A stretch of 64,000 nt of DNA from a virus (taxonomy: Duplodnaviria; Caudoviricetes). The notes below the pieces were generated by a model. That model had not been told where the DNA came from, did no database searches, and worked only from the letters and a program-made list of their open reading frames with translations. Position numbers and translations under genes: made by a program. Where the stretch lies: IMG/VR virus record IMGVR_UViG_3300043313_000605, positions 129-64,128 of that record; one strand, given 5' to 3'. Within the stretch, counting starts at the first letter, position 1. The number at the start of each line of letters is the position of its first letter. Of this stretch, positions 1 through 64,000 are shown piece after piece.

Positions 1-253
1 GCAGCGTGGTCGTACCAGCCTCTTTCCTGATCAGCGCGCGCACGCCACGATGGCACCGCTCGCAGACTGCGCCCTTCGCATACCGCTCCTCGACGTCGAG
101 AATCCCATGCACGAGCCAATCCGGCTCGGCGCAGAACGGACACGGGACATGGGTCCGCACGCCATCTACGCCGTACCCTTCAATCCGCATATTCTCGGCG
201 TACCGGATGTTGTACTCGTCGAGCGAGTCCGGCTCATTGATGTAGTACCCCAT
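1..253 (-). CDS. small Cys-rich hypothetical protein (runs off the window edge)
   Basis: Manual translation from ATG at 253 (MGYYINEPDSLDEYNIRY...CPFC...CERC); GGGAGGAG RBS upstream. Confidence 0.6.
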   Translation of the reverse strand, partial: MGYYINEPDSLDEYNIRYAENMRIEGYGVDGVRTHVPCPFCAEPDWLVHGILDVEERYAKGAVCERCHRGVRALIRKEAGTTTL

Positions 254-381
254 TACTCTCCTCCCTTCCGCGATGCTTTGACTACGCCTTCCAGCCCTTC
301 CAGTATGAGCAGCACGAACAAAAGAGTGCCGAGATAGTGTCTCCAGTCCGCAAATAACCAGTTGAGAATATCAAGCATAGC

Positions 382-555
382 TCAACGCGGTTCGATGGCG
401 CCAACGTCGGTACCTTGCATCTTCCCCGCTGGCTTGGCGGCGCACACGTCCCTTGCGCACGTCTCACAGAATGGGCGCGTCATGTCCACGAACTCGGATC
501 GGAGTCGCACCCAGCGCGTCGCGCGACGCTGGCAGTCTTCACGGTTGCACTTCAT
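382..555 (-). CDS. small Zn-finger-like protein, 57 aa
   Basis: Manual translation MKCNREDC...FCETC; ATGA overlap with the upstream gene's stop. Confidence 0.5.
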   Translation of the reverse strand: MKCNREDCQRRATRWVRLRSEFVDMTRPFCETCARDVCAAKPAGKMQGTDVGAIEPR

Positions 556-743
556 TGCTGTCTCAAAAACAAGGTGAGTAGCCGCTCGATCTCATCCGAC
601 CCCGGCGTCCGGTGATAGTTCACATGGATGTGCGGCTTGCCGTCATCCATCTCGAATCGCAGTTGCTCCTGAAACGAGAGCGTCTGCATTTCGGCGACGA
701 TCGCCATCACCAGTGCCTCGCACAATTCAATGCGCTGCGGCAT
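552..743 (-). CDS. hypothetical protein
   Basis: C-terminal part of ORF 552..965 starting MPQRIELCEAL; packed against neighbours. Confidence 0.5.
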   Translation of the reverse strand: MPQRIELCEALVMAIVAEMQTLSFQEQLRFEMDDGKPHIHVNYHRTPGSDEIERLLTLFLRQQ

Positions 744-1155
744 TGTGCGCCACGCTGGTGATCCCGATGGACCGCGCATGATCGAGCACGAAGTCCGCGA
801 CTTTCGTGATCCATGAATCCTCACGCACCACGGGTGTGCAGTCTGGACTCCCGCACGGGCACGACGCCTTGGCGTCGCAGATCGGACAGCCGGTGATCGG
901 CCCCATCTTCTGCAACGCATTTGCGTAGACGATATGCTGGTACATGATGAGCGGATGGAATGCATGCGGTTCCATCAGCCGGCGCATCTGCTCCGCGCCA
1001 TCCACCTGCTCCTCGTCGTCAATGATGTACGCACCGAAGCCACGCACACGCAGCGCATCCTTCGCCATCGCAAAATGCGCTGGGCACAACTCCAGCTTCC
1101 CAACCGGCTCGGCATCATCCGGCACAATGGCCTGATCCCAAACACTACCCTTCAT
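727..1155 (-). CDS. hypothetical Cys-rich protein
   Basis: CPxH, CPIC and CxCxxxxC motifs; GGAGGGG RBS; ATGA coupling. Confidence 0.7.
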   Translation of the reverse strand: MKGSVWDQAIVPDDAEPVGKLELCPAHFAMAKDALRVRGFGAYIIDDEEQVDGAEQMRRLMEPHAFHPLIMYQHIVYANALQKMGPITGCPICDAKASCPCGSPDCTPVVREDSWITKVADFVLDHARSIGITSVAHNAAAH

Positions 1156-1439
1156 GTGGTGTCCCCCTCCGTTGGCGTGAGCCCATGCTCCTGTGCGTAC
1201 TGCCGCACGGTGGCGCGAACTTTCTGAATGGATGTGTCGCGATCTAGCTCGGCCTGCTCTGCTGCCGTTGGCGTGCGCAGCGTGTCGTCAATATCGAAGA
1301 TCGCCACGTTCGCGCAATACAGGCAGATGCTGACGTCGCCGGGATTCGGCAACTGCGGGTTGCCGATCCCGGCAGCGGAATCGAGCGTCTTGCCACACGT
1401 CGGACAGATAGCCGGTGGCATGCGATGAGATGTTGTCAT
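1152..1439 (-). CDS. Zn-ribbon protein
   Basis: CPTCG...CLYCA pairs; coupled to neighbours. Confidence 0.7.
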   Translation of the reverse strand: MTTSHRMPPAICPTCGKTLDSAAGIGNPQLPNPGDVSICLYCANVAIFDIDDTLRTPTAAEQAELDRDTSIQKVRATVRQYAQEHGLTPTEGDTT

Positions 1440-1669
1440 AGCCGCTCGATCTCGTATTCGATACTAGCCGCCATCACGTCGAACATTTTCACGGCGACGG
1501 CCGGATACTTGGCGCCCACGTAGGCCATGAATGCCTCTGGGTCCGTATCGGCCACGGCATCGCACAACGCGCTGATACGCTCCAGCAGCGCGCGCTCTTT
1601 CTCGGTCTGAATCTTCATAGCAGTACCCCGCTTGGATCGGTGTCGTTTGGGTTTCCGTGAATCCGGCAT
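1436..1669 (-). CDS. hypothetical protein
   Basis: ACTGGAGGGACT-ATG at 1669; alternative start at 1618. Confidence 0.55.
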   Translation of the reverse strand: MPDSRKPKRHRSKRGTAMKIQTEKERALLERISALCDAVADTDPEAFMAYVGAKYPAVAVKMFDVMAASIEYEIERL

Positions 1670-2163
1670 AGTCCCTCCAGTAGTGGTGCGCCGCAGTCCG
1701 GACACGCTGGCGTCCCCGGTGGCAGCGGATCGGGTTGAATCGGCTCGTGCGGCACCTGCGGCCCCGCGAGCGGCCACGGGAACGCGCCCTTCGGCGCCCG
1801 CGCGATGAGCCCACCGCCCATGATGTACGCCCACAGCTTCGGCGCCGCGCGCTTGATCTTCCGTAGCTCATCGTTCGCCGGCTTGTACCACTCCGCGTCC
1901 GGTACATGCCGCGCGAAGACCGGCCAGTCGCGCATCTTCCGCTCGTCGTTCATCACGAGATGGCCTTCGCACGGCTTGCCGTTGACCGGCCGCGATCCCG
2001 GCAATGTCGGACACCGGAACTGCGGCGGATGGTCACCACGCACCGTCTGCACCGTGACGAGCACGCGCCGACACTTGTCGCACCGGAAGTAGTGCCAGAT
2101 CGGCTCGAATGCGGTCATACCGAACGCAGCGTACGCGTCGTTCGTACCGTTGCTGTGACTCAT
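1615..2163 (-). CDS. hypothetical Zn-binding protein
   Basis: CDKC and CPDCG...CxxH motifs; ATG overlaps the upstream stop. Confidence 0.65.
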   Translation of the reverse strand: MSHSNGTNDAYAAFGMTAFEPIWHYFRCDKCRRVLVTVQTVRGDHPPQFRCPTLPGSRPVNGKPCEGHLVMNDERKMRDWPVFARHVPDAEWYKPANDELRKIKRAAPKLWAYIMGGGLIARAPKGAFPWPLAGPQVPHEPIQPDPLPPGTPACPDCGAPLLEGLCRIHGNPNDTDPSGVLL

Positions 2164-2345
2164 GGGTGCAGTTGGTAGTAGAGAGTGAACAAGATGCCAA
2201 TGAGCAGCCAACTAACGAGCGCCACGCCTTTCTTGTATGCCTTCAGGTCATCGGTCTCAGTGTGCAATCGCGCGCTCAGGTAGAAGTACCAGACGGCGAT
2301 ACCGATCACGAACCCATGTTGATACAGGTAATCACGAACTGTCAT
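2160..2345 (-). CDS. small two-TM membrane protein
   Basis: Two hydrophobic stretches; GTTCACTGAAGGAGG leader. Confidence 0.65.
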   Translation of the reverse strand: MTVRDYLYQHGFVIGIAVWYFYLSARLHTETDDLKAYKKGVALVSWLLIGILFTLYYQLHP

Positions 2346-2402
2346 CAAATCCTCCTTCAGTGAACATTCCCCACTCATCCAATATAGTCTGCATGTCAAT
2401 GA

Positions 2403-2654
2403 TCAGATGAGGGTCTTGAGCATCGAGACGAGTGCCGCGCGATCGTTCGCTCGCACAACCGTTGTCGGCAATGCCTGCTCATCAGGCGTTCGTTCGATGA
2501 GCATGAGATACGTCTTCTCGGCTGCCTGCTTGAAGGCAGCCATGCCGTCTGGCGAATCGAACCACTGCTCGGCCATCCGCACCCCGCGCTGATACGCGAT
2601 GCCGAGTGACAACCACCACATCAGAACGAAAATGAACCAGAACCAGAACGGCAT
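2403..2654 (-). CDS. small membrane protein
   Basis: N-terminal Trp/Phe-rich TM segment; TCACTGGAGG leader. Confidence 0.7.
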   Translation of the reverse strand: MPFWFWFIFVLMWWLSLGIAYQRGVRMAEQWFDSPDGMAAFKQAAEKTYLMLIERTPDEQALPTTVVRANDRAALVSMLKTLI

Positions 2655-2675
2655 GCGCGCCTCCAGTGACAGGGT

Positions 2676-2861
2676 TTACTTGACGTGCGCCCAGCGCGCA
2701 CCGATCAGGATGTCGCGCACAGCGCGCTCGGAAACCTTGTACTGCTTGGCGAGCGTCACGTAGCCGGCGCCACGCTTGCCCTTGACGTACTTGGCGCGAA
2801 TCTCCCGCACCTGATCCTCGTTCAATTTCGCGTTGTGGTTCTTGGTTCCCTGCTGTGCCAT
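2676..2861 (-). CDS. stand-alone HTH DNA-binding protein, like the C-terminal module of phage HNH endonucleases
   Basis: GTKNHNAKLNEDQVREIR...LAKQYKVSERAVRDILIGARW; own RBS TTTCACTGGAGG. Confidence 0.7.
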   Translation of the reverse strand: MAQQGTKNHNAKLNEDQVREIRAKYVKGKRGAGYVTLAKQYKVSERAVRDILIGARWAHVK

Positions 2862-2881
2862 GTGATCCTCCAGTGAAAGTA

Positions 2882-3172
2882 TTACGATTGCGTGCCGAAC
2901 ATCTTCCCTGCGCCTGCATCGATCGCGTTCCGTGGATCGCCGTACCGTGCCTTCAGTGCGTCAGCCGCCATCAGGAACAACTGGAGCGACGTCTGCACCA
3001 GCACCGCGCGCCCATCTGGGAGCACCGCCGCGATACCGACTGACGGCTTCCCGCTGGACATCCCGTTCGCCAGCCCGCCGATTCGCACCGTATCCTCGAT
3101 GTTGATGATCTTGTCGAGCGGAATGTCGTTGAGCATACCTTCGCCTTCGATATGCAAATCAAGTAGTGGCAT
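2882..3172 (-). CDS. hypothetical protein
   Basis: Protein-like composition (GMSSGKPSVGI...LVQTSLQLF); TGATG coupling. Confidence 0.7.
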   Translation of the reverse strand: MPLLDLHIEGEGMLNDIPLDKIINIEDTVRIGGLANGMSSGKPSVGIAAVLPDGRAVLVQTSLQLFLMAADALKARYGDPRNAIDAGAGKMFGTQS

Positions 3173-3330
3173 CAGTGATCCTTTGGCTTCGCTGGTTTGA
3201 TTTTGCGCAATGCTTTCTCTAGCCGATTGACAGATTCAAGCGATTGCCGAATGCGAATCTTCGTGAGCCGCGCCTTATGCGACTGGATGCGCGCGCCATA
3301 GCTGCGGCCATCTTCAGGAAGCCTCCCCAT
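3172..3330 (-). CDS. small basic protein
   Basis: TAATG-coupled start at 3330; R/K-rich. Confidence 0.5.
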   Translation of the reverse strand: MGRLPEDGRSYGARIQSHKARLTKIRIRQSLESVNRLEKALRKIKPAKPKDH

Positions 3331-4703
3331 TAGTGATCCTTCGCTTGTGCAGGTTGAACTCTTGCTGCGCGAATCTTCAGTGTCTCGTCGAAATCTGGCC
3401 CCTTCCGGTATGGACGAATCCAGACTACGCGAACCCCCTTGCGTCCGACGCCGACTTTCTGCTGGCGCCAGTGCCCACTCACCCACACCGGCTTCTCCAG
3501 CTTGTGTCCGCGCATGCCGACGATCGTGATGCGCTTCTGAAACTCGTGCGCCTCGATCTCAGCCACGCGCTTGCCGACGTAGATGTAGCCCAACTTTGAC
3601 TGCTTGCTGATGCGCCGAATGACTTTCGCTTTCTTCCGGTTCGATTTGATCGCACCGAGATCGCGCCGTGGCGTCGCTGGCACCGGCTCCAGATCGGGAT
3701 GCTCGGACTGCATGTACAGGCAGAGCCCCAGCACCACGCGCGGCATAATCTTCGTCAGGAATTCCTGCTCGTCCCCTTTCGCGTAGTCAGAGCCGTGCGT
3801 GAATTTGACGTCGGACATCTTGCCATCCGGCCCGAGCCCCGCCGTGATGTACGCCGTGTTCGCGCCACCAACCGTTGACGTGCCTTCCCCGCACACGACG
3901 AAGGCAATCTCGCGCTGCTTGCCGGTATCCGGCTGCGTCTCGTCGATCGACACCATGATGCCTTCGGCGTACTCCCGATCGATCCCGCCCGTCATCAGGT
4001 TCGGCACGCTGAACGCGAACGAGCGCGACGGAATCTTGATGTAGAACGAGTGCTGCCGGAACGCGAGCATGTCGAGCGGAAACTGCGGTAGCTCGGTATG
4101 CCCCAGCATCGTGTACAGCGTCTCATCGAGCACGTACACACGCCGGCCGTCCGCGCGCCAGAGCGCCAGATGATACATCGTGTGTAGCAACTCGCTGTGC
4201 GCCGCGTGTAGCTGTTCCTCGTTCCGCAGCACGCGCCAGTCGATCAGGGTCTTCAGGTAGCTCTCGCGCCACTTCATCACCGATGGCAGCGTGTTGAAGT
4301 GCGAGATGTTGTAGATGTTGAGCGCGGCCGGCGTCGCAGGCGCGAGGCTCGGATCGAACGTGCCGAATGCCTGAAAGTGTGGGTTGCGCTGCTGGGTGTC
4401 GAATTCGAGCGTCCCTTTGCGCATCTTCTCGCGCGACTCCTCGACTTCCACGAGCAGCGTCTTCCATGACGGGAATGGCTCGGCGATGACGTTCTTGACC
4501 TTATCCACCTTCAACTCGGTCTTGTACGCCTGCCGGCCGTTGACCATGACCGGCTCCAGCTTGATGTCCTTGTCATCGATCATAATGTTCGCCATTCCCG
4601 GCTCTTTGCTGAAGTACAAATCTTCAGCGATCTCCGGCCACACAGGCGGCAGCGGTGAGCGATGGGAATGATCCTTAGTGGTGATGTTGCCAGCGCCAAA
4701 CAT
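3330..4703 (-). CDS. conserved phage protein of unknown function (C-terminal VxGHWRxQ...WIxPYxKG motif)
   Basis: 457-aa ORF; motif VWVSGHWRQQKVG...VWIRPYRKGP resembles one common in phage hypothetical proteins. Confidence 0.75.
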   Translation of the reverse strand: MFGAGNITTKDHSHRSPLPPVWPEIAEDLYFSKEPGMANIMIDDKDIKLEPVMVNGRQAYKTELKVDKVKNVIAEPFPSWKTLLVEVEESREKMRKGTLEFDTQQRNPHFQAFGTFDPSLAPATPAALNIYNISHFNTLPSVMKWRESYLKTLIDWRVLRNEEQLHAAHSELLHTMYHLALWRADGRRVYVLDETLYTMLGHTELPQFPLDMLAFRQHSFYIKIPSRSFAFSVPNLMTGGIDREYAEGIMVSIDETQPDTGKQREIAFVVCGEGTSTVGGANTAYITAGLGPDGKMSDVKFTHGSDYAKGDEQEFLTKIMPRVVLGLCLYMQSEHPDLEPVPATPRRDLGAIKSNRKKAKVIRRISKQSKLGYIYVGKRVAEIEAHEFQKRITIVGMRGHKLEKPVWVSGHWRQQKVGVGRKGVRVVWIRPYRKGPDFDETLKIRAARVQPAQAKDH

Positions 4704-5185
4704 CAGAGACCTCCGAGCAGCATGTCGAACAAACTGAATCCATCCGGATCGTCTGTCTTTGGCGTGCGGCCGAGCAGTGTAGTGATCTGCGCCTGATGCT
4801 CTGGCGCGTCCCACGCGTCAGCGACCTTTTTGTGCGCCGACTCTGAGCGATCGACCGGACCATCTGCGCACCACGCTTCGCCACACTCGAATGGCTTGAC
4901 GGCGTGAATCGAGCAGAGTCCGTCTTTCAGGAAGACGCACCGGCCCTTAGCGACAAACGGGAACTCGGTTCCCGGCTCCTCGCCCCCGATCCCCGGCGAA
5001 AGCACGAAGATCGGATCGTCGCCACGCTCCCACCAATCGACATTCAGGTAGTCGCGAAACAACTCCTCAACAGAGATGTTGAGGAACGTCGCAATCTTCT
5101 CAGCCTCTCCCGGCTTCATCCATCCCGGCTTGCGTTCGCAGCACGCAACGCATTTGGCGCACGTACAGGATTCGCGAGAACTCAT
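4703..5185 (-). CDS. YkgJ-like (CxxCxxCC) Zn/Fe-cluster protein
   Basis: CAKCVACC...CVFLKDGLCSIHAVKPFEC signature. Confidence 0.8.
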   Translation of the reverse strand: MSSRESCTCAKCVACCERKPGWMKPGEAEKIATFLNISVEELFRDYLNVDWWERGDDPIFVLSPGIGGEEPGTEFPFVAKGRCVFLKDGLCSIHAVKPFECGEAWCADGPVDRSESAHKKVADAWDAPEHQAQITTLLGRTPKTDDPDGFSLFDMLLGGL

Positions 5186-5244
5186 GAAAAACCTCTCAGT
5201 AAACGGTCAGTGAACGTGAACGAAGTATAGCGACTACGGGCACA

Positions 5245-5655
5245 CTATTCAAGGGCTCTGGCGCTCGTCTTGACGACTTGCTTGCAGTCACGGCAGACGA
5301 AGACTGACTTGCCGACCATCTGCACGAGATGCAGCCGCGCGTGTGGGCAGCAACCGTTGCGCATCTGGCCGGTGATCACCTTGCCGTACTCGTAGCGCGC
5401 CTTCCTCACTTCCATGTCTGCCAAGAACTTTTCGCGCTGCGCAACCGTTGCTTCCAGTATCTGAAATTCCTGCTCCAGTGGGTCGAGCGTTTCCGGTCGC
5501 TTATCGAGATCGTCGCTGATCTGGTCGAGATGCTTCACGATCGCGTCTGCTGGATTCACCTTATGCGCCATCCACCGCATGAACGGCAGCCACGCGGCAG
5601 CCGCGATCATTGTGATCCATCCAATCAGGTTCTCAGGCCAGAATGCATCCGGCAT
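5245..5655 (-). CDS. membrane-anchored protein with C-terminal Zn ribbon
   Basis: N-terminal TM, coiled region, CCPH...CRDC. Confidence 0.7.
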   Translation of the reverse strand: MPDAFWPENLIGWITMIAAAAWLPFMRWMAHKVNPADAIVKHLDQISDDLDKRPETLDPLEQEFQILEATVAQREKFLADMEVRKARYEYGKVITGQMRNGCCPHARLHLVQMVGKSVFVCRDCKQVVKTSARALE

Positions 5656-5706
5656 TCAGTGAACTCCCTGCGCTGGCGCACAACGTGCGCCAGCGCCAGT
5701 GAAAGG

Positions 5707-7902
5707 TTATCGGCTCCCTGCGATGCAGCGTGTAACCGCCGCCGCGTTGCCCTCGTACGTATTCCGGCACCGCGTCTCCAGCGACGCAGGCCGGTAGCCA
5801 CTCTGCCGTGGCGTTGCGATGGCGCGGCGTACGCCAGCACGCGTTGGATCGCTCACCACCGCGCCCTGAATCTTCGCATAGACGAGCGACGCGTTCGCGC
5901 CGAGCGGACGCCCGTCGTGCGTCGGCGCCGTCCCAGAGTAGTATCCCTGCGCGTTGAAGCCTGCCTCGGCCCATTTCCCCGGTGGATACGCCACGTTGTG
6001 CGTCCAGTTCGACGTCGCGCTGTCCACGAACAGGCGCCAGTCACTACCACCAGAGCCACCATGCACGCCGTACTCGCCGTTGTCGTACGCGTTCGATCGG
6101 AAGTCCATGTTGACGATCTTCGGTGGCTGCCCGTCAAAGCTGATCGACGTCTCGACGCCAGACGCGAGGATCGTCGTGTTGTGCGTGACGGAAACGTGCG
6201 AGAGTGGGCCAAGGAACTGCCACAGCCGGCCCTCACCCCTGAAGATGCCCGTGTTCACGTTCTTCGTGATGTTGTCATATACCGTGATGCGCGACGCGTT
6301 CACCACCTGATTCTGGCACGCGGCGCAGAAGTTCCAGCCCGCGCCCGCGTTCTGCACGAGATTGTACCGGAACGTGATGTCCGTCGCCTGCGACTGCGGT
6401 GCCGTCCCATCCTGATTCACGCTCTTGCACAGAATCGCATAGCCAACCTGCCCATCGGCCCAGATGTTCTCGATGACGTTGCCTTCGACGAGCATGCGTC
6501 GCGCGTTCTTGCATTCGATCAGGTTCTTGGCCGTCCACACGCCTTTCCACGACGCCGGACGCGTGATGTGGTTGTGCCGGATCGTGATGTCGCTCGGCAC
6601 GAGCCCCGGAATCGACGGATCGCCGCCACCGAACATGACAACTTCGTGGCTGGCCTCCATGTAGTTGTTCTCGATCAGATACGGACCGGGGCCATTGAGC
6701 CCGAGCCAGCACTGCGAGTCGCCGTTGTTGTCGTGGCCTTCGGCGCACCAGCTATCGACGACGGCGGTCCGTGCGGAGTTGATGTAGAAGTTCCGCTTCA
6801 GTCGGAGTGTCGGCGTCCCAGAGACGAGCGTATGCGAGAAGACGAAATCTCCCGGCACCTGCGCCATCGTCGTCTGGTTGATCCCCAGCTTGACGAGCGC
6901 GTTGACATCTTGCGTGCCGCCGCCGAGAATCGCGACATCCTCGAAATAGTACCCATGCACGCCACCGCCGTCCGCGCTCACTGCTGGTGCGTTCCCCGCG
7001 TCCACGCTCGCGATCTTAGCCTGCTGCCGCTGCACCGACAGGCTTGGCGTCACCCGAACGCCACGCGCCAACAGCGGGAGTCCGTTGTTCGTGCGAACGA
7101 TCGTGTGATACTGCTCGGTACACGGCTTGGCTGGTAGCTGCACTGGCGCATACTGGAAGTTCGGCACCAGCCGCAACTCGACACGACACGCAGAGGTATT
7201 GAGCGCCGTCTGCAACGCGCCAGCGGACGCCGGCACATTCACGATCGTGTACCCAAGCGGGTACGTGACGTTGACGGACGCGCGCGGCAACTCGGCCAGC
7301 GTCGCCTTACCGGCGACGGGCGGCAGCGACGTGGAGTCGGTAGGCGGCGGCACCGGGATGACCACATCCTTGACCGGATAGACTTGCGACCCGACGACCG
7401 GATCAGCCGTCGCCGTGACCGTACAGTTCCCGGCGCCCTTCCCAGTCAAGAGTCCTGTGCCCGACACGTCGCAGAGCGCCGTTGGTGTTGCGCCCCAGCG
7501 AATCGGTGATGGCAGGACGACGCCGTTCGCGGCCTTCGGCGTTGCCGTTAGTTGCACACTGGCGCCAACGGTTACGGTTGCTGTGGCTGGCGCGATCGTG
7601 ACTGACGCAACGGTTGGCACAACGATTGTGTCTGGCTTCGGTGGCACTGGCCCTGATCGGCGCATCGCCGCGAGAATCGAATCCGCCGCACGCTGGATGC
7701 GAACGTTGTGCGTCGAGTCGATTCGCACATCGGCGCGCTTCACATACCCCGGCCGGCCTCGATCCTTGCGGATCGTATCGACGTCCTGATCGATGCGAGC
7801 CGTCCCAGCAACGATTTCACCAACATGCTTTTTGATCGCTGTCGTATCCTGCGCCATCAGCGGTGGCGCAAGGACGAGCAGTAGCGCGAGCAGTGTTCGC
7901 AT
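5707..7902 (-). CDS. secreted protein with Ig-like (Big_2-type) domain and right-handed beta-helix domain
   Basis: Signal peptide MRTLLALLLVLAPPLMA; VASVTIAPATATVTVGASVQLTATPK Ig-like; repeated IENNY/IRHNHI/VEGNVI/FRYNLV strands. Confidence 0.8.
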   Translation of the reverse strand: MRTLLALLLVLAPPLMAQDTTAIKKHVGEIVAGTARIDQDVDTIRKDRGRPGYVKRADVRIDSTHNVRIQRAADSILAAMRRSGPVPPKPDTIVVPTVASVTIAPATATVTVGASVQLTATPKAANGVVLPSPIRWGATPTALCDVSGTGLLTGKGAGNCTVTATADPVVGSQVYPVKDVVIPVPPPTDSTSLPPVAGKATLAELPRASVNVTYPLGYTIVNVPASAGALQTALNTSACRVELRLVPNFQYAPVQLPAKPCTEQYHTIVRTNNGLPLLARGVRVTPSLSVQRQQAKIASVDAGNAPAVSADGGGVHGYYFEDVAILGGGTQDVNALVKLGINQTTMAQVPGDFVFSHTLVSGTPTLRLKRNFYINSARTAVVDSWCAEGHDNNGDSQCWLGLNGPGPYLIENNYMEASHEVVMFGGGDPSIPGLVPSDITIRHNHITRPASWKGVWTAKNLIECKNARRMLVEGNVIENIWADGQVGYAILCKSVNQDGTAPQSQATDITFRYNLVQNAGAGWNFCAACQNQVVNASRITVYDNITKNVNTGIFRGEGRLWQFLGPLSHVSVTHNTTILASGVETSISFDGQPPKIVNMDFRSNAYDNGEYGVHGGSGGSDWRLFVDSATSNWTHNVAYPPGKWAEAGFNAQGYYSGTAPTHDGRPLGANASLVYAKIQGAVVSDPTRAGVRRAIATPRQSGYRPASLETRCRNTYEGNAAAVTRCIAGSR

Positions 7903-7913
7903 TGCCCTCTCCG

Positions 7914-8237
7914 TTATTGGGTGATCTTCGCGACTTGCCGCATGACGTGAATCTTTGCTTCGACTTCGGTCGAGCCGAATGCTACGATCGCAAACGGAAT
8001 CCCACTCTCATCGACAGGGCCGATCGCCGCACGCACGCGTGACGCGACCGGATTCGTCGGATAGACTTGCGTCGCCATCCACCAGCGCGCCGTCGCCACC
8101 ATATCGAACCACCACTTCTCGGCAGCCGCGATCTCGCGCTGGTGATATTTGATGCCGCTTGGCATGACGCCGTAGATTTCGACTGACACGAGCGCGTTGA
8201 ATGGAATGTCTTCGTCAGACCAGCCGATGATGGGCAT
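7914..8237 (-). CDS. hypothetical protein
   Basis: TAATG-coupled to the exonuclease gene. Confidence 0.65.
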   Translation of the reverse strand: MPIIGWSDEDIPFNALVSVEIYGVMPSGIKYHQREIAAAEKWWFDMVATARWWMATQVYPTNPVASRVRAAIGPVDESGIPFAIVAFGSTEVEAKIHVMRQVAKITQ

Positions 8238-9232
8238 TACGCACGGCGACCAAAGCTGGGGCGCAGCACACGAAATACCGTGCGCCGCTGATACGGTAGC
8301 AGATTCAAGTCTGGGTGATCTTCCTTCAGCGCGTCAAGGTCGAGCCACGGCTTGTCCTGTTCCTTGTACGTGACCTTGCCGATGCCGGGAACGACGACTT
8401 CCGTCACACCCTCTGTCTCGACTAGTTCTTTTAGCACTTCCTCAAATCCCTCTTTGATTGCCTTAGCAATCGCGTACTTCTCGCGAGCCTCTTTCACTGC
8501 GCTAAGTGTCTGCTTCCATGCTGGCGTATCCCGCACGAGCGAGCCCGCCGTCAGTTGCGCGCGAGCCCGCGTCTCCTCACTGATGGTCTCGGTATGCCGC
8601 GCCAACCGTTGTGCGTCGAAGTTGCCGGCCTGCACCATCTCCCAGAAGTGATCGCAGACCTCGAAAATCTGCGCAATCATCTCCTCGTCACGTTCGACGT
8701 CGATCGTATACAACACCCAATCCTCCGCGTTCAAGAACGCGAACGAGCCCCACGCCAGACCGGTGACCGCAAGGTAGTGCTGCAATTGTGCGTAGTAGCT
8801 CGGATTGACGCCCACTTCGCGCGTCGCGCGCCAGACCGGCAAACGCGGACACTTCGCTTCCAGAATACCAGTGCCACGCATGGCGGCACGCACTTCATCG
8901 TCAGTAGCATCGACGATCAGCCGATCCGGATTCGCGTGCATGTACGGCCGATCCGGATGCGTAATCGCTGGCCCGAAGTGAATCGTACGCCGGCCCGTGT
9001 CGCGCTCGTACTTTCGCACGCACGCGGCCTCTAGCTCGCGCCCACGCTCCATGTCCGGATTGTCTGGCGTGACGACGACCGGCCGGCTGTCGAGCACCGC
9101 CGTGATGCGCTCGTAGATCGAGCGCGCGTCCGACTGGTGACGATTGACGCCGAGTAGCGTCCCGATGTCACTCCCTCCGATGGAGGGACGCGGGACGTAC
9201 GGCTCGGCGCCGGGGTTGGCGAGATCAGGCAT
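8237..9232 (-). CDS. YqaJ-like (lambda-exonuclease family) recombination nuclease
   Basis: IGGSDIGTLLGVN, RGRELE, ANPDRL, LEAKCP, YYAQLQHYL motifs. Confidence 0.9.
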   Translation of the reverse strand: MPDLANPGAEPYVPRPSIGGSDIGTLLGVNRHQSDARSIYERITAVLDSRPVVVTPDNPDMERGRELEAACVRKYERDTGRRTIHFGPAITHPDRPYMHANPDRLIVDATDDEVRAAMRGTGILEAKCPRLPVWRATREVGVNPSYYAQLQHYLAVTGLAWGSFAFLNAEDWVLYTIDVERDEEMIAQIFEVCDHFWEMVQAGNFDAQRLARHTETISEETRARAQLTAGSLVRDTPAWKQTLSAVKEAREKYAIAKAIKEGFEEVLKELVETEGVTEVVVPGIGKVTYKEQDKPWLDLDALKEDHPDLNLLPYQRRTVFRVLRPSFGRRA

Positions 9233-9383
9233 CGTGAAGTCGAATGAATCCTGCTTTCGTTACTGCGTATTGACGCGCACAATCACGGCACTGCGCATCT
9301 TGACGAATTCTTTCTGGCTCACTGCTGGCGTTGAGTCGCACAAGCACACCATTGCACGACGGACATAGCATTGTCTTATCCAT
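9225..9383 (-). CDS. small Zn-ribbon protein
   Basis: CPSC...CRDC; GAGGG RBS. Confidence 0.55.
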   Translation of the reverse strand: MDKTMLCPSCNGVLVRLNASSEPERIRQDAQCRDCARQYAVTKAGFIRLHDA

Positions 9384-9579
9384 TCGTCCCTCGTGATATC
9401 CGATACCGTGCCGTACGACAGTATTGGCAGTCGCTATGGCCCATGTCCACTTCATCCGACTCGATGGCCTTGCACGCCTCGCACAGTTGCTCGTCATCGC
9501 CGCCGCGCCATGCAATCTGAACGTCGCACCCGACACACTGCGTCTTGATCAGCGGCGTATCGAGTTGATCATCCGCCAT
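9376..9579 (-). CDS. small Cys-rich protein
   Basis: CVGC, CEAC, CQYC in the C-terminal part of ORF 9376..9735. Confidence 0.55.
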   Translation of the reverse strand: MADDQLDTPLIKTQCVGCDVQIAWRGGDDEQLCEACKAIESDEVDMGHSDCQYCRTARYRISRGTNG

Positions 9580-9739
9580 CGTCTTGATTGCGAAGGATGC
9601 GAAAGTACGTGTCATCGCCCTCTTTCTGCACCGCCGTCTGTCGATCGATCGCGGCCGAGATGCGGTGGGCGACGCTGTGCAGCGCGTGAACGACAGCAGC
9701 AACCAGAAAGACGACTGCGACCCATTGGAAATCATTCAT
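9569..9739 (-). CDS. small membrane protein, 56 aa
   Basis: Manual translation MNDFQWVAVVFLVAAVVHAL...; GTTAACTGGAGGGAG leader. Confidence 0.55.
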   Translation of the reverse strand: MNDFQWVAVVFLVAAVVHALHSVAHRISAAIDRQTAVQKEGDDTYFRILRNQDDGG

Positions 9740-9758
9740 TGCTCCCTCCAGTTAACCG

Positions 9759-10007
9759 TTATTTCCGCTCCACCGGACCACCGCAATACCGACAATGGGT
9801 TTTGCGTAATGCTCCACCAATCTCCTCCAGCTTGAACACACACCAGCCGATCGGGCTTTTGTCGCATTCCCAGAAATTCGACACTGCGTAATCGAGGAAA
9901 TGAAAATCAGGAATCACCAGCTTTGCAATTTCATTGACCTCAGATTGCGCACGATCGATCGCGCGCCAATGCGAACCAATAAGTTCTCGCGCAAGCGGAT
10001 CAACCAT
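9759..10007 (-). CDS. small Cys-containing protein
   Basis: WECDKSPIGWCVF...CRYCGGP. Confidence 0.6.
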   Translation of the reverse strand: MVDPLARELIGSHWRAIDRAQSEVNEIAKLVIPDFHFLDYAVSNFWECDKSPIGWCVFKLEEIGGALRKTHCRYCGGPVERK

Positions 10008-10392
10008 TCCGCGCCCCGTGCGGATCGTCCTGCGCCGACCCGAAGACCGGCCCCGTGCCACTCTCCACAACGGTTGGCGCGGCCGACCCCGTTTTGTCTT
10101 GCCGATGCTTCCGGCCCTCGTGATACCGGCGCAGCGTCTTGATGTTGTGATACGACTCATGGTAGCCGTCACGCAACCGATGCGTGTGCTGCCGCTCCCC
10201 TTCCGTGCGCGGCTTCACGCGGTTGTCGAGCCGGTACACCTGATGCCGTAGCTCGGCCTCGACGATGTACAGCGCGTCGATCAGCTTCCCCAGATCACGC
10301 GTGATCGGGTGCGACGTATCGACCAGATCGACATGGCGTTCGTCGCCCTCTGGTAGCTCCTCGTCGTCGTCGATGTATGGTGAGTCGATCAT
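10000..10392 (-). CDS. hypothetical protein
   Basis: GAGGAG RBS; ATGA coupling. Confidence 0.65.
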   Translation of the reverse strand: MIDSPYIDDDEELPEGDERHVDLVDTSHPITRDLGKLIDALYIVEAELRHQVYRLDNRVKPRTEGERQHTHRLRDGYHESYHNIKTLRRYHEGRKHRQDKTGSAAPTVVESGTGPVFGSAQDDPHGARNG

Positions 10393-10766
10393 TTTTGCTC
10401 CTCGACAATGTATTCCAAATCAAGCATGTCCCATGCAGCCAGCATCAACTCGAAATCGCTGGGCAGCATGTCTAGCTCGCTGAATCGATGTGCCTGCGGC
10501 ATGTTCGCTTTCTTGCCGGCGAACGTCAGCATCTTCCCAGACTCCCGGTCGCGCAACTGCGCCACCAGCTTCGTTTCGTCCAAAATGGCTACGGGGACTG
10601 TCCGTAGCCATCTCGGTTCGTCGGTCACGCGAATCTCAACAAGTCGGAGCAGGAAGCGTTGGTACGTCTCAGGCTTCTCCTGTTGCGCAACGGTCTGCGC
10701 GTGCTTCTCGGGATGATGCTGCTCGGCCCACGAGAGCACCAACGCTTCCAACTCCTGAATCATCAA
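10389..10766 (-). CDS. hypothetical protein
   Basis: Coupled ORF with protein-like composition. Confidence 0.65.
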   Translation of the reverse strand: MMIQELEALVLSWAEQHHPEKHAQTVAQQEKPETYQRFLLRLVEIRVTDEPRWLRTVPVAILDETKLVAQLRDRESGKMLTFAGKKANMPQAHRFSELDMLPSDFELMLAAWDMLDLEYIVEEQK

Positions 10767-11566
10767 TGCACCGCCTGCCCGTTCCGCGTACGCGGCACCG
10801 GACGCTCGGCGAGCATGCGCTTCCGGGTCTCGATCGCTTTCTCGCCCGCCTCGATCGCGGTGTGGCTGTTTGTCGCTGACGCCACCGCCGTGCTGCTGGT
10901 GCCGCTGATGCCGATATCCAGATGCAGCGCGGCCTCGACCGGCTCATCGAGCGACTGCGGCAGATCGCCGCGCGTGTCGTTCTCGCTCGGCACCGTGATG
11001 GCATGCCACCCGCCCTCGAAATTCTTGCGCAGCGCGCGGACGGGCCCCATCTGGAACACGTCGTAGCCATACTGCGCGTAGTGCTCGATGACAGCCGCTT
11101 CAGCGGCGTTGCGCGGCAGCTTCCGGCTTTCCTCGCGCTGCGCCTCGACAGCCTTCTGCGTGGTACGCGCCGCGTTGAGCGCTCCGTTGACGTTCCCCGG
11201 CTCGGCGATCAGCCCATCGACGAACGCGAACACGACGGCGCTGGACGCGGCATCGAACTCGAATGGTCCCAGCCCATGTGCCGGCCAAAACGCAATCCGC
11301 ACTTCTTCGTCGAGCGTCTTCGGCAATGCCGGCCCGTCAGCGGTGACGGCGACCTTCATGTCGAATGGCAGCGTGTCGATGGTGTACATGCCAGCATCTT
11401 CGACCAGCTCGCGAAGGGCCGCTTGCGTCGGATCGACACCCTCGACTGGCGCCTTGCCGAGCAACGCCAGTAACGACCGGCCGATGCGCGATGACTCCAC
11501 GTTGTAGACGCTAAAGCCACGACGCGCGTATTCGTCTTTGACGGCCTGCTCCTGCTCTCTACTCAT
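10763..11566 (-). CDS. hypothetical protein with an internal duplication
   Basis: AVKDEYARRGFSVY vs AVIEHYAQYGYDVF, and LPKTLDEEV vs LPQSLDEPV; AAGGGGG RBS. Confidence 0.7.
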   Translation of the reverse strand: MSREQEQAVKDEYARRGFSVYNVESSRIGRSLLALLGKAPVEGVDPTQAALRELVEDAGMYTIDTLPFDMKVAVTADGPALPKTLDEEVRIAFWPAHGLGPFEFDAASSAVVFAFVDGLIAEPGNVNGALNAARTTQKAVEAQREESRKLPRNAAEAAVIEHYAQYGYDVFQMGPVRALRKNFEGGWHAITVPSENDTRGDLPQSLDEPVEAALHLDIGISGTSSTAVASATNSHTAIEAGEKAIETRKRMLAERPVPRTRNGQAVH

Positions 11567-11627
11567 ATCAGTTGTCCCCCTTGTCAGTGAATTGGTCCTA
11601 CAGTGAACGCCAAGAATAGTACCCTTT

Positions 11628-11810
11628 TTAGGGGCTCGGCGCAACCCTTTCTGCCATGCAATACTCCGGACGCGTATCACGACCAACGACGATGTAACTC
11701 TGGCACGACCGGCAGACATATTTGCGCCCGCCAGTCATCCCATAGCAGGTATCGACACACACCAGATCGCCCCCACACTTCCCGCGCTCGATCAACAGCT
11801 TACTCGGCAT
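11628..11810 (-). CDS. small Zn-ribbon protein
   Basis: KCGG...YVCRSC; follows the primase-helicase stop. Confidence 0.5.
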   Translation of the reverse strand: MPSKLLIERGKCGGDLVCVDTCYGMTGGRKYVCRSCQSYIVVGRDTRPEYCMAERVAPSP

Positions 11811-11812
11811 GG

Positions 11813-14800
11813 CTACCACTCCGGTTCTTCCGGTTCGCTGTTCGCGTCAGGGCGGGCGCCATTGCCCCTAGAATGCCCTGTAAGCCCTCCAAACCCGTCG
11901 CCGTCAAGGGAACGCCCTGACCGCTGTGCGATCTCGTCTCGGAGCCACCGGATCGCCGCTGGGGTCTTCACGTAGTTGTTGTTCGCCCCCTTCCGCAAGA
12001 ATCCGACGTTCCGGAGCGTCCAGACGGCGGTCCTGAGCGCATTCCGATCTTCGATGCCCAGAATCTCGGTAATGTCGCGCAGGCTGAATGCTTCCTGCTC
12101 CAGCATCGCCCTGACCGCGCCGTCGTTGCTGCGCATGATGCGCGCAACCTCGTCATCGCCCGTGATCTCGTACCGGCGCTTCATGTTGCCGGCGTACTCC
12201 GTGAACGCGAGCGACGGCTTCGAGTAGATCGTATCCAAGAACTGTCCCACGAACTCAACATGCTCTGGCTTGACGATGACCACGTTCCCGTCGTCATCCG
12301 TTGAGAAGAACAGCGCCGCCGTTGCCACGGCGAGCCGTGCGATCTTGATGCGCTGCTCGTTCGGCTCGACCAGCGGAATCTCGGTCCCGTACCGATACGT
12401 GTCACCGTGCCGCATCGCGACGGCGAGCACCGCATCGACGGCATCAGCGGCCCACACCACCTGATCTGCTTTCCGCGACCACGCCCACATCACGCGCTGG
12501 TGGCACAGTTCCGCCGTGAAGATTGCCGGCTCACGATACTCCCGTGTCGCGTTGACGACCGACAGCGGCACGTCATCGGTGGCTGCGGTGAGCACGAGAT
12601 CGAATCGCGCGATGTCTTCTGGGGCGCCGATCATTTCCTTGACCGCCAGCACGCCTTGCGAATAGAACGAGAGCGGCTTGTTCCCTCTGGGGTTCGTAAT
12701 CCAGATCGATCGTGTGCGGGCGAATGTCTTCTCCGTGTGAATCTTCACGATCTCCGCGATGCCACTCGATCGCATCGACGACATGCGCCCGATGTGATCC
12801 TGCGACAGATTGCCCGCCTCGTCGATCACCAGCAGTCGGCGATCATTGAGCGGTACGCGACCCCATTGCAGGGCCCAGTTGGTGCCGACTTGATGAAGTC
12901 CGCCGACAAGACCAGCAAATGATGTATTCTCTCCTGTCGTAAACTCTCCAGCACCGTAATGCAACTGCATTCGCTCGACGATGGTGGATTTACCAGTGCG
13001 AGAGTCGCCGATGATGAGTGCTTCTGACCATCCACGCTTCAGCGCCTCGCCTTGAAAGGTGAACCCGATGAGGGAGTGGTAGACGAGATCGACGGCAAGC
13101 ATGAGATCACGCCGCTGATAGATGCGGGTGACCCCCTCGATGTCGTGATAAATGCCGTTAAGTCGATCCCACAGTCCCTGTACGCCTGCACCAGTTGGTT
13201 GAAAGGCACGTAGTCTCTCCGTGATTGCGTCCGTGAGTTGGAACGCATCGATGTTCGACTGGGCAGGAACGGCTTCATAGATCAGGTGGGTGGCAAGTTG
13301 CCGGCGTGGCTCTGGCACCGTCACGCCGTTCATCACGTAGCTCCGATTGGCTTGGAGCCCGTGTCCGATGTAGTACGCTTCGCGCGTGACGTACGTCCCT
13401 TCGTTCTCGCTGCCGCGCTCGACTTCCGGAATCATCTGCATGACTTCGATGTTGAGCGCATCGACGACCGTCTGCTCGACGAACCGGCACTTGGACGGCA
13501 CGCCGACCTTGCCTTTGATCTGCTTCCCCAGCGTCGCGTCTGGGACGTTGATGAATTGCAGAATCTCATTCGAGGCAAACTCGATCTTGTGCGTCATCGA
13601 GCCGGCCTTCCGCCCCACGGGACACCGCTCGCACATCGGCAGCCCCGGCATCCGGCACGACAGCTTTACCTCGTGCGGGACCAGATACGGCGCAGTTGTT
13701 TTGCCCGATACCATGACATTGACGCGTATCGGCTTGTTGTAGTATTGCTTCTCTGTCGCGCGCGACAGATGGACCAGTGTCGGTTCCTGATCCGCGATCG
13801 GGATGGCGTCTGATTCGCTGGGCACATACAGCGGTGTGCTCCCCACGATCGAATGAAAGTCGTCGATCGAGTGTCCGTGCAGAATGAAGTAGTCGCTGAT
13901 GTCTGGTCCGTGCGTCGGCTTGTACGCCAGTGGCAACTGCACGACCTTAATGCTTGCCGCAGTGCCGTGAATCTCTCTGGCGACGTTGGCTGCCCCTTTT
14001 CGTCCTGCGTCGTCCACATCATAGCAAATGACGACATCCCGGTCACGGACCAGCGGCGTAAATGCGTCACGCCAAGTTCCTGCGCCAGCCGTTGTAGTGT
14101 ACGCGTTGAGCCCCAACTGCCGCGAAACAAGAGTGTCCCATTCTCCCTCACACAGATAGATGGGACCAGTTGCTTCCCATTGATCCAGCGGATACAAGCG
14201 CGCCTCGCCGTAGCCCGTGCGCCACGAGACCATCTTTTCATGCGCTTGCTTCGCATTCGGATCGTAGCGCCGGATGTTGACGATGGCGCCGTCAGTATCG
14301 CGCACTGGAATCGTGAATCGGCGTCCGTCATGCCCCAGCATGTAGCGTTCGATACTGCCATGCGATAAGCCTCGCTTCGTCGCGAGGTAGTCAACATGGT
14401 CTGGCGTTGCGAGTAGCCGCGCATGGAATGCCTCTGGAATCGACGGGTCAATCGTTAGCCGTTCGTCCGATCCTCCGGAAGCCACCCGTGTTCGTTGGCG
14501 CGAAGCTGGCGCTTGTGCTCCGTTGTCGGATGGAGATGCGACCGGATGTCCGTTGGGACTGACTTCACTTCCCCGATCGGGCGCGGCGGGTTGGTGACCG
14601 TTCGATGCGGCCGGATGTTGCTCTCGTTCCAAGTACGCTGCCAAGACGTCTTCCGACGAGCGACGACGCGTAGGATCACCACCAGCGACAGAATAGCCGC
14701 GAGGATGAGAAACGGAACGGGATGTGTCGAGATGTAGTCGATCAGCGATCTCATTGACTGCCTCCGTGAATGTGAGTGAACGCTTTTTCCGGTACAGATC

Positions 14801-15019
14801 GAAGATGTCCCCGCGCGCACCGCACACGGGGTTGTGACAGAAATACAGACCGTCCCTCACATTGACTGAGAAGCACGGCGTATCGGTGTTGTCGTGAAAA
14901 GGGCAGAGCGCCATGCGCTCATTCCCGCGACCACGCATCGACGGCAGCAGTTCCGCGAAGATGGCTGCGTAGTCGATGCGGTCGCGAATGCGAACGACCA
15001 ATTCGTCGAGCGACGTCAT
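11813..15019 (-). CDS. DNA primase-helicase: CHC2 Zn finger + TOPRIM + MCM-like AAA+ helicase
   Basis: CPFHDNTDTP...YFCHNPVC; YLCEGEWD and CYDVDDAG (TOPRIM); IGDSRTGKS, SFAGL, LLVIDEAG, IARFDL (MCM-type Walker A/B and Arg finger). Confidence 0.88.
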   Translation of the reverse strand: MTSLDELVVRIRDRIDYAAIFAELLPSMRGRGNERMALCPFHDNTDTPCFSVNVRDGLYFCHNPVCGARGDIFDLYRKKRSLTFTEAVNEIADRLHLDTSRSVSHPRGYSVAGGDPTRRRSSEDVLAAYLEREQHPAASNGHQPAAPDRGSEVSPNGHPVASPSDNGAQAPASRQRTRVASGGSDERLTIDPSIPEAFHARLLATPDHVDYLATKRGLSHGSIERYMLGHDGRRFTIPVRDTDGAIVNIRRYDPNAKQAHEKMVSWRTGYGEARLYPLDQWEATGPIYLCEGEWDTLVSRQLGLNAYTTTAGAGTWRDAFTPLVRDRDVVICYDVDDAGRKGAANVAREIHGTAASIKVVQLPLAYKPTHGPDISDYFILHGHSIDDFHSIVGSTPLYVPSESDAIPIADQEPTLVHLSRATEKQYYNKPIRVNVMVSGKTTAPYLVPHEVKLSCRMPGLPMCERCPVGRKAGSMTHKIEFASNEILQFINVPDATLGKQIKGKVGVPSKCRFVEQTVVDALNIEVMQMIPEVERGSENEGTYVTREAYYIGHGLQANRSYVMNGVTVPEPRRQLATHLIYEAVPAQSNIDAFQLTDAITERLRAFQPTGAGVQGLWDRLNGIYHDIEGVTRIYQRRDLMLAVDLVYHSLIGFTFQGEALKRGWSEALIIGDSRTGKSTIVERMQLHYGAGEFTTGENTSFAGLVGGLHQVGTNWALQWGRVPLNDRRLLVIDEAGNLSQDHIGRMSSMRSSGIAEIVKIHTEKTFARTRSIWITNPRGNKPLSFYSQGVLAVKEMIGAPEDIARFDLVLTAATDDVPLSVVNATREYREPAIFTAELCHQRVMWAWSRKADQVVWAADAVDAVLAVAMRHGDTYRYGTEIPLVEPNEQRIKIARLAVATAALFFSTDDDGNVVIVKPEHVEFVGQFLDTIYSKPSLAFTEYAGNMKRRYEITGDDEVARIMRSNDGAVRAMLEQEAFSLRDITEILGIEDRNALRTAVWTLRNVGFLRKGANNNYVKTPAAIRWLRDEIAQRSGRSLDGDGFGGLTGHSRGNGARPDANSEPEEPEW
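14455..14754 (-). CDS. nested (+1 frame) putative single-TM protein, 99 aa, inside the primase linker
   Basis: GGAGG 7 nt before ATG; TM PFLILAAILSLVVILRVV followed by RRK; GC-ending codons in this frame. Confidence 0.6.
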   Translation of the reverse strand: MRSLIDYISTHPVPFLILAAILSLVVILRVVARRKTSWQRTWNESNIRPHRTVTNPPRPIGEVKSVPTDIRSHLHPTTEHKRQLRANEHGWLPEDRTNG

Positions 15020-15158
15020 TGCTGGGGCGAGTGACAGGGGAACGAACGGTAGGATGGTGGTAGGGTTGGAGTTTTCCTAATCACTTGGTCCCCTCAGAAA
15101 CCCAAGCAACCAGAGCGCCCTTACGGGTAGCCCACTCCCCCTACCACCAACCGTTGTG

Positions 15159-16022
15159 CTACCACGGAATGTCGTCGTCTTCCGCCGCTTCTCCGGGTTC
15201 GGCCTCGACCACCTGCGCCGTCACCGGGGCGGGTGGGAACAGCGTCGTGCGATACCGCTCACGCTGCGCCATCGCCGCTTGAAACTCCTCGGGCTCCGCA
15301 TCGCGCACGATGGAGAAATCGAGCACGGCGTACGGGTTGTGCGCCGGACCGGCTCTGTGCTGGCTGAACTTCACGATCTTGGTCTGATACGGAATCAGTT
15401 GATCGAGCAGCCCGTTGGCCCACTCGTCGAACGCCGGCACCGATGTGGGCGGCGCGACGAGCACCACGGGTGCCAGCCGATCGGGAAGCCGGATGTAGAT
15501 GCGCCGCTGGTTCGTCACGGCCTTGCCACGCGGACTCTTGTTCGGCGATGCCACCAGCTTGTGTCCCGTGCCCCACTGGTTGTACGGGCATGTCCCACAC
15601 GCGACTTTCAGGATGCCATCGCCCACCTGACCAGCCGGCAGTCCCTCGTGCGCAAAGCCTTCGCGCGGAATGCCGTACTCGTCATCGTTGCTGCTGCACG
15701 CTGGCAGTGACGACAGCTTGTTGTTCGGGTCCGGCGCCGTGCCGTACGGCTTGTCCCACAGCACGTTCGACGGATGCGCGTGCAGGATCATCCCCTCGAA
15801 TTCCTGAAACGTCTTTCCCGGCTTGTCCGTCAACTCGAATTGACAGGCGCCGGAACTGAGCATCTTCACCTGCGTCAGATCGATCGGTGAATGGATGCTC
15901 GATGCCTGCACACGGAGCAGTTCTGCTCTCTGCTCGTCAGACATCAGATGCGCGAGCGACGTTCCCGGTGCGCGCTCGTCTTGCGGTCCTGCGGGTGTTG
16001 ACGATGGCATTGCTCTCTCCAT
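15159..16022 (-). CDS. putative ssDNA-binding/annealing protein
   Basis: Lies between the helicases; CxxCPYNQWG; acidic C-terminal tail EDDDIPW typical of SSBs. Confidence 0.6.
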   Translation of the reverse strand: MERAMPSSTPAGPQDERAPGTSLAHLMSDEQRAELLRVQASSIHSPIDLTQVKMLSSGACQFELTDKPGKTFQEFEGMILHAHPSNVLWDKPYGTAPDPNNKLSSLPACSSNDDEYGIPREGFAHEGLPAGQVGDGILKVACGTCPYNQWGTGHKLVASPNKSPRGKAVTNQRRIYIRLPDRLAPVVLVAPPTSVPAFDEWANGLLDQLIPYQTKIVKFSQHRAGPAHNPYAVLDFSIVRDAEPEEFQAAMAQRERYRTTLFPPAPVTAQVVEAEPGEAAEDDDIPW

Positions 16023-16120
16023 GATCGTTGGCAGTTGCGGCGCAGGGCAGACGCGACGCGCCGTTGAAACAGTGAACGGGTCCGGATGGTACTACTCGGG
16101 CTGGGAGTCGTCAAGCAGTG

Positions 16121-16525
16121 TCAGCCAGCACCCCTGACACGCTTCTCACCACGCGGTTTCGGCGGTGGCTTAACGTCTGAAATACCAACGCGTTGATAGC
16201 GTTCGTTGCGCACGGCGTTCCACACTTCCTCGGTTACGTGGAGCAGGTACGCGCAGTGCCCGCATTGCAGCTTGTGCGAGTACGAGAACGTGAATGTCCG
16301 GATGACCGGCGTCCACGCCCCGCCGAACGCGTCGTGCATGTCCTTGTTGCAGTTCGGGCAGACGAGTGGCGCACGATCGACAACGGTTGTGCGCTCGACG
16401 CACTCGTCGCACGGCGGATCGTCTGGGCAGATCGGATGCTCGATGTCGAGTTGCAGCGACTTCGCGCGCCGCGCTTCGTTCCGCTCGTATGCCTCGTCTG
16501 CAAGCTGGCGCTTCGACTTCGCCAT
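16121..16525 (-). CDS. Zn-binding hypothetical protein
   Basis: CPDDPPCDEC, CPNC, CGHC; GGGAGG RBS. Confidence 0.7.
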   Translation of the reverse strand: MAKSKRQLADEAYERNEARRAKSLQLDIEHPICPDDPPCDECVERTTVVDRAPLVCPNCNKDMHDAFGGAWTPVIRTFTFSYSHKLQCGHCAYLLHVTEEVWNAVRNERYQRVGISDVKPPPKPRGEKRVRGAG

Positions 16526-16527
16526 CG

Positions 16528-16737
16528 TTACCTCCCGACTCGCTCACGGTTGACGGATGCGATGGCGTAGTTCCGAGCCTTCGCGTACTCCGGTGTCAGC
16601 AATCCACGTCCATGATCGTACGTCTTCCAGACGGCATTGCGCAACGGTTGTGGAACGGCGAACCAGTGCGGCTTACACATGAGATGCCCAGTTTCAGGCA
16701 CTCTCGTACAGCCGATGATCGGACAACTCCGTGGCAT
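16528..16737 (-). CDS. small Zn-finger protein
   Basis: CPIIGC...LMCKPHW; GGGGAG RBS. Confidence 0.7.
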   Translation of the reverse strand: MPRSCPIIGCTRVPETGHLMCKPHWFAVPQPLRNAVWKTYDHGRGLLTPEYAKARNYAIASVNRERVGR

Positions 16738-16791
16738 GATTACTCCCCTACGAGTAGCGGGGCGCACAACCGTTGTGCGCCCCTCGTGACG

Positions 16792-17040
16792 TTACTCCTT
16801 CCCGTGAACGCTCTTGATGCGCGCCGTCGTGCCTTCCGCCTGCAATGAATCGACGAACTGGTTCACGTCCGCGAGACCGGCCTTCGTGGTCTCGATCTCG
16901 ACGGATACGATGAACCGATCCTTCGACGCGCGCGGCTTCCGCGTGCCGTTCTTCGCGCGTGGCTTGCGCGTACGCGGCGCACTCTCGGTCGTGGTGTCAG
17001 TGGACTCCGCGCCTTCTACTGCTGCTCGTTCTCTCGGCAT
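16792..17040 (-). CDS. small basic protein, possibly DNA-binding
   Basis: TRKPRA repeated twice; GAGGGAG RBS. Confidence 0.65.
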   Translation of the reverse strand: MPRERAAVEGAESTDTTTESAPRTRKPRAKNGTRKPRASKDRFIVSVEIETTKAGLADVNQFVDSLQAEGTTARIKSVHGKE

Positions 17041-17067
17041 TGCTCCCTCGTGTGATAGTGATGCTCG

Positions 17068-18891
17068 CTACGCAGCGAGCGGTAAGAGCCCGATGTGACG
17101 CCGTAGATCGACCACGGCATCGGCCACGGACTTTTTGTGCTTCAGCGCGTCGAGCACGATTTCATCGCTCGTCCCAGTCGCCATCAGATCGATGTACGTC
17201 ACCTGTTGGTGCATCTGTGAGCCGCCGCGATGGTTGCGCCCTTCGGACTGCAAACGATTTTCCAGATCGTAGTTCTGTGAGTAGTAGATCGCGAGCGGCG
17301 CAATCTGCCAATTCATTCCCACGCCACCAGACGCCTGATTCGAGACCATGATCGGCGTCTCTCGGCCGACGAACCGGCGCACATGATTCCGCCGCGCCGT
17401 GTCCCCTTGCCCACCGTAGACGACCGCTGGCGCATACTCACTGAGCGCGCGAGCGATGCGTTCGACGTCCTGTCGATACCACGCCCAGATGATGATGCTG
17501 CCGTTCGGCACGTTCTCCTCGACCAACTCTTGCAGCGCGTTCAGCTTCGGGTTTGGATCGAACGTGAACGTCTCGCCCTGATCGTCCGTGACGAATCCGC
17601 TCGTGATTTGCGACAGCCGCAAGATCATCGTCAACTGGTTCGCCGCCGTCGCCACCTGATCGGATTCTTCCGACAGCGCCGTCACCAGATCGCGCTCTAG
17701 CTCCTCGTACGCCCGCTTCTGCTCTCTGGTCAACTCGACCAGTTCTTTCTGCCACACGCGCGGCGGGAGATCGGGGATGCCCATCTCTTTCGTCACGCGG
17801 TAGCCGCGCCGCCGCATGCGCAGCCCGATCTCCGTCTGCGCCTGCTCGTTCTTAACGGACACCTTGAACGTGTACGGATTCTCGACGAGCCATTCGCGCC
17901 GGTACTGCACGAAGTTTGGCCCGAACGTCACGCCGAGATCGACCATGTACCACTGCGACCACACGTCCTGCTCTCCACGGATGACCGGCGATCCCGTCAT
18001 GATCATGCGCCAGCGCGCCGCGTTGGCGAGCCGCATGCCGCTCTGCGTCATCTTCGCATCCGGGTTGCGCAACTTCTGCGACTCGTCGATCACGATCCCG
18101 GTTTTCTTCGATCGCATGAGCAGCAACAACTCGTCTTCCATCAACCGCAGCACGTCGTGATTGATCAGCACGACCGGATAGAACCCTTCGGGCACGACAC
18201 GCTCGCCGCGCGCGATACGCTTGATCATCTCGATCCGCTCGGGCACCGGCCCTCTGAGGAGGATCGGCTTAATGTCGCGCGTCCACTCCTCCGCTTCCAG
18301 TTCCCACACGCTGTCGAGCGTCGCTTTCTTGCCCGCGACGATCACGACATCGAGATCACCAGAGTGCAGTAGCTCGCGCATGACTTCGTAGGCCGCGCGC
18401 GTCTTGCCCGTGCCGACTTCGCCCAGAATAGCGCAGCCGTCGAGCCCGAGCCCCATCGCAGCCATGATCGCTTGATGGTTGTACTCGCCACGATACTTCC
18501 AGACGCGTACGCCTTCGGCCGTGTACTCGACGTATTCTTCATCGGCTGATGGATCGGCTGGCGTCCCTGCACGATTGTCCAACCACGGCAACTCCGGACG
18601 CCAGCCGGTCTCCAGCTTCTCGTGTAGCTCGCGAACAAACTCCTCACTCTTGGCTGCCGCCTTCGACCACGCAATGACTCCCGGCGTGCAGTACGACGCA
18701 AACTGTGCTTTCGAGACCCCCAACTCCTGCCGCATCGCTCTGAGCATTTCGAGCGTCAGCGACAACTCCACGGCACGGCGCTTGGGATTGACCGCCGCGC
18801 CGGGGAGCCCAGATAGCACCTGCATGGACGGCCCCGTGACATAGAGCCGTCCATACATTGCATCGATCTTTAGCTGGATCGTTGGTGGCAC
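17068..18891 (-). CDS. SNF2-family (SF2) helicase
   Basis: GEVGTGKT, VIDESQKLRN, MTGSP, GGVGMN, QSEGRNHR motifs. Confidence 0.9.
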   Translation of the reverse strand: MPPTIQLKIDAMYGRLYVTGPSMQVLSGLPGAAVNPKRRAVELSLTLEMLRAMRQELGVSKAQFASYCTPGVIAWSKAAAKSEEFVRELHEKLETGWRPELPWLDNRAGTPADPSADEEYVEYTAEGVRVWKYRGEYNHQAIMAAMGLGLDGCAILGEVGTGKTRAAYEVMRELLHSGDLDVVIVAGKKATLDSVWELEAEEWTRDIKPILLRGPVPERIEMIKRIARGERVVPEGFYPVVLINHDVLRLMEDELLLLMRSKKTGIVIDESQKLRNPDAKMTQSGMRLANAARWRMIMTGSPVIRGEQDVWSQWYMVDLGVTFGPNFVQYRREWLVENPYTFKVSVKNEQAQTEIGLRMRRRGYRVTKEMGIPDLPPRVWQKELVELTREQKRAYEELERDLVTALSEESDQVATAANQLTMILRLSQITSGFVTDDQGETFTFDPNPKLNALQELVEENVPNGSIIIWAWYRQDVERIARALSEYAPAVVYGGQGDTARRNHVRRFVGRETPIMVSNQASGGVGMNWQIAPLAIYYSQNYDLENRLQSEGRNHRGGSQMHQQVTYIDLMATGTSDEIVLDALKHKKSVADAVVDLRRHIGLLPLAA

Positions 18892-18900
18892 GAGTGTGTG

Positions 18901-19590
18901 CTAGGCGGGTTGCGGGAGTGCTGGCTCATAGTCGGCCAAGCGTTCGGTCAGGTCTACGCGTGGCGTTCGAACGTACGCGCCCGTGATGCGATCATAGTGC
19001 CCGTTGGTCAGCCGGAACTCGTCGTACCCAAACTGCATCCAGCCGCTTTCCACGCCTAGCTCACGCTGTGCGGTGGTGGCGAAGTTGATGCCGTCCAACA
19101 CGACGGTGCGACGAGCCTCGATCTCCTCGTCGGCCGGCGCATACACATGCGCCAATGAAATCTCGCTGCGCTCGTACGCCTCGGCCAACTCTGCATCGAG
19201 AGCGTCCGGCAGATGCTGCGCGTACTGACCATACGGTTTGGTCTGTCCCATGCCTTTCAGCGCAGGAATGTCGTTCAGGGTGGTGATGAATGTCGCGACG
19301 TCCATGTCGAGACGATACCAGTCGTACAACCGTTGCGCGATCGTGCGCGAGAACTCGACCGGCGATGACGACTCACGCGCGATGCGCGTGTTGCTGATGC
19401 CGGTTGCGAAGATGAGCGCACCGACCGCGCAGTGACCAGCCGCAGCACAGACCAGCTTTCCCGGCACGAGCAGCGAGTCGGCCTCGATCACCTTCCGCAT
19501 CCGTTCGACGTCTTCCTCGCGCGGAATCTTGACGTCAGCCGGGATGTTCGGATTCTCCAGCACCAGCGACAGCCTGTTCTTTCGAGCCAT
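18901..19590 (-). CDS. hypothetical protein
   Basis: HCAVGAL motif; leader palindrome + TCACGTTCACTG + GAGGAGG. Confidence 0.75.
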   Translation of the reverse strand: MARKNRLSLVLENPNIPADVKIPREEDVERMRKVIEADSLLVPGKLVCAAAGHCAVGALIFATGISNTRIARESSSPVEFSRTIAQRLYDWYRLDMDVATFITTLNDIPALKGMGQTKPYGQYAQHLPDALDAELAEAYERSEISLAHVYAPADEEIEARRTVVLDGINFATTAQRELGVESGWMQFGYDEFRLTNGHYDRITGAYVRTPRVDLTERLADYEPALPQPA

Positions 19591-19658
19591 GTGATCCCTC
19601 CTCAACAGTGAACGTGAAACGTGCAGGGCACAACGGTTGTGCCCTGCACGGGTCTTAC

Positions 19659-20291
19659 TTACCAGACTTCCTCGCCGTCGTCGAGATCGTCGTCGAGATC
19701 GTCGTCGTCGAATCCCTCGCCCACAGGCGACTCCTCGCTGCTCGGCGTTGCTGGCGCCGGACGATCGTCGGTGTAGTACCGCACTTCCTCGATCCCATCG
19801 CCTTCGTTGCCAGCGCGCAGGATCACGTAGTCGCGCAGGTAACGCGGATCGCGATGGACCGGATAGTCCACATCCGGCGTCGCGATCACGCCCTCACGCT
19901 CGATCACGGTGCTGGCTGGCACGCGCCACAGCCCGTGCTCCCCTTCCTTCGTGACGAGCGCTGGCTGGAAGCGCGACGGCTCGTAGTCGTGCGGCACCGT
20001 CAGGTCCGACTTCGGCACCACCTGCTGCACCGAGACGATGTGTCGCCCCGAGATGACTTCGCGCTCTCGAATCAGCACCGCCTCGCCAGACGCCGGATGC
20101 ACGCGCGAGACGACTTTCCATGCATTGAACGTATCGGTCCCACTGAACACCTTCTGTGCGTACTGCTGCACCTTCGACAGCTTGTCGAACTCTGAGATGA
20201 CCTGACGGCCATCGTCCAACGTCGCCATGAGAAACATATTCTCTCCAATGTGGCGGTAAACGCAGTACGCGCCTTGCGGCCTCCAACGCAC
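19659..20291 (-). CDS. hypothetical protein with acidic tail
   Basis: 210-aa ORF, D/E-rich C-terminus; GTTCACTGAAGG leader. Confidence 0.7.
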   Translation of the reverse strand: MRWRPQGAYCVYRHIGENMFLMATLDDGRQVISEFDKLSKVQQYAQKVFSGTDTFNAWKVVSRVHPASGEAVLIREREVISGRHIVSVQQVVPKSDLTVPHDYEPSRFQPALVTKEGEHGLWRVPASTVIEREGVIATPDVDYPVHRDPRYLRDYVILRAGNEGDGIEEVRYYTDDRPAPATPSSEESPVGEGFDDDDLDDDLDDGEEVW

Positions 20292-20324
20292 TGCCCTTCA
20301 GTGAACGCTCTGCAATTTACTCGA

Positions 20325-20567
20325 TCAGTCAGTCACGCGCAACGCTCCGAGACCAGCATATTCCAGATATAGTAGGAACGTTGTCGCGCCGAGTTTCTTT
20401 GTTGGAAATGGCAAGCCAGTCATGTCTTGCACGCGCACTACGACGTCTTCCATGTACCGTCGCTTCGGCTCTGGCCGACTCCAATTGAGCCGCGCCATCT
20501 TCCGCACGACCGCCTGAAACGTCTTCCCCTCGAAGATCAGGCCGTCACTTGTGGTGAACATGATCAT
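20325..20567 (-). CDS. hypothetical protein coupled to the amidoligase
   Basis: ATGA overlap; GGGAGAG RBS. Confidence 0.65.
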   Translation of the reverse strand: MIMFTTSDGLIFEGKTFQAVVRKMARLNWSRPEPKRRYMEDVVVRVQDMTGLPFPTKKLGATTFLLYLEYAGLGALRVTD

Positions 20568-21658
20568 CGCACTCTCCCGCGCGCTGCGCGCCGGTTCGCG
20601 CGCAGCAACTCTATACGCTGCTGCTCGACAGCGGTGACCGTCTGATCTTGCGTAATCACGAGCGGATTCACCTGACCGCGCAACCGTTGTGCTGCCGCTG
20701 ACGGCATCCGCGACGCTGGCGCATGTGCCAGCGTCCGGATGCGCGCCAACGGGTCCAGATCGAGCCGTCTGCTCTCCAACTCCGGATTCCACGCGATGCG
20801 CCGATTCTCGATCCACTGCATCAGATCGCGCGTGACCGGATGCGCGTGCGGCTCACGCAGGCCGAGCACCGCGCCCACGTACTCCGTGTCGATCGCCCGC
20901 ATGCGCTGGCGCGGCACGTACGGCTCCAGCGCCACGTTCGTCTTCGCACGCTCAACGAGCGACAGCATGAGCATCGCCCATTCGCGCATCTCCTGATAGC
21001 TGATCGTGCCGTGGTGCAAGCGAACCTCGATCCGGCCAGAGTGCCACCACGGGCGCAGGTTGAGTGCGATGCGCGGCCAATTGTCCGGGTTGGCGTGATC
21101 GCGCGCGCCCGTGATCATCCGATGGACGTTGGTCCAATGAAAACTCGGCTGCCCATCCAACTCGTACGTACAGAGCGGCGCGCAGTACGAGCGCGCGCGC
21201 CGGTACGGCGGCACGAGCGAAAACCAGAACGGCTCGTAGCGCGCCCAGAGCCACACGAGATTCTGCACCTGCGCCCACGAGAGATCGCGCGTCTCGATAT
21301 GCATGTGCAGGCCGCACGAGTTGTTCACCACCGGATCGAGCGCCGCGAAGTGATGGCAGACGCGCTCTAGCTCCTCGTTCTGTCCTTCCGCATTCAGTTG
21401 CAGCGCACGGCTCGCGACTTCCCAGCCGGACGTCGCATCCGTCTTGACGTCCCATGTATTGCCGTCGCTCTTGTACCACCCAACCTCACGCGGGTTGAGA
21501 TAGCGCGCTGGCGCCCCGACGTCAGACAGCGCGTTCGCAACCGCCGTTTTGAGCGAGCGCGCTTGCAGCGCCCTGCGGTTCCGCCGCTGCTTGTTGATCT
21601 CGATCTCGATCCCGATGTTCCGGCCCATCCACGGCGCGTACAGACGATTAGTAGGCAT
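20564..21658 (-). CDS. putative amidoligase (COOH-NH2 ligase, Amidoligase_2-like)
   Basis: IGIEIE, WDVKTDATS, WEVAS, NNSCGLHMHI, RIEVRLHHGT motifs. Confidence 0.85.
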   Translation of the reverse strand: MPTNRLYAPWMGRNIGIEIEINKQRRNRRALQARSLKTAVANALSDVGAPARYLNPREVGWYKSDGNTWDVKTDATSGWEVASRALQLNAEGQNEELERVCHHFAALDPVVNNSCGLHMHIETRDLSWAQVQNLVWLWARYEPFWFSLVPPYRRARSYCAPLCTYELDGQPSFHWTNVHRMITGARDHANPDNWPRIALNLRPWWHSGRIEVRLHHGTISYQEMREWAMLMLSLVERAKTNVALEPYVPRQRMRAIDTEYVGAVLGLREPHAHPVTRDLMQWIENRRIAWNPELESRRLDLDPLARIRTLAHAPASRMPSAAAQRLRGQVNPLVITQDQTVTAVEQQRIELLRANRRAARGRVR

Positions 21659-22670
21659 GCATATCCAGTGAAAGTTGTTCCTCGACCGCACGCAACTTCT
21701 GGTCAACGATGATCTTTTGCAACGTCTGGACGCGAGCCTCTAGCTTCTCAATGCGGTCCTGAAGGTCGCGCAGTGAGATCAACTTCGCCGGCTCATCCGA
21801 CTCCCTCGTATACGGGCGCATCTGGTCCATCGAATACGACTCACGCGATGACGAGCCAGTCCACCGCTCCGCATCTCCGCGCGAGATCGCGAGCGTGCCC
21901 CACGACCGATCCGCCTCCAGCGTCTTCTGCGCCGGCTGGCCCTGCGCGAAGCGCGCCATGTTGATGCGCAGCGCGCGGTCAGCCGGTAGCTCACGAATCG
22001 TGTAGTCCTTTGGCTTGAACCCGTGGCGCTTCAACACCCGCACGATGTTGGTGCCTAGTGAATTCCAGACGAGCATCTTCATGTTCGGAATCCACGCGTA
22101 CGCGAGCACACCCTGCTGCGAGCGCGCCAGATACAGATGCTCGCCCTTCGTCCATGAGAGTGCGAAGTACCCCTCAACCTGCTCCAGCGCCGCAAGCGGG
22201 TCTTCGTTGACGTCGAGCAGCGCGAACACCGCTTCTGAGTCCACCTTCCACTTCAGCTTCTGCGCAGCCACCAGCTTGTCCTTCACCAACCGTTGTTCGA
22301 CTTTCTTCCAGTTGCTGATGATCCCATTGTGGCACCCAACGACGTTGCCGATCTGGAATGGGTGCGCGCAGTCGTCACGCGACGCGTTGTCGTGCGACGC
22401 ACGGCGCGTGTGCAACTGGATCGCGACCGTGGACGCGTCGATCTCCTGATCGAGAATCTTCTGCCACGGCTCGCTCGCGCGCACGACGGACGCCTTGGAT
22501 GCCGTCTTCCAGACGAACGGGTTGTCGAACGCATCGATGTGCGTGATCGCGATGCCGGTCGCATGGGAGCCACGATCCTCGATCGTGCCCACCAGTTGAT
22601 CCGTCATCTCGCGCGCCAACTCCAGCGAGTTGCCGTCAGCCTGCCTGAGAATACCTGCCAGTCCGCACAT
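21648..22670 (-). CDS. class II (Ntn) glutamine amidotransferase
   Basis: N-terminal MCGLAG, RGSHATG, HTRRAS, AHPF, HNGII, VDSEA. Confidence 0.9.
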   Translation of the reverse strand: MCGLAGILRQADGNSLELAREMTDQLVGTIEDRGSHATGIAITHIDAFDNPFVWKTASKASVVRASEPWQKILDQEIDASTVAIQLHTRRASHDNASRDDCAHPFQIGNVVGCHNGIISNWKKVEQRLVKDKLVAAQKLKWKVDSEAVFALLDVNEDPLAALEQVEGYFALSWTKGEHLYLARSQQGVLAYAWIPNMKMLVWNSLGTNIVRVLKRHGFKPKDYTIRELPADRALRINMARFAQGQPAQKTLEADRSWGTLAISRGDAERWTGSSSRESYSMDQMRPYTRESDEPAKLISLRDLQDRIEKLEARVQTLQKIIVDQKLRAVEEQLSLDMHAY

Positions 22671-23101
22671 TATCGTGATGCCCTCGGAAATGCCGCACGC
22701 GACCAGAACGTCCCGATCGGTGTCGCCCGCGACTCCTCGATCGTCTCGATCGTCGCCACGTAGATGTACGCATCGACGCGCTCGCCGTTCTCCAGATACG
22801 CCTCCGTCAACTCACGACGATAGAGCCCGCGCGACACGCCTTCGTACATGTCGAGCAACTCCAGCATGCGCGTTGGATTATCCAACTCGACGACTTCACC
22901 CTGCACGATCTTTCGGTCTTCGGTCAGTGTGTCGTCAGTGAACGCCATCGGATAGGCGCGATGCTCTGGCAGGTACAGCGTGTAGCCATAGACGACCGCA
23001 GGAATGTGCGGACCAACCTCGCCCCACGCCATTAGCGGTGATCTAGGCTCGTCGCCATACGTCTTCAATGTTCCGTACACGAACAGATGCTTGGTGGACA
23101 T
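22670..23101 (-). CDS. gamma-glutamylcyclotransferase (AIG2-like)
   Basis: LFVYGTLK, VQGEV, LDMYEG...YRR motifs. Confidence 0.88.
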   Translation of the reverse strand: MSTKHLFVYGTLKTYGDEPRSPLMAWGEVGPHIPAVVYGYTLYLPEHRAYPMAFTDDTLTEDRKIVQGEVVELDNPTRMLELLDMYEGVSRGLYRRELTEAYLENGERVDAYIYVATIETIEESRATPIGTFWSRAAFPRASR

Positions 23102-23129
23102 CGTACCCCCTCAGTGAACGTGATTCAAT

Positions 23130-23498
23130 CTAGCGGTTTCTGTATCGATCCACAACTGTCTGCTTGAAGTGTCTGTCGCCTTTCCCGAGTACCACATCGA
23201 TCAGACAATCGGGGCACGTCAGCACATGATCCATGACCACGGCTGCACGCGTCGCCCATCGCTCGTCTTCGCGCATCAATCGGCTCCGTACTAGCTCGCG
23301 CACAATCAGATGTTGCAGCCGCTTGCGCGTTGCGTCGTCGAGTGATTTCGCACGGCCGGCCAGCACATGCCGCAGGTACGGCTCGCTCCGATGCAGCGCC
23401 TTCGCCAGCTTCCGGATCGAGCCGCCAGCCACCGCATGCTTCGCATCGTCGATCAGCCGCTTGTCGTCGGTATCGAGCGTGTATTGTCTACGCGGCAT
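23130..23498 (-). CDS. Cro/XRE-like HTH protein
   Basis: SIRKLAKALHRSEPYLRHVLAG helix-turn-helix pattern. Confidence 0.65.
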   Translation of the reverse strand: MPRRQYTLDTDDKRLIDDAKHAVAGGSIRKLAKALHRSEPYLRHVLAGRAKSLDDATRKRLQHLIVRELVRSRLMREDERWATRAAVVMDHVLTCPDCLIDVVLGKGDRHFKQTVVDRYRNR

Positions 23499-24813
23499 GC
23501 GCCACCATATCCCGCACGAGCCCCAGTGCCTCGTGCAATTCATCGGACCGGCGATTCGGCTCGGCTGGCATCGCACGCACCGCTGCCTCGATCAGCGCGA
23601 TGGCGTTGGTATACGACCGATCGCTGGCGATGCGTTCAATGATCTCCTCCCGAGTGAGCCCGTTCGGCACTTGGATGCGTGCAGCCGGCTGCGGCGCCAC
23701 ACTCTGCTGCCCTTCAGCGAATCCTTCTCGACGCGCTCGCTCGATGGCTTGCTGCACATGCGACCGTCGTTCTGTCGCACTCTCCACCGGCTGCCGGCGC
23801 CGTGTCGCTTCCGTCACGAGCCGGTTGTGTTCTTCCAGTGTGATGTACGTCGCGTTGTTGTAGCGCATCATCTGCGTACCAGCAACCGGCTCGACACCAG
23901 TCACGTTTGATACGGCAGCCCGCGCCGTCGCGATGCGATTCTCCAGCCGCTGCACAATGTCCTGATGATGCTGGAAGCTGATGAATCGCTGACCGTCTGC
24001 TTCAATCAGATGATCGTTGATGCGCGTGATCGCTGGCGCCTGCAATGGCGTTGACAGCCATGTTCTTTCTGGCTCGTGATCGAACGACAGCCCCGTTATC
24101 TGAAACGTATTCGGCGCCGGCCGTGTTAGCTCGACGACCGTATCCATCGCCGACTCTGGGTCGTGCTGGCCCGCCGCTCGCTCCACCATCGCTGGCGTGA
24201 TCTCATCCTCGTGAGACGAACCCCAGATGCGACGCAGCGCACGCTGTGACGACGCTGGCATGCGTGCGACCTGATTCGCGAGCCGTACACTCAGTTCGCC
24301 GCGCACGAGCGCGTTCCGCATCACTGGCGTCAGGTTCGCCAGCGCGCGACGGGAACGCACCTGCGAGACGGACATGCCGAGATGCCGTGCGATCTCCGTC
24401 TCTTGGACGCCAGCCGCGACGAGTATCTGGATCGCGCGCAGATCGACGATCGGATTCTCGCCCCGCTGGTAGTTCTCCGTCAGCATCATCGCCGCCACAA
24501 CCGTTGTTGGCGTCTCACGCGGCAAGACCGTCGCTGGAATGAACAGGAGCCCAGCCCGAAACGCTGCCGCCACGCGGCGCCGGCCGGCGATGATCTTGTA
24601 CGTGTACGCATCCGGTACCGGATGCTCCAGCAGCGTCACCGGCTGCAACACACCGAAGCGACGGATGCTCTGCACGAAATCATCCGGCAGATCGCTTGGG
24701 TCGAATCCGTCCGGATCGATTATCGCAAGAGAGACTTGCCGTAGCGTCACGACTGGCCGCGCAGTGCCGTACAGTGTCCGTTCAGTTTGTGATGGTGCGC
24801 GTCTCGCTGGCAT
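23488..24813 (-). CDS. ParB/Spo0J/KorB-family protein (ParB N-domain + HTH + long C-terminus)
   Basis: SIRRFGVLQPVTL...YKIIAGRRRVAA (GxRR box), LTENYQR, ETEIARHLGMSVSQVRSR. Confidence 0.85.
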   Translation of the reverse strand: MPARRAPSQTERTLYGTARPVVTLRQVSLAIIDPDGFDPSDLPDDFVQSIRRFGVLQPVTLLEHPVPDAYTYKIIAGRRRVAAAFRAGLLFIPATVLPRETPTTVVAAMMLTENYQRGENPIVDLRAIQILVAAGVQETEIARHLGMSVSQVRSRRALANLTPVMRNALVRGELSVRLANQVARMPASSQRALRRIWGSSHEDEITPAMVERAAGQHDPESAMDTVVELTRPAPNTFQITGLSFDHEPERTWLSTPLQAPAITRINDHLIEADGQRFISFQHHQDIVQRLENRIATARAAVSNVTGVEPVAGTQMMRYNNATYITLEEHNRLVTEATRRRQPVESATERRSHVQQAIERARREGFAEGQQSVAPQPAARIQVPNGLTREEIIERIASDRSYTNAIALIEAAVRAMPAEPNRRSDELHEALGLVRDMVAHAA

Positions 24814-24816
24814 CGG

Positions 24817-25053
24817 CTATCCGCGTGTGAGTTTCCAGAGTTTGTCCATCTCGGCCGCGTTGTTGCTGACGGCCATCGAGAGTATCGTGATCCGATCCTT
24901 CACGTCGTAGTTGTTGAACTGGTCATCCATCGGCTGCACACTCACCATCGCCGTTAGAAACGAGATTTCGTCATGGATGCGACCGATCTGCGCACGCACC
25001 GCGTCCAGCCGCTGTGCGATCTCACGGTTGGTCGCTGCACGATTAAAGCCCAT
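24817..25053 (-). CDS. hypothetical coiled-coil protein
   Basis: GGAGAAGG RBS; helical composition. Confidence 0.55.
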   Translation of the reverse strand: MGFNRAATNREIAQRLDAVRAQIGRIHDEISFLTAMVSVQPMDDQFNNYDVKDRITILSMAVSNNAAEMDKLWKLTRG

Positions 25054-25309
25054 TCGCCTTCTCCGTGAGCGCGTAGACGTGACCAATCCCCGGCCCTTTG
25101 CCGGCCTGACGAATCACCCCACGCAGATAGAGCCCATGCACGGTCTGCATGTTCACGGTCTTTGACTCACCGCCGCGACCAGCACCGCCTTTCTGAATCC
25201 ATGCGCCGCCGTCAATTCCGCCGTTAGTCGCGAGTTGCCACCCGTTCTTCATCAGATCGATCACGTCGCGTTGCGTCTTACTCAGTGGACGGTTCTGCGT
25301 TTTCGTCAT
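25043..25309 (-). CDS. putative winged-helix protein
   Basis: LSKTQRDVIDLM...TVHGLYLRGVI...YALTEKA; GGAGGAG RBS. Confidence 0.6.
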   Translation of the reverse strand: MTKTQNRPLSKTQRDVIDLMKNGWQLATNGGIDGGAWIQKGGAGRGGESKTVNMQTVHGLYLRGVIRQAGKGPGIGHVYALTEKANGL

Positions 25310-25694
25310 TGCGTCTCCTCCGTGGTTCGCGTGGCGTCTCCAGCCCGAGTCGCGCATTCGCAACCTCGACTAGCTGGCCGACGTATTTCTTCACCTGCTT
25401 CCGGACGAATACCCGCTGCTTGTCCGTCAACCGTTGTCCCTCTGGTGCGCGGAAGCGCCACCGATCCACCTGCTGCGCCATGCTCGTGAGCATGCCCGAT
25501 CCAACAGAGCCCCATCCACGGCCATTGTGCTCTGTCGTCGCGCCGGCCTGCTGCTCGTCCGTCGTCTGGCGTGCGTAGAGCACGAGCAGCGCGCGCTCGA
25601 CAGCGACGTCACTGCGATCGAGTAGGTCCAGCATGGCGGCACGCGTCCATGGCGTTCCCGGCTCGTGACGCACAACGGTTGGTGGCGCTGTCAT
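25278..25694 (-). CDS. conserved phage hypothetical protein
   Basis: RALLVLYARQTTDEQ...HNGRG...LTDKQ...KYVGQL motif pattern. Confidence 0.7.
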   Translation of the reverse strand: MTAPPTVVRHEPGTPWTRAAMLDLLDRSDVAVERALLVLYARQTTDEQQAGATTEHNGRGWGSVGSGMLTSMAQQVDRWRFRAPEGQRLTDKQRVFVRKQVKKYVGQLVEVANARLGLETPREPRRRRNDENAEPSTE

Positions 25695-25873
25695 TTCCGG
25701 CTCCAGCCGAGCAGCGGCGCGACCGCGCTCTCGGAACCGAACGCCTGCGCTGTCTCTGCTTTTTCGACACGACTCAGGAACATCGCAGCATCGAACGTGT
25801 TATCGAAGTCGTACACACGATCTCCTCTGGTCGTTTCGAGACTCACGACAACGTTTACGCTTTTGATCTTCAT
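25691..25873 (-). CDS. hypothetical protein
   Basis: ATGA-coupled; GGAGAG RBS. Confidence 0.5.
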   Translation of the reverse strand: MKIKSVNVVVSLETTRGDRVYDFDNTFDAAMFLSRVEKAETAQAFGSESAVAPLLGWSRK

Positions 25874-26154
25874 ACGTAGCTCTCCGCTGTCATCCGGCAC
25901 AGACGCTTGAAGCATCGCTCGCCGCACGTATCGACGTGCTCGCGTACCGGCTCCAGCGACTTGCCGCAGATCACACAGTGGTGGATGTCTTTCGTGTAGC
26001 ACGCGCAGCCCGTGAGCGCCGGAAAGAGCGCGTGCTGAAGGTCGTGCTTCTGCGCCAGCGCGCGCTGCACGAGTGCGTCAACGTTGCCGCCGTCAACGAT
26101 CACGACGGCTACTTCTGAACGCTCCGGATGGATACGACCCTCATGTTGATCCAT
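25870..26154 (-). CDS. Zn-finger protein
   Basis: HCVICGK...TCGERC. Confidence 0.6.
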   Translation of the reverse strand: MDQHEGRIHPERSEVAVVIVDGGNVDALVQRALAQKHDLQHALFPALTGCACYTKDIHHCVICGKSLEPVREHVDTCGERCFKRLCRMTAESYV

Positions 26155-26528
26155 TACCAGTCTGAGCCTCCACCCCCGCCAGAGAATCCGCCACCACCGC
26201 CAAAACCAGTGTCATTGCTACTGCTTGTGTCGGTGCTGCTTCCACCGAAATCAATGAAGTTGGACACGTCCAATGCGTTTCGGTCTTCCTCGTCAGCTTG
26301 GCGACGCCGACGCTGCAACTCCTCGTCTTCCTCGCGCCGACGACGCGCTGCACGCGCCTCACGCGCTTCCTCCTCGGCTTGCTGACGACGGCGCGTCGCT
26401 CGCTTCGATGCCTCTTGTGTCAGCGCACGCAACCGCATGACATCATCGGTCGAAAACATGCGCTTCAGTTTCAGCGATGCAATTTCTGCCGCGAGCGCGT
26501 GGTCAGCCATATCTGCTGGTTTCGTCAT
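26154..26528 (-). CDS. hypothetical protein with Gly/Ser-rich tail
   Basis: Charged helix followed by FGGGGGFSGGGGGSDW. Confidence 0.7.
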   Translation of the reverse strand: MTKPADMADHALAAEIASLKLKRMFSTDDVMRLRALTQEASKRATRRRQQAEEEAREARAARRRREEDEELQRRRRQADEEDRNALDVSNFIDFGGSSTDTSSSNDTGFGGGGGFSGGGGGSDW

Positions 26529-26776
26529 CAGATTTCCCCCCGTGATTTAGCTTCCCTGCGCAGCTTCCGTTGCAGCGCCTTCTCGCGCCGTAGCTCGCGC
26601 GCATGGAGATCGGCGGCACGCAGGAATGCGTGCCCGTACGGCAACAGGTAGCTCGTCTTCCGGCCTTTCTCGCGCAGGCGAATGCCGTGCTGCTCCAACT
26701 CGACGGTCAACACCTGATTCCGTAACGTGAAGACCGTGCGCTTCAGCTTGCGCTCTGGGTTGAGTGGGCGGGGCAT
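26528..26776 (-). CDS. small basic protein
   Basis: IRLREKGRKTSY; TAATG coupling. Confidence 0.65.
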   Translation of the reverse strand: MPRPLNPERKLKRTVFTLRNQVLTVELEQHGIRLREKGRKTSYLLPYGHAFLRAADLHARELRREKALQRKLRREAKSRGEI

Positions 26777-27045
26777 TAGCGCGCCAACTCCGCTGCGTTG
26801 AAGACGACCAGCCACCACTTCGGTCGCGGATCACGCGGGTCGTTGAACACGCGAAACTCCTCTGGCGTGTCGCAGTACGCCGCCGCCTCGAATGGTCCGT
26901 TGTCCACGACGCACACCAGATTCTCGCGCCAGAACATCGGCCTCGGCTCGATCAGTTCGGTGCCGGGAACATGCTCCAATAGAAACTTCGCCTTGCCTTT
27001 GACCGGCAGTGGTCCTGCCGGCGTGTCGTTGATATAGAGTCCCAC
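26776..27045 (-). CDS. hypothetical protein (first gene of the leftward arm)
   Basis: VCVVDNGPFEAA...DPRPKWW; CACTGGAGGAG RBS, GTG start. Confidence 0.75.
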   Translation of the reverse strand: MGLYINDTPAGPLPVKGKAKFLLEHVPGTELIEPRPMFWRENLVCVVDNGPFEAAAYCDTPEEFRVFNDPRDPRPKWWLVVFNAAELAR

Positions 27046-27090
27046 GTCTCCTCCAGTGGACTGTCCGTTCAGTGAACTGCTGATGACCTA

Positions 27091-27118
27091 ATCATAGTCA
27101 GTCTGACGCAGGAGTCAA
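27091..27118 (-). promoter_or_regulatory. sigma70-like promoter for the leftward early arm
   Basis: TTGACT-N16-TATGAT on the minus strand in an AT-rich intergenic region. Confidence 0.6.
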
Positions 27119-27267
27119 CCCCCTCGGTCATCTGGGGTGGAATAGTTCACCTGATGAAGCAATAGCACACACACGACGATTTTCGGGACCGAAATATTTT
27201 CAAGCTCGAAAATGAGTTGAACGTAATTCCGATTTGGAAACTGCCTTGTGTGTGTTATTCTTCTCTC

Positions 27268-27297
27268 TTGACAGATATGTATTGACTAGACTATTCT
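27268..27297 (+). promoter_or_regulatory. sigma70-like promoter for the plus-strand gene
   Basis: TTGACA-N18-TATTCT upstream of GTTCACTGGAGG-ATG. Confidence 0.5.
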
Positions 27298-27330
27298 CGT
27301 TATGGGACATCCCGTTCACTGGAGGAAAAA

Positions 27331-27864
27331 ATGCCTGAGATCAGTAAGAAAGAGCCACGCATTTCACCTAAAGCGTTTGCTGATATCACAGACGCTATCT
27401 TCGCGAAGGGCAATCACTTCACTGGCGTCTCGATTGCCGCGCACATGGGCCAGAAGCAGTATCAGCTTTGGACTGCGGTAAAATCGCGGGGCTTGACGGC
27501 CGGCGAGGCTCGCATGTTCTCCGACGCGCTCGATCAATGGTCCATCGAGTTGATGAACATGGCGAGAAAGATGAGGCGGCTTGCTACCGAACTGGAGGGT
27601 GGGACTCTCCCGCCCATGCTCCCGCTCGCTGAAGCGCGGCGCGCGGCGCGGCCTCATGTGTATGCTGCGGCAGACGGACCCATCCTGAGCGCTCCGGATT
27701 ACGCGGATCACGGACTACCGGCAGAGGAGCGCGCAGCCGAGCGCGCCAGCGCCGAGCCCGAGACCGAATCCGCGCAGGACGACGAGCCGGTTGCGTCTCC
27801 GCTCGACATCGAGCCGGCGCGCGCCGACGTCGATGAGCCCGTGCAGCGTAGCCGCTTCGCCTGA
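27331..27864 (+). CDS. only plus-strand gene; putative HTH regulator
   Basis: Strong GGAGG RBS; FTGVSIAAHMGQKQYQLWTAVK is HTH-like; divergent from the early arm. Confidence 0.65.
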   Translation: MPEISKKEPRISPKAFADITDAIFAKGNHFTGVSIAAHMGQKQYQLWTAVKSRGLTAGEARMFSDALDQWSIELMNMARKMRRLATELEGGTLPPMLPLAEARRAARPHVYAAADGPILSAPDYADHGLPAEERAAERASAEPETESAQDDEPVASPLDIEPARADVDEPVQRSRFA

Positions 27865-28287
27865 CCGCACGGTCAGGAGCGAGTCCTTCAGCGCGACAAC
27901 GGTTGCGCAGTCGCGCTGAAGGTTGGAACACCGGCTGGCGAGGGTGTCGTAGTCGGCCTTCGCCACGTAGGGCAGGGAATCGACGGCCGAGCTATCTCTG
28001 CCCTCTCGCGTGACAATCGTCCGTGTACGGGGCACGTAGACGATCACAGGCGCCTTCCCGAGCGCCGAGTCGAGCAGCCGGTTGGACACCTGAAGGGTGA
28101 CGACGGCCACCCGCTCGCGCTCACTCAGCGCCGTGTACCGCGCGCCGAGCACGCCGAGCGAATCGCGCAACTGTTGTTCGCGCTGGGTGGCCTCGGCATC
28201 CTGCCGGCGCGAGACCCACCACATCCCCGCCAACATCCCCAGCACGATCGCCACGATCACGAGCGCTACGAGCCGTGTCCACTTCAT
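27715..28287 (-). CDS. membrane protein with N- and C-terminal hydrophobic segments (spanin candidate)
   Basis: MKWTRLVALVIVAIVLGMLAGMWW..., coiled coil, C-terminal GFGLGLGAGALGCALLC; last gene of the late operon. Confidence 0.6.
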   Translation of the reverse strand: MKWTRLVALVIVAIVLGMLAGMWWVSRRQDAEATQREQQLRDSLGVLGARYTALSERERVAVVTLQVSNRLLDSALGKAPVIVYVPRTRTIVTREGRDSSAVDSLPYVAKADYDTLASRCSNLQRDCATVVALKDSLLTVRSGEAATLHGLIDVGARRLDVERRRNRLVVLRGFGLGLGAGALGCALLCR

Positions 28288-28661
28288 GTGGGCACCACGT
28301 ACCGCACGCGGGAGTACGGCAGCTTCGCCACGACGCGGATCGAGCGCGTCGTTTCGCTCTCGACGATCAGGAAGATGAATTTCTTCCCGCTCTCGGTGAT
28401 CGCAATAGCGTCGAGTGCGTCCGGCTCCAGATCGATGCCGGGAATGTTCACGAGATAGTCCGTGACCGTGCCGGACGGCGGATCGCAGTCCCACACGAGC
28501 GACGGGTCTGGTGGCGTCAGTTCCGGGTCCGGGTCATTCGTCAAATACGCGCGCACATCGTCTTCCATGTACGGCGTCTTTTTGCGCGTTGGCACATCGA
28601 CTACCCACAGCTTTGCGCTGTACGGCAAGTCGTTGTATGGCGTGATCGCTTGCACTGGCAT
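28284..28661 (-). CDS. hypothetical (possibly virion accessory) protein
   Basis: Follows the large repeat protein; beta-rich composition. Confidence 0.65.
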   Translation of the reverse strand: MPVQAITPYNDLPYSAKLWVVDVPTRKKTPYMEDDVRAYLTNDPDPELTPPDPSLVWDCDPPSGTVTDYLVNIPGIDLEPDALDAIAITESGKKFIFLIVESETTRSIRVVAKLPYSRVRYVVPT

Positions 28662-28664
28662 GGG

Positions 28665-31600
28665 TCACCCCGATGGGAATTGCCGCGCGACGAGCGACGG
28701 CATCGTGGGAACGTGGACGAGCGTGACGTCAGGCACAACGTCGCGCAGGAGCATCATCAGATCAACCGGCACGAGCGCGATCGGGAGATCGCGCTCGTCG
28801 AGCACGGGGTCCGGCAGCAGGCCAGCCAGCGCGTGCGGCAGCGTGATCGGCAGCAGTTCGCCAATCACGAGAATCGGATCGTACGGCGCCACGGCAGTGA
28901 GCAGCGTCATACCGCCCCGCTGCTGCATCAGATCGGACACCACCTGCACGAGCGCCGATAGCGCAATCGCGCCTGTTGGCGAAATGTTGCCAGCCGACGT
29001 GACCTGCACGCCAGACTGCACAACCGTTGTGCCCTGTCGCCCCAGCAACAGGGTGGACGTAATGCCGGACGCCGCGAGCAGTGCCGTCAGGCTTGCGCGG
29101 CCTTGCGTGCTGCTTGCGACCACAGTGTTCGCGACTTGCGCAATCGTGGTGCTCTGGCGCCCCTGCGCGAGCGCGGATGCGATCGAGATGCGCGCCTGAA
29201 GGCTCGTAGACGACGACCGGCCGTGCGTGCTGATGGAGTCAATATCAGACGGATTGCCCTGCACATCGCCGATCGTCACGCTCTGGCGCCCCTGCGCGAG
29301 CGCCGAGATGATCGAGGCGAGCACGGTGCCAGTGACGCTCCCGGCGCGCCCCTGCACGCTCGCATTCACGAGATCAGCAGCCGCCTGCATCGCTGTGACG
29401 CTCGCACGCTCGTGCACGAGCGCCGACACGATCGAGACGAGCGCGGACAGATCGGTGACACTCTGCCGATTCTGCGTGCTCGATGACGTGACGTTGACGC
29501 CAACATCAAGGTCGGTGACGCTGGCGCGAAGATGGGCGAGCGTGGACGCGAGATCGTTGACGGCCTGCACAACCGTTGTGCTCTGCCGGCCCTGCTGGAG
29601 TGCCGACGCGAGTGCCAGCGCCGCTGCAAGCGTGGTCACGCCCGAGCGTTCCTGCTGGGATGTGCTGTCAACCGAGAGGAACGCCGGCCCCGTCACCGTG
29701 CCGGCTGTGCTGCTCGATCGGCCCTGCGCGAGCGCCGACACGAGATCGGCGGCAACGGCGGCAACGGTTGCGCTCGCGCGGCCCTGCGTCAGCGCCGAGA
29801 TGATATCCGCTTCGCTGATCAGTGTTGCCGCGCCACTACGCCCCTGCGCGAGCGCCGACGTGATATCCGCTTCGCTGATCAGCGCCGTGATGCCAGAGCG
29901 CCCCTGCGCGAGCGCAGACGCCAGCGCGTTTGAGACCGTGCCGGTGATCGCGCCTGCTCGGCCCTGTGTGAGCGCGGAGATCAGATCAGCAGCCGCCGCT
30001 ACAACGGTTGTGCTGGAGCGCCCCTGCGCGAGCGCCGACGCCAATGCATTCGAGACCGTCCCCGTAATTGTGCCTGCTCGACCCTGCGTCAGCGCCGACG
30101 CCAAATCAGCGGCAGCCGCTACAACAGTTGCGCTGGAGCGACCCTGTGTGAGCGCGGAGACCAGATCAGCGGCAACGGCCGCTATCGTTGCGCTGGAGCG
30201 GCCCTGTGTGACCGACGTCGTGATATCGGCTGCTGGCGTGACGACCGTGCCCGTGATACTCCCGCTGCGATCGTGCGTACTGTTCGACGTGATGCTGTTT
30301 GACACGCCGCCAGCGACCGTGCCGCTGCGACCGTGTGCGCTGGTGGAATCAATGCTGTTCGATACGCTACCAGCCGCAGAGCCGCTGCGGCCTTGCATGA
30401 CCGTTGTCGTCAGCGCGAGCGCTGCCGCCAGTTCCGTGAGCGACGAACGACCGTGCGTGCTCGACGACGTAGCAGAGAGACCGCTGCTCACCGGCTCTGG
30501 CTTGATCGCGAACAACACGCCGGTATTGAGCGACGCCGTTGAGATGGTCGCCGTGCGACCGCTGACTGCACCAGCGGTGATGCGATTGTCGTCCGACGTC
30601 TCCATCGACACTGCGCTCGCCGCAGGAATGGCGGCAGCGAGGATAATGTGCCGCGCAGCGCTCGTCGTCGTTGACGCGAGCGTCCCGGTCAACGCGCCCG
30701 TAGCGACGCCGTTCGCTGGGTAGAGACGATAACCGCTGTGTGTGGCGTTCTGTGTGGTGGCGTTTCCGCCAGACGCCGTGCCGGTCGTGAGTCCCGTGTA
30801 GTTGGTGGGCAGCGAATTGAGCGCAACGTTCGTAGACGGTGCGCCAACCCAGATGGAAACTGTATTCGCTTGCGATGGCGTTAGTGTCGGTGCGGTGACG
30901 CTCGCCGTCGCTGTTGAGCCGGACGTTGGCGTCGAGGCTTGTGCATTGAGCAGGACTGGTGTGCCGTGTTGCCCGCGCCACGTTTCGGAAATCCCAGATG
31001 TTTTCGCCGTTGCGGCAGAGAGCACGAACGTGACGGAGCCTGCCGTGACATGCGTCGAGGTTACGACGACCCAATACGAGTGCAGCCGTGATGTTGGCGA
31101 TGCGGCCAAATTACCTTGTGGCGTGCCAACCTGCGCCCATCCAGTCGGCACGGTACTGACCGTGAGTGTTCCGGATTTGACGTTGAAGCTGGCGTACCAA
31201 AAATCACCCGCAACCGCGCCTGCTGGGAGCGGAACGACGACGTTGGCACTCGCGGCTGACTGGTTGATGGCCGAGATGCCAGAGCGGAACAGTCGTGGAT
31301 CGTACTGATCGTCCGTTTCTTCGATGAATGTTGGATCGGTCCCACTCGGCACGCCCGATGTGTTCGACCCGACCGACGACGCAACCGCGAACATCAGCGA
31401 TCCGTTCGTCAGCGATGTCGTGGTCGAGAACGTGACGGTGGCGCTCGATGCGTTTGCGCTGCCGGTGATCGCCTCGATCGGATCACCAGAACTCAGTGCG
31501 CCGGCAATCGCGAAGATGCGACCGACCGCACTGCCGCCGCTCGCGCGCGTGAACGTGACCGATCCAGTCTCCGATCCAGTTGCCGCCGCCGTCTTGTAAA

Positions 31601-32378
31601 AGACTTCCGTTCGCAGCCCCGTGCCGTTGTTCGTGCCGGATTTCGATGTCCACCCAGTCGAAGACCCAGCAACGTTGTCGAGGCTCGTGATGACCGCAAC
31701 AAAGCGATCCCCGGCGACGATCGTCGCTGGATAGGCAAGCGTGAGATCGCCGCTGGCTACGCTTCCGACTGCTCCAGTCGATCGGACGTAGACGCCTCGG
31801 ACCAGCGTGAGTTTTGGATCACTGGTTGTCCCGGCCGCATCAGCAGAAGTGATGGAACACGATTCTGTTCCTGATGGCGATACGTTGGTTCGTTGGTTTT
31901 CAGCAAAGACGACGAATCCTGTCGTCCCGCCACCAACGACCACGTTTGGGTCGAGCGAAATCGCGTAGGGTGTGGCAGCACCAATGTCGGAAGGGATGGC
32001 AACAGAACCACCGGCCGGCAGCGAGCCAAGCGTTGACCCTGCCCGAAATGTCGAGGTTGTGACTGTTGCGCCAGCGTCGTAGCCGCGCGCCTCCAGCGTA
32101 AACGCGGCTTCGCTAAAGCGTAGTCCAACTTCAAGCGTCAGCGACGCGGCATCTGGCGCTCCGGACCATGCCGACGTGTCAAATCGCAAAAATGCTTCAT
32201 AGCATCGTAGGTCTCCACCAGAACGCTGCCCAACTGACATGCTCGCAGTAGTGCCAGTAGGGTCTTCAAGCGTCAGAGCAGCGCTGCCAGTTCCTTCGCG
32301 CGCGTCCGCGTATACAGCCGTAGCAGCAGACCGTACATAGTTGTCTTCGACGCCAGCAAAGATGACGGTGCGCGCCAT
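28665..32378 (-). CDS. large fibre/adhesin-like protein with about 20-aa S-x-x-x-(Q/H)-G-R-S repeats
   Basis: 1237 aa, Ala/Ser/Thr-rich; N-terminal beta-sandwich-like domains; more than 20 repeats such as ADLVSALTQGRSSATVVAA. Confidence 0.75.
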   Translation of the reverse strand: MARTVIFAGVEDNYVRSAATAVYADAREGTGSAALTLEDPTGTTASMSVGQRSGGDLRCYEAFLRFDTSAWSGAPDAASLTLEVGLRFSEAAFTLEARGYDAGATVTTSTFRAGSTLGSLPAGGSVAIPSDIGAATPYAISLDPNVVVGGGTTGFVVFAENQRTNVSPSGTESCSITSADAAGTTSDPKLTLVRGVYVRSTGAVGSVASGDLTLAYPATIVAGDRFVAVITSLDNVAGSSTGWTSKSGTNNGTGLRTEVFYKTAAATGSETGSVTFTRASGGSAVGRIFAIAGALSSGDPIEAITGSANASSATVTFSTTTSLTNGSLMFAVASSVGSNTSGVPSGTDPTFIEETDDQYDPRLFRSGISAINQSAASANVVVPLPAGAVAGDFWYASFNVKSGTLTVSTVPTGWAQVGTPQGNLAASPTSRLHSYWVVVTSTHVTAGSVTFVLSAATAKTSGISETWRGQHGTPVLLNAQASTPTSGSTATASVTAPTLTPSQANTVSIWVGAPSTNVALNSLPTNYTGLTTGTASGGNATTQNATHSGYRLYPANGVATGALTGTLASTTTSAARHIILAAAIPAASAVSMETSDDNRITAGAVSGRTATISTASLNTGVLFAIKPEPVSSGLSATSSSTHGRSSLTELAAALALTTTVMQGRSGSAAGSVSNSIDSTSAHGRSGTVAGGVSNSITSNSTHDRSGSITGTVVTPAADITTSVTQGRSSATIAAVAADLVSALTQGRSSATVVAAAADLASALTQGRAGTITGTVSNALASALAQGRSSTTVVAAAADLISALTQGRAGAITGTVSNALASALAQGRSGITALISEADITSALAQGRSGAATLISEADIISALTQGRASATVAAVAADLVSALAQGRSSSTAGTVTGPAFLSVDSTSQQERSGVTTLAAALALASALQQGRQSTTVVQAVNDLASTLAHLRASVTDLDVGVNVTSSSTQNRQSVTDLSALVSIVSALVHERASVTAMQAAADLVNASVQGRAGSVTGTVLASIISALAQGRQSVTIGDVQGNPSDIDSISTHGRSSSTSLQARISIASALAQGRQSTTIAQVANTVVASSTQGRASLTALLAASGITSTLLLGRQGTTVVQSGVQVTSAGNISPTGAIALSALVQVVSDLMQQRGGMTLLTAVAPYDPILVIGELLPITLPHALAGLLPDPVLDERDLPIALVPVDLMMLLRDVVPDVTLVHVPTMPSLVARQFPSG
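29020..30480. repeat. degenerate ~60-bp tandem coding repeats
   Basis: Recurrent gccctgcgcgagcgccga / gccctgtgtgagcgcgga units at about 60-bp spacing. Confidence 0.8.
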
Positions 32379-32380
32379 CG

Positions 32381-32782
32381 TTATCCTTTGACAATGACGT
32401 CTTGCAGGACTGCCCGCGCGAGCGCGATGAGATCGAACTTATACGACTGCCCACGACGAGACACGCCGCCTGCGGCATCTGGCATCAGCAATGGCGGGTT
32501 GATGATCGTCACTGGGAAAATGTTGCGCAGCACTTGCTGGGCCGCTGGCTTGGACGCGGTTCCGCTGATGATGACCGCGCTGCCGTTCGCGACGACGCCT
32601 GTGATCGTGACAGAATACGTCGTGCCGAGATAAGAAAAATTCCACGTCTGCGGCATCACGCCAACGCCAAGAATGGCATCGCGCAGGGCAGCAGCTTTCA
32701 AGGCTGCTGCCTGCGCGTACTTTTGTTCTACGGTTAGATCGAGACGCGCGTGGATCGCATCAACGTCATCGTAGAGTGCCAC
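32381..32782 (-). CDS. hypothetical protein
   Basis: Part of the post-lysis module; FPVTIINPPLLMPD motif. Confidence 0.7.
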   Translation of the reverse strand: MALYDDVDAIHARLDLTVEQKYAQAAALKAAALRDAILGVGVMPQTWNFSYLGTTYSVTITGVVANGSAVIISGTASKPAAQQVLRNIFPVTIINPPLLMPDAAGGVSRRGQSYKFDLIALARAVLQDVIVKG

Positions 32783-32788
32783 CTGTCG

Positions 32789-33253
32789 TTACGTCCGAGA
32801 GCGCGTGAACGTCACGACGGTCACGGTCTGGCCGATCGCGATCGACGTGTTGTCGAGCGTCGCATCGCCACCACCGCCCGTGGCCGTGATGGTGCCTTCC
32901 TCACGATGCGTGTCGCCAGAGTTGCGGAAGCGGAAATGCCCCGCCGTGCCGGCGCCTGTCGCGGCCAGCGCCCACGTTCCGGTCTTCGCCTTCGACTTGG
33001 CTGCCGCAGCCGAGAACGCGGTGGCTGGCGCAACGATCGCGACGAGCGAGGAGCCGCCCGCTGCGTTGTCTGGGCCAGCCGGCGCACCTGTACGCACATC
33101 GAACACGGGCGACGCGCCGTACAGCGTGTCGTACTCCGAATCAAGAATGGAGTTGGCCGTCGTCGTCTTCGTCGTCAGCGTCATGCTGAGACCGAGCGTC
33201 GCGGCCACCGCCGCCATTCTCGCCAGCGTTGGATTGCGAAACGTGTAGTTCAT
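32789..33253 (-). CDS. small Gly/Ala/Thr-rich putative virion protein
   Basis: RTGAPAGPDNAA...GTAGHFR...GGGGDATLDNTSIAIGQTVTV resembles phage structural proteins. Confidence 0.7.
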   Translation of the reverse strand: MNYTFRNPTLARMAAVAATLGLSMTLTTKTTTANSILDSEYDTLYGASPVFDVRTGAPAGPDNAAGGSSLVAIVAPATAFSAAAAKSKAKTGTWALAATGAGTAGHFRFRNSGDTHREEGTITATGGGGDATLDNTSIAIGQTVTVVTFTRSRT

Positions 33254-33852
33254 GGCTCGATCACTCCGACGTTGGCGGCAGCCTTGCGCTCGGCTGCTTT
33301 CTGGTGAGCGTGGGCGATGGTGCGCAGAATCTCCTGCCGCGCTTCGTCCTGCGCCGCTTCATCTTCCTTCGTGGCGAGCGGCGGGAGATCAGGATTCTTC
33401 ATCGTCTTGATCGTCACCTTCGGCTTGCCATTCGATCCCATCTTCAGCTTGCCGTCCGGGTGCGCTTCGGCGACCGGAATCTTCGCCTTGTCGGTCGCGC
33501 ACTGGAAGTAGACGATCTTGTCGCCGTTGACGACGAACAGGAATCGCTGCTGCGCGATGTGCCCACTGATCTCCTGCAACTTGCGCGCAGCGTTTTCCAT
33601 CTCGCGCAGGTGATCGGGGTTTGTCAGATCACCCTTCGCCAATTCGGCGACGCGCGCCTTCGCGGTCTTCTCCAGCGAGGCGACGTCCTTCGAGAAGGAG
33701 CCGTCCGCGTGGAGCACCTGATTCACGTACGACGCCTTCGCGACGCCGAGTGCATACTTCCGATCCTTGATCTCCTCCAGAGCCGCCAGTTGCTCGGCCG
33801 TGTAGGAGTCATACGCTCCCTCGATGGGAGTGCCTTGCGGCTGTTTGGTCAT
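33250..33852 (-). CDS. hypothetical protein
   Basis: 200-aa charged ORF. Confidence 0.7.
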   Translation of the reverse strand: MTKQPQGTPIEGAYDSYTAEQLAALEEIKDRKYALGVAKASYVNQVLHADGSFSKDVASLEKTAKARVAELAKGDLTNPDHLREMENAARKLQEISGHIAQQRFLFVVNGDKIVYFQCATDKAKIPVAEAHPDGKLKMGSNGKPKVTIKTMKNPDLPPLATKEDEAAQDEARQEILRTIAHAHQKAAERKAAANVGVIEP

Positions 33853-33883
33853 AGCGGTCTCTGTGAGAGAGTGGTACGGGATG

Positions 33884-34435
33884 TTACGCTCGTTCTTCTG
33901 CCAAATCAACAACCATTCGCATGAACCGTTGCCACGGGAAATTCGGACCGGGGTCCATATGGTCCGACTTTCGGTAGACCTGACTCGCCTGATAGTGGCC
34001 GATTACCCCGAGATGTCCGTCCAGCAACTCCTGATTTGTCAGGTGGACAGGCGGCACGTTGTATTTCAGGCAATACTGTGCGACTGCATCGGCCGTGATG
34101 GCGAGCATGGCGAGGCTGAACGGATCGCGCCACTGCGCGCGCGCCTGCGCCGCCCTGCCGGCCATCTCGATCTGGATGAAGTCGTGGTTCACCCCCGGTG
34201 CCGCGTACGCGACGAACGAGTCTTTCACGCACTGGATGACCGAGTTGTTATCAGTCGTGATGTGCCAACTGCTGATGTAGTCCGGATGCTGGCCGTACTT
34301 CGCCAGATTCTCTGCCGAGTCGCCGGCTTCCAAGTTCTCAGCGGTGTGCAGGCAGATGCCGCGCACCGGCCCATCCCGCTTCGGACCGATGTGCTTGGCT
34401 GGCACGTACGGCCAGTTCTCCGTCTCGTAGCTCAT
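33884..34435 (-). CDS. endolysin, N-acetylmuramoyl-L-alanine amidase (Amidase_2-like)
   Basis: ICLHTAE, SSWHI, AYAAPGVN...IQIEMAG, IGH, HMDPGPNFPW. Confidence 0.9.
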   Translation of the reverse strand: MSYETENWPYVPAKHIGPKRDGPVRGICLHTAENLEAGDSAENLAKYGQHPDYISSWHITTDNNSVIQCVKDSFVAYAAPGVNHDFIQIEMAGRAAQARAQWRDPFSLAMLAITADAVAQYCLKYNVPPVHLTNQELLDGHLGVIGHYQASQVYRKSDHMDPGPNFPWQRFMRMVVDLAEERA

Positions 34436-34761
34436 GGCCGATCGGCGTCCCTGTGTGCCGCCATCGCATCGTAGCGGCCCTGCGTTTCCTCTGCGACCTT
34501 CGCGTCGTTGCTTACCTCTTTCCCTGCCGCTGCTTCATGCTTCCCGGCTGCGTCGATCGGATTGACGACCTTGTTGGTTGAGATGTGCGTCAGCACGTAG
34601 CCGGCGAGCATCACCAGCACGGTCTCGACCACCGCTTGCAGGATACCCTGCACGTTGGTCGGCGTCTCGATCCCCTTGCTGGTGAATAGCCAGCCGAGCA
34701 ATCCGGAGACAAGGACGCCGGCCACGCGCGCGATCCACGGCCTGAGAGTGTCTGGCATCAT
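34432..34761 (-). CDS. holin-like two-TM protein
   Basis: Two hydrophobic segments; directly upstream of the endolysin. Confidence 0.7.
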   Translation of the reverse strand: MMPDTLRPWIARVAGVLVSGLLGWLFTSKGIETPTNVQGILQAVVETVLVMLAGYVLTHISTNKVVNPIDAAGKHEAAAGKEVSNDAKVAEETQGRYDAMAAHRDADRP

Positions 34762-35258
34762 GCTTTGAGCCCTCCACGGTTGAGTAGAAAGTCCATGATC
34801 CGGTCGTTCCCTCGCCGGATGTCCACCAACTGCTCGTTGATGTGTCGTCGATCCTCGCGAGACTCGGCCATCAGACGATTGAATGTTTCGATGTCCGTCT
34901 CATTCTGTTCGATGCGAATCGTCAAGATTGTCACAGAGTTTCGCATCTCCTGCGTGAGTGTTCGCATATCACGATCATGCCGGTCGTTCAAATCTTTCAT
35001 CTCGCGATCGTGCTTTCCTTCCAATTGCATGATCTTCTCATCGAAGTGTTTCTTCACGGCTTCGACGCTCACGACCACTGGCGACAGGCTTTTCTTGTAC
35101 AGCAGGTAGCCAGACACGATGAGTGCGGACACGCTCGTCGCCATCGTGAGCCATCCGACAACCGTGACGGGCCAAAATCCAGCGGGGGCAGAGCCGGTCG
35201 CCAGCACTCCAGCGACAGCGGCCGTTGCGATTCCGGCCCCGACTACCCTTTCATCCAT
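34758..35258 (-). CDS. membrane protein with coiled coil (lysis-cassette associated)
   Basis: N-terminal TMs followed by a heptad region. Confidence 0.65.
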   Translation of the reverse strand: MDERVVGAGIATAAVAGVLATGSAPAGFWPVTVVGWLTMATSVSALIVSGYLLYKKSLSPVVVSVEAVKKHFDEKIMQLEGKHDREMKDLNDRHDRDMRTLTQEMRNSVTILTIRIEQNETDIETFNRLMAESREDRRHINEQLVDIRRGNDRIMDFLLNRGGLKA

Positions 35259-35260
35259 AT

Positions 35261-36406
35261 CTACCCTCCGATGATCTGCACGGGACCGTTGACGCTGCGG
35301 GGTATGTAGTTAATCAGAAACTGCACTGACACTTTACTGGTTGTGATCCGATTCGGCCACCCGCCAGCGAGTAGCTGCCCGCTGATCTTCGCGTCTGTGA
35401 TTTTGTTCGGCCACCCACCAGCGAGTAGCTGTCCCGAGACCTTGGTGATGCGCTCGGCAGACTCCTCGCCGCCAACGAGCATACCAGCAGCAATCTTGGG
35501 AATCGTGATCTCGTCATCTTCTGGGGGCGTGACGACCCATGATGTGCCCACCGCCCACGTCAGGTAGTACCACTCCCAGACCTGTACCCATGTGATCCCA
35601 TCAGCACTCGCGTCGAGCCCGAATCGCTGCGGCGACTGTCCCGGCTCCGCGTCTGCGCGTCCCCAGAGTTTCGCCTGTACCACGGTAACCGGAGCCGGAT
35701 GCTGATACCCGACCCATGCACCGGGATAGCCGGGATTCGGACTCGCCCAGAAATTGACGCCTGTCGTGATCCCGTCGAATGCTTCGCTCGGTGGCGTCGT
35801 CGCGTCGAAGTTCCCGCTGCTGATCGCCGTGCCGCCTGTCGCGATCTGTGGTCCACCGAGTGTATCGCGGAACTCGATTTCCGTGAGTGCCATGACGGGA
35901 TTGCCGCCACCAACGACACCACGGATGCGCCAGTAGAGTTGGCTCGTCTTCGCAGGGCGCGTGAAGGTGCGTACTTGGTTCGTCGTCCATCCTGTCTGGT
36001 TCCACACCATCCAATCGCGATTCCAGCGCGCGAGGAAATTCGGCGCATCGTCCGTCCACTCCAGACGCATATGGCGCGGTCCATCACCAACGGTTGCGCT
36101 GGCCGTAATCACAATCTCCGCGATGTCCTTCCAGTTGGCCGGATTCGAGCCAAAGTCTTGCCCCACCCACTTCGTCGAATTCGCGCCGTTACTCTCTGAA
36201 ATCCAATCGGTAGCAAGGCTATTGTCGAACGCCTTGTCGCCCGTCGCCGTTGGAGACCCCGAGTTGACTCCGCTCCAAATGGCATTGCCGCTCGTCGCGA
36301 GGTCTGGCCCTCCAGAGACGTCACGCATTTCAAGCTCTCGGATGCGGGTAGAGCCGCCTCCGTTCGTGTTTTCGATGACCAATCGCCACGCGCGATGCAC
36401 TGCCAT
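35261..36406 (-). CDS. tail-associated protein with two tandem discoidin (F5/8)-like domains
   Basis: Duplicated WR...ELE(M/F)RD..GGP..AT.G.A...AFD...WVG unit. Confidence 0.75.
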   Translation of the reverse strand: MAVHRAWRLVIENTNGGGSTRIRELEMRDVSGGPDLATSGNAIWSGVNSGSPTATGDKAFDNSLATDWISESNGANSTKWVGQDFGSNPANWKDIAEIVITASATVGDGPRHMRLEWTDDAPNFLARWNRDWMVWNQTGWTTNQVRTFTRPAKTSQLYWRIRGVVGGGNPVMALTEIEFRDTLGGPQIATGGTAISSGNFDATTPPSEAFDGITTGVNFWASPNPGYPGAWVGYQHPAPVTVVQAKLWGRADAEPGQSPQRFGLDASADGITWVQVWEWYYLTWAVGTSWVVTPPEDDEITIPKIAAGMLVGGEESAERITKVSGQLLAGGWPNKITDAKISGQLLAGGWPNRITTSKVSVQFLINYIPRSVNGPVQIIGG

Positions 36407-36407
36407 G

Positions 36408-37496
36408 TTATGCCGCCGACTCTACGCCGGGCTCCGACGCGTTCCAGACGACCGCACTCCACGGATCGCCGTTGAAGTCGAGTGGAAAGTTCGCAGCCAC
36501 AGTCGTGAATCCGATGCCGTTCAGCGCCAGTGCCGTTGAATACGAGATGCCAGCCGCTTGCTGAATGGCGACCTTTAGATTCTGCGGCCCAGTGAACCCA
36601 CGACGCGCATTCGCGGCCACGCGCGCCATCATAATCGGGGAGCCCGTGAGCGCCGCTGGATAATCCTCGGCCGCGAACGTCGCGAGGAGTCCAGCCGCAT
36701 CCATCGTGAGGCCGGTTACCGTACTGAGCACCTTCTCGTTGATGTCCGTATAGGCACCGCTCGTCTGCTCTGCGTTCCCTGCGCCGTAGGCTGTCGCCCC
36801 TGTGATCTGCGGATTGAACACATGCAGTCCGTACGGCATGTAATCAGCCGTGCAGAGGATGATGCCAGCAAACGTGTTCCGACCGAGACCGAGCCCATTG
36901 TTCCCCCATCCCCAGAAACCGACCGACTCGATGGCGGTAGACGACGTGAACTTCGTATCGCCCGTGAGTTGCGCGACGAGCAGGTTATTGACCCACCACT
37001 TGAACGACCCTCCCGAGTCTCCGACGATGACTTCGATGGTGTTGACGGAATAGAGGGGCACTTGAAACGGTGCGCCAACGGCGACCCATGTCTCGGCTCC
37101 CGGTGTGGTGTTCGTGTTGTATTCCAACTGGCAGCGACTGTCCCATCCACTGAAGCCAGCGACGTTACTCAGGTTCTTGATGCGATAGACTGTGCGCCCG
37201 TTCGTGATGTCGTAGAAGTTGATCCACTTCTGGCTCAGCGACCCGAACGAGGCGCCAGCCGACAGCGAGCTATGCGTATGGACGAACTGGAGCCGGAACG
37301 ACGAGAGGGGACCGTTCGCCCAATTCTGGTCGATGAAGTTGATGCGGAACGCTTCGGATGCGCTAAAGGAACTCTCCAGCGCCGTCTTGTAGATCGTGCC
37401 GTCAAACCCGACAGAACCGGGGTTGATCTGAACGTTCCCCCCGAGCATGTAGACATCAAGGTCTTCGTTCGTGAAGGCGTGAACGGCTGGAGGCAT
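36408..37496 (-). CDS. tail-associated/receptor-binding protein
   Basis: Position after the tail tip gene; lectin-like beta composition; C-terminal GDPWSAVVWNASEPGV. Confidence 0.7.
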   Translation of the reverse strand: MPPAVHAFTNEDLDVYMLGGNVQINPGSVGFDGTIYKTALESSFSASEAFRINFIDQNWANGPLSSFRLQFVHTHSSLSAGASFGSLSQKWINFYDITNGRTVYRIKNLSNVAGFSGWDSRCQLEYNTNTTPGAETWVAVGAPFQVPLYSVNTIEVIVGDSGGSFKWWVNNLLVAQLTGDTKFTSSTAIESVGFWGWGNNGLGLGRNTFAGIILCTADYMPYGLHVFNPQITGATAYGAGNAEQTSGAYTDINEKVLSTVTGLTMDAAGLLATFAAEDYPAALTGSPIMMARVAANARRGFTGPQNLKVAIQQAAGISYSTALALNGIGFTTVAANFPLDFNGDPWSAVVWNASEPGVESAA

Positions 37497-37498
37497 CG

Positions 37499-40135
37499 TT
37501 ATACCTTTTTGACGGTCAGTGTGAACAACAGCGACTTTACAGCGCTGCCGGCCGTGAGGCTTTCGAGCGTCACGATGATGTCGTCATCGGCAGAAAATGT
37601 CGGCACGGCCCATCCAGTTGCTGATGCACCGTTCTCGGCATTCTCGTCGTCAGCGGTAACCGATAGCACCCCACCAACCATATCGATGAGCGCCTGATCA
37701 GACTCGCGTACTTTCTTCACTGAAAACGTTCCAGTGAACGGAACCTGCGCACGATTCTCGTCGAGCGCGCGGACCTTCCAACGCAGTGTCGTTCCGTTGA
37801 AATCCGGCGCCGCACGAAGCCAATCGCCGGCCACGCCCATCACCGCGCCGTTGCCGAACGGATACTGAATTGTCGGATCGATCATTGCCGCCGCAATCGC
37901 TGCTGCAATCGCTGCATCGACGTCGATCGGCTTCGGCGGAATCGCGATCCGCGCGACGCGACTGTTCTGCACGCCGTCCGTCGCGAGCGCGCCGACGTGC
38001 AACATCTGCGTCCCCACAGGCGCTGGCGTCGTATACGCGTACGGCCCCGTCGAGTCGAGCGTGCCGACGAGCACCGCCGCATCGCTCGGTGGCGTATCCA
38101 TCGCGCTCGCGAACCGAATGCCGGTCGCGCCGTTTGGCAGTGTGGCCGTCACGATCACATCGGTGCCCGAGTACACGAACGAGAGCACTGGCTGCGAGAG
38201 TCCCGTCGTGCCGACTGTCGGCTGCGGGAACTCGCCCACGAGATACTGCGTCACGCCGTCGTCGTCCGTGTAGCTCACGCGATAGAACGCGCGCGTGGAG
38301 TACACTGGATTCTTCAGCATCTCGTAGTCGTACACCGTGTCGGTGTCGGCCACCCATGCAGTCGCGGCGCCATCGCCCACCTGCTCCGAATACTCGACCG
38401 CCGTCACGCGCAATTGCGGATCGGTGATGAGCAGATTGTAGACGACTGAAACGAGTGTATCGATCGCCACCAGCACTTCAACGGTTGGCGCGATGTACTG
38501 ATCGCCGGGGACCGTTGGCTGCGCCGGCAATTCGGCTTCGTAGCTCGGCGCTTCCATCGACCAGTAGTCTTCGATGAACGTGCCGCTGATCTTGCCATCG
38601 TCGAGCGAGCCGTAGTCGATCTCGCCGATGCGAACGACTTTGCCGTACAGTCCCTTTTCCGGCCACAGGATGCGCACCAACTGTCCCGGTGTGTACTGGA
38701 GCAGGTAGCGATTGCCAACGAACGAGCCGCGCCCCAAGATCGACGACTGCACGCGCAGATCACGCTGGGCCACCTGCAACGCAAGGCTCGGCCGCGTGAT
38801 GCTCATGTACTGCACCGTCTGTGCGTTGAACCGCTGCGCCTGTTGAATGGCCGCAAGGTTCTGCACCTTCACCACGTCTTTCAGAAGATCGCGATAGACG
38901 TTGGTGAATTCGACGTTGACCTGATTGACGTTCTGGTTGATGGCCGACTCAGCATACTCGACGCTCGTCAGCACGGACTTGTCCAAGAGCGGCAGCGTCG
39001 AGATGTCACCCGTGTACGGACGCAGGAGCCGCAGCCGGTACTGGCCCTTCTGGAGATCGAAGTAGATCACCCCGTCGATGTGCCGCAGCACATCGTTGAC
39101 GTCATCTTCGCTCGCGCGAATCGTCTCGATGCGATGCGACAGGCCAAAGTTCTCTGACACCAACTGCTCCCACACATTGATCCAATCCTGCTTGTACATG
39201 AACGCGTGCGGGATGCCCAACCCTGTCTTGTGGTTGGTCATCATCTCCCAGAGGATGCCCGCTGGGTTCGCATCGCCTTCCACGAATCCGGCTGGCAGGA
39301 ACCCGCCCATCGCGCGGAACACGCGCTGCTCGTACGGCATGAGCGGCAAGCCGCTCCCGAGCATCGGCACTGAACGCGACGCCACGACTTCGATCGACGG
39401 GAACTGGGGCGAGCGCCCCATGTACACGTCGTTGAAGACGAGGTACGCCCACTCCGAATAGACTGGCTCCTCGTAGCCGGGGTTGAGCACCGCATCGATC
39501 GCGGCAATCTGCGGGTTCGGCAGATGCGATCCGTCGCCGGGATAGATATTGATGACACCAGCCACGCCACCAGCATCGCCAAGAATATTGCGCGCGCTGA
39601 TCGTCCCGGTGCCGCCGTTCGGGAACTTGCCCGTGCCGAAGTTGATCGCCAAGTTCATCGGCGGTCCCGTCATCGTCTGGTTCCACTGCGACGTGTACGC
39701 CTGCCCGTCTTGCGTCAGACCGCCAAGCGGCACGCCGGTTACCTGATAGGACTGGATGGCTGCACGGCTCAACACCTTCGTACCGTTGATGATCCAGTCG
39801 AGATGCCCTTGCAGCTTGCCATAGCCGAGCCACGCGCACGCCGTCATGTAGAAATCGTATCCAGTGACGCGTGAGCCGTAGCGAATACCAAGAAACGTCT
39901 TGTCTTCCTTCACTTCGCGCCGGTACGTCTTCACTTCGCGATACACGTTGATCCCGAGCCGATGCGTGCCCCAGAACAGCGGCAGCGGCTTGTCCGGATC
40001 ACTCTCCGGAGGCTTCGGCATCCCCGGATCAGGCGCATCGTCACCACCGCCCGTGAGCGCCTGAATCGCGATGTTGATGGCAACGCCGATCGCGAGTTGC
40101 TTGAACAGGCTGCCCCAATTCACGTTGAGCGCCAT
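37499..40135 (-). CDS. tail tip/central fibre (host-specificity) protein
   Basis: KPLPLFWGT, DANPAGILWEMMTN...GLG, VLRHIDG, NQVNVEF, ALQVAQRDLR; GTA-type tail tip layout. Confidence 0.85.
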   Translation of the reverse strand: MALNVNWGSLFKQLAIGVAINIAIQALTGGGDDAPDPGMPKPPESDPDKPLPLFWGTHRLGINVYREVKTYRREVKEDKTFLGIRYGSRVTGYDFYMTACAWLGYGKLQGHLDWIINGTKVLSRAAIQSYQVTGVPLGGLTQDGQAYTSQWNQTMTGPPMNLAINFGTGKFPNGGTGTISARNILGDAGGVAGVINIYPGDGSHLPNPQIAAIDAVLNPGYEEPVYSEWAYLVFNDVYMGRSPQFPSIEVVASRSVPMLGSGLPLMPYEQRVFRAMGGFLPAGFVEGDANPAGILWEMMTNHKTGLGIPHAFMYKQDWINVWEQLVSENFGLSHRIETIRASEDDVNDVLRHIDGVIYFDLQKGQYRLRLLRPYTGDISTLPLLDKSVLTSVEYAESAINQNVNQVNVEFTNVYRDLLKDVVKVQNLAAIQQAQRFNAQTVQYMSITRPSLALQVAQRDLRVQSSILGRGSFVGNRYLLQYTPGQLVRILWPEKGLYGKVVRIGEIDYGSLDDGKISGTFIEDYWSMEAPSYEAELPAQPTVPGDQYIAPTVEVLVAIDTLVSVVYNLLITDPQLRVTAVEYSEQVGDGAATAWVADTDTVYDYEMLKNPVYSTRAFYRVSYTDDDGVTQYLVGEFPQPTVGTTGLSQPVLSFVYSGTDVIVTATLPNGATGIRFASAMDTPPSDAAVLVGTLDSTGPYAYTTPAPVGTQMLHVGALATDGVQNSRVARIAIPPKPIDVDAAIAAAIAAAMIDPTIQYPFGNGAVMGVAGDWLRAAPDFNGTTLRWKVRALDENRAQVPFTGTFSVKKVRESDQALIDMVGGVLSVTADDENAENGASATGWAVPTFSADDDIIVTLESLTAGSAVKSLLFTLTVKKV

Positions 40136-40138
40136 GAA

Positions 40139-40963
40139 TTATTCCGCGTCGCTGAATGGTGACGTGACCGGCCACTTCGCGAAGCCACCAAAATTGCGCG
40201 TGTTGTCGAACCGGCTCTGGCAGATATCATACGTGCGCGAGCAGCCCTTGTAGATCGCCACCGTCTCTCCGAGCATGTCGTCCGGCATTGGCGTCATCAG
40301 AATCAGCGAACTGGAGACGTTGCGCTCGATGAACCACCGCTGCTTGCCGACGACCAGCACGCCGCCCGCATACGACCCACCGCGTAGCATGATCTGCACG
40401 CTGTCGGTGATCGTATCGGTGACGGTGATCTGGCGCCCTGCCACGAGCGAGATGTCCGTATCGAGCCGGTAGTCTTCCATGTTCACGCCACAGCCTGTGT
40501 CGTAGAGCGCGTGATTGCACTGCGTTCCACCAACAACACGCAACATCGGCCGACGCATGAGATTCTGCATCGATGCCACTTCCACCTGCGCATGCGAGTC
40601 ATGGCGAATGAGATCGGTCACTTCGCCGATCCACGCCGGCCAGTATTCCTCGTCTCCCTCGGTCGTCAGCGCGATGCGCAGGTAGAGCGTGCCGTTGGCG
40701 TTGTTCAACCCTCTCAGCAGTAGCTCGGCACCCAATGGATGCCGGCGCGCGATGTTGAGCGTCGTCGTGCTCTGCGTCGATTCTTCCGACTGCTTGAAGC
40801 GCTCGCGCCCCGCCAGTGACGCGCGATAGGTGATGCCATCGCGCACGACATCGACGTCATGCGACGTGAAGTACCACGCCTCGTTCCCGCGCGCGACCGT
40901 GAACAACTCGATTGGCTCGCTCGCGAACTGGTTGGCGGCAATTTCGTTCGGCAGGAAACTCAT
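40139..40963 (-). CDS. BR0599/DUF2163-like tail hub protein
   Basis: PIELF...YFTSHD, CNHALYDTGCGV, GCSRTYDICQSRFDNTRNFGGF. Confidence 0.85.
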   Translation of the reverse strand: MSFLPNEIAANQFASEPIELFTVARGNEAWYFTSHDVDVVRDGITYRASLAGRERFKQSEESTQSTTTLNIARRHPLGAELLLRGLNNANGTLYLRIALTTEGDEEYWPAWIGEVTDLIRHDSHAQVEVASMQNLMRRPMLRVVGGTQCNHALYDTGCGVNMEDYRLDTDISLVAGRQITVTDTITDSVQIMLRGGSYAGGVLVVGKQRWFIERNVSSSLILMTPMPDDMLGETVAIYKGCSRTYDICQSRFDNTRNFGGFAKWPVTSPFSDAE

Positions 40964-42183
40964 AGTGCCTGAATGGTTCCGGGGAAATACGCGAGACTCC
41001 AGTACGGTCCACCGCCAGCGCCCCAGTTGACCCACGGACGCCCGCCACCATCGCTGCCACTAGCCAGCAGTAGATGCCCGTATAGTTCAATGCGAATCTG
41101 GTCGCCATCGGCCAACATGAACTCGACGTACGGAAACGTGAGCGTCACTGATCCAATAGAAATCCACCCGTTGCCCCAGTTACTCAGGAACGGTCCGTAC
41201 ACATCAACGCCACCGCGCTCGACCCACATGCGCGCTTGGAATCCATTCCATTGCCAGTTGTTTTGCGCTGATCCAGTCGTGAACCGGATGAACACCTGCG
41301 CTGGCCCAGCGATCAGCGACACCGTTTCGGCGAGCGGCACGCTGACCCATCCAACCTCTGCAACTGGCGAGATGTACGCGGATGCGTACGGCGGCGGCTG
41401 GTTCGCGTCAGCGGGAACCGTGACATCACCCATCAACGTCTTTTCCCGGCGTCCGTCACCGGGGATGCCTCCCGGTTCCGGGGTCGAGATATACGTCCCG
41501 TCGCCCCAGTCTCCACCACTCAGCCTGAATTCCGTCACACCAATCGTGTTCCACGGTGGGTAGCTCGCTGGGATGTTCTCGACCGAGAGTGTGACGATCG
41601 CTTTCTCGCCATCCAGATGCTCGATCACCACGTCATCGGATTCGAGACGCACGAACCGCAGGAACATGAATCGGTGCGTCTTCGACGTTGCGAAGTCGAT
41701 CGCCGTCCCGGCGTTCTGCGCACCAAACAACTGCTCCTGATTCGCTGGAAGCTGATCGACGTCGTAGATCGTCCGAATGCCCCAGCTTGACGTATCGGAC
41801 TGGCTCACCCAGAAGATCGTCCGCATCGCGACGATCGGAAACAGCCGCGTGTAGTAATCGATGTCCGTGATGATGATGTTACTGCCGCCACCGACCAGCA
41901 CGTCGAGATCATCGTTCCACGTTGGCAACCAGAACGGGCGTGCGCGTCCATCGAGCGCGCGAATGAACAGTTCTAGCTCATTCAATTCGTCGCGCGTCTT
42001 GCAGAGGAATGCGATCTGTTCTTTCGCATTCGGGAGCGTGCTGTGCGTCACTCCGAGCCCGCCACCGGCATCGCCCTCGAATTCGTCCATGTCGAGACTG
42101 AACGTGCGCGCCGTCGCCGACGCGTCGAGATCAGGCGGCAGCAGCAGCAGCGGAATGTCGTCGTACAGCGCGCTGATGGGCAT
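40960..42183 (-). CDS. distal-tail-like virion protein
   Basis: LDGRARPFWLPTWNDD and VRLESDDVVIEH motifs; position after the tape measure. Confidence 0.75.
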   Translation of the reverse strand: MPISALYDDIPLLLLPPDLDASATARTFSLDMDEFEGDAGGGLGVTHSTLPNAKEQIAFLCKTRDELNELELFIRALDGRARPFWLPTWNDDLDVLVGGGSNIIITDIDYYTRLFPIVAMRTIFWVSQSDTSSWGIRTIYDVDQLPANQEQLFGAQNAGTAIDFATSKTHRFMFLRFVRLESDDVVIEHLDGEKAIVTLSVENIPASYPPWNTIGVTEFRLSGGDWGDGTYISTPEPGGIPGDGRREKTLMGDVTVPADANQPPPYASAYISPVAEVGWVSVPLAETVSLIAGPAQVFIRFTTGSAQNNWQWNGFQARMWVERGGVDVYGPFLSNWGNGWISIGSVTLTFPYVEFMLADGDQIRIELYGHLLLASGSDGGGRPWVNWGAGGGPYWSLAYFPGTIQAL

Positions 42184-43067
42184 TAGGCGAACGGCTGGAT
42201 GGCGATTTCGTACGTCGTTTCAATCAACCCACTCTCAACCACGACTTGCGCCGTATCGGCGGACCCGAGCGAACTGATATTCTTGACATTCCAGACGTTC
42301 GGCATCCCGGTCGGATAGACTTCGATTTGGTCGCCGGGGAACGGCGTGCAGATGATGTCCGCGTCTGGAATCAGCGTGCCGGACGCATCCTTCACTTCGA
42401 TGACGATCCCTCGGACGTCGCCGATCGCCAGCACATTGTCGTACGACTCGTCGTGCGGATAGACGTCGATCGAATCCGGCACCATCGGCTGCACCGCGCC
42501 ACCTGTCGTAATGCCGGCAATGTCTTCCTCGACTTCGATCGTCAGCACAACGGTTGCGAGCAGATTGCTCGAATCGTCGCCCCCGATCTGCGGATCGACG
42601 TAGCCGGTCACAAGCGGCAGCACGAACACGCCAGCCGGCCAGTCGTTCTCGACTGGGGTGAGCAGCGTGATCGTGTCGCCGAGTATCGAGTCGATGACAA
42701 TGCGTTCCGTGCCGATCGACTCGTGGTACAGCATTGCATCGACGAGAAACTTGCGCGGCGCGACCGGCGCATCGACCACAACGGTTGTGTCGGTGGCTAT
42801 TAGCGGCACGTTCAGCATCATCGCGTCTTCCCATCGCGGGAAGGCGATCCGCATATCCTTCGTGGTGTGCAGCAATCGCTTCAACTGCGCAGCTTCGTCC
42901 TGACTCGACGTCGTGATCGTATAGACCAGCGTCTCCCGTGGCTTCGACCGCAGGCGACGGCGCTGTTCCGCGCCGTTCCGCATGGGAATGATGTCCGTCT
43001 TCCACGACAGCTTGCGGGCGACGTTCGATTCCCAGTTATGCTCTAGCACGAATGCGGGCGCCGTCAT
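42183..43067 (-). CDS. tail protein
   Basis: HNWESNV...LSWKTDII...GAEQRRRLRSKPR, typical of proteins following a tape measure. Confidence 0.75.
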   Translation of the reverse strand: MTAPAFVLEHNWESNVARKLSWKTDIIPMRNGAEQRRRLRSKPRETLVYTITTSSQDEAAQLKRLLHTTKDMRIAFPRWEDAMMLNVPLIATDTTVVVDAPVAPRKFLVDAMLYHESIGTERIVIDSILGDTITLLTPVENDWPAGVFVLPLVTGYVDPQIGGDDSSNLLATVVLTIEVEEDIAGITTGGAVQPMVPDSIDVYPHDESYDNVLAIGDVRGIVIEVKDASGTLIPDADIICTPFPGDQIEVYPTGMPNVWNVKNISSLGSADTAQVVVESGLIETTYEIAIQPFA

Positions 43068-46000
43068 CCGATGATCCCCTTCGCGCTACGACGGTTGCGG
43101 CGCAGGTTCCGCATTGTGACAGCGGCGCCGGGGTCGGACTGCTGCACCTTCAGGATGTGCGAATCGTTCGACTGCACGTCGAGCATCACGCGCACCGCCT
43201 GCGGAGTCGCGCTGGCCCCGCTGCCGCGCGCGAGCGCCGCGACCGACGCGTCCACCGCCCCGCCATCGGCATACCGTGACATCGTTGGCGACGACACATT
43301 CGGCACCGTGAACGACGGCATCACGACCGCCTGATCCGTCGTCGTGAACGCCATCGATCGGCGCGGACCAGACAGCCCCTGCCCACCATTCAAGCCAGCG
43401 CCGAACGCCGCCGCCCCGCCCATCTGGATCGGTTGGCCGATGCCGCGCGAGAAGCTGTTGATCTGGTTGACGAGTCCTTCGGCACCACTCGCGCCGTTGG
43501 CGAGCGCCGCGCGCGCGAGCGCCGCCGCCGCCGCCGAGAGCGCCGCCGCTGCCCCAGAGAGCGCGGTCGCGGACGGCACCATCGACGCGCCGAGCGCGGA
43601 ACTGGCCGTCAGCAGAGCGGCCCCAGCCGCCTGAAGGCCCGTTGCCGCCGCCAATTCAGCAGCCTCGACCGCACCATCGCCCGCCACAGCCCCGATCTCC
43701 CGCACGGTGGCGTTCCCGATCGCGTCCCCGGCCGCTGCGCCGCCCAGCGTGGCGCTAAGGGCCGGCAGCATGCCCTGCAAGGTAGCCATCGACGCCGCAA
43801 ACGTGCTTGCCGCCTGCACGTTCGTGGTAGCAGCGGCCACCTGCTCTTTCGCCGCCGTCTGCTGGAGCACCGCCGACGACATGTCGCCGCCGATGTTGAT
43901 ACCGATCTTCGCGAGCGCACCCCGCGCCATCCGGGTCAGGTTCTGAGCGAACTCCTGCGCCAACTGTTGTTGGAGCGCCCGGAGGATCGAGAGCGAGACG
44001 TCCTTCGCGAAGTCGATCAGGCTGTACAGCCGCTCTTTCGTCTTCTCCACCATCTTGCCGGTGTTCTCGTCGAAGTAGCGTACCGTCTCCTCGATGTGCG
44101 TCCCGATGTTGCCGAACGCCTCGGCCACGCCGGACTGGAATCCATTCAGCCCGATCTCGACGTAGCGCGCGAGATCGCTGACCGCCAACCGTTGTGCTTC
44201 GACCAGATTCCCCAACTCGACTTCAAGCTGACGCACCGACTCGATCGCTTCGTCGTTCTTCGACGCTTCCGCGAACGCGCGCATCGCCGGCAGCGCGCGC
44301 TCGATCGCCGCGATCTGCGCATCGTACGCCGCACCGACCGCGCGCGCCTGCTCGGCGGTCGTGATCATACCACGCGCCGCCAATGCATTGATCTCGCCGA
44401 TCCGATTCTGCGCCTGCGACGACGCGCGGCTGATGACGCGGTTCAGGTCTTCCAGCTTCGCGCGCGCGACTTCGACGTTGATGAAATCGTCGAGCCCGAG
44501 CGTGGGCACCTTGTTGATCTCCATCACGCGGCGCAGCTTTTGGAACTGCTGCTCCAGTTCGATGCGACGCGCCTCGCCGGTCTGCTCGTCCTGCCGCAGC
44601 CGCGCGAGACTCAGTTGCGCCAATTCGTCATTCAGCGACTTCTCCAGATCGGTCAGCTTACGCTTCGCGTCTTGCGCGAGCCCGATCCGACGATTCACGA
44701 GATCGTTGATGTCCTGCTGAATCTTGGCTCGCTCGCCGACGTCTTCCGTATGCGCGAGCAGTTCACGCCGCAGCTTGATCTCCGCGTTGACGGCATCCCG
44801 CTCTGCGCGAAGTAGCGTGGTGACGTAATCGGCAAAGCTGATCTCCTGATGATCCAGTTCCTCGTCGAGCGCATCCTTCGCGCGCTTGAACGCGTTGCGC
44901 ACCTGCTCGATCGCCGCCTCGATCATCTGGCGGAAATCATTCGACTTTTTCGGCTCCTTGTCTTCTGGATCAGGAACGATTTTCGTTGGCTTTAGCTTGG
45001 CCGTTTCCTTGTTCAGATTGTTCATGGCGCCCAAGATGGCCGTCACGCGATTTTCTGCGTCGTCCAATGTTGGCGTCAGCCGCTCGATCGACTCGCGCGC
45101 CTGCTTCGCCTGATCTTGGAACTTGTCGGCCAGTGTATTGTCCCCAGCCGCGCGCGCGCGATCCGACGCCGCCTCGTTCGCGTTCGCAAGATCGCGTTCC
45201 AGATCAAGTTGCGACTTGATCGTGTCGGCGTTGGCGCGAGCGCTCTCGAATTGCGTCACCAGTAGATTTTCCTGCGCGATCTGCAACTGCTTCACGGCTT
45301 GGGCCGTTTCCTTCGCGCCAGCCCCCCACTTGGACAGTTGCTCGGTGTATTGCGGTGCGATCTGGATGATCTGCGCAACGATCGTCTTCAGCTTTTCCTG
45401 CGCTTCTGCGAGTCCAGCCCCGGACAGCTTTCCCGAGTCGATCTTTTTCTTCAGCAGCTCGTACTCGACAGTCAGCTTCGCGACCTCCGTTGCGTTATCG
45501 CGCGCCTTCTCATCCGCCAGTTCCAGACTACGCTGCGCCTTCTCGGCCGCGACGTCCACCGTGCCGAGTGCCTCGCCGAGCATGCTCAGGCCACCAGAAA
45601 TCACGCGGAACCCGATGCCGACCGGCGTCCACTTCAGGAACGTCGTGATTTTGTCCAGCCCTTCCTGAAACTCGTGAGACTGGAACTGCTTGATCGTCCA
45701 CCCCAGCGTATCGGCAGTCAACTGCATCAGCTTCGCGATCGACCGCAGTAGCTTCTCCCACGTTCCCGTCTCGGCCGCAACGCCGAGCGTCTTCGCGATG
45801 ATCTCGACCGTGACGCCGAGTACGCGACCCATCTGCGTCGCCAGTTCCTTCGCGCCGGCAATCACGCCGTCGATCGACGCACGGTTCTCCTCGAAGTAGC
45901 GAGACAGTTGCGCCGCAGCGCCAAACGCGTTGCGGATCGCCTTCGTCATCAGTGATCCGATCGAGCCAAAGATGTCCTGCGCGATTTTGACGATGCCCTG

Positions 46001-47677
46001 AAACTTGTCGGCGATCTTCGCATTCGGAATGTCGAAGAATCCGACGAGTGCCGCGTTGCCCTCACGCCGCAGCGCATCGAACAGCGGCTTCGTGGCCGCG
46101 CCCGCGAAGACGTCGAAGCCTTCCTTCAGGTTCGACAGGAGCACGGTCATGTTCTGCATCGAGCGTTCGCCCGCGAGCGAGAATTGGCTGAACCGCTGGA
46201 TCAGTCGCTCCGCGAACACGCCCTGCTGCTTCCACGACGAGATCAATTCATTCGAGATACCGAGCGTCTTGGCAATACGCGTGTTGTACGTGACCGTGCC
46301 GGCGAGCAACGACCGCACTTCCTCGTTCAACTGGTGCATCGGGAGCCCGATCGCGGACGCGGCCTGCGTCACGCCGATCGTGAATTTCCGAATCTCGTCG
46401 AGATTGAGCCCGCTCCGAAGACCGGGACCGACCGCTTGCTGGAACGCCGTGACCAACTGCTCGGTCGTCGCGGCGGTCGCCAAGCCGGCGACACGCAACT
46501 GCGTCACCTGCTCCTCGCTCACGGCCATCGCGGCATCGAGCGCCTTCGATCCTTCCAGCAGCCGGTTCTGCGAATCGTACAGCTTCGCCTGCGCCGTGAT
46601 CAGCGTCGCGATACCGAGCGTCGCCTGATTGACCGTCTCGTTGAACTGGAAGCCGGCGCGAATGAACGCCATGAACTGCCGCGCACCCGTGATCGCCGTG
46701 CCCAACTGAATGAGCCGGCGCACGAGCAGATGCGTCGCGGTGGCACTCGTGTGCGTGCGAACCGCGTTCTCGCGAAGCGCCGTGTTGTGCTGGCGCATCG
46801 CAGCACCAGCACGCGACGCCGCGTTGATTTGAGCAACCTGCGCACGCGACGCCGCGTTGATTTGAGCAACCTGCACCGCCGCTGCCGCATGCTGCGCTGC
46901 CGCCGCGCGATTCGACGCGGCAATCTGGGCGGCAGCCAGCCGGGATGCGGCAGCCGTCGCACGATTGGTTGCCTGCGTCTGCTGATTGAGCGCCGCAACC
47001 GTTGCGCGCGTGCCCGCGAGCGCCGCCTGCGTCTGCTGCGCCATCGCGCGCGCCTGCTGGGCATTGCCCTGCAATGCCGCCTGCGTCGCCTGCTGCTGCG
47101 TTCTCGCCGCCTGCGACGCCGATGCGATATTCGCGCGAATCTGGGCCTGCTGCTGGTTCGCCTGCTGACGACCGGCTTCGACCATCGCCTGTGTCTGCGC
47201 GTGCATCGCACGTACCTGATCGGCCGTGCCCTTAATGATGCTGGCCGTTCGCTGCTGCTGCGCGCGCGCGGATGCGGATGCGGCCTGTACCTGCGCCTGC
47301 GTCTGCTGCTGCAACGCGCGCGTCTGCTCCGCAATCGCCTGTCGCTGTGACCGCGCGCCCTCGATCGCCGCCTGCGTCGCCTGCTGCTGCGCGCGCGTGT
47401 GCTCGCGCGCCGCCATGCTCGCCTCGTGCTGCGCCGTGACCAGCGCCTTCATGGCAGTCATCTGCGCGCGGATCGACGCGACGTAGCGCTGGATCGACGC
47501 CTGACTCTTGGCGTACGTCGCGGCAATCTTTTCGGCTTCCGACCGATCGCGTGCCGCCGCCGCCGCGTTTTGCTTCGACGACTCCGTGAGTTGCTTCAGT
47601 GCTTCGGCGACTGCCTGAAGCAGCGCCTTCGCACCGGCATCCTTCGCACTAATTTTTAGACTGATATCGTCTGGCAT
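43064..47677 (-). CDS. tail tape measure protein
   Basis: 1537 aa, Ala/Gln-rich coiled coil; C-terminal YADGG; follows the tail chaperone. Confidence 0.9.
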   Translation of the reverse strand: MPDDISLKISAKDAGAKALLQAVAEALKQLTESSKQNAAAAARDRSEAEKIAATYAKSQASIQRYVASIRAQMTAMKALVTAQHEASMAAREHTRAQQQATQAAIEGARSQRQAIAEQTRALQQQTQAQVQAASASARAQQQRTASIIKGTADQVRAMHAQTQAMVEAGRQQANQQQAQIRANIASASQAARTQQQATQAALQGNAQQARAMAQQTQAALAGTRATVAALNQQTQATNRATAAASRLAAAQIAASNRAAAAQHAAAAVQVAQINAASRAQVAQINAASRAGAAMRQHNTALRENAVRTHTSATATHLLVRRLIQLGTAITGARQFMAFIRAGFQFNETVNQATLGIATLITAQAKLYDSQNRLLEGSKALDAAMAVSEEQVTQLRVAGLATAATTEQLVTAFQQAVGPGLRSGLNLDEIRKFTIGVTQAASAIGLPMHQLNEEVRSLLAGTVTYNTRIAKTLGISNELISSWKQQGVFAERLIQRFSQFSLAGERSMQNMTVLLSNLKEGFDVFAGAATKPLFDALRREGNAALVGFFDIPNAKIADKFQGIVKIAQDIFGSIGSLMTKAIRNAFGAAAQLSRYFEENRASIDGVIAGAKELATQMGRVLGVTVEIIAKTLGVAAETGTWEKLLRSIAKLMQLTADTLGWTIKQFQSHEFQEGLDKITTFLKWTPVGIGFRVISGGLSMLGEALGTVDVAAEKAQRSLELADEKARDNATEVAKLTVEYELLKKKIDSGKLSGAGLAEAQEKLKTIVAQIIQIAPQYTEQLSKWGAGAKETAQAVKQLQIAQENLLVTQFESARANADTIKSQLDLERDLANANEAASDRARAAGDNTLADKFQDQAKQARESIERLTPTLDDAENRVTAILGAMNNLNKETAKLKPTKIVPDPEDKEPKKSNDFRQMIEAAIEQVRNAFKRAKDALDEELDHQEISFADYVTTLLRAERDAVNAEIKLRRELLAHTEDVGERAKIQQDINDLVNRRIGLAQDAKRKLTDLEKSLNDELAQLSLARLRQDEQTGEARRIELEQQFQKLRRVMEINKVPTLGLDDFINVEVARAKLEDLNRVISRASSQAQNRIGEINALAARGMITTAEQARAVGAAYDAQIAAIERALPAMRAFAEASKNDEAIESVRQLEVELGNLVEAQRLAVSDLARYVEIGLNGFQSGVAEAFGNIGTHIEETVRYFDENTGKMVEKTKERLYSLIDFAKDVSLSILRALQQQLAQEFAQNLTRMARGALAKIGINIGGDMSSAVLQQTAAKEQVAAATTNVQAASTFAASMATLQGMLPALSATLGGAAAGDAIGNATVREIGAVAGDGAVEAAELAAATGLQAAGAALLTASSALGASMVPSATALSGAAAALSAAAAALARAALANGASGAEGLVNQINSFSRGIGQPIQMGGAAAFGAGLNGGQGLSGPRRSMAFTTTDQAVVMPSFTVPNVSSPTMSRYADGGAVDASVAALARGSGASATPQAVRVMLDVQSNDSHILKVQQSDPGAAVTMRNLRRNRRSAKGIIG
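46809..46874. repeat. 33-bp perfect tandem duplication in the tape measure gene
   Basis: gcacgcgacgccgcgttgatttgagcaacctgc x2 (QVAQINAASRA). Confidence 0.85.
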
Positions 47678-47679
47678 GG

Positions 47680-48083
47680 TCAGTCCTTCAGGATGTCAGG
47701 TTTCTTTGGCGGGTTCTTGCCACCGTGGAAACTGTAACGAAGCAACGCTTGCTCGTACGACTTTGCCGCTTCGGCCTTCATCAGATGCACGAACGCCAGC
47801 AGCATCTCGCGCATCGGCCAATCCAGCACGATCTCTAGTCGCTCGTAGTCGTATCCGGCGACTTCTCTGGCGATGATGTTGTAGTCACGACAGTCGAGCC
47901 AGCCTCGTGCAACGCTTTGAGCACGTCGCTTGGCACGGGCACGTTTGACGCGTTCGGAGAGGATGAAGCCGGTAACGGGGTCGCGCTCGATGTCGGTTCG
48001 CTTGACCCCTCGGGACTCGCCTCGCTTCCCTGCTCCGAAAAGTTCAGGGAAGTCAGCGTGGACGCGAGCCCTGAAGCGAAATA
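47680..48083 (-). CDS. -1 frame extension of the tail assembly chaperone (lambda gpT-like)
   Basis: Stop-free frame with no early start codon (...ADFPELFG...YNIIAREVAGYDYERLEIVLDWPMREML...KPDILKD*) ending 2 nt before the tape measure ATG. Confidence 0.6.
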
Positions 48084-48473
48084 CAGGACGAGGATCGAAG
48101 CCAACGGCCCATGCAGCGCGGCCTTGTCATTCTTGTTCGTTAGCTCACCAAAATACTCGGCGTTCGCCAATGCGTTCTCGCGCGTCCACTTCTTCCCGTC
48201 TTCGACGAGAATGCCGGCGAGAATTTCGTAGAGCGTGCCGTTCTCGTAGGCCGCTTCGACGCACTTCTGCGCCAGCACATCCAGCTTGTCTGGCGTGTTG
48301 TATGTCGCGGCAATCACTTCAAGGCCAGCCTGATCGAGTCGCGTCATCACCCACATATCCTGCCGCGATGACGTCGCCTCGGTGATCTTGAACTTCCGGC
48401 CATCCGAGAACGTGATCAGCGTTTCCTTGTCGAAATCGATCTCGTCCCGCTTCTCTTGCGTTGGTGCGGTCAT
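47835..48473 (-). CDS. tail assembly chaperone
   Basis: Between the tail tube and tape measure genes; GAGGAG RBS. Confidence 0.75.
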   Translation of the reverse strand: MTAPTQEKRDEIDFDKETLITFSDGRKFKITEATSSRQDMWVMTRLDQAGLEVIAATYNTPDKLDVLAQKCVEAAYENGTLYEILAGILVEDGKKWTRENALANAEYFGELTNKNDKAALHGPLASILVLYFASGLASTLTSLNFSEQGSEASPEGSSEPTSSATPLPASSSPNASNVPVPSDVLKALHEAGSTVVTTTSSPEKSPDTTTSD

Positions 48474-48556
48474 GCGCTCCTCGCTGGTGAGAAAGACGAC
48501 GGGGCGACAGCTTTCACGCCGCCGCCCCGCGTCTGACCAACGTAACGCCCGTGCGG

Positions 48557-49351
48557 TTAGGCCGGGAGATACGTGACCTGATACAACTGGTTGCCGGGGT
48601 GACCGACCGGATCGGCCAGCACGCCGCCGACGAGTCCGAGATCAGCGAACTCCTCGGAGATGAGACCGAGCGCTCCGTCCGGCGTGAACGACGCCTTCCA
48701 GATTTCGACCATCATCTTCGGGCCGGCAGACGGATCGCCCACGAACAGGAGCGAGCCTTCGATCGTGTTCTGCGTGCCACCCTTGACGCGCTGCACCGCA
48801 CCAGCGGTGTACGCGGTCGGCGTGTAGCCAACCGTGAGCGTTGACCCATCGACGATGGTTGCGCTGACCCCATCGAAGATGTGAATGATGCCGGCGATCG
48901 GATCGACGATCTCGTAATCCGTGCCGAGCACACCAACGCTCGGGACGATCGGTGCGGTGTACGGTCCCAGCTTCGAGACCTTGTAGTACGCCCCACGCAC
49001 GACACTCGTGGTGAGCACTTCACCCACGACCGCCGTTGCCGGCTGTGCGTAGGTCTCGTCCACTTCGCCTTGCGTGATCAGCGCAAGGTTGTACGGGTGG
49101 AACTCCGACAGCGTGAGTCGGACCGTCACGTTCCGGCGACGGGTGATCTTTTTGTACAGTGGTGCGTCCTTCGTCATGCTGCTGAACTTCTGGATGATAT
49201 CGTCTTCGGTCGTGATCTCCATTGCATCGACGTTCCCGAGATGCTGAAGACCTGTGCCGTTACCGGCGTTGTCGAAGCGATTGATCCAGACACTACCCTT
49301 ACCGACGATGAGGTTGTCGGCATCGGGCGCGGCAGCCCACGTCTGCGCCAT
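48557..49351 (-). CDS. major tail (tube) protein
   Basis: NLIVGKGSVW...HLGNV...LTLSEF...EGSLLFVGDP..GP...PDGALGLISEEF. Confidence 0.85.
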   Translation of the reverse strand: MAQTWAAAPDADNLIVGKGSVWINRFDNAGNGTGLQHLGNVDAMEITTEDDIIQKFSSMTKDAPLYKKITRRRNVTVRLTLSEFHPYNLALITQGEVDETYAQPATAVVGEVLTTSVVRGAYYKVSKLGPYTAPIVPSVGVLGTDYEIVDPIAGIIHIFDGVSATIVDGSTLTVGYTPTAYTAGAVQRVKGGTQNTIEGSLLFVGDPSAGPKMMVEIWKASFTPDGALGLISEEFADLGLVGGVLADPVGHPGNQLYQVTYLPA

Positions 49352-49364
49352 GTCTGTGAATCCT

Positions 49365-49916
49365 CTAGGTGGAAGGTTCGGCCATCATTCGATCGACGAC
49401 GGTGACGCTCGCGAGCACGAAGCCCCAGAGACGGGACTGACCGACAGACGCGGCGACCGCCTGTTCAGTCACGAGACCCACCTTCATCACCTTCACTCCG
49501 TTCAACTCTCGGTAGCCTTGCGAGAGTGACTGGCTGTTGAACTGGCGAAGGGTCCTGCGCACCGCACGAAATGTGTATCCGCCCCCTAAGACGGCGACTT
49601 CCTCGGGAACGTCTTTCGTGACGTATGCAATGGCTACTGCCATCGGTGTTTCGGTGACCTGATACGTCATCGTATCAGCGTCCGTTCGCGAATCACTATC
49701 TGCATAGACGATCAGCGCTGGAGATGATGGCGGTTGCAGCTTCGCCACTTCCGTCGCGTTGTCAACGTCATCGTAAATCGTTGGATCAACCGGCAACTCA
49801 TCTTCCTCGCCGGCTGTATTCAGATGCGGGAATCCCGGCGCGTGCAGGTTGGCGATCACTCCGTAGTCCGGGTGATCGAGCCAGCGCCTGATGATACGCG
49901 TCGTTTCGTTGATCAC
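49365..49916 (-). CDS. putative tail terminator/neck protein
   Basis: Position and size. Confidence 0.6.
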   Translation of the reverse strand: MINETTRIIRRWLDHPDYGVIANLHAPGFPHLNTAGEEDELPVDPTIYDDVDNATEVAKLQPPSSPALIVYADSDSRTDADTMTYQVTETPMAVAIAYVTKDVPEEVAVLGGGYTFRAVRRTLRQFNSQSLSQGYRELNGVKVMKVGLVTEQAVAASVGQSRLWGFVLASVTVVDRMMAEPST

Positions 49917-50401
49917 TCTGCGATCTCTCCGGTGATGATGTAGCCGCGCAGAATCTTCCGCAGTTCAGTGATCATCGGTTCCGGCAACTGATCTGGAATC
50001 GGGGGCCGTCGCGGCAGCCCGCTGGGACGCGGTTCCTCACTCTGGTGGTACTTCGCGTACGACACGAGCGTGCGCAACGTGTAATGGTCTTTCGTGATTT
50101 CTTCCTCGGCGTTCTCGCGGTAGACGAGCGAGCGATACAAGTCATCCGTCCGGCGCAGTGGTTCCTGCCGCCATTGCGAGTGCGCTTTCTTGTAATCGCG
50201 CGTCGATTTGCGAAGCGGCTCCCACGGGAAGTTCCCAAAACGTCCGCGCGTACGAAACTGTGCAACAATGGCCTTGCGCACGAGCCGACGCACGGGACCG
50301 GCCATCACCGGCTCAAAATCCGCGAATCGTCCGAGCGCGCCGCGAATGTACCGACGACCGCCACTCTCGGACTCGAATAGCTCGACGACAATCGGAATCA
50401 T
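49913..50401 (-). CDS. virion morphogenesis (Mu gpG-like) tail completion protein
   Basis: PWEPLRKST...LRRTDDLYRSL...YAKYHQ...LPRRP. Confidence 0.75.
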   Translation of the reverse strand: MIPIVVELFESESGGRRYIRGALGRFADFEPVMAGPVRRLVRKAIVAQFRTRGRFGNFPWEPLRKSTRDYKKAHSQWRQEPLRRTDDLYRSLVYRENAEEEITKDHYTLRTLVSYAKYHQSEEPRPSGLPRRPPIPDQLPEPMITELRKILRGYIITGEIAE

Positions 50402-50823
50402 CGAAAGCGCTCGTAGTTCGGTGGCACGTACGCTGTGCCGTATCCAGTGTCGTTCGTGCGGTGTGACTGCGAGCCCAGCCCAGCGCCATACCATCCAGCG
50501 GCGCCGCCCGTCACGGCCTTCACGATCGCCCACGCGCGCGGATCGATGTACCGATCGCGCCAGACGACGCTCGATGATGCCTGACTGGACATCCCTTCAC
50601 TCGCTTTGATGTACGGATCGAGCCCGTACTGCGACATGAAGTTGATTTGCAACATGATGGCGATCCGAAGACGCGCGATGTCACTCTCGTTCGTCAGAGC
50701 GGGTTCAGTGAGACCAAGCACCACTTCCGCGATCTCGTGATACGCAGCGAAGTCTTCCTCGCTGAGTTTCTTCGTGAAGGCAGAGGCAAGTGGATCGGCT
50801 GACTCGACGGTGTAGAGCGACAT
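50398..50823 (-). CDS. putative head-tail adaptor
   Basis: Position after the capsid genes; helical; IDPRAWAIV. Confidence 0.6.
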   Translation of the reverse strand: MSLYTVESADPLASAFTKKLSEEDFAAYHEIAEVVLGLTEPALTNESDIARLRIAIMLQINFMSQYGLDPYIKASEGMSSQASSSVVWRDRYIDPRAWAIVKAVTGGAAGWYGAGLGSQSHRTNDTGYGTAYVPPNYERFR

Positions 50824-50844
50824 CGCGCGTCTCCGGAAAAAGGA

Positions 50845-51276
50845 TTACTCCGTCTCGGCGCTCTCGCCGGCTTCGGCCGCGTCCTTCTCGGCCTTCAGCG
50901 CGTCGATGCGATCCTGAATGAGCGGCTTCGCCGTCACGCGCGTCTCGCGACGCTTCAGCTTCTGGAGATCGCCGATGTTCGTGACGCCTGCCAGTGCATC
51001 CGGCAGTTCGTCCACGCCCGTCGAAAGCAACTCGTCGAGATCGGCCTTGCCCTTCGCGCCGTCACGCTCGGCCTTACGCGCGAGTGCTGCCGCGCGCTGC
51101 TCCGGACCGCGCAGCTTCCGCTCCGAACGCTTCTCGGTGGAATCCACGCCGTACGCGCGATCGACAGACACGCCCTGCTCCTCGGCCAACGCGTCGAGCA
51201 AGTCTTCCTCGCCCTCGACAAACGTCTGACCGGCGAGCCGAGCGGTGCCCTGAATCTTTCGCTCCTCTTTCGCCAT
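50845..51276 (-). CDS. hypothetical head-associated protein
   Basis: Follows the major capsid gene; C-terminal L..L...E.R.T....I..RI module. Confidence 0.65.
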   Translation of the reverse strand: MAKEERKIQGTARLAGQTFVEGEEDLLDALAEEQGVSVDRAYGVDSTEKRSERKLRGPEQRAAALARKAERDGAKGKADLDELLSTGVDELPDALAGVTNIGDLQKLKRRETRVTAKPLIQDRIDALKAEKDAAEAGESAETE

Positions 51277-51308
51277 TGCCGTATCCCTGTGTGAAAGTGT
51301 GAGTGAAA

Positions 51309-51346
51309 GGCTGGGGAGTTGTCGTCCACGGGTGGACTCCCCAGCC
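51309..51346 (-). terminator. hairpin after the major capsid gene
   Basis: ggctggggagt...actccccagcc stem followed by TTTC on the minus strand. Confidence 0.5.
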
Positions 51347-51365
51347 GTTCAATCATGCTGGCAGA

Positions 51366-52424
51366 TCACGCGCCAGCGTCGATGACCCACATGCGCTTCT
51401 CGCGCGGAACCGGGAACGCGTTGACCTGACACTCGTAGGTCAGTTCGCGTCCGTTGCCCCCGACTTCGACGAACACCCGCTGGCCGCGATTGTCGAAGCT
51501 GGCTCCAGCAGACGCGCCGACATTGTTCATGTCGTGCGCGCGGTAGATCGGTGCATAGCACATGTTGCCGACTTCGATGTTCGACGGCAGCAGCGCCATC
51601 TTCTCATCGGGCCAGACATCGGTGGCCGTCGTGGCACCACCGCCGTCCGCGTAGACGTCGAACTGGTTCTCGCGAATGTAGAAGCGGAAGTCCACTCCCA
51701 AGTCCTGCGAGACCTGATCCTCGAACTGCCCAGCGGTGAGCGGCACCCCGTTGAGCCCCATCGGCGCGTCCGCCTGAATCACGCGATAGAGCGAACGACG
51801 CAGCACGACACCACCGATCGAGCCGATGGCATCCTTGCCGTCTTCTGCCCACGCGATGAACTCCGCGTACGCATCGACGCCCGCATCGTCCCACGGCGTC
51901 GCGGCATTCTGCCACCGCGCCGGATCGTAGTTGTACGAGACGGTCTGCGTCGCGTTCTTGTGCGGATGACGAACGATGATCGTGCCCGTCGTCCATGCCG
52001 TCACGTAGTCGATCTCCAGACGACGGAAGTTGGCTTCCGCCAGCGCATCGATGCGATCGGGGATGGAGGAGCGGATGATGTCGCGGAAGGCCGCGACGTT
52101 CCCCTGCACACGCTCGCCGTAGTCCTGAATCTCCTTCTCGGCGAACTTGAAGTAATCCTCGACCGGAATGAATTCCATCTCGGCGAGGTCCGGGGTCTCC
52201 ATGTTGATCTGCCGGCCGCGCGTGTTCCACTCGCGGCGATCGGACACGGGACGGAAGTCCACGTCGCCGATTTCCTTCAGCTTGACGCTGTTGACGTTCT
52301 TGCGCGGGAAAAAGATGTCCTGAAGTGTCTCGTCAACGTCGTCAGGGTCGATCTCCTGCACGCGTCGAGTGAGCACATCGGGAGACAGCCCTTCCTCCTG
52401 CGCCGCCCATGAAAAGGGACCCAT
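51366..52424 (-). CDS. major capsid protein (phage_cap_E-like)
   Basis: 352 aa; FFPRKNV, RRLE...AWTTGTI, YNYDP, W...VDAY, VNAFPV; follows scaffold and decoration genes. Confidence 0.85.
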   Translation of the reverse strand: MGPFSWAAQEEGLSPDVLTRRVQEIDPDDVDETLQDIFFPRKNVNSVKLKEIGDVDFRPVSDRREWNTRGRQINMETPDLAEMEFIPVEDYFKFAEKEIQDYGERVQGNVAAFRDIIRSSIPDRIDALAEANFRRLEIDYVTAWTTGTIIVRHPHKNATQTVSYNYDPARWQNAATPWDDAGVDAYAEFIAWAEDGKDAIGSIGGVVLRRSLYRVIQADAPMGLNGVPLTAGQFEDQVSQDLGVDFRFYIRENQFDVYADGGGATTATDVWPDEKMALLPSNIEVGNMCYAPIYRAHDMNNVGASAGASFDNRGQRVFVEVGGNGRELTYECQVNAFPVPREKRMWVIDAGA

Positions 52425-52436
52425 GTTGGCCTCGGC

Positions 52437-52844
52437 TTAGGAAGTGAGAAGGACGAGCTTAGAGCCCGCGCGATCGAACCCTGCGATCTCGTTCGCGGTG
52501 TAGTCCGCGCCGAGATTGAACTTCGCGGCATCCTGAATCACCGCGCCATACAGCCCGACACCAATCCACATGTCAGGCAGCGCCGCAATGATCGGCGCCG
52601 TGTTGCCTTCTGCCACCTTGATCGCCTCGAAGGTGACCGCAAACGGAAACGCAGGCGCGGCACCAACCAGCCCGCCTGCGCGTGTGAACGGCACCCCCGG
52701 CTTCAGATAGCCAAGCGCGTCGATCTCCCGACTCGTGAGCGCCGACAGATCAACGAGCAACTGATACTCGTGATCGACCGGACCCAGAAATACGTTGAGA
52801 TACGTCTTGACTTTCTGAATCGTCTTCGTGGATCGAATAGGCAC
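52437..52844 (-). CDS. head decoration protein
   Basis: GYLKPGVPF motif; between scaffold and major capsid genes. Confidence 0.7.
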   Translation of the reverse strand: MPIRSTKTIQKVKTYLNVFLGPVDHEYQLLVDLSALTSREIDALGYLKPGVPFTRAGGLVGAAPAFPFAVTFEAIKVAEGNTAPIIAALPDMWIGVGLYGAVIQDAAKFNLGADYTANEIAGFDRAGSKLVLLTS

Positions 52845-52872
52845 TGTCTGCGCCCTCTCGTCGATTCAGAGT

Positions 52873-53670
52873 TTATCGCGAACGCAATCCGACACGCTCG
52901 TTGAGCCGCTGCTTTGCGTCGCCCTTTTTCCGGTGGGCCGGTGCGCGCGGCGATTCGCCGTCGCTGTCGTCCTTCCCGTACTTCGCGCGAACTTCAGCAA
53001 CCGACTCATCGGCCGCAGTGGTTTTGCCGGTGTTGCCCGCGTCACCAGTGGTCGTGCCCCGACCGCTGCCGCGTCCAACCTTGCTCACGAGTTGTTCCGC
53101 ATCCAATGTCGGAATCACTTCGTCAGCCAGCGCCGCCAATGCTTTATCCAGATCGCTCTCTGCGATGGCAATGTCCTTGTCCTTTTGCAGAACTCGGACG
53201 CTTCCGTTGTAAGGCTTGATTCGGTTCAGTAGCGCATCGTCCTTGACGATGGCATTCGCGTGAATCTCCTTCACGCCCTTTGCGATCAGCGTCGCCTTCA
53301 GCGTCTTCACGGCGCTTGCGCGATCCTTTTCCTGATCCTTGCGATCACGGTCAGCCAGTTCGGCCGCGTGCTTCTCGGCCTGTGTGCGAAGTTCGGCATC
53401 GTACTTCTCGATGACCTTCGCCGGCTCCGGATTCGCCGTCTTCCATTCTGCCAGCTTCTGCTCGGCGGCAACCTTCGCGGCCTCGGCAGCGGTGACCTTG
53501 CCTTCCAACGTCGTCTTCTCCGTCGTGTGCTCGGCGGTCGCCACGCCGTGCCCTTCGTTGAAGATCGGTTGGTAGATGTCCACCTTCGCCTTGTCTTTCA
53601 GAGCGGTTCGCAATGCGCCCTTGTCTCCGAAAGCCAGAATGGCGGCAACGATCTCGTCCAGTGTGTTCAC
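52873..53670 (-). CDS. capsid scaffolding protein
   Basis: Charged coiled coil with a G-x-G-S-G tail; upstream of the major capsid gene. Confidence 0.7.
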   Translation of the reverse strand: MNTLDEIVAAILAFGDKGALRTALKDKAKVDIYQPIFNEGHGVATAEHTTEKTTLEGKVTAAEAAKVAAEQKLAEWKTANPEPAKVIEKYDAELRTQAEKHAAELADRDRKDQEKDRASAVKTLKATLIAKGVKEIHANAIVKDDALLNRIKPYNGSVRVLQKDKDIAIAESDLDKALAALADEVIPTLDAEQLVSKVGRGSGRGTTTGDAGNTGKTTAADESVAEVRAKYGKDDSDGESPRAPAHRKKGDAKQRLNERVGLRSR

Positions 53671-53818
53671 GCGATTCCCCTGTGCGGCGGGTGAGTCCGA
53701 AACAGCCCATTGACGGCGGGCCGGGACCGAAGCAGGCGACGTCAGCCGCCCGAGTGATGAGCGAAGCTGTCATTTTGGCATGCCCACTGTCAAGTAGGCA
53801 GTGACATTGCAAGCAAGA

Positions 53819-53854
53819 GAAAACCCGCCTCAACCGTAAAGGTTTCAGCGGGTC
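53819..53854 (-). terminator. intrinsic terminator-like hairpin
   Basis: acccgc...gcgggt followed by TTTCTC on the minus strand. Confidence 0.55.
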
Positions 53855-53855
53855 T

Positions 53856-54020
53856 CTACGAGATTGGCCCTGTGGATGGAGTCGCGTTCGCATCCGGTGC
53901 CCAGCCGTCTCGTGCGGCCTGTGTTTGGTCTAGGCAAGTGATCCGCGCTGGGAGTCATCTCCGAAGGATAACCCAACGCATTCGGCCCCGACCATTCTGC
54001 TTGGCAAAGAGAGAATGCAG
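53856..54020 (-). ncRNA. candidate structured RNA in the head module
   Basis: Several stems, one capped by cUUCGg; no credible ORF; ends at a terminator. Confidence 0.35.
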
Positions 54021-54025
54021 TATAA

Positions 54026-54961
54026 CTAGCGCAGGTTCGCCAGCCAACCCCCGTAGTTCGATAGCTGAACGTCGCTCATAAAACACCCGCAGTACGGATG
54101 TGGTGACCCCGGCCAGCGATCGATCGCATATCGGCCGGGGCCAAACCCGCTGTTCCGTGATGCGATGTCATCGCAGATGTCCGGCGATGACCGGAGCCCG
54201 GAGTGGCGCGCTGAGAGCGTCCACCGCCCCGTACGTGCGAGCCCGAGCGCCGCGAGCGCGCGCGCGTCGCCTTCTCGCATCGTGTTGAATGTTTCGGCCA
54301 CGACAACGGTTGCGCCCAGCATCGCGAGCCCTCTGAGTGGCGTCATCTCCTCACGCCGGACGTCGTACCGCTCATACTCGATGTCCTGCCCAAGCAGCAA
54401 GAGAAAGAGATCGTTCGACACTTCATCAGCCGGCGTATCGATCAGCGACGATGACAACAACAGTTGTTCGGCCGCTGTCGTCGCGTCGCTCGCGTACGCG
54501 GACGCAAGCTGGGGAATCGAGAGATCGTTGCGACGCAACCGGCGCACGGCATCCTGCACATTGAACGGGACGCGACGCACACGATCGTAGAAGATGTCGC
54601 GCGCCGCCCGCCCAGCTTCGACGCCGTTGTTCTCGACGACGATCCCAACATGCGTCGCCAAGAGACTTGCGATCACGAAATCGACGAATGCCTCTGATTC
54701 CAGCCCGCGTTCTCGAATGACATCGGACTGCGCTTGAATGGCGGCGCGCACGTACCCGCGCAGTCGTGCCAGTTCCACCGGATCGAGCGGCCGGCCTTCG
54801 CGCCCAGCGCGCGACGACAATCGCTTGAACTCATTGGCGATCTGCGCGAAGACCTGAACCAGCGCGAGACGGCGCTCCTCAGATTCGAGGAAAGCCGTCT
54901 CGCGAATGTCCACGAGCGCTCGATTGATGCGCTCGCCCGCCTGCCGCTCAGTGAGCGACAT
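54026..54961 (-). CDS. head morphogenesis/minor capsid protein (SPP1 gp7/Mu gpF-like)
   Basis: WTLSARH...DICD...GPGRY...PHPYCGC; follows the portal gene. Confidence 0.8.
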   Translation of the reverse strand: MSLTERQAGERINRALVDIRETAFLESEERRLALVQVFAQIANEFKRLSSRAGREGRPLDPVELARLRGYVRAAIQAQSDVIRERGLESEAFVDFVIASLLATHVGIVVENNGVEAGRAARDIFYDRVRRVPFNVQDAVRRLRRNDLSIPQLASAYASDATTAAEQLLLSSSLIDTPADEVSNDLFLLLLGQDIEYERYDVRREEMTPLRGLAMLGATVVVAETFNTMREGDARALAALGLARTGRWTLSARHSGLRSSPDICDDIASRNSGFGPGRYAIDRWPGSPHPYCGCFMSDVQLSNYGGWLANLR

Positions 54962-56655
54962 CAGCGGGTCGGTACGTTGGTGTTCGGTGTTCTCCGTGGC
55001 TTGTTCATCGGACGCCGGCCGTCACCATTCGAGACCTTCGATCGGTTCGATGGCGGGTTCCCCGGATTGTTGCGCGAGCCGCCCATCAATGCGCCCATCT
55101 GGGCAGCGGCATCCATCGCCGCTTCGGCTTTCTTGGCTGACGCGTCGTACTCGTTCTCGACCTTCGTCTGCTCGGCATCGTCGCCCAAGAATCCAACCGA
55201 CTTCGCGACCGAGACGAGAATCTTCCGCTTCAAGGTCGCTGACGACACGCCCGCCGTCCGCTCCATCTCGAAGAACAGCGCGCCGGACGCCATCGGATCG
55301 ATCAGATCGAACTCGCGCTTCCACTGGACCGATGCTGATGGGGCGGCCTCGCCCCACATCCCTTCCAGCCACGGCAGCACCGCATTCTGTCCGGTCTCGA
55401 TGTTCGCCGCGAAGTCCGCGAGCCGTGGCGCACGCACGTCGGTCCAACTGGTGCGCCGCGCCGCGCCGGATGCATCAGGCGAGACTTGAATCTCGTTCAG
55501 CATCAACTCCAGCACATGATCCTTGTTCTGTGCGATGCGCGACGCGAACGCCTGTTCGACTGATCCGCCCATCGACGCATCCTGTAACGTCGGCGTTTTC
55601 TTCGTCTCCTCGTTCGTCGGCACGGGCGCGTAGCGCGAGCCACCCATGACGATTTCCATGAACAGGTTGTAGCCGTCGCGATCGGCGCCGAGCAGGGCGA
55701 TGGCACTTGCGGCCGTATCCCAGATGTTCCAATCCGCCGCACTGCGCAGATTCATGTCAAGCACCGCCGCGTTGACGATCTCGGTGATGCCCGATCGGCT
55801 CATGCGCTGCATGTCTTCCTGCGGACGCACGCGCTCGTAGTAGAGCGGCACCATCGGAATTTCGCCGCCCGTCACATCCCATGCGGTGTCGTCGAAATCT
55901 TCCAGATCGCCGTCCTTGTCGAACCGGAACCAGCCACCGGACGCATACTCACGACCGAAATCAACGAAGCCCTCGCGCGTGAGCAGCAGGTACTCGACTT
56001 CAGGCTCGTTGCCGACGAACGCGCCGCGCACAACGCGCGGCCGGCGCACCGCGCGCCGGATGATCGCAAATGCCAACTGCCCGTTCTCGTAGTGCCAGTT
56101 CGTCACCGCGCGCGGAGAGTAGTCGGTGAGATACGGACGCTTCCCGCGCAACTCCTCCGCGCGCGACATCGGCGCTTCGGGTGGTCCCTCGACGTACACC
56201 CAGCGATGGCCCGTCGTGACGGCCATCTTCGCGACGGACTGCCAGTACGGGTCCCACTGCGAACCGTCGCGGCCCAACCCATCGGCGTTGTAGAAGATCA
56301 GTTCCGCTGGTGAGGGGAGTCGCTGGCTGCGCACGCGCGGCACGTCGCCCAGCCCCCCGAAATCGAGTGTGTCTTCCGGCGTCGGCCGCTGGCGGAAGAT
56401 GTGGCCCGTGGTGATGTCGCAGAACCGATCGCCGTAGTTCGTGTAGACAGCGGACGCTTTGCGCTGCGCCTCCCGCTTGCCTTTCATCTCCTCCCAGTCG
56501 AACAACACCAGTTCGGTGTCCACGACCCGCTTCCCGCCCATCACCAATCGTTCGTTCCGCTCCCACTCCTCGACGCACTCGTCGTAGATGGGATTGTGGA
56601 TGGTCAGGAACTTGTTGCGCTTGACGGTCAAGCCGCGCTGAAACAGTGGTGGCAT
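54961..56655 (-). CDS. portal protein
   Basis: 564 aa; RPYLTDYSPRAVTNW, GEIPMVPLY; position after terL. Confidence 0.85.
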   Translation of the reverse strand: MPPLFQRGLTVKRNKFLTIHNPIYDECVEEWERNERLVMGGKRVVDTELVLFDWEEMKGKREAQRKASAVYTNYGDRFCDITTGHIFRQRPTPEDTLDFGGLGDVPRVRSQRLPSPAELIFYNADGLGRDGSQWDPYWQSVAKMAVTTGHRWVYVEGPPEAPMSRAEELRGKRPYLTDYSPRAVTNWHYENGQLAFAIIRRAVRRPRVVRGAFVGNEPEVEYLLLTREGFVDFGREYASGGWFRFDKDGDLEDFDDTAWDVTGGEIPMVPLYYERVRPQEDMQRMSRSGITEIVNAAVLDMNLRSAADWNIWDTAASAIALLGADRDGYNLFMEIVMGGSRYAPVPTNEETKKTPTLQDASMGGSVEQAFASRIAQNKDHVLELMLNEIQVSPDASGAARRTSWTDVRAPRLADFAANIETGQNAVLPWLEGMWGEAAPSASVQWKREFDLIDPMASGALFFEMERTAGVSSATLKRKILVSVAKSVGFLGDDAEQTKVENEYDASAKKAEAAMDAAAQMGALMGGSRNNPGNPPSNRSKVSNGDGRRPMNKPRRTPNTNVPTR

Positions 56656-56656
56656 G

Positions 56657-57358
56657 TCACGTCACGGGTGAAAGTGTCCGGTTCTTCAACTCGCGCGCCA
56701 TGCAAATCTCTGCGCCGTCCTTCAGCATCTCGTCGATCGTATCGAACGAGAGATAGAAGAATCCCTTCTTCGCCCAGTTGCGGCCCCACGAATTCTTGCA
56801 CCGCACGAACTTCTGGCGCATGTTGACGCCATCGACCTTGAACTGGTGCCCGCCGAGCATCGAGCCGGTGTAGTGGCCGAAGAAATTCACGTCCGGCGTG
56901 TCGAATCCATCCGGCCACCATGTACCGATCGTCGCCGGTCCCACGCGGCGCAGCCACTCGTACAACTCGTCCGCTTCGCGTGCCCAGCGATACTCGCCGA
57001 TGTATCCCTCGCGCTTGACCGCTTGCGCCGCCGCATCGCTCGTCAATCCGGAGTCCACATCCGTGTGCGGTGTGCCGTCGATGTCCTGCCCGAGCCGATA
57101 GAGCCGCCACATCTCGGCGTCGGTGACCGTTCCTGTGTGCGTGACCGGACCATCTTCCCAGTAGTGCATCCACGAGAAGATCGTACAGCGGCTCGAATTC
57201 CCCTGATTGAGCCACGCGCCACTCGCGTTCCAATACTTGACGTCCGGCGCTGGCGTCTCGGTCTCCAGCACATCCTGTGCGCGAAAGAGATGAAACTTCC
57301 GCCCCATCCCCGGCTGCCAGCCCATCCCTCCCGGCTGTGGGAGACGCATGGTGATCAT
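56657..57358 (-). CDS. papain-like cysteine protease (C1A)
   Basis: NQGNSSRCT (oxyanion Q, catalytic C), GGHQ (H), KNSWGRNWAKKG (N). Confidence 0.85.
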   Translation of the reverse strand: MITMRLPQPGGMGWQPGMGRKFHLFRAQDVLETETPAPDVKYWNASGAWLNQGNSSRCTIFSWMHYWEDGPVTHTGTVTDAEMWRLYRLGQDIDGTPHTDVDSGLTSDAAAQAVKREGYIGEYRWAREADELYEWLRRVGPATIGTWWPDGFDTPDVNFFGHYTGSMLGGHQFKVDGVNMRQKFVRCKNSWGRNWAKKGFFYLSFDTIDEMLKDGAEICMARELKNRTLSPVT

Positions 57359-57534
57359 TGGAGATTCCCCTGTGAGACGGTCGCACGGAATTCCTCTGCA
57401 TGCTCGACGAAATCATCGACGATGCATCGGCTGCACAGCGTGATGCCGGGAACCGCGACCTCATCTTCCCCGCACGAACGGCAGCAGCGTCGCGCGACGA
57501 TCTCACTTTCGGTAAATGATGTACTCTGAGGCAT
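57355..57534 (-). CDS. small Zn-finger protein
   Basis: CCRSCG...LCSRC; coupled to the protease gene. Confidence 0.5.
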   Translation of the reverse strand: MPQSTSFTESEIVARRCCRSCGEDEVAVPGITLCSRCIVDDFVEHAEEFRATVSQGNLQ

Positions 57535-58861
57535 CGTAGGTGTTGGCGGAAGCGTACATGATGTCGTGCGCGCCCCAGACCAATGCATCGAGCCGGTCAG
57601 GCGAGCCGGGACCAAGATATTCATCGCGCGTGATCAGCGTCATCTGCGATTCGAGATCGGGAAAGTACCCAACATGGTGCATGCGGCCCTGCTCGTACAG
57701 GCCGGCGATCGGCTCGGCGCGATTCCCTTTGCTCTTGGTGGCCGTGACAGGGCGGAAGCGCACATCCGGATCGACGGCGTGAATGTTCACCTTCACTAGA
57801 TCGCCGCCGTTGTTCACTTCTCCGATCACGCGCGTCGCGCGCCAGTGGTGGTATTGCCGTACCGCCTCGCGCGCCCACGCGGTGGCAGTATGCTCGCCGG
57901 AGGCGTCCTTGAACAGATACCCGTCGCCATTCGCGCCGCGCCCCAAGACCATGATCCCGGTCTCATTCGAGTGCTCGGACGACGACACCGCTGGATCGAT
58001 CGCGATCGTGTAGCGCACGATGTCCGGCACGGCGTCCGGCCGGATGCGCGTGGCGTTGATCAAGTCCTGCGACCAGAGCGCTCCCGGCACGTCGCGCAGA
58101 ATCTGTGCGTGCAACTCCTGCTGGCCGAGCCGCGTGCCCTCGTACTTGTGGATGACGCGCTGGATGTACTTCGGCGCGAGATTCGAGATGTTCTCGTAGC
58201 TGGAGCCCGTCGTGACGACGTTCATCGGGTCGTCGTACAGGCCGATCACGATCGGAATCGGGCGCGGGGTCGTCGTGACGATCACCTGCGGTTCTTCCCC
58301 GAGCCGCAGCCCCAACTCCAGATTGTCCCACGTCTCGTCCGGGTACGTGTACTTCGCTAACTCATCCACCCACGCGTAGTGGAAGTTCGGGCCGCGCAAC
58401 TGTCCCGGCTCGTCGCCCGAGTACGTCTGCGCCATCGAGCCATCGGGCCACACCAGCTTCCGCCGCGTCGGGTAGTACGTCGGCATGAAGTCCGGCGTGG
58501 AATTCGCCAGAATGCCTGACGGTCCCTCGACCATGACGTCGCGTACATCGGCGGCGGTCTCCGCGACCAGCGCGATGCGAATCGGCACACCACGGTCGCG
58601 CGCCTGCTTGACCTTTTTGATGACCCAGTTCGCGCCCGTGTGTGTCTTGCCCCAGCCACGACCGGCAAGACAGAGCCAACAGAAATACGGCTCTGTTGGC
58701 TCTTGCTGGGTCGGTCGCCCCCAGAATCCCCAGTCGTATTGCAGGTCTTCCACCTGCTTCGGACTGAGACGCCCAATGATCTCGCGGCGCTCTGCCTCCC
58801 CGAGCGCCGCGACTTTCTCGGCTGTCGATCGTACGTCGTCCGGCCGCGCGAGAACGGGCAT
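57503..58861 (-). CDS. terL: terminase large subunit
   Basis: AGRGWGKT (Walker A), WVDELA (Walker B), VTTTPRP, IAIDPA, SPDRLDA nuclease motifs. Confidence 0.95.
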   Translation of the reverse strand: MPVLARPDDVRSTAEKVAALGEAERREIIGRLSPKQVEDLQYDWGFWGRPTQQEPTEPYFCWLCLAGRGWGKTHTGANWVIKKVKQARDRGVPIRIALVAETAADVRDVMVEGPSGILANSTPDFMPTYYPTRRKLVWPDGSMAQTYSGDEPGQLRGPNFHYAWVDELAKYTYPDETWDNLELGLRLGEEPQVIVTTTPRPIPIVIGLYDDPMNVVTTGSSYENISNLAPKYIQRVIHKYEGTRLGQQELHAQILRDVPGALWSQDLINATRIRPDAVPDIVRYTIAIDPAVSSSEHSNETGIMVLGRGANGDGYLFKDASGEHTATAWAREAVRQYHHWRATRVIGEVNNGGDLVKVNIHAVDPDVRFRPVTATKSKGNRAEPIAGLYEQGRMHHVGYFPDLESQMTLITRDEYLGPGSPDRLDALVWGAHDIMYASANTYDASEYIIYRK

Positions 58862-59259
58862 CAGTCGTTATAACTCTGCCACGACGGCTTGGCGTGCTTC
58901 GCGTGTTCGTACTCGTTGACGCGCGTATTCTCGGCGAGACTGTGAGGCGTGCGCTGTTCGATGGACTCGATGCGATCGGTGCGGACACTGATCTTCGCTC
59001 CAAAGACGTCCGTGAATGGAATCGTCTTCAAGATGCCGCTGGCAAACCACCCCTCGATCAACTGCCAGTGATCGAGCGGCGCGTAGTGACAGTCGCCTCC
59101 GATCGTGTTGATCAGCACATAGCCATCGTCGTACGTCCACTGCCCCTGTGCGTCCGCCATTGGTTGCTCTCGAAAAAGGATTTTCCCGCACGTTCCGCAG
59201 TACCCAAACTGGTTGTGCCAGCGGACCTCGATCGCGGGATGCTCGCAGTGTTCACGCAT
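58861..59259 (-). CDS. hypothetical protein
   Basis: CEH...CGTCG; TGATG-coupled to terL. Confidence 0.6.
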   Translation of the reverse strand: MREHCEHPAIEVRWHNQFGYCGTCGKILFREQPMADAQGQWTYDDGYVLINTIGGDCHYAPLDHWQLIEGWFASGILKTIPFTDVFGAKISVRTDRIESIEQRTPHSLAENTRVNEYEHAKHAKPSWQSYND

Positions 59260-59962
59260 CGTCGGTGCGGGCTGGCGCCGCGATCTCGCGGACAGGTCCC
59301 TCGGCCGGCGCCTGCCCTGCCGCCAACTGTTGTCGCGCCTCGTTCGCCAACTCCTGCCGGCGCGCAATCGTCGCCAGTCCCTCCATCACGATGCGCGCTG
59401 GGTCCGTGACGTCTTCCGTCTGAATCGGCTTGCCGTCCTTCCCGGTGACCTCGGTCTTCGCTTTCGTGGACTGCCCGAGCAGGTTCTGGCCTAAGAACAT
59501 CAGCATCTGCTTGTCGCCGGCCATCGCCACCTGCAACTGTTTTCGTCTGAGTCCGATCAGCCCGAGTGGTTTGATCAGGTCCGCGTACTCCATGAACGTC
59601 ATGTCATGGACGGCGCGCACCCGATCCCGAATGAACTGCTCGGACCGCCCGAAGAATGCCGCAATCTCGGTCAGGGTGCACTGGAGCCGCAACAGCTTGT
59701 CAAAGGTCTCCCACCCACGCTCATCCTCTGGCAACAGGTCGTGCGCCAGCGGCCTGCCGGGACGGCCGGCCTTCCTCGGAATGGTGGGTAGCTGGGCCGT
59801 GTCGTCGTCGTCCCCCTCGGTCACGGCCGTCAGATAGCTCTTGGCGCGCTCGATTGCACGCTGCTCCTGCTCTGCCTTTTCGGCAGCCCGCGTGACTGCC
59901 ATTCCGGCAGGGTTAGCCTGAGCGGGCTCGGCAGTATCGTTTCCTGCTGGATTGTCTGGCAT
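59252..59962 (-). CDS. terS: terminase small subunit
   Basis: GRP...LQCTLTEIAAFFG, LRRKQLQVAMAGDKQMLMFLGQNLLGQ, EVTGKDGKPI. Confidence 0.8.
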   Translation of the reverse strand: MPDNPAGNDTAEPAQANPAGMAVTRAAEKAEQEQRAIERAKSYLTAVTEGDDDDTAQLPTIPRKAGRPGRPLAHDLLPEDERGWETFDKLLRLQCTLTEIAAFFGRSEQFIRDRVRAVHDMTFMEYADLIKPLGLIGLRRKQLQVAMAGDKQMLMFLGQNLLGQSTKAKTEVTGKDGKPIQTEDVTDPARIVMEGLATIARRQELANEARQQLAAGQAPAEGPVREIAAPARTDDA

Positions 59963-60139
59963 ATTGGCAGGGTACTGCCAGTTTGGCGGGCCGGCAAGAC
60001 TGCCTCAAGAAAACCGTGTATGGCAGCGGTCGCTTCCAAAATCATTGGTGGCTCGCGAGAGAGGCCCATACCCCAAAAAAAAATGGGGGTGGGGTACCCG
60101 ATAGGCCGGTACCCCACCCGAGTGAATCGCACACACACG

Positions 60140-60385
60140 CTATCGGCGATCGGTGCCCGATGCTTCCTCCATCCACCCTACGAGCACGAGCCACACGAGC
60201 ACACAGGCGAGCATGAATGCGCCGCCAGTGAATAGCAGTGCAGCGCCGAGCCAACGTATCGGCGCACAGAGCAACCAGCACAGTGCGCGCGCTGTGCGGT
60301 GTGTGCTGGACAACGCGCGAGACGAGAGGGAACGCACCACAGCCAACCACTGCGCGACCCATGCGCCAACCTGACGCATGCTCAC
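60140..60385 (-). CDS. small membrane protein
   Basis: GTGA overlap with the upstream gene; hydrophobic C-terminal half. Confidence 0.45.
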   Translation of the reverse strand: MSMRQVGAWVAQWLAVVRSLSSRALSSTHRTARALCWLLCAPIRWLGAALLFTGGAFMLACVLVWLVLVGWMEEASGTDRR

Positions 60386-60642
60386 GCAACCGCGCGGGTG
60401 ACAGTGAACGTCAGTGCATCCCGCTGAGATACCACAAGCGCATGAGTGCTTTCCTTACTGTGAGTCTCGACCACACGCCGCAACTGGGCGGCTGTGTCGC
60501 TGTCGTCTGTCTCGACCACGATAGCACTGCGCGACCAGTACACACGAGCACCACGAGCGCGCAGGATACGACCGATGTAAGCCAGCAATCCGGTATTTTC
60601 GATTGTCAACGGCCGAACCGGCTGTAGCAAATCAGTGAACAT
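60382..60642 (-). CDS. hypothetical protein
   Basis: TTTCACTGGGGG leader, ATG at 60642. Confidence 0.6.
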   Translation of the reverse strand: MFTDLLQPVRPLTIENTGLLAYIGRILRARGARVYWSRSAIVVETDDSDTAAQLRRVVETHSKESTHALVVSQRDALTFTVTRAVA

Positions 60643-60744
60643 CGTTGCCCCCAGTGAAAACGTGTCAGATACCAACCCTATAGATGTGACTAGGGTGGAC
60701 TCTCTTTAAGAGAGTAGGGAAAGAAAGGAATTACTTACTCGGTA

Positions 60745-60981
60745 CTATCGGCGAGCATGCCGAACGCCAGAAAGATCATAGCGACCATGCATACGACCAC
60801 GAACGCCAGACGACACCAGAGCACGAATGACATAACGGCACCCTCCCAGCACATGTGAACGCACCACGACATACACCACGAGACCAGAGAGCACGAGCAC
60901 CAGCGAGCACGAGCCGACGAACGCAGCAACCACGGTTCCACACACGGAATGCACCAGCGCGCGGTTTGACACAGTGAACAA
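60745..60981 (-). CDS. small membrane protein (start uncertain)
   Basis: Follows a repeat element; hydrophobic. Confidence 0.45.
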   Translation of the reverse strand: MFTVSNRALVHSVCGTVVAAFVGSCSLVLVLSGLVVYVVVRSHVLGGCRYVIRALVSSGVRGRMHGRYDLSGVRHARR

Positions 60982-61034
60982 GCCTCAGTGAACGTGAGAT
61001 CGAGCGCCAGCCGATGTGCTGGCGCTCTATCCGT

Positions 61035-61289
61035 CTATGCGTGTGCGATGTGCTCGGCGATGTGCGCTGGCGCGCCCGACACAGGTCCGTCATACAGCAC
61101 CCGATGCACTCCGGCACCGTGGTGCGGTCTCAGGGAAACCGTTGCCATGTCCACCCCGTCACGGTCCCAGAGTCGCACCACAACGGCACCCTCCCAACTT
61201 GCCGCCATCGTCCGCAGTCCGCTTGCTTTCGTGCCGAGCCGCGTCACTTCGCCACGGCTCCCCCGCAATTCCCCGTAGAAATGCGCCAT
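61035..61289 (-). CDS. small phage protein
   Basis: MAHFYGELRGSRGEVTRLGTKASG; GAGGG RBS. Confidence 0.75.
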   Translation of the reverse strand: MAHFYGELRGSRGEVTRLGTKASGLRTMAASWEGAVVVRLWDRDGVDMATVSLRPHHGAGVHRVLYDGPVSGAPAHIAEHIAHA

Positions 61290-61366
61290 AGAGCAAACCC
61301 TCGATGATGCGCGCCGAATCGCTCTAGGACGATCCTAGAGCGAATGGCGCACGGTTTAGAACACCC

Positions 61367-61588
61367 TCACGAGCCGCGCACCCGATCGAGCGCGGCGCGC
61401 TCTAACTCGACGTCATCCTCCCGTTCCTGCTCGGCCGCGTCACCGAGTCCAGTCGCGCCAACGATGGCGACCGCATAGACCAGCACCGCCGCAATCCGGA
61501 ACCCGTTGAACACGAGCACCGAACCAACTGCAAACCCAACCAACGCCAGAAAGGCAAACGCGTTCGTGCCATGCCGTGACAGTGCCAT
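61367..61588 (-). CDS. small two-TM membrane protein
   Basis: Start follows a repeat element; two TMs and an acidic tail. Confidence 0.7.
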   Translation of the reverse strand: MALSRHGTNAFAFLALVGFAVGSVLVFNGFRIAAVLVYAVAIVGATGLGDAAEQEREDDVELERAALDRVRGS

Positions 61589-61652
61589 TGACCGTTTCCT
61601 CAGTGAACGTGAAACCAGCGCGCCAGCCGATGTGCTGGCGCGCTGTCGTGCG

Positions 61653-61955
61653 TCAGTCCGCGTCCGCCATTTCCGTAGCGCGCTGCTCGTAATCGGCAAC
61701 CGTGGCGCGTTCGTGCTCGGCGTTCAATTCCGCAGCCGCATCGTCCGCAGCCGTGGACACGTTCTCGACCAGCGCATAGCACCACGCGGCAACGATTCCG
61801 CCGATTTCATAGTGTCCGGCCAGCACCAGTAACACAGTGATACCGGCGGCGGTCACGTAATGGTGCGGATGCGACACGAGCACCCGAATGTGGCGCCGTC
61901 GCACGGCTCTAGCCCACACCGCAAGTGCGTACGGCGCTCGGATCAGTTTCGCCAT
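61653..61955 (-). CDS. small membrane protein
   Basis: GGAGGAA RBS; TM region and acidic tail. Confidence 0.7.
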   Translation of the reverse strand: MAKLIRAPYALAVWARAVRRRHIRVLVSHPHHYVTAAGITVLLVLAGHYEIGGIVAAWCYALVENVSTAADDAAAELNAEHERATVADYEQRATEMADAD

Positions 61956-62019
61956 ATTCCTCCTGCGTTACCTGTGAATGGAGAAACGCGCCAGCCGATG
62001 TGCTGGCGCGCTGCACTGC

Positions 62020-62376
62020 TTACGACAGTTTCCACACGCCGGGCGACACCCGCACCACGAGCCGCGCGCGCTGCAACGCCAGCAACGCACCGTGGACAAT
62101 GGACTCAGTGTCCACCTGTCCGCCCACCTGTGCGGCGATGTGGTCGGCGATGGTATCCTCGTGCGACTGGCCGTTGCGCGTCAGGTACGTCATAACGCGT
62201 TTCTGGTTCGGATCGGTGACGCGTATTTTCGCTGCACCCGTTGTGCGGGTGGCAGTCTTCCGGACCGTGCGACGGCGCGCCGTGCGCCCGTCATCGTCAC
62301 TGCGCACAGGGCGCGTAAACCGCGCCTGTTGCACATGGTCCAAAATGTCACCATCAAAAGCGAGATCATCAAACAT
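62020..62376 (-). CDS. protein with C-terminal winged-helix-like domain
   Basis: QKRVMTYL...VHGALLALQRARLVVRVSPGVWKL. Confidence 0.7.
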   Translation of the reverse strand: MFDDLAFDGDILDHVQQARFTRPVRSDDDGRTARRRTVRKTATRTTGAAKIRVTDPNQKRVMTYLTRNGQSHEDTIADHIAAQVGGQVDTESIVHGALLALQRARLVVRVSPGVWKLS

Positions 62377-62442
62377 GGCGCGTGTTCCTCAGTGAACGTG
62401 AGATCGAGCGCCAGCACATCGGCTGGCGCTCACAGTGAACGA

Positions 62443-62922
62443 CTACCGCGCTGGCGCGCGGTTGCTCGGATGGTTGCCGCCGTAGCGCTCTTGCTCGGCG
62501 CGATACTGCCACCATCCCTCCGGAGCACGCCAGACCGCCGTCAGTTCGGCCGCGCCACCGTGAAAACCGATGGTTGCGGTGACGCCCGAGCATCGGCCGG
62601 GGAGCATGGCGGCAATGTCACGCACGGCGCGAATGGCGATTTGTTCGCACGACGGGAAATGTCCAACCGTCGTAAACTGCTCGGTGAAGTACCGGCGAAC
62701 GTCTTGCCAGTCGATCAAAAAGCCTTGGTCATCCAACGATGCGGGGGCGCCAGTCACGGTGACAGTGTAGTCCAGTTGTCGCGTGACTCCTTTGGGTCCG
62801 CATCGGTCGTGTGCGTCGTGCTCGTGCTCGACGTGAAAACTACCTTTCGTTGTCATCGTGACTGCCTGTGCGTCAGCAACCGGCATCGTTGCCAGCACTG
62901 GCGCGGTATTCGGAATGTGCAT
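62443..62922 (-). CDS. degenerate QueD/PTPS-like (T-fold) protein
   Basis: KGSFHVEH...RC...YTVTVTG...LDDQGFLIDW...PSCEQIA aligns by eye with QueD, but the HGH motif is missing. Confidence 0.6.
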   Translation of the reverse strand: MHIPNTAPVLATMPVADAQAVTMTTKGSFHVEHEHDAHDRCGPKGVTRQLDYTVTVTGAPASLDDQGFLIDWQDVRRYFTEQFTTVGHFPSCEQIAIRAVRDIAAMLPGRCSGVTATIGFHGGAAELTAVWRAPEGWWQYRAEQERYGGNHPSNRAPAR

Positions 62923-62989
62923 TCCGATTTCCCTCAGTGAACGTGAACAGCAAGCGCGCCAGCCGATGTGCTGGCGCGCTGTGTCGTGC

Positions 62990-63163
62990 TCAATCGTGAA
63001 TCAGTCCAGCGCGCAACATCTCAGCGGCGAGCCGCCCGTAACTGCCTTGCAAGTGCCACACGGCGCCCGAGTCCATGAGCGCTTGCATAGCCTCTACTTT
63101 TTCATCGTCTGACGTTGGCCCGTCGATTTCCTCGACGATGGCGACCGCTTCAAAGTCCGTCAT
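62990..63163 (-). CDS. small phage protein, 57 aa
   Basis: Manual translation ...MQALMDSGAVWHLQGSYGRLAAEML..., a recurrent small phage protein pattern. Confidence 0.7.
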   Translation of the reverse strand: MTDFEAVAIVEEIDGPTSDDEKVEAMQALMDSGAVWHLQGSYGRLAAEMLRAGLIHD

Positions 63164-63318
63164 ACGAGAGACCGCGCCAGTCGCCAGTTGTCACGAGCCG
63201 CCCACACGTTGACGAGCATTTCGCCACGGTTGCCGGTCTCGCGATAGTATCGAGCGGCCGCAAGCTGGACACGCGCCCGAGCGCGCAGGTTCGCAGCATT
63301 CCTTTCCTGTTCCGCCAT
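63160..63318 (-). CDS. small protein, 52 aa
   Basis: Manual translation MAEQERNAANLRARARVQLAAARYYRETG...; ATGA-coupled to the next gene; follows a repeat element. Confidence 0.6.
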   Translation of the reverse strand: MAEQERNAANLRARARVQLAAARYYRETGNRGEMLVNVWAARDNWRLARSLV

Positions 63319-63384
63319 TTGGCATTTCCTCAGTGAACGTGAGATCGAGCGCCAGCCGATGTGCTGGCGCTCTGTGGTGCGCTG

Positions 63385-63642
63385 CTACTTGTCCGACGAC
63401 GGCGGGAGCCACGTAGACGCGGGAGCCGACATTGCCGCGTCCAGCGCGGCGCCGTGAATCGCTCCGTAGGTGTTCCGTGCGATCTCGTCCACCCGACGTT
63501 GAATCGCTTCCTGATTGGCGACGATGGTTGCCTGATTCATGAGCGACTGACGCACGAGCGACGCGATTTCTTTCTGTGCGTCGCGAATGGCGTGCTGATT
63601 CCCGATGATGGTTGCCTGATTGGCAATGAGTGCAGTGAACAT
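63385..63642 (-). CDS. small coiled-coil protein
   Basis: NQATII/NQATIV internal repeat; follows a repeat element. Confidence 0.7.
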   Translation of the reverse strand: MFTALIANQATIIGNQHAIRDAQKEIASLVRQSLMNQATIVANQEAIQRRVDEIARNTYGAIHGAALDAAMSAPASTWLPPSSDK

Positions 63643-63710
63643 GTTGTGTGTACCTCAGTGAACGTGAGACAAGAGCGCCAGCCGAATTGCTGGCGCTCTG
63701 TGGTGCGTGG

Positions 63711-63968
63711 TCAGTAACCGGGAGCGAATGCTTTATCGACGGCTCGTGTCACGTCGTCTGGCCCGATGCGTTCGACAATGCGCCGTGCATCATCTTCCGC
63801 ATTTTCTCGTGCCGTTTTAAGCACGCTTGCCCATGTGCGTTTGCTGGCGTTCGTGCGGACGTTGCCGAACGTCCGCACCCAATGCACGAACGTGTCCGGC
63901 GTCATTGGCTTGCCTTTGTCGGTAGGCATGGCGCCGAGTAACACGAGCCGCGCCAGTAGCTGTGTCAC
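63711..63968 (-). CDS. hypothetical protein
   Basis: Stop lies 11 nt before a repeat element. Confidence 0.6.
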   Translation of the reverse strand: MTQLLARLVLLGAMPTDKGKPMTPDTFVHWVRTFGNVRTNASKRTWASVLKTARENAEDDARRIVERIGPDDVTRAVDKAFAPGY

Positions 63969-64000
63969 GTCCGCATCGTTGGTGATACGGGGAACGCCAG

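Follow-up and report, generated by a model that had tools for sequence, protein, structure and literature searches.

A short palindrome, CAACSGTTG, recurs so often in the DNA of an uncultured soil phage that it raises the question of which protein, if any, recognises it, and what such an array of sites would do for the phage. We analysed a single stretch of 64,000 nucleotides (the window) and recovered the 30 copies listed in the initial annotation, all exact, with no further matches, corresponding to 468 per Mb. The description of the palindrome as genome-wide holds across the present part of the record, which is classed as linear and has a CheckV completeness of 67%. The longer 13-mer CACAACSGTTGTG occurs five times (starts 16765, 19629, 29019, 29568 and 42777) and the A/T-centred variant CAACWGTTG also five times, both as annotated. 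The sites and variants are as follows:

2456–2464, CAACCGTTG site, in ORF 2403–2654 (-), phase 1 (TTVV)
3869–3877, site in ORF 3330–4814 (-), phase 1
5351–5359, site in ORF 5245–5655 (-), phase 2, the sole phase-2 site
5442–5450, site in ORF 5245–5655 (-), phase 1
7608–7616, site in the gene for a 731-aa Big_2 protein, 5707–7902 (-), phase 1
8603–8611, site in a RecE/YqaJ-like exonuclease gene, 8237–9232 (-), phase 0 (QRL)
10068–10076, site in overlapping candidate ORFs 9759–10172 / 10000–10392 (-), frame uncertain
15148–15156, intergenic site between ORF 15159–16022 and the primase-helicase gene; hairpin not stable (z +1.0)
16381–16389, site in ORF 16121–16525 (-), phase 1 (TTVV)
16642–16650, site in small Cys/His-rich ORF 16528–16737 (-), phase 0 (QPL)
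16759–16783, 25-bp perfect palindrome centred on intergenic site 16767–16775, downstream of ORF 16792–17040
19327–19335, site in ORF 18901–19605 (-), phase 0
19620–19650, 31-bp perfect palindrome centred on intergenic site 19631–19639, upstream of the 18901–19605 / SNF2 helicase block
20681–20689, site in Amidoligase_2 gene 20564–21706 (-), phase 0
22287–22295, site in glutamine amidotransferase gene 21648–22670 (-), phase 0
24498–24506, site within the ParB-like gene, phase 1 (TTVV)
25428–25436, site in ORF 25278–25694 (-), phase 0
25673–25681, site in ORF 25278–25694 (-), phase 1
27897–27905, site in ORF 27715–28494 (-), phase 1
29021–29029, site in the gene for a 1237-aa protein, 28665–32378 (-), within its stretch of tandem 20-aa repeats
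29570–29578, site in the 20-aa repeat family of the same gene (-)
29762–29770, site in the 20-aa repeat family of the same gene (-)
30002–30010, site in the 20-aa repeat family of the same gene (-)
36088–36096, site in tail/virion protein gene 35261–36406 (-)
38479–38487, site in 878-aa tail protein gene 37499–40135 (-)
42548–42556, site in ORF 42183–43067 (-)
42779–42787, site, full 13-mer, in ORF 42183–43067 (-)
44186–44194, site in 1537-aa gene 43064–47677 (-), a tape measure judging from its size and location alone
46996–47004, site in 1537-aa gene 43064–47677 (-)
54304–54312, site in head-morphogenesis gene 54026–54961 (-)
28168–28176, A/T-centred variant
30122–30130, A/T-centred variant in the tandem repeat of gene 28665–32378 (-)
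43961–43969, A/T-centred variant
54458–54466, A/T-centred variant
59324–59332, A/T-centred variant

This abundance is not explained by base composition or by the encoded proteins. Dinucleotide-preserving shuffles (n=100) gave a mean of 0.39 copies and a maximum of 3, in line with the earlier estimate of less than one copy by chance, and a third-order Markov null predicted 1.15 perfect copies. The codon-preserving check that had been proposed was run by shuffling synonymous codons within each gene (n=300), which keeps proteins and codon usage and yielded a mean of 5.0 copies (sd 0.93, maximum 8); since 4 of the 30 sites lay in unshuffled DNA and stayed fixed, the comparison is of ~26 coding sites with ~1 expected. 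As annotated, the copies are mostly genic, only three being intergenic (15148, 16767 and 19631), and are spread over 20 or more genes and three reading frames. With site 16642 reassigned to ORF 16528–16737, 18 lie in phase 1 (xTVx), 8 in phase 0 (QRL or QPL) and 1 in phase 2. The codons they require are disfavoured: GTT makes up 11% of Val codons, with 18 of the 171 GTT codons falling within the motif, and CAA 20% of Gln codons. Given the excess over synonymous shuffles, the three frames and the disfavoured codons, the sites are under DNA-level selection, contrary to codon preference.

The motif is also all-or-none. One-mismatch variants show no excess (21 against 22 expected, 5 of the 21 being the W-centred form), and of 34 occurrences of AACSGTT in the window, 30 are flanked by C...G. 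In this the sites resemble a recognition sequence rather than a fuzzy operator or a composition effect. A weaker dyad flank, GCR...YGC, extends the palindrome outward, a symmetry that two 7-bp half-sites would predict. The phage DNA is otherwise depleted of palindromes: 11 of the 40 hexamer palindromes with an expectation of at least 10 copies are absent from the window, and CCWGG is found 0 times against 85 expected. Because palindromes have been purged elsewhere, the 9-bp palindrome appears to have been retained because it is wanted. The GC content, annotated as about 63%, is not uniform but ranges from about 0.60 to 0.64 per 4-kb window.

Site density is higher in the DNA-metabolism half than over the structural genes. 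As initially noted, the split is uneven: the first 30.5 kb holds 23 of the 30 sites and the remainder 7 (binomial p=0.0016). The stretch 59.4–64 kb holds none. The densest stretch, 16.5–31.8 kb, holds 14 sites (0.92 per kb) and contains the ParB-like gene. Although the count of 30 stands, the independence of the copies does not: sites 29021, 29570, 29762 and 30002 and the W-centred variant at 30122 all occupy the same register of a 60-nt tandem repeat within a single gene, and these four or five are therefore not independent events. When the four repeat sites are left out, the skew persists (19 of 26 at or below 30.5 kb, p=0.010).

The protein proposed to bind the sites lies within a group of adjacent, co-oriented genes:

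23488–24813 (-), candidate binder, a 441-aa ParB-type protein with ParB_N, HTH and an orphan C-terminal half
22670–23101, GGACT, co-oriented neighbour
21648–22670 (-), GATase, co-oriented neighbour
20564–21706 (-), Amidoligase_2, co-oriented neighbour

Its annotation as ParB-like was borne out. The protein consists of ParB_N (40–116; Pfam PF02195, E 3e-10), an HTH (127–192) and an orphan C-terminal half (about 230–441). It matches PHROG ParB-like families, PDB profiles 1vz0 (E 6e-14), 6t1f and 7nfu and, by Foldseek (prob 1.0), 7bm8, 6t1f, 7nfu and 8qa9; in the predicted model (pLDDT 80.5) the N-terminal half resembles ParB, Noc and KorB structures, and the CTPase-pocket boxes GRRR and ENYQR are present. 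By these matches the protein is a genuine ParB/Noc/KorB-type CTPase with an HTH. Two results count against it as the binder: the HTH match (PF17762, 22.0 bits) falls marginally below the 22.6 cut-off, and KorB itself was not recovered by sequence search at E≤0.01. Neither a ParA-binding motif nor a membrane-targeting or ParA-binding N-terminus was seen in the protein. The absence of ParA reported earlier was upheld in that no ParA family occurs in the record, a statement that covers only the 67% present. In Pfam scans of 70 ORFs, most of which had no family, the ParB HTH was the sole sequence-specific DNA-binding domain, and neither a repressor nor an integrase was found. One site (24498) does lie inside the ParB-like gene, but two 55%-identical homologues carry DTIV and DSVL in place of TTVV, so that it could not be preserved in them, which again speaks against this binder.

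How does this array compare with known systems? The plasmid RK2 carries 12 OB sites for KorB, against about 30–35 in the phage. Both systems pair a ParB-family CTPase and HTH, predicted in the phage, with an odd-length palindrome with a central G/C, present as identical sites dispersed on a replicon of ~60 kb, some of them distant from promoters; KorB-OB sites are clamp-loading points for long-range silencing, much as proposed here, and the best Foldseek TM-score normalised to target (0.58) was obtained with KorB chain 8qa9_B. The initial annotation's description of OB is confirmed in the available text of PMC11790492, where the core TTTAGCGGCTAAA is a 13-bp palindrome with central G/C that serves as a clamp-loading site. 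The two differ in site sequence, in the mostly coding location of the phage sites, in the phage not being a plasmid, in the lack of a KorA, IncC or ParA partner in the phage record, and in the unrelated, orphan C-terminal half of the phage protein. Noc uses many dispersed palindromic sites, and parS (16-bp) and NBS (14-bp) are even-length palindromes. Chromosomal ParB and Noc are the nearest proteins by sequence and fold and share the CTP-pocket boxes; Noc, like the phage protein, has many dispersed palindromes and no ParA partner, and is described without a ParA motif in the available text of PMC12704722. In contrast to the strict 9-bp phage core, however, parS and NBS tolerate mismatches, and the phage sites are denser by one to two orders of magnitude.

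A published precedent for such an array is provided by the repeats of the Cluster O mycobacteriophages. The available text of PMC4351075 describes in Corndog 34 invariant 17-bp dyad repeats, of which 23 lie in the non-structural operon and 14 are intergenic, and just 3 one-mismatch sites, together with a ParB-like domain gene and without an integrase or parAB; its authors conclude that the repeats serve a dimeric DNA-binding protein in some role outside transcription initiation. Like the phage studied here, Corndog thus combines more than 30 copies, invariant arms, sites in and between genes, a non-structural bias and a ParB-like gene, whereas its motif (TGTTCGGNNNCCGAACA) has 7-bp arms and a 3-bp spacer, and its intergenic share contrasts with 3 of 30 here. 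No mycobacteriophage record was matched by the phage ParB query, and protein similarity to Corndog was not detected. Cluster A stoperators are likewise tens of short repressor sites across a phage genome, also within transcription units, but are asymmetric and oriented with transcription (PMC4351075, available text), whereas the phage site is a true palindrome; moreover, stoperators are a feature of temperate phages that encode an immunity repressor, a class of gene that, with integrase, is missing from the scanned ORFs.

We tentatively favour, at a probability of about 0.45, a KorB-OB-like array of loading sites for the phage's own ParB as the best reading, so that the initial interpretation as a whole is partly supported. 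This is suggested by the precedents of KorB-OB and Corndog, by the ParB/Noc/KorB fold, CTPase-pocket boxes and sole Pfam DNA-binding domain of the protein, and by the position of its gene within the densest stretch of sites. Against it, the density of ~30 sites in 64 kb is, to our knowledge, several times that of any ParB-family system; one peptide repeat supplies four or five of the copies; and about one third of the phage genome may be missing.

The same strict double-stranded array could instead be read by another binder, either an unrecognised phage protein (for example, one encoded by the small ORFs without a family, such as the Cys/His-rich 69-aa ORF 16528–16737) or a host nucleoid or repair protein exploited by the phage. 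We consider this rather unlikely but worth weighing, as the majority of the 70 scanned ORFs have no Pfam family and ParB and sites are linked here by co-presence alone. In addition, the Corndog authors, in the available text, did not attribute the repeats to its ParB-like protein (PMC4351075). Yet the scans turned up no further HTH, RHH or Zn-finger DNA-binding family, and the ParB-type protein has an architecture that suits a palindrome and is encoded where the sites are densest.

It is distinctly improbable that the word is host-driven, whether as a HIP1-like iterated palindrome arising from a methylase of the host or from biased short-patch repair, or as a palindromic Chi-like or uptake-type signal; it would then be as frequent in the host chromosome as in the phage, which would simply have inherited it. 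The all-or-none profile does resemble enzyme recognition sequences and HIP1 (GCGATCGC), a short, strict cyanobacterial palindrome that is 15- to 300-fold over-represented, including in coding sequence (PMC5861425, available text). HIP1, however, is a property of host chromosomes, whereas the word studied here has an uneven distribution along the phage DNA, the record holds no N6/N4 or C5 methylase, and the word is at background level in all sampled bacterial genomes. Among 457 genomes searched with the 9-mer (5 plus 201 Burkholderiales and 251 Alphaproteobacteria), counts followed a reversed-word control and reached at most 54 per Mb. Of 401 Actinomycetota, 2 carried a single copy of the 15-mer, and 5 other genomes had one or two copies apiece; the phage has 4. 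As these samples span <1% of the species in the genome collection searched, they provide a weak test.

We are still more doubtful that the ParB-type protein brings the GGACT, glutamine amidotransferase and amidoligase enzymes to the sites for DNA modification, an idea credited to Aravind and co-workers for phage ParB proteins (PMC8256090, available text). The adjacent, co-oriented genes would fit, but the amidoligase module recurs with no adjacent ParB in the other phages Geobacillus GR1 and Arthrobacter Wheelbite (2 of 2 regions), enrichment is not required of a modification target, and the extreme avoidance of restriction-type palindromes suggests that modification affords the DNA no broad protection.

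It is very improbable indeed that the sites act as hairpins in RNA or in a single strand (as terminators or as elements for processing or stability) or arose as a by-product of repeated peptides. The perfect palindromes around sites 16767 and 19631 do fold well as RNA (-25.4 kcal/mol, z -2.5, and -27.9 kcal/mol, z -3.9) and some sites share a tandem peptide repeat. On the coding strand, however, a T-run follows neither of these long hairpins, two ordinary sites gave folds no more stable than those of shuffled sequence, and the sites are spread over many genes and three frames. Complementarity between the flanks from ±1 to ±4 (13, 11, 10 and 7 of 30 sites) is at the chance level (11.0, 12.1, 11.2 and 7.6), so that the majority of sites are not hairpins.

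If the array does serve to load ParB, the core and its fullest form, GCACAACSGTTGTGC, would be strict double-stranded recognition sites for a dimeric, sequence-specific protein, most likely the partner-less ParB/Noc/KorB-type protein. We infer, by analogy with KorB-OB, ParB-parS and Noc-NBS, that its dimers would recognise the sites through the HTH, take up CTP in the GRRR/ENYQR pocket of the N-terminal part, close to form a clamp and then slide away. The 30–35 sites would in this way load many clamps on the DNA-metabolism half (0.55–0.92 sites per kb), whereas the structural genes would receive fewer. Such a coat, which the initial annotation had imagined might coat, compact, silence or position the DNA, may provide KorB-like timed silencing of middle genes, organise replicating or packaged DNA, or shield the DNA of the phage.

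All 30 copies of the 9-mer CAACSGTTG reported in the initial annotation were recovered at positions exact to the base, as compared with 0.39 in dinucleotide shuffles (largest 3) and 1.15 under a third-order Markov null, and the five 13-mers and five A/T-centred (W-centred) variants were found where it had placed them. The enrichment also survived a codon-preserving shuffle, the check proposed in that annotation: when synonymous codons were permuted within each gene 300 times, keeping proteins and codon usage, the motif appeared on average 5.0 times (maximum 8) versus 30 observed. Since 4 of these mean 5.0 copies are sites in unshuffled DNA, the coding copies number about 26 versus about 1 expected. 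Eighteen sites lie in phase 1 (NCA-ACS-GTT-G), eight in phase 0 (CAA-CSG-TTG) and one in phase 2, with three intergenic, site 16642 being counted in a 69-aa ORF (16528-16737). The motif makes use of disfavoured codons: 11% of Val codons are GTT, and the motif holds 18 of the 171 copies of this codon. Four sites (29021, 29570, 29762 and 30002), together with the W-centred variant at 30122, all occupy the same register of a tandem repeat, with a unit of 60 nt (20 aa), in the gene for a 1237-aa protein, and may therefore share a common descent, which calls for a discount on the count. The motif array is real and strongly selected.

Strikingly, the genome otherwise shows extreme avoidance of restriction-type palindromes. 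The record lacks 25 of the 64 hexamer palindromes; of the 40 with an expected count of 10 or more, 11 are absent (CCGCGG, GTCGAC, CACGTG, CTCGAG, GAGCTC, CAGCTG, CTGCAG, GGATCC, CCCGGG, TGGCCA and AGATCT), versus 25 missing among the 2300 non-palindromic hexamers of equal expectation, and CCWGG occurs 0 times in the record versus 85 expected. That 30 copies of a 9-bp palindrome persist amid such a purge implies that the motif is kept on purpose.

The motif is all-or-none: while perfect copies are in great excess, those with one mismatch number 21 versus 22 under the same third-order null, five of the 21 being the W-centred form. Its centre favours S (30 S, 5 W). The dyad symmetry extends weakly outward as GCR...YGC, a pattern fitted by 14 left and 18 right flanks, with seven sites fitting at both flanks and five at neither flank, a picture more like half-site contacts that add up than like a stem.

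The sites are spread unevenly along the window (23 at or below 30.5 kb versus 7 beyond, p=0.0016), and the skew remains (19/26, p=0.010) once the four repeat-borne sites are removed. Density is 0.55 per kb over 1-16.5 kb, rises to 0.92 per kb over 16.5-31.8 kb, the stretch surrounding the ParB-type gene, and falls to 0.22 per kb beyond, with zero sites in 59.4-64 kb. No regular spacing was seen (coefficient of variation of gaps 0.90 in the dense half).

The window comprises the whole 64,128-bp virus record minus its first 128 bases. The record is classed as linear, has no terminal repeat that we could find, and is given a CheckV completeness estimate of 67%, so that it may lack one third of the genome. 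GC content is 0.60-0.64 across the window, and almost all convincing ORFs are carried on the minus strand. A siphovirus structural module of ordinary type occupies ~35-59 kb, and 59-64 kb is a block of small ORFs. A DNA-metabolism block (~2-28 kb) holds a RecE/YqaJ exonuclease, a DnaG-Toprim-MCM primase-helicase and a SNF2 helicase, followed by an amidoligase trio with the ParB-type gene adjoining it. No DNA polymerase was found among the ORFs scanned in this ~67% complete record, and tRNA and Rfam scans of the window gave no match.

Features of the window, with strand where noted
16759-16783, intergenic, 25-bp perfect palindrome centred on the motif (RNA hairpin -25.4 kcal/mol)
19620-19650, intergenic, 31-bp perfect palindrome centred on the motif (RNA hairpin -27.9 kcal/mol)
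20564-23101, minus strand, trio of Amidoligase_2, glutamine amidotransferase and GGACT (gamma-glutamyl cyclotransferase), directly downstream of the ParB-type gene
23488-24813, minus strand, ParB-type protein
33884-34435, Amidase_2 endolysin
48557-49351, major tail protein
51366-52424, major head protein
54961-56655, portal
57503-58861, large terminase
Structural module, tape-measure position, 1537-aa protein
Structural module, tail hub and tail proteins, GTA/phiJL001-like

Two further ORFs were noted in passing. The 1237-aa protein (28665-32378, minus strand), encoded between the DNA-metabolism block and the tail/lysis genes, has no Pfam or PHROG family, and its C-terminal half consists of diverged 20-aa repeats in series (...SALAQGRxSxTVVxAAADL...); it may be a fibre or surface protein. 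The 69-aa ORF (minus strand) is Cys/His-rich (CPIIGC...HLMCKPHW), has no Pfam family, lies between the 25-bp palindrome and ORF 16121-16525, and contains one motif copy.

A second word, GTTCACT (full form TCACGTTCACTGAGG), was observed 25 times on the coding (minus) strand versus 2 on the opposite strand. Its copies run from 2184 to 63657 and are densest in 59-64 kb (for example at 60987, 61602, 62391, 62936, 63332 and 63657), where a conserved hairpin (GCGCCAGC...GCTGGCGC) stands before them. The word usually lies ~10-50 nt 5' of a start codon, with the GAGG within it serving as Shine-Dalgarno sequence, and may be a phage promoter, 5'-UTR or processing cassette.

The phage is an orphan: no nucleotide match was found among 50,697 phage records (megablast with a 12 kb query); the terminase is 45-50% identical to those of Microcystis and Brevundimonas phages, and the primase 32-35% identical to those of Bacillus and Microbacterium phages. 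A tblastn search with the ParB-type protein against phages returned just 2 weak gut contigs, the major head protein (a phrog_29 match) gave no match when searched for relatives, no related locus was confirmed in viral contigs via ParB, primase or portal, and none was found when metagenome and genome contigs were searched with an alignment of ParB. Homologues were found only in ENA and Logan assemblies, at 55% identity for the ParB-type protein (P0002 and P0003) and 46-72% for a tail protein. All six sequencing runs found are labelled soil metagenome; the four compared hold identical short contigs, and one of these four (X4) additionally contains a diverged relative. None of the 41 run differences listed (262 more being unlisted) falls in a motif site, which carries little weight.

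Within this genome the 441-aa ParB-type protein is the candidate binder of the motif. It matches ParB_N (PF02195) at E 3e-10, with 40.4 bits against a cut-off of 26.3, and the boxes of its CTP pocket are intact: VLQPV (Box I, LQP), AGRRRVAAA (Box II, GxRR) and TENYQR (Box III, ENxQR), with G77, R78-R80, N114 and R117 invariant or nearly so among 50 homologues. A helix-turn-helix (HTH) follows directly, scoring slightly below the cut-off for PF17762 (22.0 versus 22.6 bits) and supported by a profile alignment to Spo0J/ParB that reaches residue ~183 and by the Foldseek matches given below. Profile matches in the PDB, made with the protein and two close homologues, include Spo0J/ParB, Caulobacter ParB and Noc (E 6e-14 to 1e-9). 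The AlphaFold model has a mean pLDDT of 80.5, with the N-terminal 220 residues mostly >90, and Foldseek aligns it with probability 1.0 to N-plus-DNA-binding chains of ParB (ParB-CTPgammaS), Noc and KorB over ~200 columns. Taken together, a predicted ParB_N fold with its pocket boxes and an HTH place this protein in the ParB/Noc/KorB family.

The C-terminal ~210 residues (~230-441), where family members would carry their dimerisation domain, have no Pfam family, and in a search of 1.84 billion representatives only a single further cluster (50% identity) proved to share this half. Its model consists of beta-hairpin/helix units and helices (pLDDT about 60-90); the best structural look-alike in the Atlas scored 0.76, below the useful level, and a homodimer prediction (0.40 versus a mark of 0.42) speaks neither way. 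The ParA-binding motif (L/F/I)G(K/R)G(L/F/I), as defined in the cited part of PMC12704722, is absent from the protein. ParA itself, which the initial annotation had not seen, is indeed missing from the 67%-complete record, where PF13614 and PF01656 gave zero matches while 14/14 control genomes matched, and neither the ParA partner nor the ParA-binding motif of a ParABS partition system was found there. Pfam scans of 70 ORFs, in which most small ORFs were unmatched, revealed no other sequence-specific DNA-binding domain and no KorA-like family. A scan of 14.9-20.4 kb for sigma-70 promoters gave 2 matches versus 1.1 expected. One motif site lies inside the ParB-type gene itself; the sequence rules out the same site in both 55%-identical homologous genes.

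The best-supported reading of these data is an array of strict duplex-DNA docking sites for a dimeric protein, and as its binder the leading candidate, we infer, is the phage's orphan ParB-type CTPase with its HTH. The protein would load at the motif in a site-specific manner, as KorB does at its operator OB; CTP-dependent clamp closure would come next, followed by sliding along the DNA, and the clamps would silence, organise or shield the DNA. In its full form, this proposal assigns the part of a phage 'chromatin' protein to a CTP clamp of the ParB/KorB type, without a partner, in a soil siphophage that looks virulent. More than 30 strictly conserved loading sites, written into coding DNA at a codon cost in a genome otherwise cleared of palindromes, would allow the clamps to cover the replication-module half of the chromosome and to silence it in a timed manner, organise it or shield it; we would give this proposal roughly one chance in three.

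A live variant is that the ParB-type protein steers DNA-modification enzymes to the motif sites. The idea that ParB proteins direct such enzymes to sites is quoted in the cited part of PMC8256090, and it is relevant here because the amidoligase trio adjoins the ParB-type gene. On the other hand, parts of this trio occur without ParB beside them in both other phages examined, Geobacillus GR1 and Arthrobacter Wheelbite. No N6/N4 or C5 DNA methylase was found in the 67%-complete record.

Alternatively, the motif might be a host-wide iterated palindrome, common in the host chromosome in the manner of the cyanobacterial HIP1; if so, HIP-like palindromes would have a new member from outside the cyanobacteria. 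The uneven spread of sites within the phage, in place of an even one, argues against this. We also counted the 9-mer in 457 bacterial genomes (5 from chance 15-mer matches, 201 Burkholderiales and 251 Alphaproteobacteria), and the densest held 54 copies per Mb versus 468 per Mb in the phage; counts in the sampled genomes followed those of a reversed-word control. The 15-mer, present 4 times in the phage, was found across 406 genomes once each in two of 401 Actinomycetota and 1-2 times in each of five others, and in genome contigs it gave at least 120 scattered single matches, with one locus holding 2. The sampled genomes represent under 1% of the species in the collection, and the tallies include three unpublished genomes (G036 in Burkholderiales; G650 and G850 in Alphaproteobacteria) on which the conclusion does not depend. 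GTA-like tail domains and NCG-rich codon use hint at a soil proteobacterium as host, which is only a lead.

A further reading, as intrinsic terminators or REP-like hairpins, does not fit the set of sites: the flanks at +-1 to +-4 are complementary no more often than chance predicts, the folds of two ordinary sites are no more stable than those of shuffled sequence, and long stems occur at just 2 of the 30 sites. The 25- and 31-bp palindromes, which flank a block (16792-19605) holding the SNF2 helicase, form stable RNA hairpins that lack a T-run, and might serve as master sites of high affinity or as elements at transcript ends.

The docking-site reading finds its nearest parallels in KorB and in a group of mycobacteriophages. 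As the initial annotation had stated, the core of the KorB operator OB on plasmid RK2 (TTTAGCGGCTAAA) is an odd-length palindrome with a central G/C, according to the cited part of PMC11790492; the phage motifs are likewise identical copies of a palindrome of odd length, centred on S, and they lie scattered over the same replicon as the gene for the ParB-type protein. In the cited part of PMC4351075, the Cluster O mycobacteriophage Corndog is described as carrying 34 copies of TGTTCGGNNNCCGAACA, with invariant arms and only three sites that depart from the repeat by one position; the non-structural operon holds 23 of these 34 copies, and this phage has a ParB-like gene, with no integrase and no parAB. 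The parallels between the window and Corndog are close except in the sequences themselves. On the docking-site reading, the array in the window represents a variant form of the site arrays of ParB/KorB type, and it adds an example to the unexplained phage repeats of Cluster O type. In the literature searched on ParB, phage palindromes and amidoligase, we found no paper in which such an array, in a phage lacking lysogeny genes, is ascribed to a protein of ParB type, and, judged by titles, none of the matches listed for CAACCGTTG concerns phage or DNA-binding sites.

Other phage DNA was surveyed for similar arrays. The 15-mer marks 87 single-site stretches in viral contigs, with at most 3 copies of the 9-mer in each locus, and tblastn of these 87 loci found none related to the window phage. 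Four other loci with a similar ParB N-plus-HTH gave top palindrome scores of 2.2, 9.1, 14.0 and 7.5 (-log10 p), under a survey null that ignores codons and with loci longer than the controls; scores of at least 7 were also reached by 7 of 183 control loci. We rejected these loci as evidence for arrays of their own: the score of 14.0 reflects a local cluster of five copies within 160 bp, while the words of the other two, CCTCGAGG and CTCGNCGAG, come from DNA with 67-72% GC and can plausibly be put down to Leu-x-Glu codons, given the codon-blind null. A gut phage contig (MT836017.1, locus L212), whose ParB N-plus-HTH is 31% identical to the window protein, was seen to carry five copies of TAGTANNTACTA within 160 bp (3165-3330), ~2 kb from its ParB gene; this cluster is local and parS-like, not a dispersed array. 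Four control loci from large unrelated phage contigs (L020, L001, L029 and L046) have a dispersed palindrome of their own, TAAGNNCTTA. In L020 (IMGVR_UViG_3300010160_000023, a 199,884-bp contig), 11 copies lie in 11.8 kb versus 0.21 expected under a first-order model, which has the look of a further palindrome array in a phage.

Phages commonly encode proteins of the ParB fold, most of them unexplained. The combination of a strict array with a canonical CTPase-plus-HTH ParB lacking a ParA makes a testable pair of one protein and one 15-bp duplex (GCACAACSGTTGTGC), which would tell whether KorB-style clamp loading works on lytic phage chromosomes. Should the binder prove orthogonal, protein and site would make a compact pair with which to label DNA or to build synthetic silencing. 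The Cluster O repeats, themselves unexplained, would also gain a candidate function, and, if the proposal is true, the window phage and the Cluster O repeats would together point to a widespread, undescribed role for orphan phage ParB proteins.

Follow-up and report, generated by a model that had tools for sequence, protein, structure and literature searches.

The lambda Rz1 gene, which encodes a small envelope protein, is entirely contained in another gene of the phage, at a +1 frame offset and with its own start, an arrangement that gene callers routinely miss; passages of a survey of 677 phage genomes describe 196 systems in which the o-spanin was unidentified (PMC6139136). The locus described here shares this arrangement and differs in its products: Rz1 is an outer-membrane lipoprotein of the lysis cassette whose host gene encodes its own partner, whereas the nested protein reported below has a predicted transmembrane helix with no cysteine or lipobox, and its host gene encodes a replication enzyme. 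For plasmid RSF1010, a 2007 paper by Parker and Meyer is said, in its title, to report that the transport signals of the relaxase/primase require MobB, which would mean that the nested protein cooperates with the product of its host gene. The RSF1010/R1162 mobB gene, as outlined in part of PMC2200642, is a small accessory gene in another frame of mobA/repB, a multidomain DNA enzyme with a primase domain, and in this respect resembles our locus. It belongs, however, to a plasmid mobilization system rather than a phage, and no sequence relation links the two (no family match). MobB itself is membrane-associated.

In hepadnaviruses, a disordered linker of a replication enzyme, the polymerase spacer, overlaps a membrane-protein gene, preS/S; excerpts of PMC8227390 carry the author's proposal that the spacer frame arose later, within an S gene that already existed. 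That case concerns an animal virus, a far longer overlap, and a structural envelope protein, whereas here 300 nt are shared in a 64-kb tailed-phage contig. The early phi29 membrane proteins p16.7 and p1 are described in a portion of PMC4974454 as membrane anchors for the replication machinery. With a membrane anchor and a cytoplasmic part, they match the membrane tether that a first-pass annotation of our locus had proposed, but they are encoded by separate, nonnested genes and bind terminal protein, while the nested protein has no Pfam match. Finally, T7 genes 4.1 and 4.2 are small other-frame ORFs within the primase-helicase gene 4; we know of no membrane helix or evidence of conservation for either. 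T7 4.2 is listed as "hypothetical," with low essentiality, in part of PMC11482910.

The window analyzed here comprises 64,000 nt of IMG/VR record IMGVR_UViG_3300043313_000605. A primase-helicase gene on its minus strand contains a second open frame, and the features discussed below are as follows.

11813..15019, minus strand: primase-helicase ORF, 1068 aa, with Zn-ribbon, linker, TOPRIM, and MCM-type P-loop helicase
14450..14716, minus strand: primase-frame linker, about aa 102-190, low-complexity, fast-evolving, and lengthened in the closest relatives only
14766..14781, minus strand: leader GTTCACTCACATTCAC, a loose look-alike of the phage start-associated motif GTTCACTGAGG
14761..14765, minus strand: Shine-Dalgarno sequence GGAGG, 6 nt ahead of the ATG, within primase codons T85-E86-A87
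14455..14754, minus strand: nested ORF, +1 frame relative to the primase, 99 codons plus TAA (stop 14457-14455)
14662..14718, minus strand: predicted transmembrane helix VPFLILAAILSLVVILRVV, nested aa 13-31, at the hydrophobicity maximum and followed by ARRK
14581..14631, minus strand: conserved tail motif WNESNIRPHRTVTNPPR, nested aa 42-58, W..SNIxPxRTxxNPPR

Matches to PF01807 (Zn_ribbon_DnaG, aa 6-101), PF13155 (Toprim_2, aa 288-365), and PF00493 (MCM P-loop, aa 654-778) each exceed the Pfam curated cutoff and identify the host gene product as a fusion of a DnaG-type Zn-ribbon/TOPRIM primase with an MCM-type helicase. The nested ORF lies wholly inside it on the same strand, at a +1 offset and between the Zn-ribbon and TOPRIM domains, just where the first-pass annotation had placed a 99-residue frame (14754..14455). 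Elsewhere in the early/replication module around the primase are a RecE-like exonuclease (8237-9232) and a DNA helicase (PHROG "DNA helicase," 17068-18891). A scan of positions 14300-15300 returned no sigma-70-like promoter and no terminator. Among 5794 candidates, 61 relatives of the primase-helicase protein were found at an E value of ≤0.001. In their alignment, the long linker is present in the query and the relatives P0001 to P0004, while sequences from P0005 onward are ~40 to 100 residues shorter there. Since primase-frame identity to P0001 is 0.54 within the overlap versus 0.88 to 0.91 elsewhere, the primase frame is weakly constrained across the overlap; identity to P0002 follows the same pattern (0.47 versus 0.72 to 0.84).

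The codon composition of the two frames over 14755 to 14480 agrees with what had been noted from the letters, namely, A/T-ending primase codons across a low-complexity linker and mostly G/C-ending nested codons. Primase-frame GC3 is 0.34 to 0.53 there versus a gene mean of 0.70, while primase GC1, which equals nested GC3, is 0.70 to 0.79. The frame-specific codon check that the first-pass annotation had recommended came out in its favor. With a codon log-likelihood model trained on 42 minus-strand ORFs from the window, the nested frame scored +24.3 and the primase frame of the same DNA scored -18.8; elsewhere, true frames averaged +40 (standard deviation [SD], 12) and alternative frames averaged -53 and -44 (SD, 17 and 13). 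None of 2088 alternative-frame windows matched the nested score, the best outside the primase gene being 1.7. The nested stretch is therefore the most extreme in the 64-kb window, with phage-typical codon usage in the nested and not the primase frame. Codon usage in the nested frame correlates with that of the genome at an r of 0.58, compared to 0.15 for the primase frame over the overlap and 0.69 ± 0.09 (minimum, 0.34; n = 203) for real in-frame 99-codon stretches.

We asked how much of this could follow from the primase protein itself by reshuffling synonymous primase codons 20000 times with the protein unchanged. An open frame of 99 codons arose with a probability of 0.51 and an ATG with a probability of 0.28, and the same +1 frame is open downstream for another 261 codons (13666..14451) with no coding signature; the length of the nested ORF alone is not beyond chance. 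The codon score of the reshuffled sequences, in contrast, was -17.5 ± 6.5 with a maximum of 9.0, and their hydrophobicity maximum was 0.20 ± 0.44 with a top value of 2.12. Not one of the 20000 reshuffles attained either observed value (+24.3 and 2.79), so both the coding signature and the helix exceed chance and are not by-products of the primase protein. T-ending primase codons are also in excess (27 observed versus 15.1 ± 3.4 in reshuffles; P = 0.00125). In a single genome, then, a frame-specific codon score and a synonymous reshuffle single out one 300-nt stretch in 64 kb, and both tests are applicable across phage genomes for finding more nested genes.

Three homologs of the nested protein were recovered. 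P0062 (100 aa) is 56% identical by BLASTP (E = 6e-23) and was the sole match among 5 candidates. When a profile was searched against 1.84 billion representatives, 3 matches emerged at an E value of ≤0.001: P0063 (98 aa, 6e-21), P0064 (100 aa, 4e-13), and P0065, the last of which was dropped as a 686-aa repeat artifact. The three homologs are independently called metagenome proteins of 98 to 100 aa, 43 to 57% identical, that have in common their start position, helix, basic stretch, tail motif, and length. Eleven tail residues (W42, S45, N46, I47, P49, R51, T52, N55, P56, P57, and R58) are invariant in all four family members. Standard gene callers bar one gene from lying wholly within another, and nested genes are consequently absent from phage annotations and protein-family libraries; out of billions of proteins, these homologs surfaced on short contig fragments only. 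Because they are known solely as gene-caller reports (contigs of 1209 bp for P0062 and 718 bp for P0064, with none recorded for P0063), broken copies of the nested ORF would escape view.

Given the codon usage, the synonymous-reshuffle tests, and three homologs of the same length and architecture, we consider a real nested gene well supported: these sequence comparisons make it quite probable that the frame encodes a membrane protein of N-out/C-in topology whose cytoplasmic tail is basic and disordered. The original suggestion of a real gene is thus strengthened, if short of proof. The maximum Kyte-Doolittle hydrophobicity over 19 residues (KD19) is 2.79 in the query, at aa 13-31, and 2.44 to 3.17 in the three homologs, so the clean helix followed by basic residues in the earlier description is confirmed. 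An AlphaFold2 model is weak overall (mean pLDDT, 61; tail, <50) but places a helix at aa 12-45 with a pLDDT of 86 to 90 over residues 11 to 30. The 12-residue N terminus has zero net charge, RRK forms a positive juxtamembrane stretch, and the C-terminal tail of ~65 residues is basic (pI about 11) and predicted to be disordered. By the positive-inside rule, the N terminus would lie outside and the tail in the cytoplasm.

If this is correct, the primase mRNA would be read twice, with ribosomes starting from 15019 making the primase and ribosomes entering at the internal GGAGG and starting at the ATG at 14754 making the 99-residue protein. The product might then be an early protein of accessory function whose tail motif recruits a cytoplasmic partner to the membrane. 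By analogy with phi29 p16.7 and p1, this partner could be phage DNA or the replication machinery, which we regard as possible but rather doubtful. The three roles put forward in the first-pass annotation (replisome tether, exclusion factor, and toxin) are conjectural. Were the nested protein to cooperate with the primase-helicase, this phage would have an equivalent of the membrane anchoring of replication in phi29, and the locus would be a third independent instance of a replication-enzyme linker sharing DNA with a membrane protein.

The alternative that survives best, although it falls short of being probable, is a real gene with a role unrelated to replication: a superinfection-exclusion or host-takeover membrane protein, a role that we propose only tentatively, or else a small membrane toxin or lysis-timing factor housed in a tolerant linker. 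Such a role would suit a small protein that is predicted to cross the membrane once, belongs to no known family, and is encoded among early/replication genes, and overprinted proteins are mostly accessory according to passages of PMC8227390. Database searches, however, do not point this way. PADLOC defense/exclusion models (E ≤ 1) and PHROGs each gave 0 families for all four nested-family members, and a Pfam scan of the 99-aa protein (E ≤ 0.1) likewise gave 0 families, which places it outside the phi29 p16.7 family. The best ESM Atlas score was 0.89 with no named family and serves as a lead only. The protein contains no cysteine and hence no lipobox, unlike an Rz1-like o-spanin, and its gene sits within the primase of the replication module, outside any recognized lysis cassette; the neighbors scanned are replication genes or genes of unknown function, with no endolysin among them.

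A further possibility concerns the age of the two frames. The frame encoding the membrane protein may be older or dominant and the long primase linker a later arrival, with the membrane protein serving to anchor the primase-helicase or the DNA of the phage at the membrane; we consider this combination unlikely. A small membrane-protein gene could have been engulfed as the Zn-ribbon and TOPRIM-helicase parts were bridged, or the linker could have grown over the gene. Under the codon-usage criterion given in part of PMC8227390, an r of 0.58 makes the nested frame look ancestral and an r of 0.15 makes the primase frame look novel, and the linker expansion and the nested ORF share the same narrow distribution, which also counts for an older nested frame. 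If so, disordered linkers of replication enzymes might be a recurrent home for membrane-protein genes serving those enzymes, with the hepatitis B virus spacer over preS and RSF1010 mobA/mobB as parallels.

Less probable still is that the +1 ORF is not a working gene but a chance open frame or the fading imprint of once-coding DNA (an inserted or engulfed small gene), its conservation reflecting a short divergence and a neutral linker. An open frame, an ATG, and a Shine-Dalgarno sequence are cheap here (0.51, 0.28, and 0.42, the last with the local primase peptide held fixed), the frame stays open for 261 more codons without signal, and the homologs were ascertained only as called, intact ORFs. 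Moreover, linker identity to P0001 and P0002 (0.54 and 0.47) about equals identity among the nested proteins (0.38 to 0.57). Overall nested second-position identity, at 0.59 to 0.72, is not decisive alone, because a wobble identity of ~0.65 is expected without selection if the source genes are as close as P0001, which is ~90% identical outside the linker. Primase replacements relative to P0001 likewise show no difference in their distribution over first, second, and third codon positions (20:11:1 in the overlap and 45:23:10 elsewhere).

The pattern of variation among the four nested proteins nevertheless argues for a gene. Of the 16 columns of the helix core, 12 vary, and in all 12 the differences are confined to T/C exchanges at the second position of the nested codon, where the primase codon has its wobble base, compared to 8 of 44 columns elsewhere (7/28 in the middle region and 1/16 in the C-terminal region). 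As a null, 16 single-coded primase gene pairs with 2117 wobble differences involving T gave a C/T share of at most 0.67, from which 0.67^12 = 0.008 is a conservative bound. Helix identity among the four members is only 35 to 65%, yet KD19 remains 2.4 to 3.2 in each. Nested second-position A+T is about 0.5 in all four, while wobble A+T in this genome is 0.23. Furthermore, n2 identity is 0.45 to 0.80 in the helix and middle region but 0.21 to 0.67 in the C-terminal third, where it is low to near random (0.21 to 0.24 in 2 of 6 pairs); since the C-terminal third is so much less conserved, the divergence time was probably not short. These comparisons support the view that selection acts on the nested frame. 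Under a working nested gene, the nested frame would dominate this DNA, as a primase linker tolerating almost any sequence would let selection on the membrane protein set codon choice, fixing T or C at primase third positions and so keeping the nested helix hydrophobic.

The homologs also appear to occupy the same place in primase genes. The +1 frames allowed by the primase proteins P0001 and P0002 are compatible with all four family members (z = 14 to 38), whereas the +2 frame control gave z values of -2.2 to 0.6; P0003 and P0004 have a long linker yet are only weakly compatible with the nested family (z up to 4.7).

The start region contributes less than first supposed. The full open +1 stretch spans 14820..14455 (121 aa counted from GTG), and the ATG at 14754 gives 99 aa. 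The sequence at 14781-14761, GTTCACTCACATTCACGGAGG, ends in the GGAGG, and the spacer from there to the ATG is CAGTCA, 6 nt rather than the 7 previously reported, so the ORF has start signals of its own in the form GGAGG-N6-ATG. The start-associated motif is itself real, as GTTCACTGAGG with ≤1 mismatch occurs 10 times versus 0.96 expected, always on the minus strand, but the nested leader ATTCACGGAGG resembles it loosely, with 2 mismatches. The minus strand carries 14 instances of GGAGG-N4-9-ATG, and 2 of these coincide with starts in the crude gene set. With the conserved primase peptide TFTEAVNE held fixed, the probability of GGAGG is 0.42, that of GGAGG plus ATG is 0.12, and that of GTTCAC is 0.50; GTTCACTCACATTCAC is largely a by-product of the primase residues S-L-T-F-T. 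Being largely forced by this peptide, the start signals are weak evidence, and the first-pass annotation gave the leader and ribosome-binding site too much weight. RNA folding around the nested start was not significant (z = +1.17). Ribosomal frameshifting from the primase frame, which would fuse the Zn-ribbon to the membrane anchor without a separate start, is very improbable: no stop interrupts the +1 frame between 14820 and the ATG, and most of the start signals follow from primase residues, but a canonical GGAGG-N6-ATG is present, all three homologs are called from the same start position, and a fused product would cut short the Zn-ribbon, whose Pfam match runs to aa 101.

Wider searches place the nested ORF within a narrow group. 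A tblastn search of the nested protein against 50,697 phage records gave no match at an E value of ≤1, and no matches were obtained for the primase protein against viral and genome contigs or for the nested family against metagenome, viral, and genome contigs. The primase alignment searched against viral contigs identified 101 relatives, of which 80 were kept, each ≤46% identical. The linker was inspected in 8 of these 80 loci, those in which a single ORF carries both the Zn motif and EGExD, after removal of a duplicate. Each of the 8 has a shorter linker (146 to 196 aa from the Zn motif to EGExD, versus 252 in the query), and none has a clean helix in another frame, the nearest being L003 with a 105-codon open +1 stretch and a KD of 1.83. 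Against 10759 open segments of all loci, the nested-family profile matched the window itself only (next best E value, 0.039).

The sequence is present in 8 soil metagenome runs listed, with no RNA run among those listed. Reads from 4 soil runs are short pieces of two classes, those identical to the window and those <90% alike, and no piece of the second class covers more than ~40 bases of the nested ORF; one variant of 168 bases with 28 differences ends at 14763, just upstream of the nested ATG. Elsewhere in the window, the start of ORF 27715-28494, which overlaps ORF 28284-28661, also seemed anomalous in frame, but this was traced to a mis-set start in the crude gene list.

Nearly all genes of the window lie on the minus strand of this IMG/VR virus record (64,128 bp, linear, ~67% complete, 61% G+C), and the primase-helicase gene is set within a replication module. 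Inside its linker, a 99-aa +1-frame ORF beginning at ATG 14754 is present as the first-pass annotation described it; its product opens with MRSLIDYISTHP and runs through a hydrophobic segment and ARRK into a hydrophilic tail. That this ORF is a real nested gene is well supported by codon usage, synonymous reshuffles, and conserved homologs, and we consider it probable. The protein family is new, as is its setting in this kind of host gene, while the kind of arrangement is already known. The features are as follows.

11813..15019 (-), primase-helicase ORF, 1068 aa (ORF and Pfam)
Primase aa 6-101 (-), Zn_ribbon_DnaG (Pfam)
Primase aa 288-365 (-), Toprim_2 (Pfam)
Primase aa 654-778 (-), MCM-type P-loop (Pfam)
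14820..14455 (-), +1-frame ORF on the primase strand (ORF scan)
14754..14455 (-), nested ORF from ATG 14754, 99 aa (sequence)
14765-14761 (-), GGAGG, 6 nt before the nested ATG (sequence)
8237-9232, RecE-like exonuclease, same replication module
17068-18891, DNA helicase, same replication module

Neither the start signals nor the length of the ORF is evidence for the gene. The nested ATG is made by primase codons N89 and E90 (aAT Gag) and arises in 28% of 20000 reshuffles, in which synonymous codons were drawn from the phage's own usage with the primase protein fixed; the TAA stop falls on the L and T codons of DERLT, a conserved peptide of the primase. With TFTEAVNE, another conserved primase peptide, held fixed, GGAGG (originally annotated with a 7-nt spacer to the ATG, which is in fact 6 nt) appeared in 42% of trials, GGAGG and ATG together in 12%, and GTTCAC in 50%. 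Start signals this close to free may be a reason why a gene could arise here. As for length, the +1 frame was open across the 99 codons in 51% of the reshuffles, and its 385 codons at 13666-14820 (-) are open save for one stop (14457-14455). The coding signature is absent from the 261-codon open +1 stretch downstream of the nested gene (13666..14451), an internal control: at 61% G+C, this genome readily yields long open stretches in alternative frames.

Codon composition bore out the G/C-ending nested frame noticed in the first-pass annotation. Over the nested stretch, primase GC3 falls to 0.34-0.53 versus a gene mean of 0.70 and primase GC1 (equivalent to nested GC3) reaches up to 0.70-0.79, a flip that coincides exactly with the nested ORF. 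A codon log-likelihood score, for which 42 minus-strand ORFs from the window served as the training set, gave +24.3 for the nested frame and −18.8 for the primase frame of the overlap; elsewhere, true frames averaged +40 (SD, 12) and alternative frames −53 and −44. The nested score was matched by none of 2088 alternative-frame windows, the best of which outside the primase gene scored 1.7. Codon counts correlated with those of the genome at 0.58 when the overlap was read in the nested frame and at 0.15 when it was read as primase; no real in-frame stretch (n = 203) fell below 0.34. Across the 20000 reshuffles, the codon score was −17.5 ± 6.5 (highest, 9.0), the hydrophobic maximum was 0.20 ± 0.44 (highest, 2.12; observed, 2.79), and T-ending primase codons numbered 15.1 ± 3.4 versus 27 observed (P = 0.00125). 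Since reshuffles never reached the observed hydrophobicity or codon score, the primase amino acid sequence does not produce the helix or the coding signature as a side effect. A candidate second nested gene at ORF 27715-28494 (-) (first 100 codons, 1.7 in the +1 frame versus −10.1) was dropped as probably a mis-set start in the crude gene list, overlapping the real ORF 28284-28661. The GC3 filter had removed an unannotated ORF of 1237 codons at 28665-32378 (-) from that gene set.

Of 5794 candidates in a search with primase residues 1-320, 61 proteins passed E ≤ 0.001, and 17 of these were aligned with the query. The long linker is common to only the four closest aligned relatives, P0001 to P0004 (86, 76, 69, and 68% whole-protein identity to the query, respectively), the stretch being ~40-100 residues shorter in P0005 and beyond. 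As primase sequence, the overlap evolves faster than any other part of the protein, with identities of 0.54 versus 0.88-0.91 elsewhere for P0001 and 0.47 versus 0.72-0.84 for P0002. Among distant primase relatives in IMG/VR (≤46% identical; 101 found, 80 kept), all eight that were parsed have linkers shorter than the query's, and none of the eight carries a clean membrane ORF there; linker GC3 is normal (0.73) in the sole G+C-rich locus, L002.

Searching with the nested protein gave a single match among 5 candidates, P0062 (100 aa, 56% identical, E = 6e-23). A profile search of 1.84 billion representatives gave three matches: P0063 (98 aa, 6e-21), P0064 (100 aa, 4e-13), and P0065, which was dropped as a repeat artefact of 686 aa. 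The final profile search, of a 5.8-billion set, brought back the same three proteins. The contigs of P0062 and P0064 are 1209 and 718 bp, and none is recorded for P0063. Conservation of the start and helix, which the first-pass annotation had named as a check, holds at the protein level: the query and its three homologs share the same start methionine position, a helix of KD19 2.4-3.2 with an uncharged N-flank and a C-flank of +3 to +5, invariant residues W42, S45, N46, I47, P49, R51, T52, N55, P56, P57, and R58, and the ending [TK]N[GD]. The +1 frame permitted by the P0001 and P0002 primase proteins, which were called independently of the nested family, fits all four members (z = 14-38) versus z of −2.2 to 0.6 for the +2-frame control; by this compatibility, the nested homologs must occupy the corresponding position within primase genes. 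Codon reading back-translates the family's first residues to the primase peptide xELA and its last to [DE]ERL.

Tests of selection rest on the protein sequences of these relatives. Identity was 0.71-0.79 at the nested first position (primase second position) and 0.59-0.72 at the nested second position (primase wobble). In 820 pairs of single-coded primase genes used for calibration, wobble identity was 0.41-0.49 where second-position identity was 0.75-0.80, and already 0.65 at 90% protein identity; since the value to be expected depends on how far the homolog sources have diverged, the figure of 0.59-0.72 is not decisive alone. Primase replacements by codon position in P0001 (20:11:1 in the overlap versus 45:23:10 elsewhere) are an uninformative split. 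In our judgement, two internal contrasts in the alignment decide for selection on the nested frame. One is C-terminal decay: second-position identity is 0.45-0.80 in the helix and middle region and 0.21-0.67 in the C-terminal third, where two of six pairs are near random (0.21-0.24), which argues that divergence time was not short. The other is the helix core, where 12 of 16 columns vary and all 12 differ by T/C alone at the nested second position, preserving hydrophobic or small residues; the middle region has 7 such T/C-only columns out of 28, and the C-terminal part 1 out of 16. At single-coded wobble sites, the C/T share is at most 0.67 of 2117 T-involving differences, giving 0.67^12 = 0.008, a conservative bound since 0.67 is inflated by two-fold codons. 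As the helix-core sites are silent in primase, the constraint seen in these sequences must come from the nested frame.

The clean transmembrane helix followed by basic residues first described from the sequence was recovered (Kyte-Doolittle maximum 2.79, then ARRK). AF2 with the 4-row alignment placed helices at aa 2-10 and 12-45 (pLDDT 86-90 over residues 11-30; mean of the whole model, 61) and a disordered tail, and this model together with the charge pattern gives a predicted N-out, C-in single-pass membrane protein. The tail is basic (pI ~11) with a short conserved motif. Pfam, PHROGs, PADLOC, and ESM Atlas were empty or weak and gave no family that assigns a function. A putative role in exclusion or host takeover and, at slightly lower probability, one as an adaptor linking the replication machinery or DNA to the membrane are both possible but tentative; phi29 p16.7 and p1, which are known to anchor phage replication at the membrane (PMC4974454), have no sequence relation to the nested protein.

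The arrangement resembles the embedded lambda Rz/Rz1 pairs, which likewise use the +1 frame and are often missing from annotations (PMC6139136), although the nested product has no lipobox and was not found beside any lysis gene. Similarly, mobB of RSF1010 is read out of frame within mobA/repB, a relaxase-primase gene (PMC2200642). Among the papers listed for overlapping genes and overprinting in phages, titles and abstract openings mentioned no phage primase with a membrane-protein gene nested in it. The hepadnavirus polymerase has a spacer that shares its DNA with the preS/S envelope gene, and from codon usage the author of a review proposed that this spacer frame arose within a pre-existing S gene (PMC8227390). 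By that criterion, the nested frame looks older or dominant here (0.58 versus 0.15); since stronger selection on the nested frame would look alike, we regard its greater age or dominance as improbable.

No promoter-like site was found near the nested ORF, from which we infer that its protein would be translated by internal initiation on the primase mRNA. The start-associated motif to which the leader had been likened, GTTCACTGAGG, is real and enriched in this phage, but the nested leader is a mere 2-mismatch look-alike. The window holds 10 matches at ≤1 mismatch (7 exact) versus 0.96 expected, all on the minus strand, with copies at, e.g., 63663, 63338, 62942, 62397, 61608, 60993, and 23119 (-) and near-matches at 22943, 20306, and 2365 (-). 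Most copies have a small-ORF start codon 15-21 nt downstream, with a cluster at 60.9-63.7 kb, and the motif contains an SD-like GAGG; it may serve this phage specifically as a promoter, a leader, or an extended ribosome-binding signal.

Adjoining genes at 20564-22670 (-), just upstream of the helicase/primase module, match PHROGs amidoligase (5.8e-19) and glutamine amidotransferase (4.3e-20) and might be part of a nucleotide or DNA modification pathway. In one soil-metagenome run, a 168-base contig aligns to 14763-14930, the closing part of the Zn-ribbon coding sequence, with 28 differences (~83% identity), so a related strain co-occurs; the contig ends just upstream of the nested ATG.

Follow-up and report, generated by a model that had tools for sequence, protein, structure and literature searches.

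The leader core GTTCACTG, which accompanies a repeated hairpin between small genes at one end of an uncultured soil phage contig, recurs across the genome, and this genome-wide spread is the main new point of our analysis. The window (the whole 64 kb stretch of DNA analysed) holds 24 copies of the core against 2.03 expected, a 12-fold enrichment that none of 100 shuffles reaches. Nearly all genes lie on the minus strand, as do 23 of the copies; the single plus-strand copy precedes the sole plus-strand gene (27331-27864), so that the core always has the sense of the local gene. We propose, with a probability of roughly 45%, that the hairpin-leader modules are intercistronic mRNA elements in which a hairpin serving as punctuation is joined to a start-associated leader read by a trans-acting factor.

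Organization of the small-gene array

The hairpin GCGCCAGC-N6-GCTGGCGC matches seven times without a mismatch (61004, 61620, 61988, 62408, 62956, 63349 and 63675), whereas shuffles give 0.13 expected matches. A covariance model recovers exactly these seven as full module copies and no eighth, in agreement with the seven elements of the initial annotation. Each module is about 50 nt long (range 46-68 nt) with minus-strand genes on either side, and the intergenic gap measures 64-68 nt in six of the seven. Read on the minus strand, a junction consists of a stop codon, 7-11 nt, the hairpin, 3-7 nt, (C/T)TCAC-GTTCACTG-AGG, 8-10 nt and ATG. The leader (C)GUUCACUG usually has a second UCAC before it and abuts the Shine-Dalgarno (SD) sequence; as a 15-mer (CCTCAGTGAACGTGA on the plus strand) it is exact at six of the seven hairpin junctions and once more at 23109. 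The seventh junction, annotated at 61987 as a hairpin with a degenerate leader, is indeed so built (module 5). The array and the region beyond it comprise the following features, all on the minus strand:

63643-63710 (core module 63653-63701): module 1, 70.4 bits in the covariance model; stop codon, 11-bp hairpin with loop AATTCG, TCTCAC-GTTCACTG-AGG and ATG of an 85-aa gene, whose start codon is overlapped by a second core copy (63633-63640)
63319-63384 (core module 63328-63375): module 2, subtype A, 75.1 bits; identical to module 7 over 46 nt; before a 52-aa gene, itself coupled to a 57-aa DUF7417 gene
62923-62989 (core module 62932-62983): module 3, subtype B, 71.3 bits; C-G at the switching pair, leader GTTCAC-GTTCACTG; before a 159-aa, possibly PTPS/QueD-like gene
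62377-62442 (core module 62387-62434): module 4, subtype A, 62.6 bits; hairpin copy 62408 with inverted loop, core GTTCACTG on either side of the hairpin (62433-62440 and 62390-62397); before a 118-aa winged-helix gene (62020-62376)
61956-62019 (core module 61966-62014): module 5, subtype B, 53.5 bits; G-U at the hairpin base, degenerate leader ATTCACAG followed by its own GGAGG; before the gene of a 100-aa hydrophobic protein
61589-61652 (core module 61598-61647): module 6, subtype B, 73.0 bits; 12-bp stem, leader GTTTCAC-GTTCACTG; before the gene of a 73-aa membrane-like protein
61290-61366: junction that lacks the leader core but has an SD of its own and a long hairpin of another kind (-39 kcal/mol); before an 84-aa gene (phrog_5927)
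60970-61034 (core module 60983-61030): module 7, subtype A, 73.8 bits; second core copy 14 nt later (60972-60979); candidate starts of the downstream gene are TTG at 60981, 60941 or 60872
60140-60981: three further small genes of the array operon, a hydrophobic ORF (60.7-60.98 kb), an 86-aa and a 79-aa gene; variant core GTTTTCACTG before the 86-aa gene, exact cores at 60633-60640 (over the 86-aa start codon) and 60402-60409
60075-60119: canonical intrinsic terminator, 12-bp stem and U9, ending the small-gene operon just ahead of the putative terS
59252-59962: putative small terminase gene (terS), assigned by its position upstream of TerL only

The one junction with a different long hairpin is thus as annotated. 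The array had also been placed next to terS and was thought to continue past the window. Three small genes and the canonical terminator intervene, and terS itself is without a Pfam, PHROGs or NCBIfam match; the window end is the contig end, and the genes that follow if the contig is read as a circle are without the element.

The stems are perfect and 10-12 bp long; eight of the 12 stem pairs are invariant and 91.7% of cells are paired. One pair switches from A-U (four copies) to C-G (three copies), and one G-U and one U-G also occur, only on the sense strand. The covariation described earlier stands as retained pairing, but it is a single compensatory event, which splits the copies into subtypes A and B. 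The eight inner pairs are unchanged in all seven copies, which is no argument for structure and could equally be explained by recent duplication or by a palindromic DNA site. A 4-bp mini-helix in the leader (CUCA/UGAG) has C-G in four copies and U-G in two. As annotated, no U-tract follows the array stems, although a short U run (UUUC) lies within 0-3 nt after the subtype B stems and the stem at 19613. The U9 terminator at 60075-60119 provides an example of a true transcription stop in this phage. The array copies are homologous to each other, non-functional-looking spacer and loop letters included; those at 60983-61028 and 63328-63373 are 100% identical (46/46 nt), as had been noted at about this length, and the copy at 62387-62432 is 89% identical.

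The leader core outside the array

Outside the array, sites of the core include the following, after promoter-like sequences or after unrelated post-stop hairpins:

27070-27118, minus strand: promoter-like TTGACT-16-TATGAT, 13 nt, core; directly next to the SD is a further, variant core GTCCACTG
27268-27321, plus strand: promoter-like TTGACA-18-TATTCT, 16 nt, core directly next to the GGAGG of gene 27331-27864
23112-23155, minus strand: promoter-like TTGTGG-17-TAGATT, 7 nt, TCAC-GTTCACTG-AGGGGG; the exact 15-mer leader without a hairpin
20299-20342, minus strand: promoter-like TTGCGC-17-TAAATT, 7 nt, core
19591-19658, minus strand: stop codon, unrelated 14-bp stem centred on CAACCGTTG, GTTTCAC-GTTCACTG, SD, ATG; array grammar with an unrelated hairpin (18.3 bits in the covariance model)
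16070-16114, minus strand: promoter-like TTGACG-17-TACCAT, 8 nt, core
11601-11644, minus strand: promoter-like TTGCGC-17-TACTAT, 7 nt, core; variant core ATTCACTG 16 nt beyond it
5656-5706, minus strand: stop codon, TTTCACTG, unrelated 12-bp hairpin, core GTTCACTG 1 nt before ATG; the word is on both flanks of the hairpin
5208-5252, minus strand: promoter-like TTGAAT-17-TATACT, 8 nt, GTTCAC-GTTCACTG; variant core GTTTACTG abuts the SD

For seven of the 24 core copies, a sigma-70-like pattern (TTGNNN-16..18-TANNNT) ends 6-16 nt upstream, and for five of these at 7-8 nt; with a background of 0.2% of positions, the binomial P is about 4e-14. All seven are downstream of the -10 and do not overlap the hexamers, so the promoter-linked core is transcribed. 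Eight copies follow a post-stop hairpin, six of them in the array and two with unrelated stems (19591-19658 and 5656-5706), and it follows that the hairpin sequence is exchangeable and the word is kept. This double occurrence supports the initial view that the element is a module of expression, and speaks against chance or simple duplication as its origin. With at most one mismatch, the word lies within 60 nt upstream of 19 of 55 non-structural gene starts versus one of 33 structural ones, as counted on a heuristic gene list, and in 15 of those 19 it directly abuts the SD. Second core copies stand at spacings that vary from 14 to 43 nt, and three of them extend over a start codon; such flexibility is easier to reconcile with recognition of RNA than with two DNA operators at a set distance. 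The core flanks outside the array are non-homologous, with C at -1 as the sole common letter (11 of 18 copies).

The cargo genes

The cargo genes are unrelated to one another, as first described: all-against-all blastp of 13 ORFs gives no pair at E<0.05. Their annotation as membrane, winged-helix and QueD-like proteins is borne out for the first two kinds. The 100-, 73- and 79-aa proteins and the 60.7-kb ORFs contain hydrophobic stretches, and the AF2 model of the 118-aa protein (residues 55-117, pLDDT 74-92 per 10-residue block) has winged-helix domains as its top PDB matches. The QueD-like assignment of the 159-aa protein is a lead only, in that PTPS occurs in 10-13% of the members of its nearest Atlas clusters and sequence searches against Pfam, NCBIfam and PDB are all blank. 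This protein has 10 homologues at 63-86% identity, in parallel with the TerL relatives (56-86%), and the 118-aa protein has two related cluster representatives; therefore at least these two are stably retained in the lineage, with a conservation that appears to be about that of TerL. The suggestion that the cargo serves anti-defence or host takeover found no backing: PADLOC, whose library holds defence and not anti-defence proteins, gives no match for the 13 ORFs, and profile searches give no informative family match for the array cargo.

Alternative explanations for the modules

The main rival, which we regard as doubtful, is that the word is a DNA operator of the stoperator kind, an asymmetric site bound by a phage DNA-binding protein that blocks initiation at promoters (word at about +1 to +10) and elongation at the array copies; the stems would be either another site for a protein or simple hairpins that resemble terminators. 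In cluster A phages (L5, TipsytheTRex; PMC9283540), stoperators are more than 20 short asymmetric sites, located at promoters and in narrow gaps between genes, whose orientation without exception follows that of transcription. The phage word (asymmetric, transcription-oriented, 24 copies, at seven promoters and in short gaps) has exactly this distribution too, and these traits are the ones that define cluster A stoperators. The phage encodes candidate binders, namely a ParB-family protein (23488-24813) that reaches the TIGR00180 cut-off, the array winged-helix protein (62020-62376) and a 177-aa protein (27331-27864). The gene of the last is inside a 318-nt divergent control region and kept in five relatives, and the word in its leader could mean autoregulation. 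Compared by eye, the GTTTCACGT found in the copies at 61608 and 19613 equals positions 2-10 of the parS consensus, as that string is given in a search hit, and perfect palindromic stems with an invariant 8-bp core would suit a protein site. On the other hand, none of the seven promoter-linked copies overlaps a -35 or -10 and all are within the transcript, the SD is abutted by 15 of 19 start-proximal copies, the paired copies 14-43 nt apart have no helical phasing, and the G-U pairs are confined to the sense strand. The phage sites also differ from stoperators in being limited to the non-structural region, mostly next to an SD, and in lying past the -10, never on the hexamers. Moreover, no integrase or recognisable repressor was found in profile scans of about 90 ORFs from the heuristic gene list, nor was a repressor of the cluster A type recognised. 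The 177-aa candidate has a poor structure model (pLDDT 57) with no fold match, and its sequence resembles that of no solved structure, hence not that of the solved cluster A repressor.

It is unlikely that the modules are ordinary duplicated junctions, that is, weak terminators or generic mRNA stabilisers together with a locally duplicated good ribosome-binding region, and no dedicated factor. The clear homology of the array copies down to spacer and loop letters would be expected of such junctions, as would the UUUC 0-3 nt after the subtype B and 19613 stems, and unrelated post-stop hairpins without special context exist at 16738-16791, 61290-61366 and 51172-51365. However, the word recurs outside the array in flanks that share little beyond C at -1, it is strand-locked and 12-fold enriched over shuffles, and copy-and-paste does not explain its fixed distance of 7-8 nt from five independent -10 hexamers.

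We consider it very unlikely that the modules serve mainly as sites of crossing over at which small genes are gained, lost and shuffled, as in a PeSL-like or integron-like platform. Reports on T4-type phages describe PeSL cassettes as small, conserved composite motifs with a stem-loop, repeated between small non-essential ORFs of unknown function; they combine an effective terminator with a strong promoter of the sigma-70-like kind, and their repeats do mediate shuffling (PMC2839356, PMC4122927). The array modules are likewise repeated stem-loop motifs between small ORFs that could mediate modular shuffling; unlike PeSL as described there, they are without a promoter and without a U-tract. Modules 2 and 7 are identical (46/46) between unrelated flanking genes with subtype B copies in between, which points to conversion or spread in the recent past; there is one inverted loop, two hairpins (62377-62442 and 5656-5706) carry the word on either flank as a duplication would, and an unexplained contig branch lies at 61361 (runs X1 and X2), 6 nt past a cargo stop codon. 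Against this stand the retention of the 159-aa (10 homologues, in parallel with TerL) and 118-aa cargos, the negative search for an integrase or recombinase among the roughly 90 ORFs, and the association of the word with promoters, which is unrelated to recombination. The read-set comparison recommended with the initial annotation revealed no joints, circles or skipped cassettes in four sequencing runs (contigs, depth 2-7).

The hairpin promoter of the initial annotation, to be read by a non-host-type polymerase or sigma factor (N4-like or -10-only), is hardly credible: hairpin and conserved word superficially recall the N4 virion-RNAP promoters and sit where a restart signal is expected, but the array modules contain no promoter-like hexamers, scans of about 90 ORFs, and of 59 ORFs against PHROGs, gave no RNA polymerase or sigma factor domain, the same word stands at +7/+8 after ordinary sigma-70-like promoters, and a start 6-8 nt past it would strip the conserved SD from the transcript.

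Proposed role of the modules in gene expression

An mRNA-level stabilising or processing signal, one of the roles first offered for the element, is still the best single candidate reading. The hairpins at T7 early-gene RNase III sites are long and irregular, span roughly two helical turns and contain an internal loop, and these inter-gene hairpins of the early transcript give rise to hairpin-ended, stabilised monocistronic mRNAs. The array hairpins are likewise repeated between the genes of a polycistronic transcript; the proposed T7 analogy is not supported, in that their stems are perfect, only 10-12 bp long, and each linked to a conserved word in single-stranded form. The scans of roughly 90 ORFs recognised neither an RNase nor an RNA-binding protein. 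Contigs from RNA libraries contain only two identical pieces, both within ORFs, which cannot reveal transcript ends or strand and may come from DNA carry-over.

The closest known system is the SAS/ESAS of cluster K phages, which the module architecture parallels. As described (PMC3203893), a short asymmetric word present in 10-20 copies per genome, in one orientation, lies at or beside the ribosome-binding site of certain genes, which are more than 50 bp from their upstream neighbour; an inverted repeat whose short spacer varies stands before about half of the copies, and the proposed role in translation or gene expression is still unexplained there. Common to both are thus the one-orientation word near the ribosome-binding site, the gaps of more than 50 bp and the inverted repeat before about half of the copies. 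However, GGGATAGGAGCCC or GGGAAAGGACCCC of SAS/ESAS and (C)GTTCACTG have no sequence similarity, the SAS/ESAS word as described contains the SD whereas the phage word is 5' of it, and the phage word also occurs 6-16 nt past seven sigma-70-like promoters. Pope et al. found little support for mRNA hairpins, in contrast to the perfect 10-12-bp stems with a compensatory change seen here. Cluster K phages are unrelated to the present phage, whose TerL (57503-58861) has a best identity of 50% to cultured phages and 40% to actinophages.

We propose that the intercistronic mRNA elements lie towards the distal end of a long operon that consists of small non-structural genes and is closed by the U9 terminator, and that each has two separable parts, the GC hairpin and the leader word. 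The very stable hairpin, starting 7-11 nt past the upstream stop codon, is most likely mRNA punctuation; it may protect the 3' end of the upstream cistron, act as a weak attenuator, or stabilise the 5' end of a processed downstream cistron. The modules can be substrates of homologous recombination because they are near-identical repeats, which would be a by-product rather than their function. The leader (C)GUUCACUG is probably the general start-associated word of the phage, placed at the head of many expression units that are started independently within the non-structural half, either at a sigma-70-like promoter, with the core at or near the RNA 5' end, or at a post-stop hairpin. We infer a trans-acting factor, be it a phage or host protein or the ribosome, that recognises the word in mRNA and may thereby co-regulate the translation or stability of the non-structural genes.

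Structure of the array modules

The seven modules that separate the small minus-strand genes of the array (about 60983-63710, numbered from the highest coordinate) share one layout, which reads on the coding strand as stop codon, 7-11 nt, hairpin, 3-7 nt, the leader (C/T)TCAC-GTTCACTG-AGG, 8-10 nt and ATG. The hairpin GCGCCAGC-N6-GCTGGCGC has seven matches in the window, all exact, against 0.13 occurrences expected, and the exact 15-mer leader, an extension of the 8-mer GTTCACTG (the word), is found at six of the seven hairpin junctions and once more at 23109, which bears out the initial annotation of a conserved hairpin combined with a start-associated element. The intergenic gap measures 64-68 nt at six of the seven module junctions. 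All stems are perfect (10-12 bp, 6-nt loop, 26-30 nt overall) and fall into two subtypes, A and B, set apart by a single compensatory pair, A-U in four copies and C-G in three; one G-U and one U-G pair occur, a tolerance confined to the sense strand; the eight inner stem pairs are invariant. In a weak leader helix, CUCA/UGAG, some copies have U-G in place of C-G. The loop is inverted in the copy at 62408 and different in the copy at 63675, and two modules, at 60983-61028 and 63328-63373, agree at all of 46 nt, a stretch that extends exactly from the stem base to the Shine-Dalgarno (SD) sequence. A covariance model built from the seven copies and run with filters off recovered exactly these seven in the window (53-75 bits) and no further full copy; the next matches, at 18 bits each, were the leader at 23109 and an unrelated hairpin with leader at 19603. 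The junction at 61290-61366 carries a different, longer hairpin and lacks the leader word.

The borders of the array had to be redrawn. The array operon is closed by a textbook terminator (12-bp stem plus U9, 60075-60119), and this terminator and three more small genes lie between the array and the putative small terminase gene terS, previously described as its direct neighbor. The terS call is a positional one, for which Pfam, PHROGs and NCBIfam gave no HMM support. The suggested continuation of the array past the window did not hold either: the window ends with the contig, and if the contig is read as circular, the next upstream genes are without the element. At 59963-60139 the terminator is followed by the promoter-like pair TTGCCG-17-TACCCT and, 6 nt on, by the ATG with which the putative terS begins, an SD being absent; the late operon may thus begin with a leaderless mRNA.

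Distribution of the leader word

The word has 24 exact copies against 2.03 expected, a number reached in none of 100 shuffled sequences. Twenty-three copies lie on the minus strand, the sole plus-strand copy precedes the sole plus-strand gene, and all 24 have the orientation of the gene they stand at. They are distributed as follows.

Positions of the 24 copies of the word
Seven copies: 6-16 nt downstream of a promoter-like TTGNNN-16..18-TANNNT, five of them at 7-8 nt (23119, 20306, 16077, 11608, 5215), one at 13 nt (27077) and one at 16 nt on the plus strand (27314)
Eight copies: after a post-stop hairpin, six in the array and two after quite different stems (19591-19658, 5656-5706)
Three copies: overlapping a start codon as NTG-TTC-ACT-G, 14-27 nt past another copy or variant copy
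One copy: immediately 5' of the module 4 hairpin
One copy: 2365, near TTGACA
One copy: 60409, 17-23 nt ahead of the next start
Three copies: intragenic

The promoter pattern stands upstream of 0.2% of genome positions, giving P~4e-14 for 7 of 24. Copies outside the array have non-homologous flanks, in which only a C at position -1 recurs (11 of 18 copies); this indicates that the word itself is selected and is not part of a duplicated block. With at most one mismatch, it lies within 60 nt upstream of 19 of 55 non-structural gene starts compared with 1 of 33 structural ones (heuristic gene list; non-structural region taken as 27.3 kb down to 1 and 64 kb down to 60.1 kb), and it abuts the SD in 15 of those 19. 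The long leaders at 5215, 11608 and 27077 each carry an exact copy by the promoter and a one-mismatch copy by the SD; the spacing of paired copies is flexible (14-43 nt).

Several further signals were noted. ORFs starting with NTG-TTC-ACT-G (Met-Phe-Thr) have their start codons at 63640-63642, 60979-60981 and 60640-60642. Past a capsid-region gene, at 51172-51365, a long hairpin is followed by TTTCACTC-ACAC-TTTCACAC-AGGGA and a start codon, the only structural-region case of a hairpin, TTCAC repeat and SD in this order, here with a variant word. The palindrome CAACSGTTG, with the rough extended consensus GC(A/G)CAAC(C/G)GTTG(T/C)G, has 30 sites between 2456 and 54312 (among them 16767, 19631, 29021 and 29570) against 0.39 expected, and none of 100 shuffles had as many. 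Three sites are intergenic, two of them forming the center of post-stop hairpins, and 27 are intragenic in three frames (19, 7 and 1), which points to a DNA-level signal and not a repeated peptide; none lies in the array, and 1.0 Mb of distant TerL relatives holds only nine. The palindrome may serve a dimeric protein as a site of binding or modification.

Gene content of the phage and the array

The window, from an uncultured soil phage, is a single 64,128-bp contig minus its first 128 bases, with 61% G+C, and short identical contigs occur in soil metagenome runs. In a heuristic ORF list, the minus strand carries almost all ORFs whose GC3 is of coding type. The assignments used below are:

57503-58861, large terminase of T4 type (TerL), Pfam
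23488-24813, ParB-family protein, Pfam, reaching the TIGR00180 cut-off in NCBIfam
Array protein of 57 aa, DUF7417, Pfam
Array protein of 84 aa, phrog_5927, PHROGs

Pfam further identified tail and baseplate proteins, an amidase, a primase/MCM-type helicase, an SNF2 helicase, a RecE/YqaJ exonuclease and an amidoligase/GATase/GGACT trio. The trio (amidoligase, glutamine amidotransferase and gamma-glutamyl cyclotransferase-like genes, 20564-23101) lies behind one promoter-plus-word unit. The Pfam scans covered 58 and 33 ORFs, about 89 distinct ones since two genes were entered twice with other starts; no integrase, RNA polymerase, sigma factor or RNase was recognized among these roughly 90 ORFs, nor among 59 compared with PHROGs. 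The window contains no tRNAs and no Rfam match at the gathering threshold, and a permissive Rfam scan of 59900-64000 gave one chance-level match (24.2 bits where the threshold is 41, E 0.21). Two ORFs with internal repeats, one of 1237 aa (28665-32378; 60-nt and 120-nt periods) and one of 1537 aa (43064-47677; 52-nt repeats), probably encode the tail fiber and the tape measure protein.

Protein comparison confirmed that the proteins encoded between the modules (the cargo) are mutually unrelated. The membrane-type cargo is recognizable by hydrophobic segments in the 100-, 73- and 79-aa proteins and in ORFs at 60.7 kb. The winged-helix assignment was upheld by structure prediction: in the AF2 model of the 118-aa protein the C-terminal 60 residues form a winged helix (pLDDT 74-92 per 10-residue block), and its best PDB matches are all winged-helix domains (TM 0.6-0.79 on the target, E from 6e-3). 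The QueD-like assignment of the 159-aa protein is a lead only: its nearest ESM-Atlas clusters, which are viral, have PTPS/QueD in 10-13% of members (score 0.93). NCBIfam returned no match for it. Nothing was found in support of the proposed host-takeover or anti-defense role: PADLOC, whose library holds defense and not anti-defense proteins, and NCBIfam gave no match for the cargo.

Proposed function of the modules

The system is one of lineage-specific regulatory repeats, real and statistically robust, in which the leader word is the key element and the array the most conspicuous part. Its units follow one grammar: a promoter or a post-stop hairpin, then the word, the SD and the start codon. 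The word is always within the transcript and sense-oriented, usually touches the SD and sometimes overlaps the start codon. A transcribed sense word, SD contact, flexibly spaced pairs and G-U pairs confined to the sense strand lead us to interpret the array as a series of intercistronic mRNA modules, a reading to which we give a probability of about 45% and in which action at the RNA level and a reader of the word are inferred. The hairpin would punctuate the polycistronic RNA as a protective structure, an attenuator or a processing boundary, and the word would be a start-associated signal read by a trans-acting factor shared by all non-structural-gene units.

A bolder extension, which we regard as doubtful, is a genome-wide post-transcriptional regulon built on one 8-9-nt RNA word. 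In such a regulon the primary transcripts of the seven sigma-70-like promoters would begin at or beside (C)GUUCACUG, each hairpin module would re-create the order of hairpin or 5' end, word and SD inside a long operon, and one factor, of the phage or hijacked from the host, would switch all small non-structural genes together, on or off. The hairpin, which in two cases has the word on either side, may itself represent a small palindromic insertion with the word as its target, by which new cassette boundaries would be created.

The main competitor of the mRNA-module reading, somewhat unlikely in our estimate, is that the word acts at the DNA level in the manner of an operator or stoperator. The distribution of the word, with many asymmetric copies at promoters and gaps and oriented with transcription, is the hallmark of the operators and stoperators of cluster A mycobacteriophages, asymmetric sites of 13 nt that share these positions and this orientation (PMC9283540). 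In the cluster A system the phage encodes a monomeric immunity repressor with HTH and stoperator domains, and protein bound to the double-stranded site stops RNA polymerase. Pfam, PHROGs and NCBIfam revealed no repressor family here. There are three candidate DNA binders. The first is the ParB-family protein; two extended leader copies read GTTTCACGT, which by eye equals positions 2-10 of the parS consensus as quoted in a search hit. The second is the 118-aa cargo protein with its modeled winged helix, encoded at 62020-62376 directly downstream of module 4, and the third is the 177-aa product of the plus-strand gene at 27331-27864, which is divergently placed in a control region of 318 nt and shared by five relatives (48-73% identity). 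A repressor role of the 177-aa protein found no support: it has no family or PDB sequence match, and its AF2 model is poor (pLDDT 57) and matches no fold. Three points speak against DNA-level action: the promoter-linked word copies never overlap the hexamers, the majority of copies are associated with the SD, and no helical phasing is seen between paired copies. The control region (27046-27864 with its surroundings) holds two good sigma-70-like promoters; in the 177-aa protein the N-terminal half is helical and the tail is acidic and disordered, with a conserved RFA at its end, and the 3' part of its gene overlaps the convergent minus-strand ORF 27715-28224.

Gene exchange driven by the modules is very improbable as their primary function. 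The features in its favor are the two modules identical at 46 of 46 positions, which flank unrelated genes and have subtype B copies between them, the one inverted loop, the two hairpins with the word on both sides, and a contig branch at 61361 in the soil runs X1 and X2, 6 nt past a cargo stop codon. Selection acting on spacer and loop letters could hardly account for the 46-nt identity, which points to recent conversion or spread. At the branch, 6 nt past the stop codon of the 73-aa gene, a contig fits the window rightwards and has 255 unlike letters leftwards, and a window-like contig ends at 61362; the branch is possibly a variant with another downstream gene but, at 80% likeness, could also come from an unrelated organism. 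Against exchange, no joints were seen in the covered parts of four runs (short identical contigs, depth 2-7), and the 0.05-0.12 of short sequence strings shared by further runs was not counted as evidence. Moreover, the 159-aa cargo protein has 10 homologues at 63-86% identity, a range similar to that of TerL relatives (56-86%), and two cluster representatives are related to the 118-aa protein; these cargos, at least, are therefore stable in the lineage. By analogy with the PeSLs of T4-type phages (PMC2839356 and PMC4122927), exchange is plausible as a by-product of repeated modules. In a soil metatranscriptome, run X5, two contigs are identical to parts of two array genes (61694-61909 and 62547-62744); strand and ends are not readable from them, and they may stem from carried-over DNA.

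No relative bearing the element emerged when IMG/VR, GTDB genomes and JGI metagenomes were scanned by pattern and by protein. The IMG/VR pattern matches (3 and 74 stretches) all lay in unrelated coding contexts, with a hairpin of at least 7 bp upstream in 1 of 76 rows, in AT-rich unrelated sequence; those in GTDB (2 stretches) and JGI metagenomes (3 stretches) were all due to chance. No close locus came from the TerL-based IMG/VR search, whose profile retrieved 80 loci (1.0 Mb), all at most 51% identical; these hold 18 core copies of the word spread over both strands, no 12-mer with at least four copies and no covariance-model match. A cargo-profile search of IMG/VR had no match.

The remaining readings are treated more briefly. 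The proposal of a hairpin promoter finds no support in the array modules, in which a tool scan of 44001-64000 and our own scans found no sigma-70-like hexamers, and Pfam recognized no RNA polymerase or sigma factor in about 90 ORFs. The stems have no U-tract and none is listed in a terminator-like scan; stem contexts reach -25 to -34 kcal/mol. In a classical RNase III site of the T7 type the stem spans about two helical turns and usually contains an internal loop, so that the array stems, perfect and 10-12 bp long, are too short and too perfect for the early T7 sites with which they had been compared; the sole long stem with an internal loop is that of the odd junction at 61290-61366. An attC site of integrons is an imperfect bottom-strand hairpin with extrahelical bases and R and L boxes, and an attC array was rejected because the stems lack such imperfections; no IntI-type tyrosine recombinase and no integrase or recombinase domain was found by Pfam in about 89 distinct ORFs, and the only PHROG labeled 'recombinase' aligns over 31 residues with a profile of 58 positions. 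Judged by eye, the spacing does not fit the usual sigma-54 or ECF-type promoter consensus sequences, and the word pairs with a standard 16S 3' tail, which may differ from that of the host, in nothing beyond GAGG.

Comparison with known systems

The closest known system is that of the SAS/ESAS of cluster K mycobacteriophages, with analogous motifs in cluster EF Microbacterium phages (PMC3203893, PMC7302621, PMC12699233). SAS have been catalogued in actinobacteriophages since 2011, and according to a 2025 survey their mechanism was not established (PMC12699233). They are asymmetric repeats in one orientation, located at the ribosome-binding site just upstream of starts; about half of the sites have a short-spacer inverted repeat in front of them, and the gaps on their upstream side are longer than 50 bp. 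The phage described here has the same features, with nine hairpin units (seven in the array, 19591-19658 and 5656-5706) versus seven of promoter type and gaps of 51-68 nt. However, the 13-bp SAS consensus GGGATAGGAGCCC, taken with at most two mismatches as in PMC3203893 and PMC12699233, is absent from the module and leader sequences, where the word reads (C)GTTCACTG, and the phage falls outside clusters K and EF: it has no DNA match among 50,697 phage records, in which TerL is at most 50% identical to any entry and neither the capsid-region protein nor the cargo has a match in cultured phages. It also has two features in addition to those of SAS/ESAS, namely the promoter-proximal word and the perfect, covarying stems. 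Since sequence and lineage differ and the working logic matches, we regard the system as a variant of that class. PeSLs contain a strong sigma-70-like early promoter, which the array modules lack, and their stem-loop is an effective terminator. They are further marked by indels or replacements between relatives that break in the motif, and by mini-circles. The array stems are stable and have no U-tract.

The phage offers a cleaner case of the SAS type, in which the word is separable from the SD sequence, is linked to the first bases transcribed from seven host-type promoters and, in the array, is coupled to perfect, covarying hairpins. This combination narrows the mechanism to a reader of the non-structural mRNA 5' leader or of the DNA just inside the transcript. 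If the contigs of relatives prove to break in the modules, the idea derived from PeSLs that regulatory repeats serve as shuffling points would reach beyond the T4-type phages.
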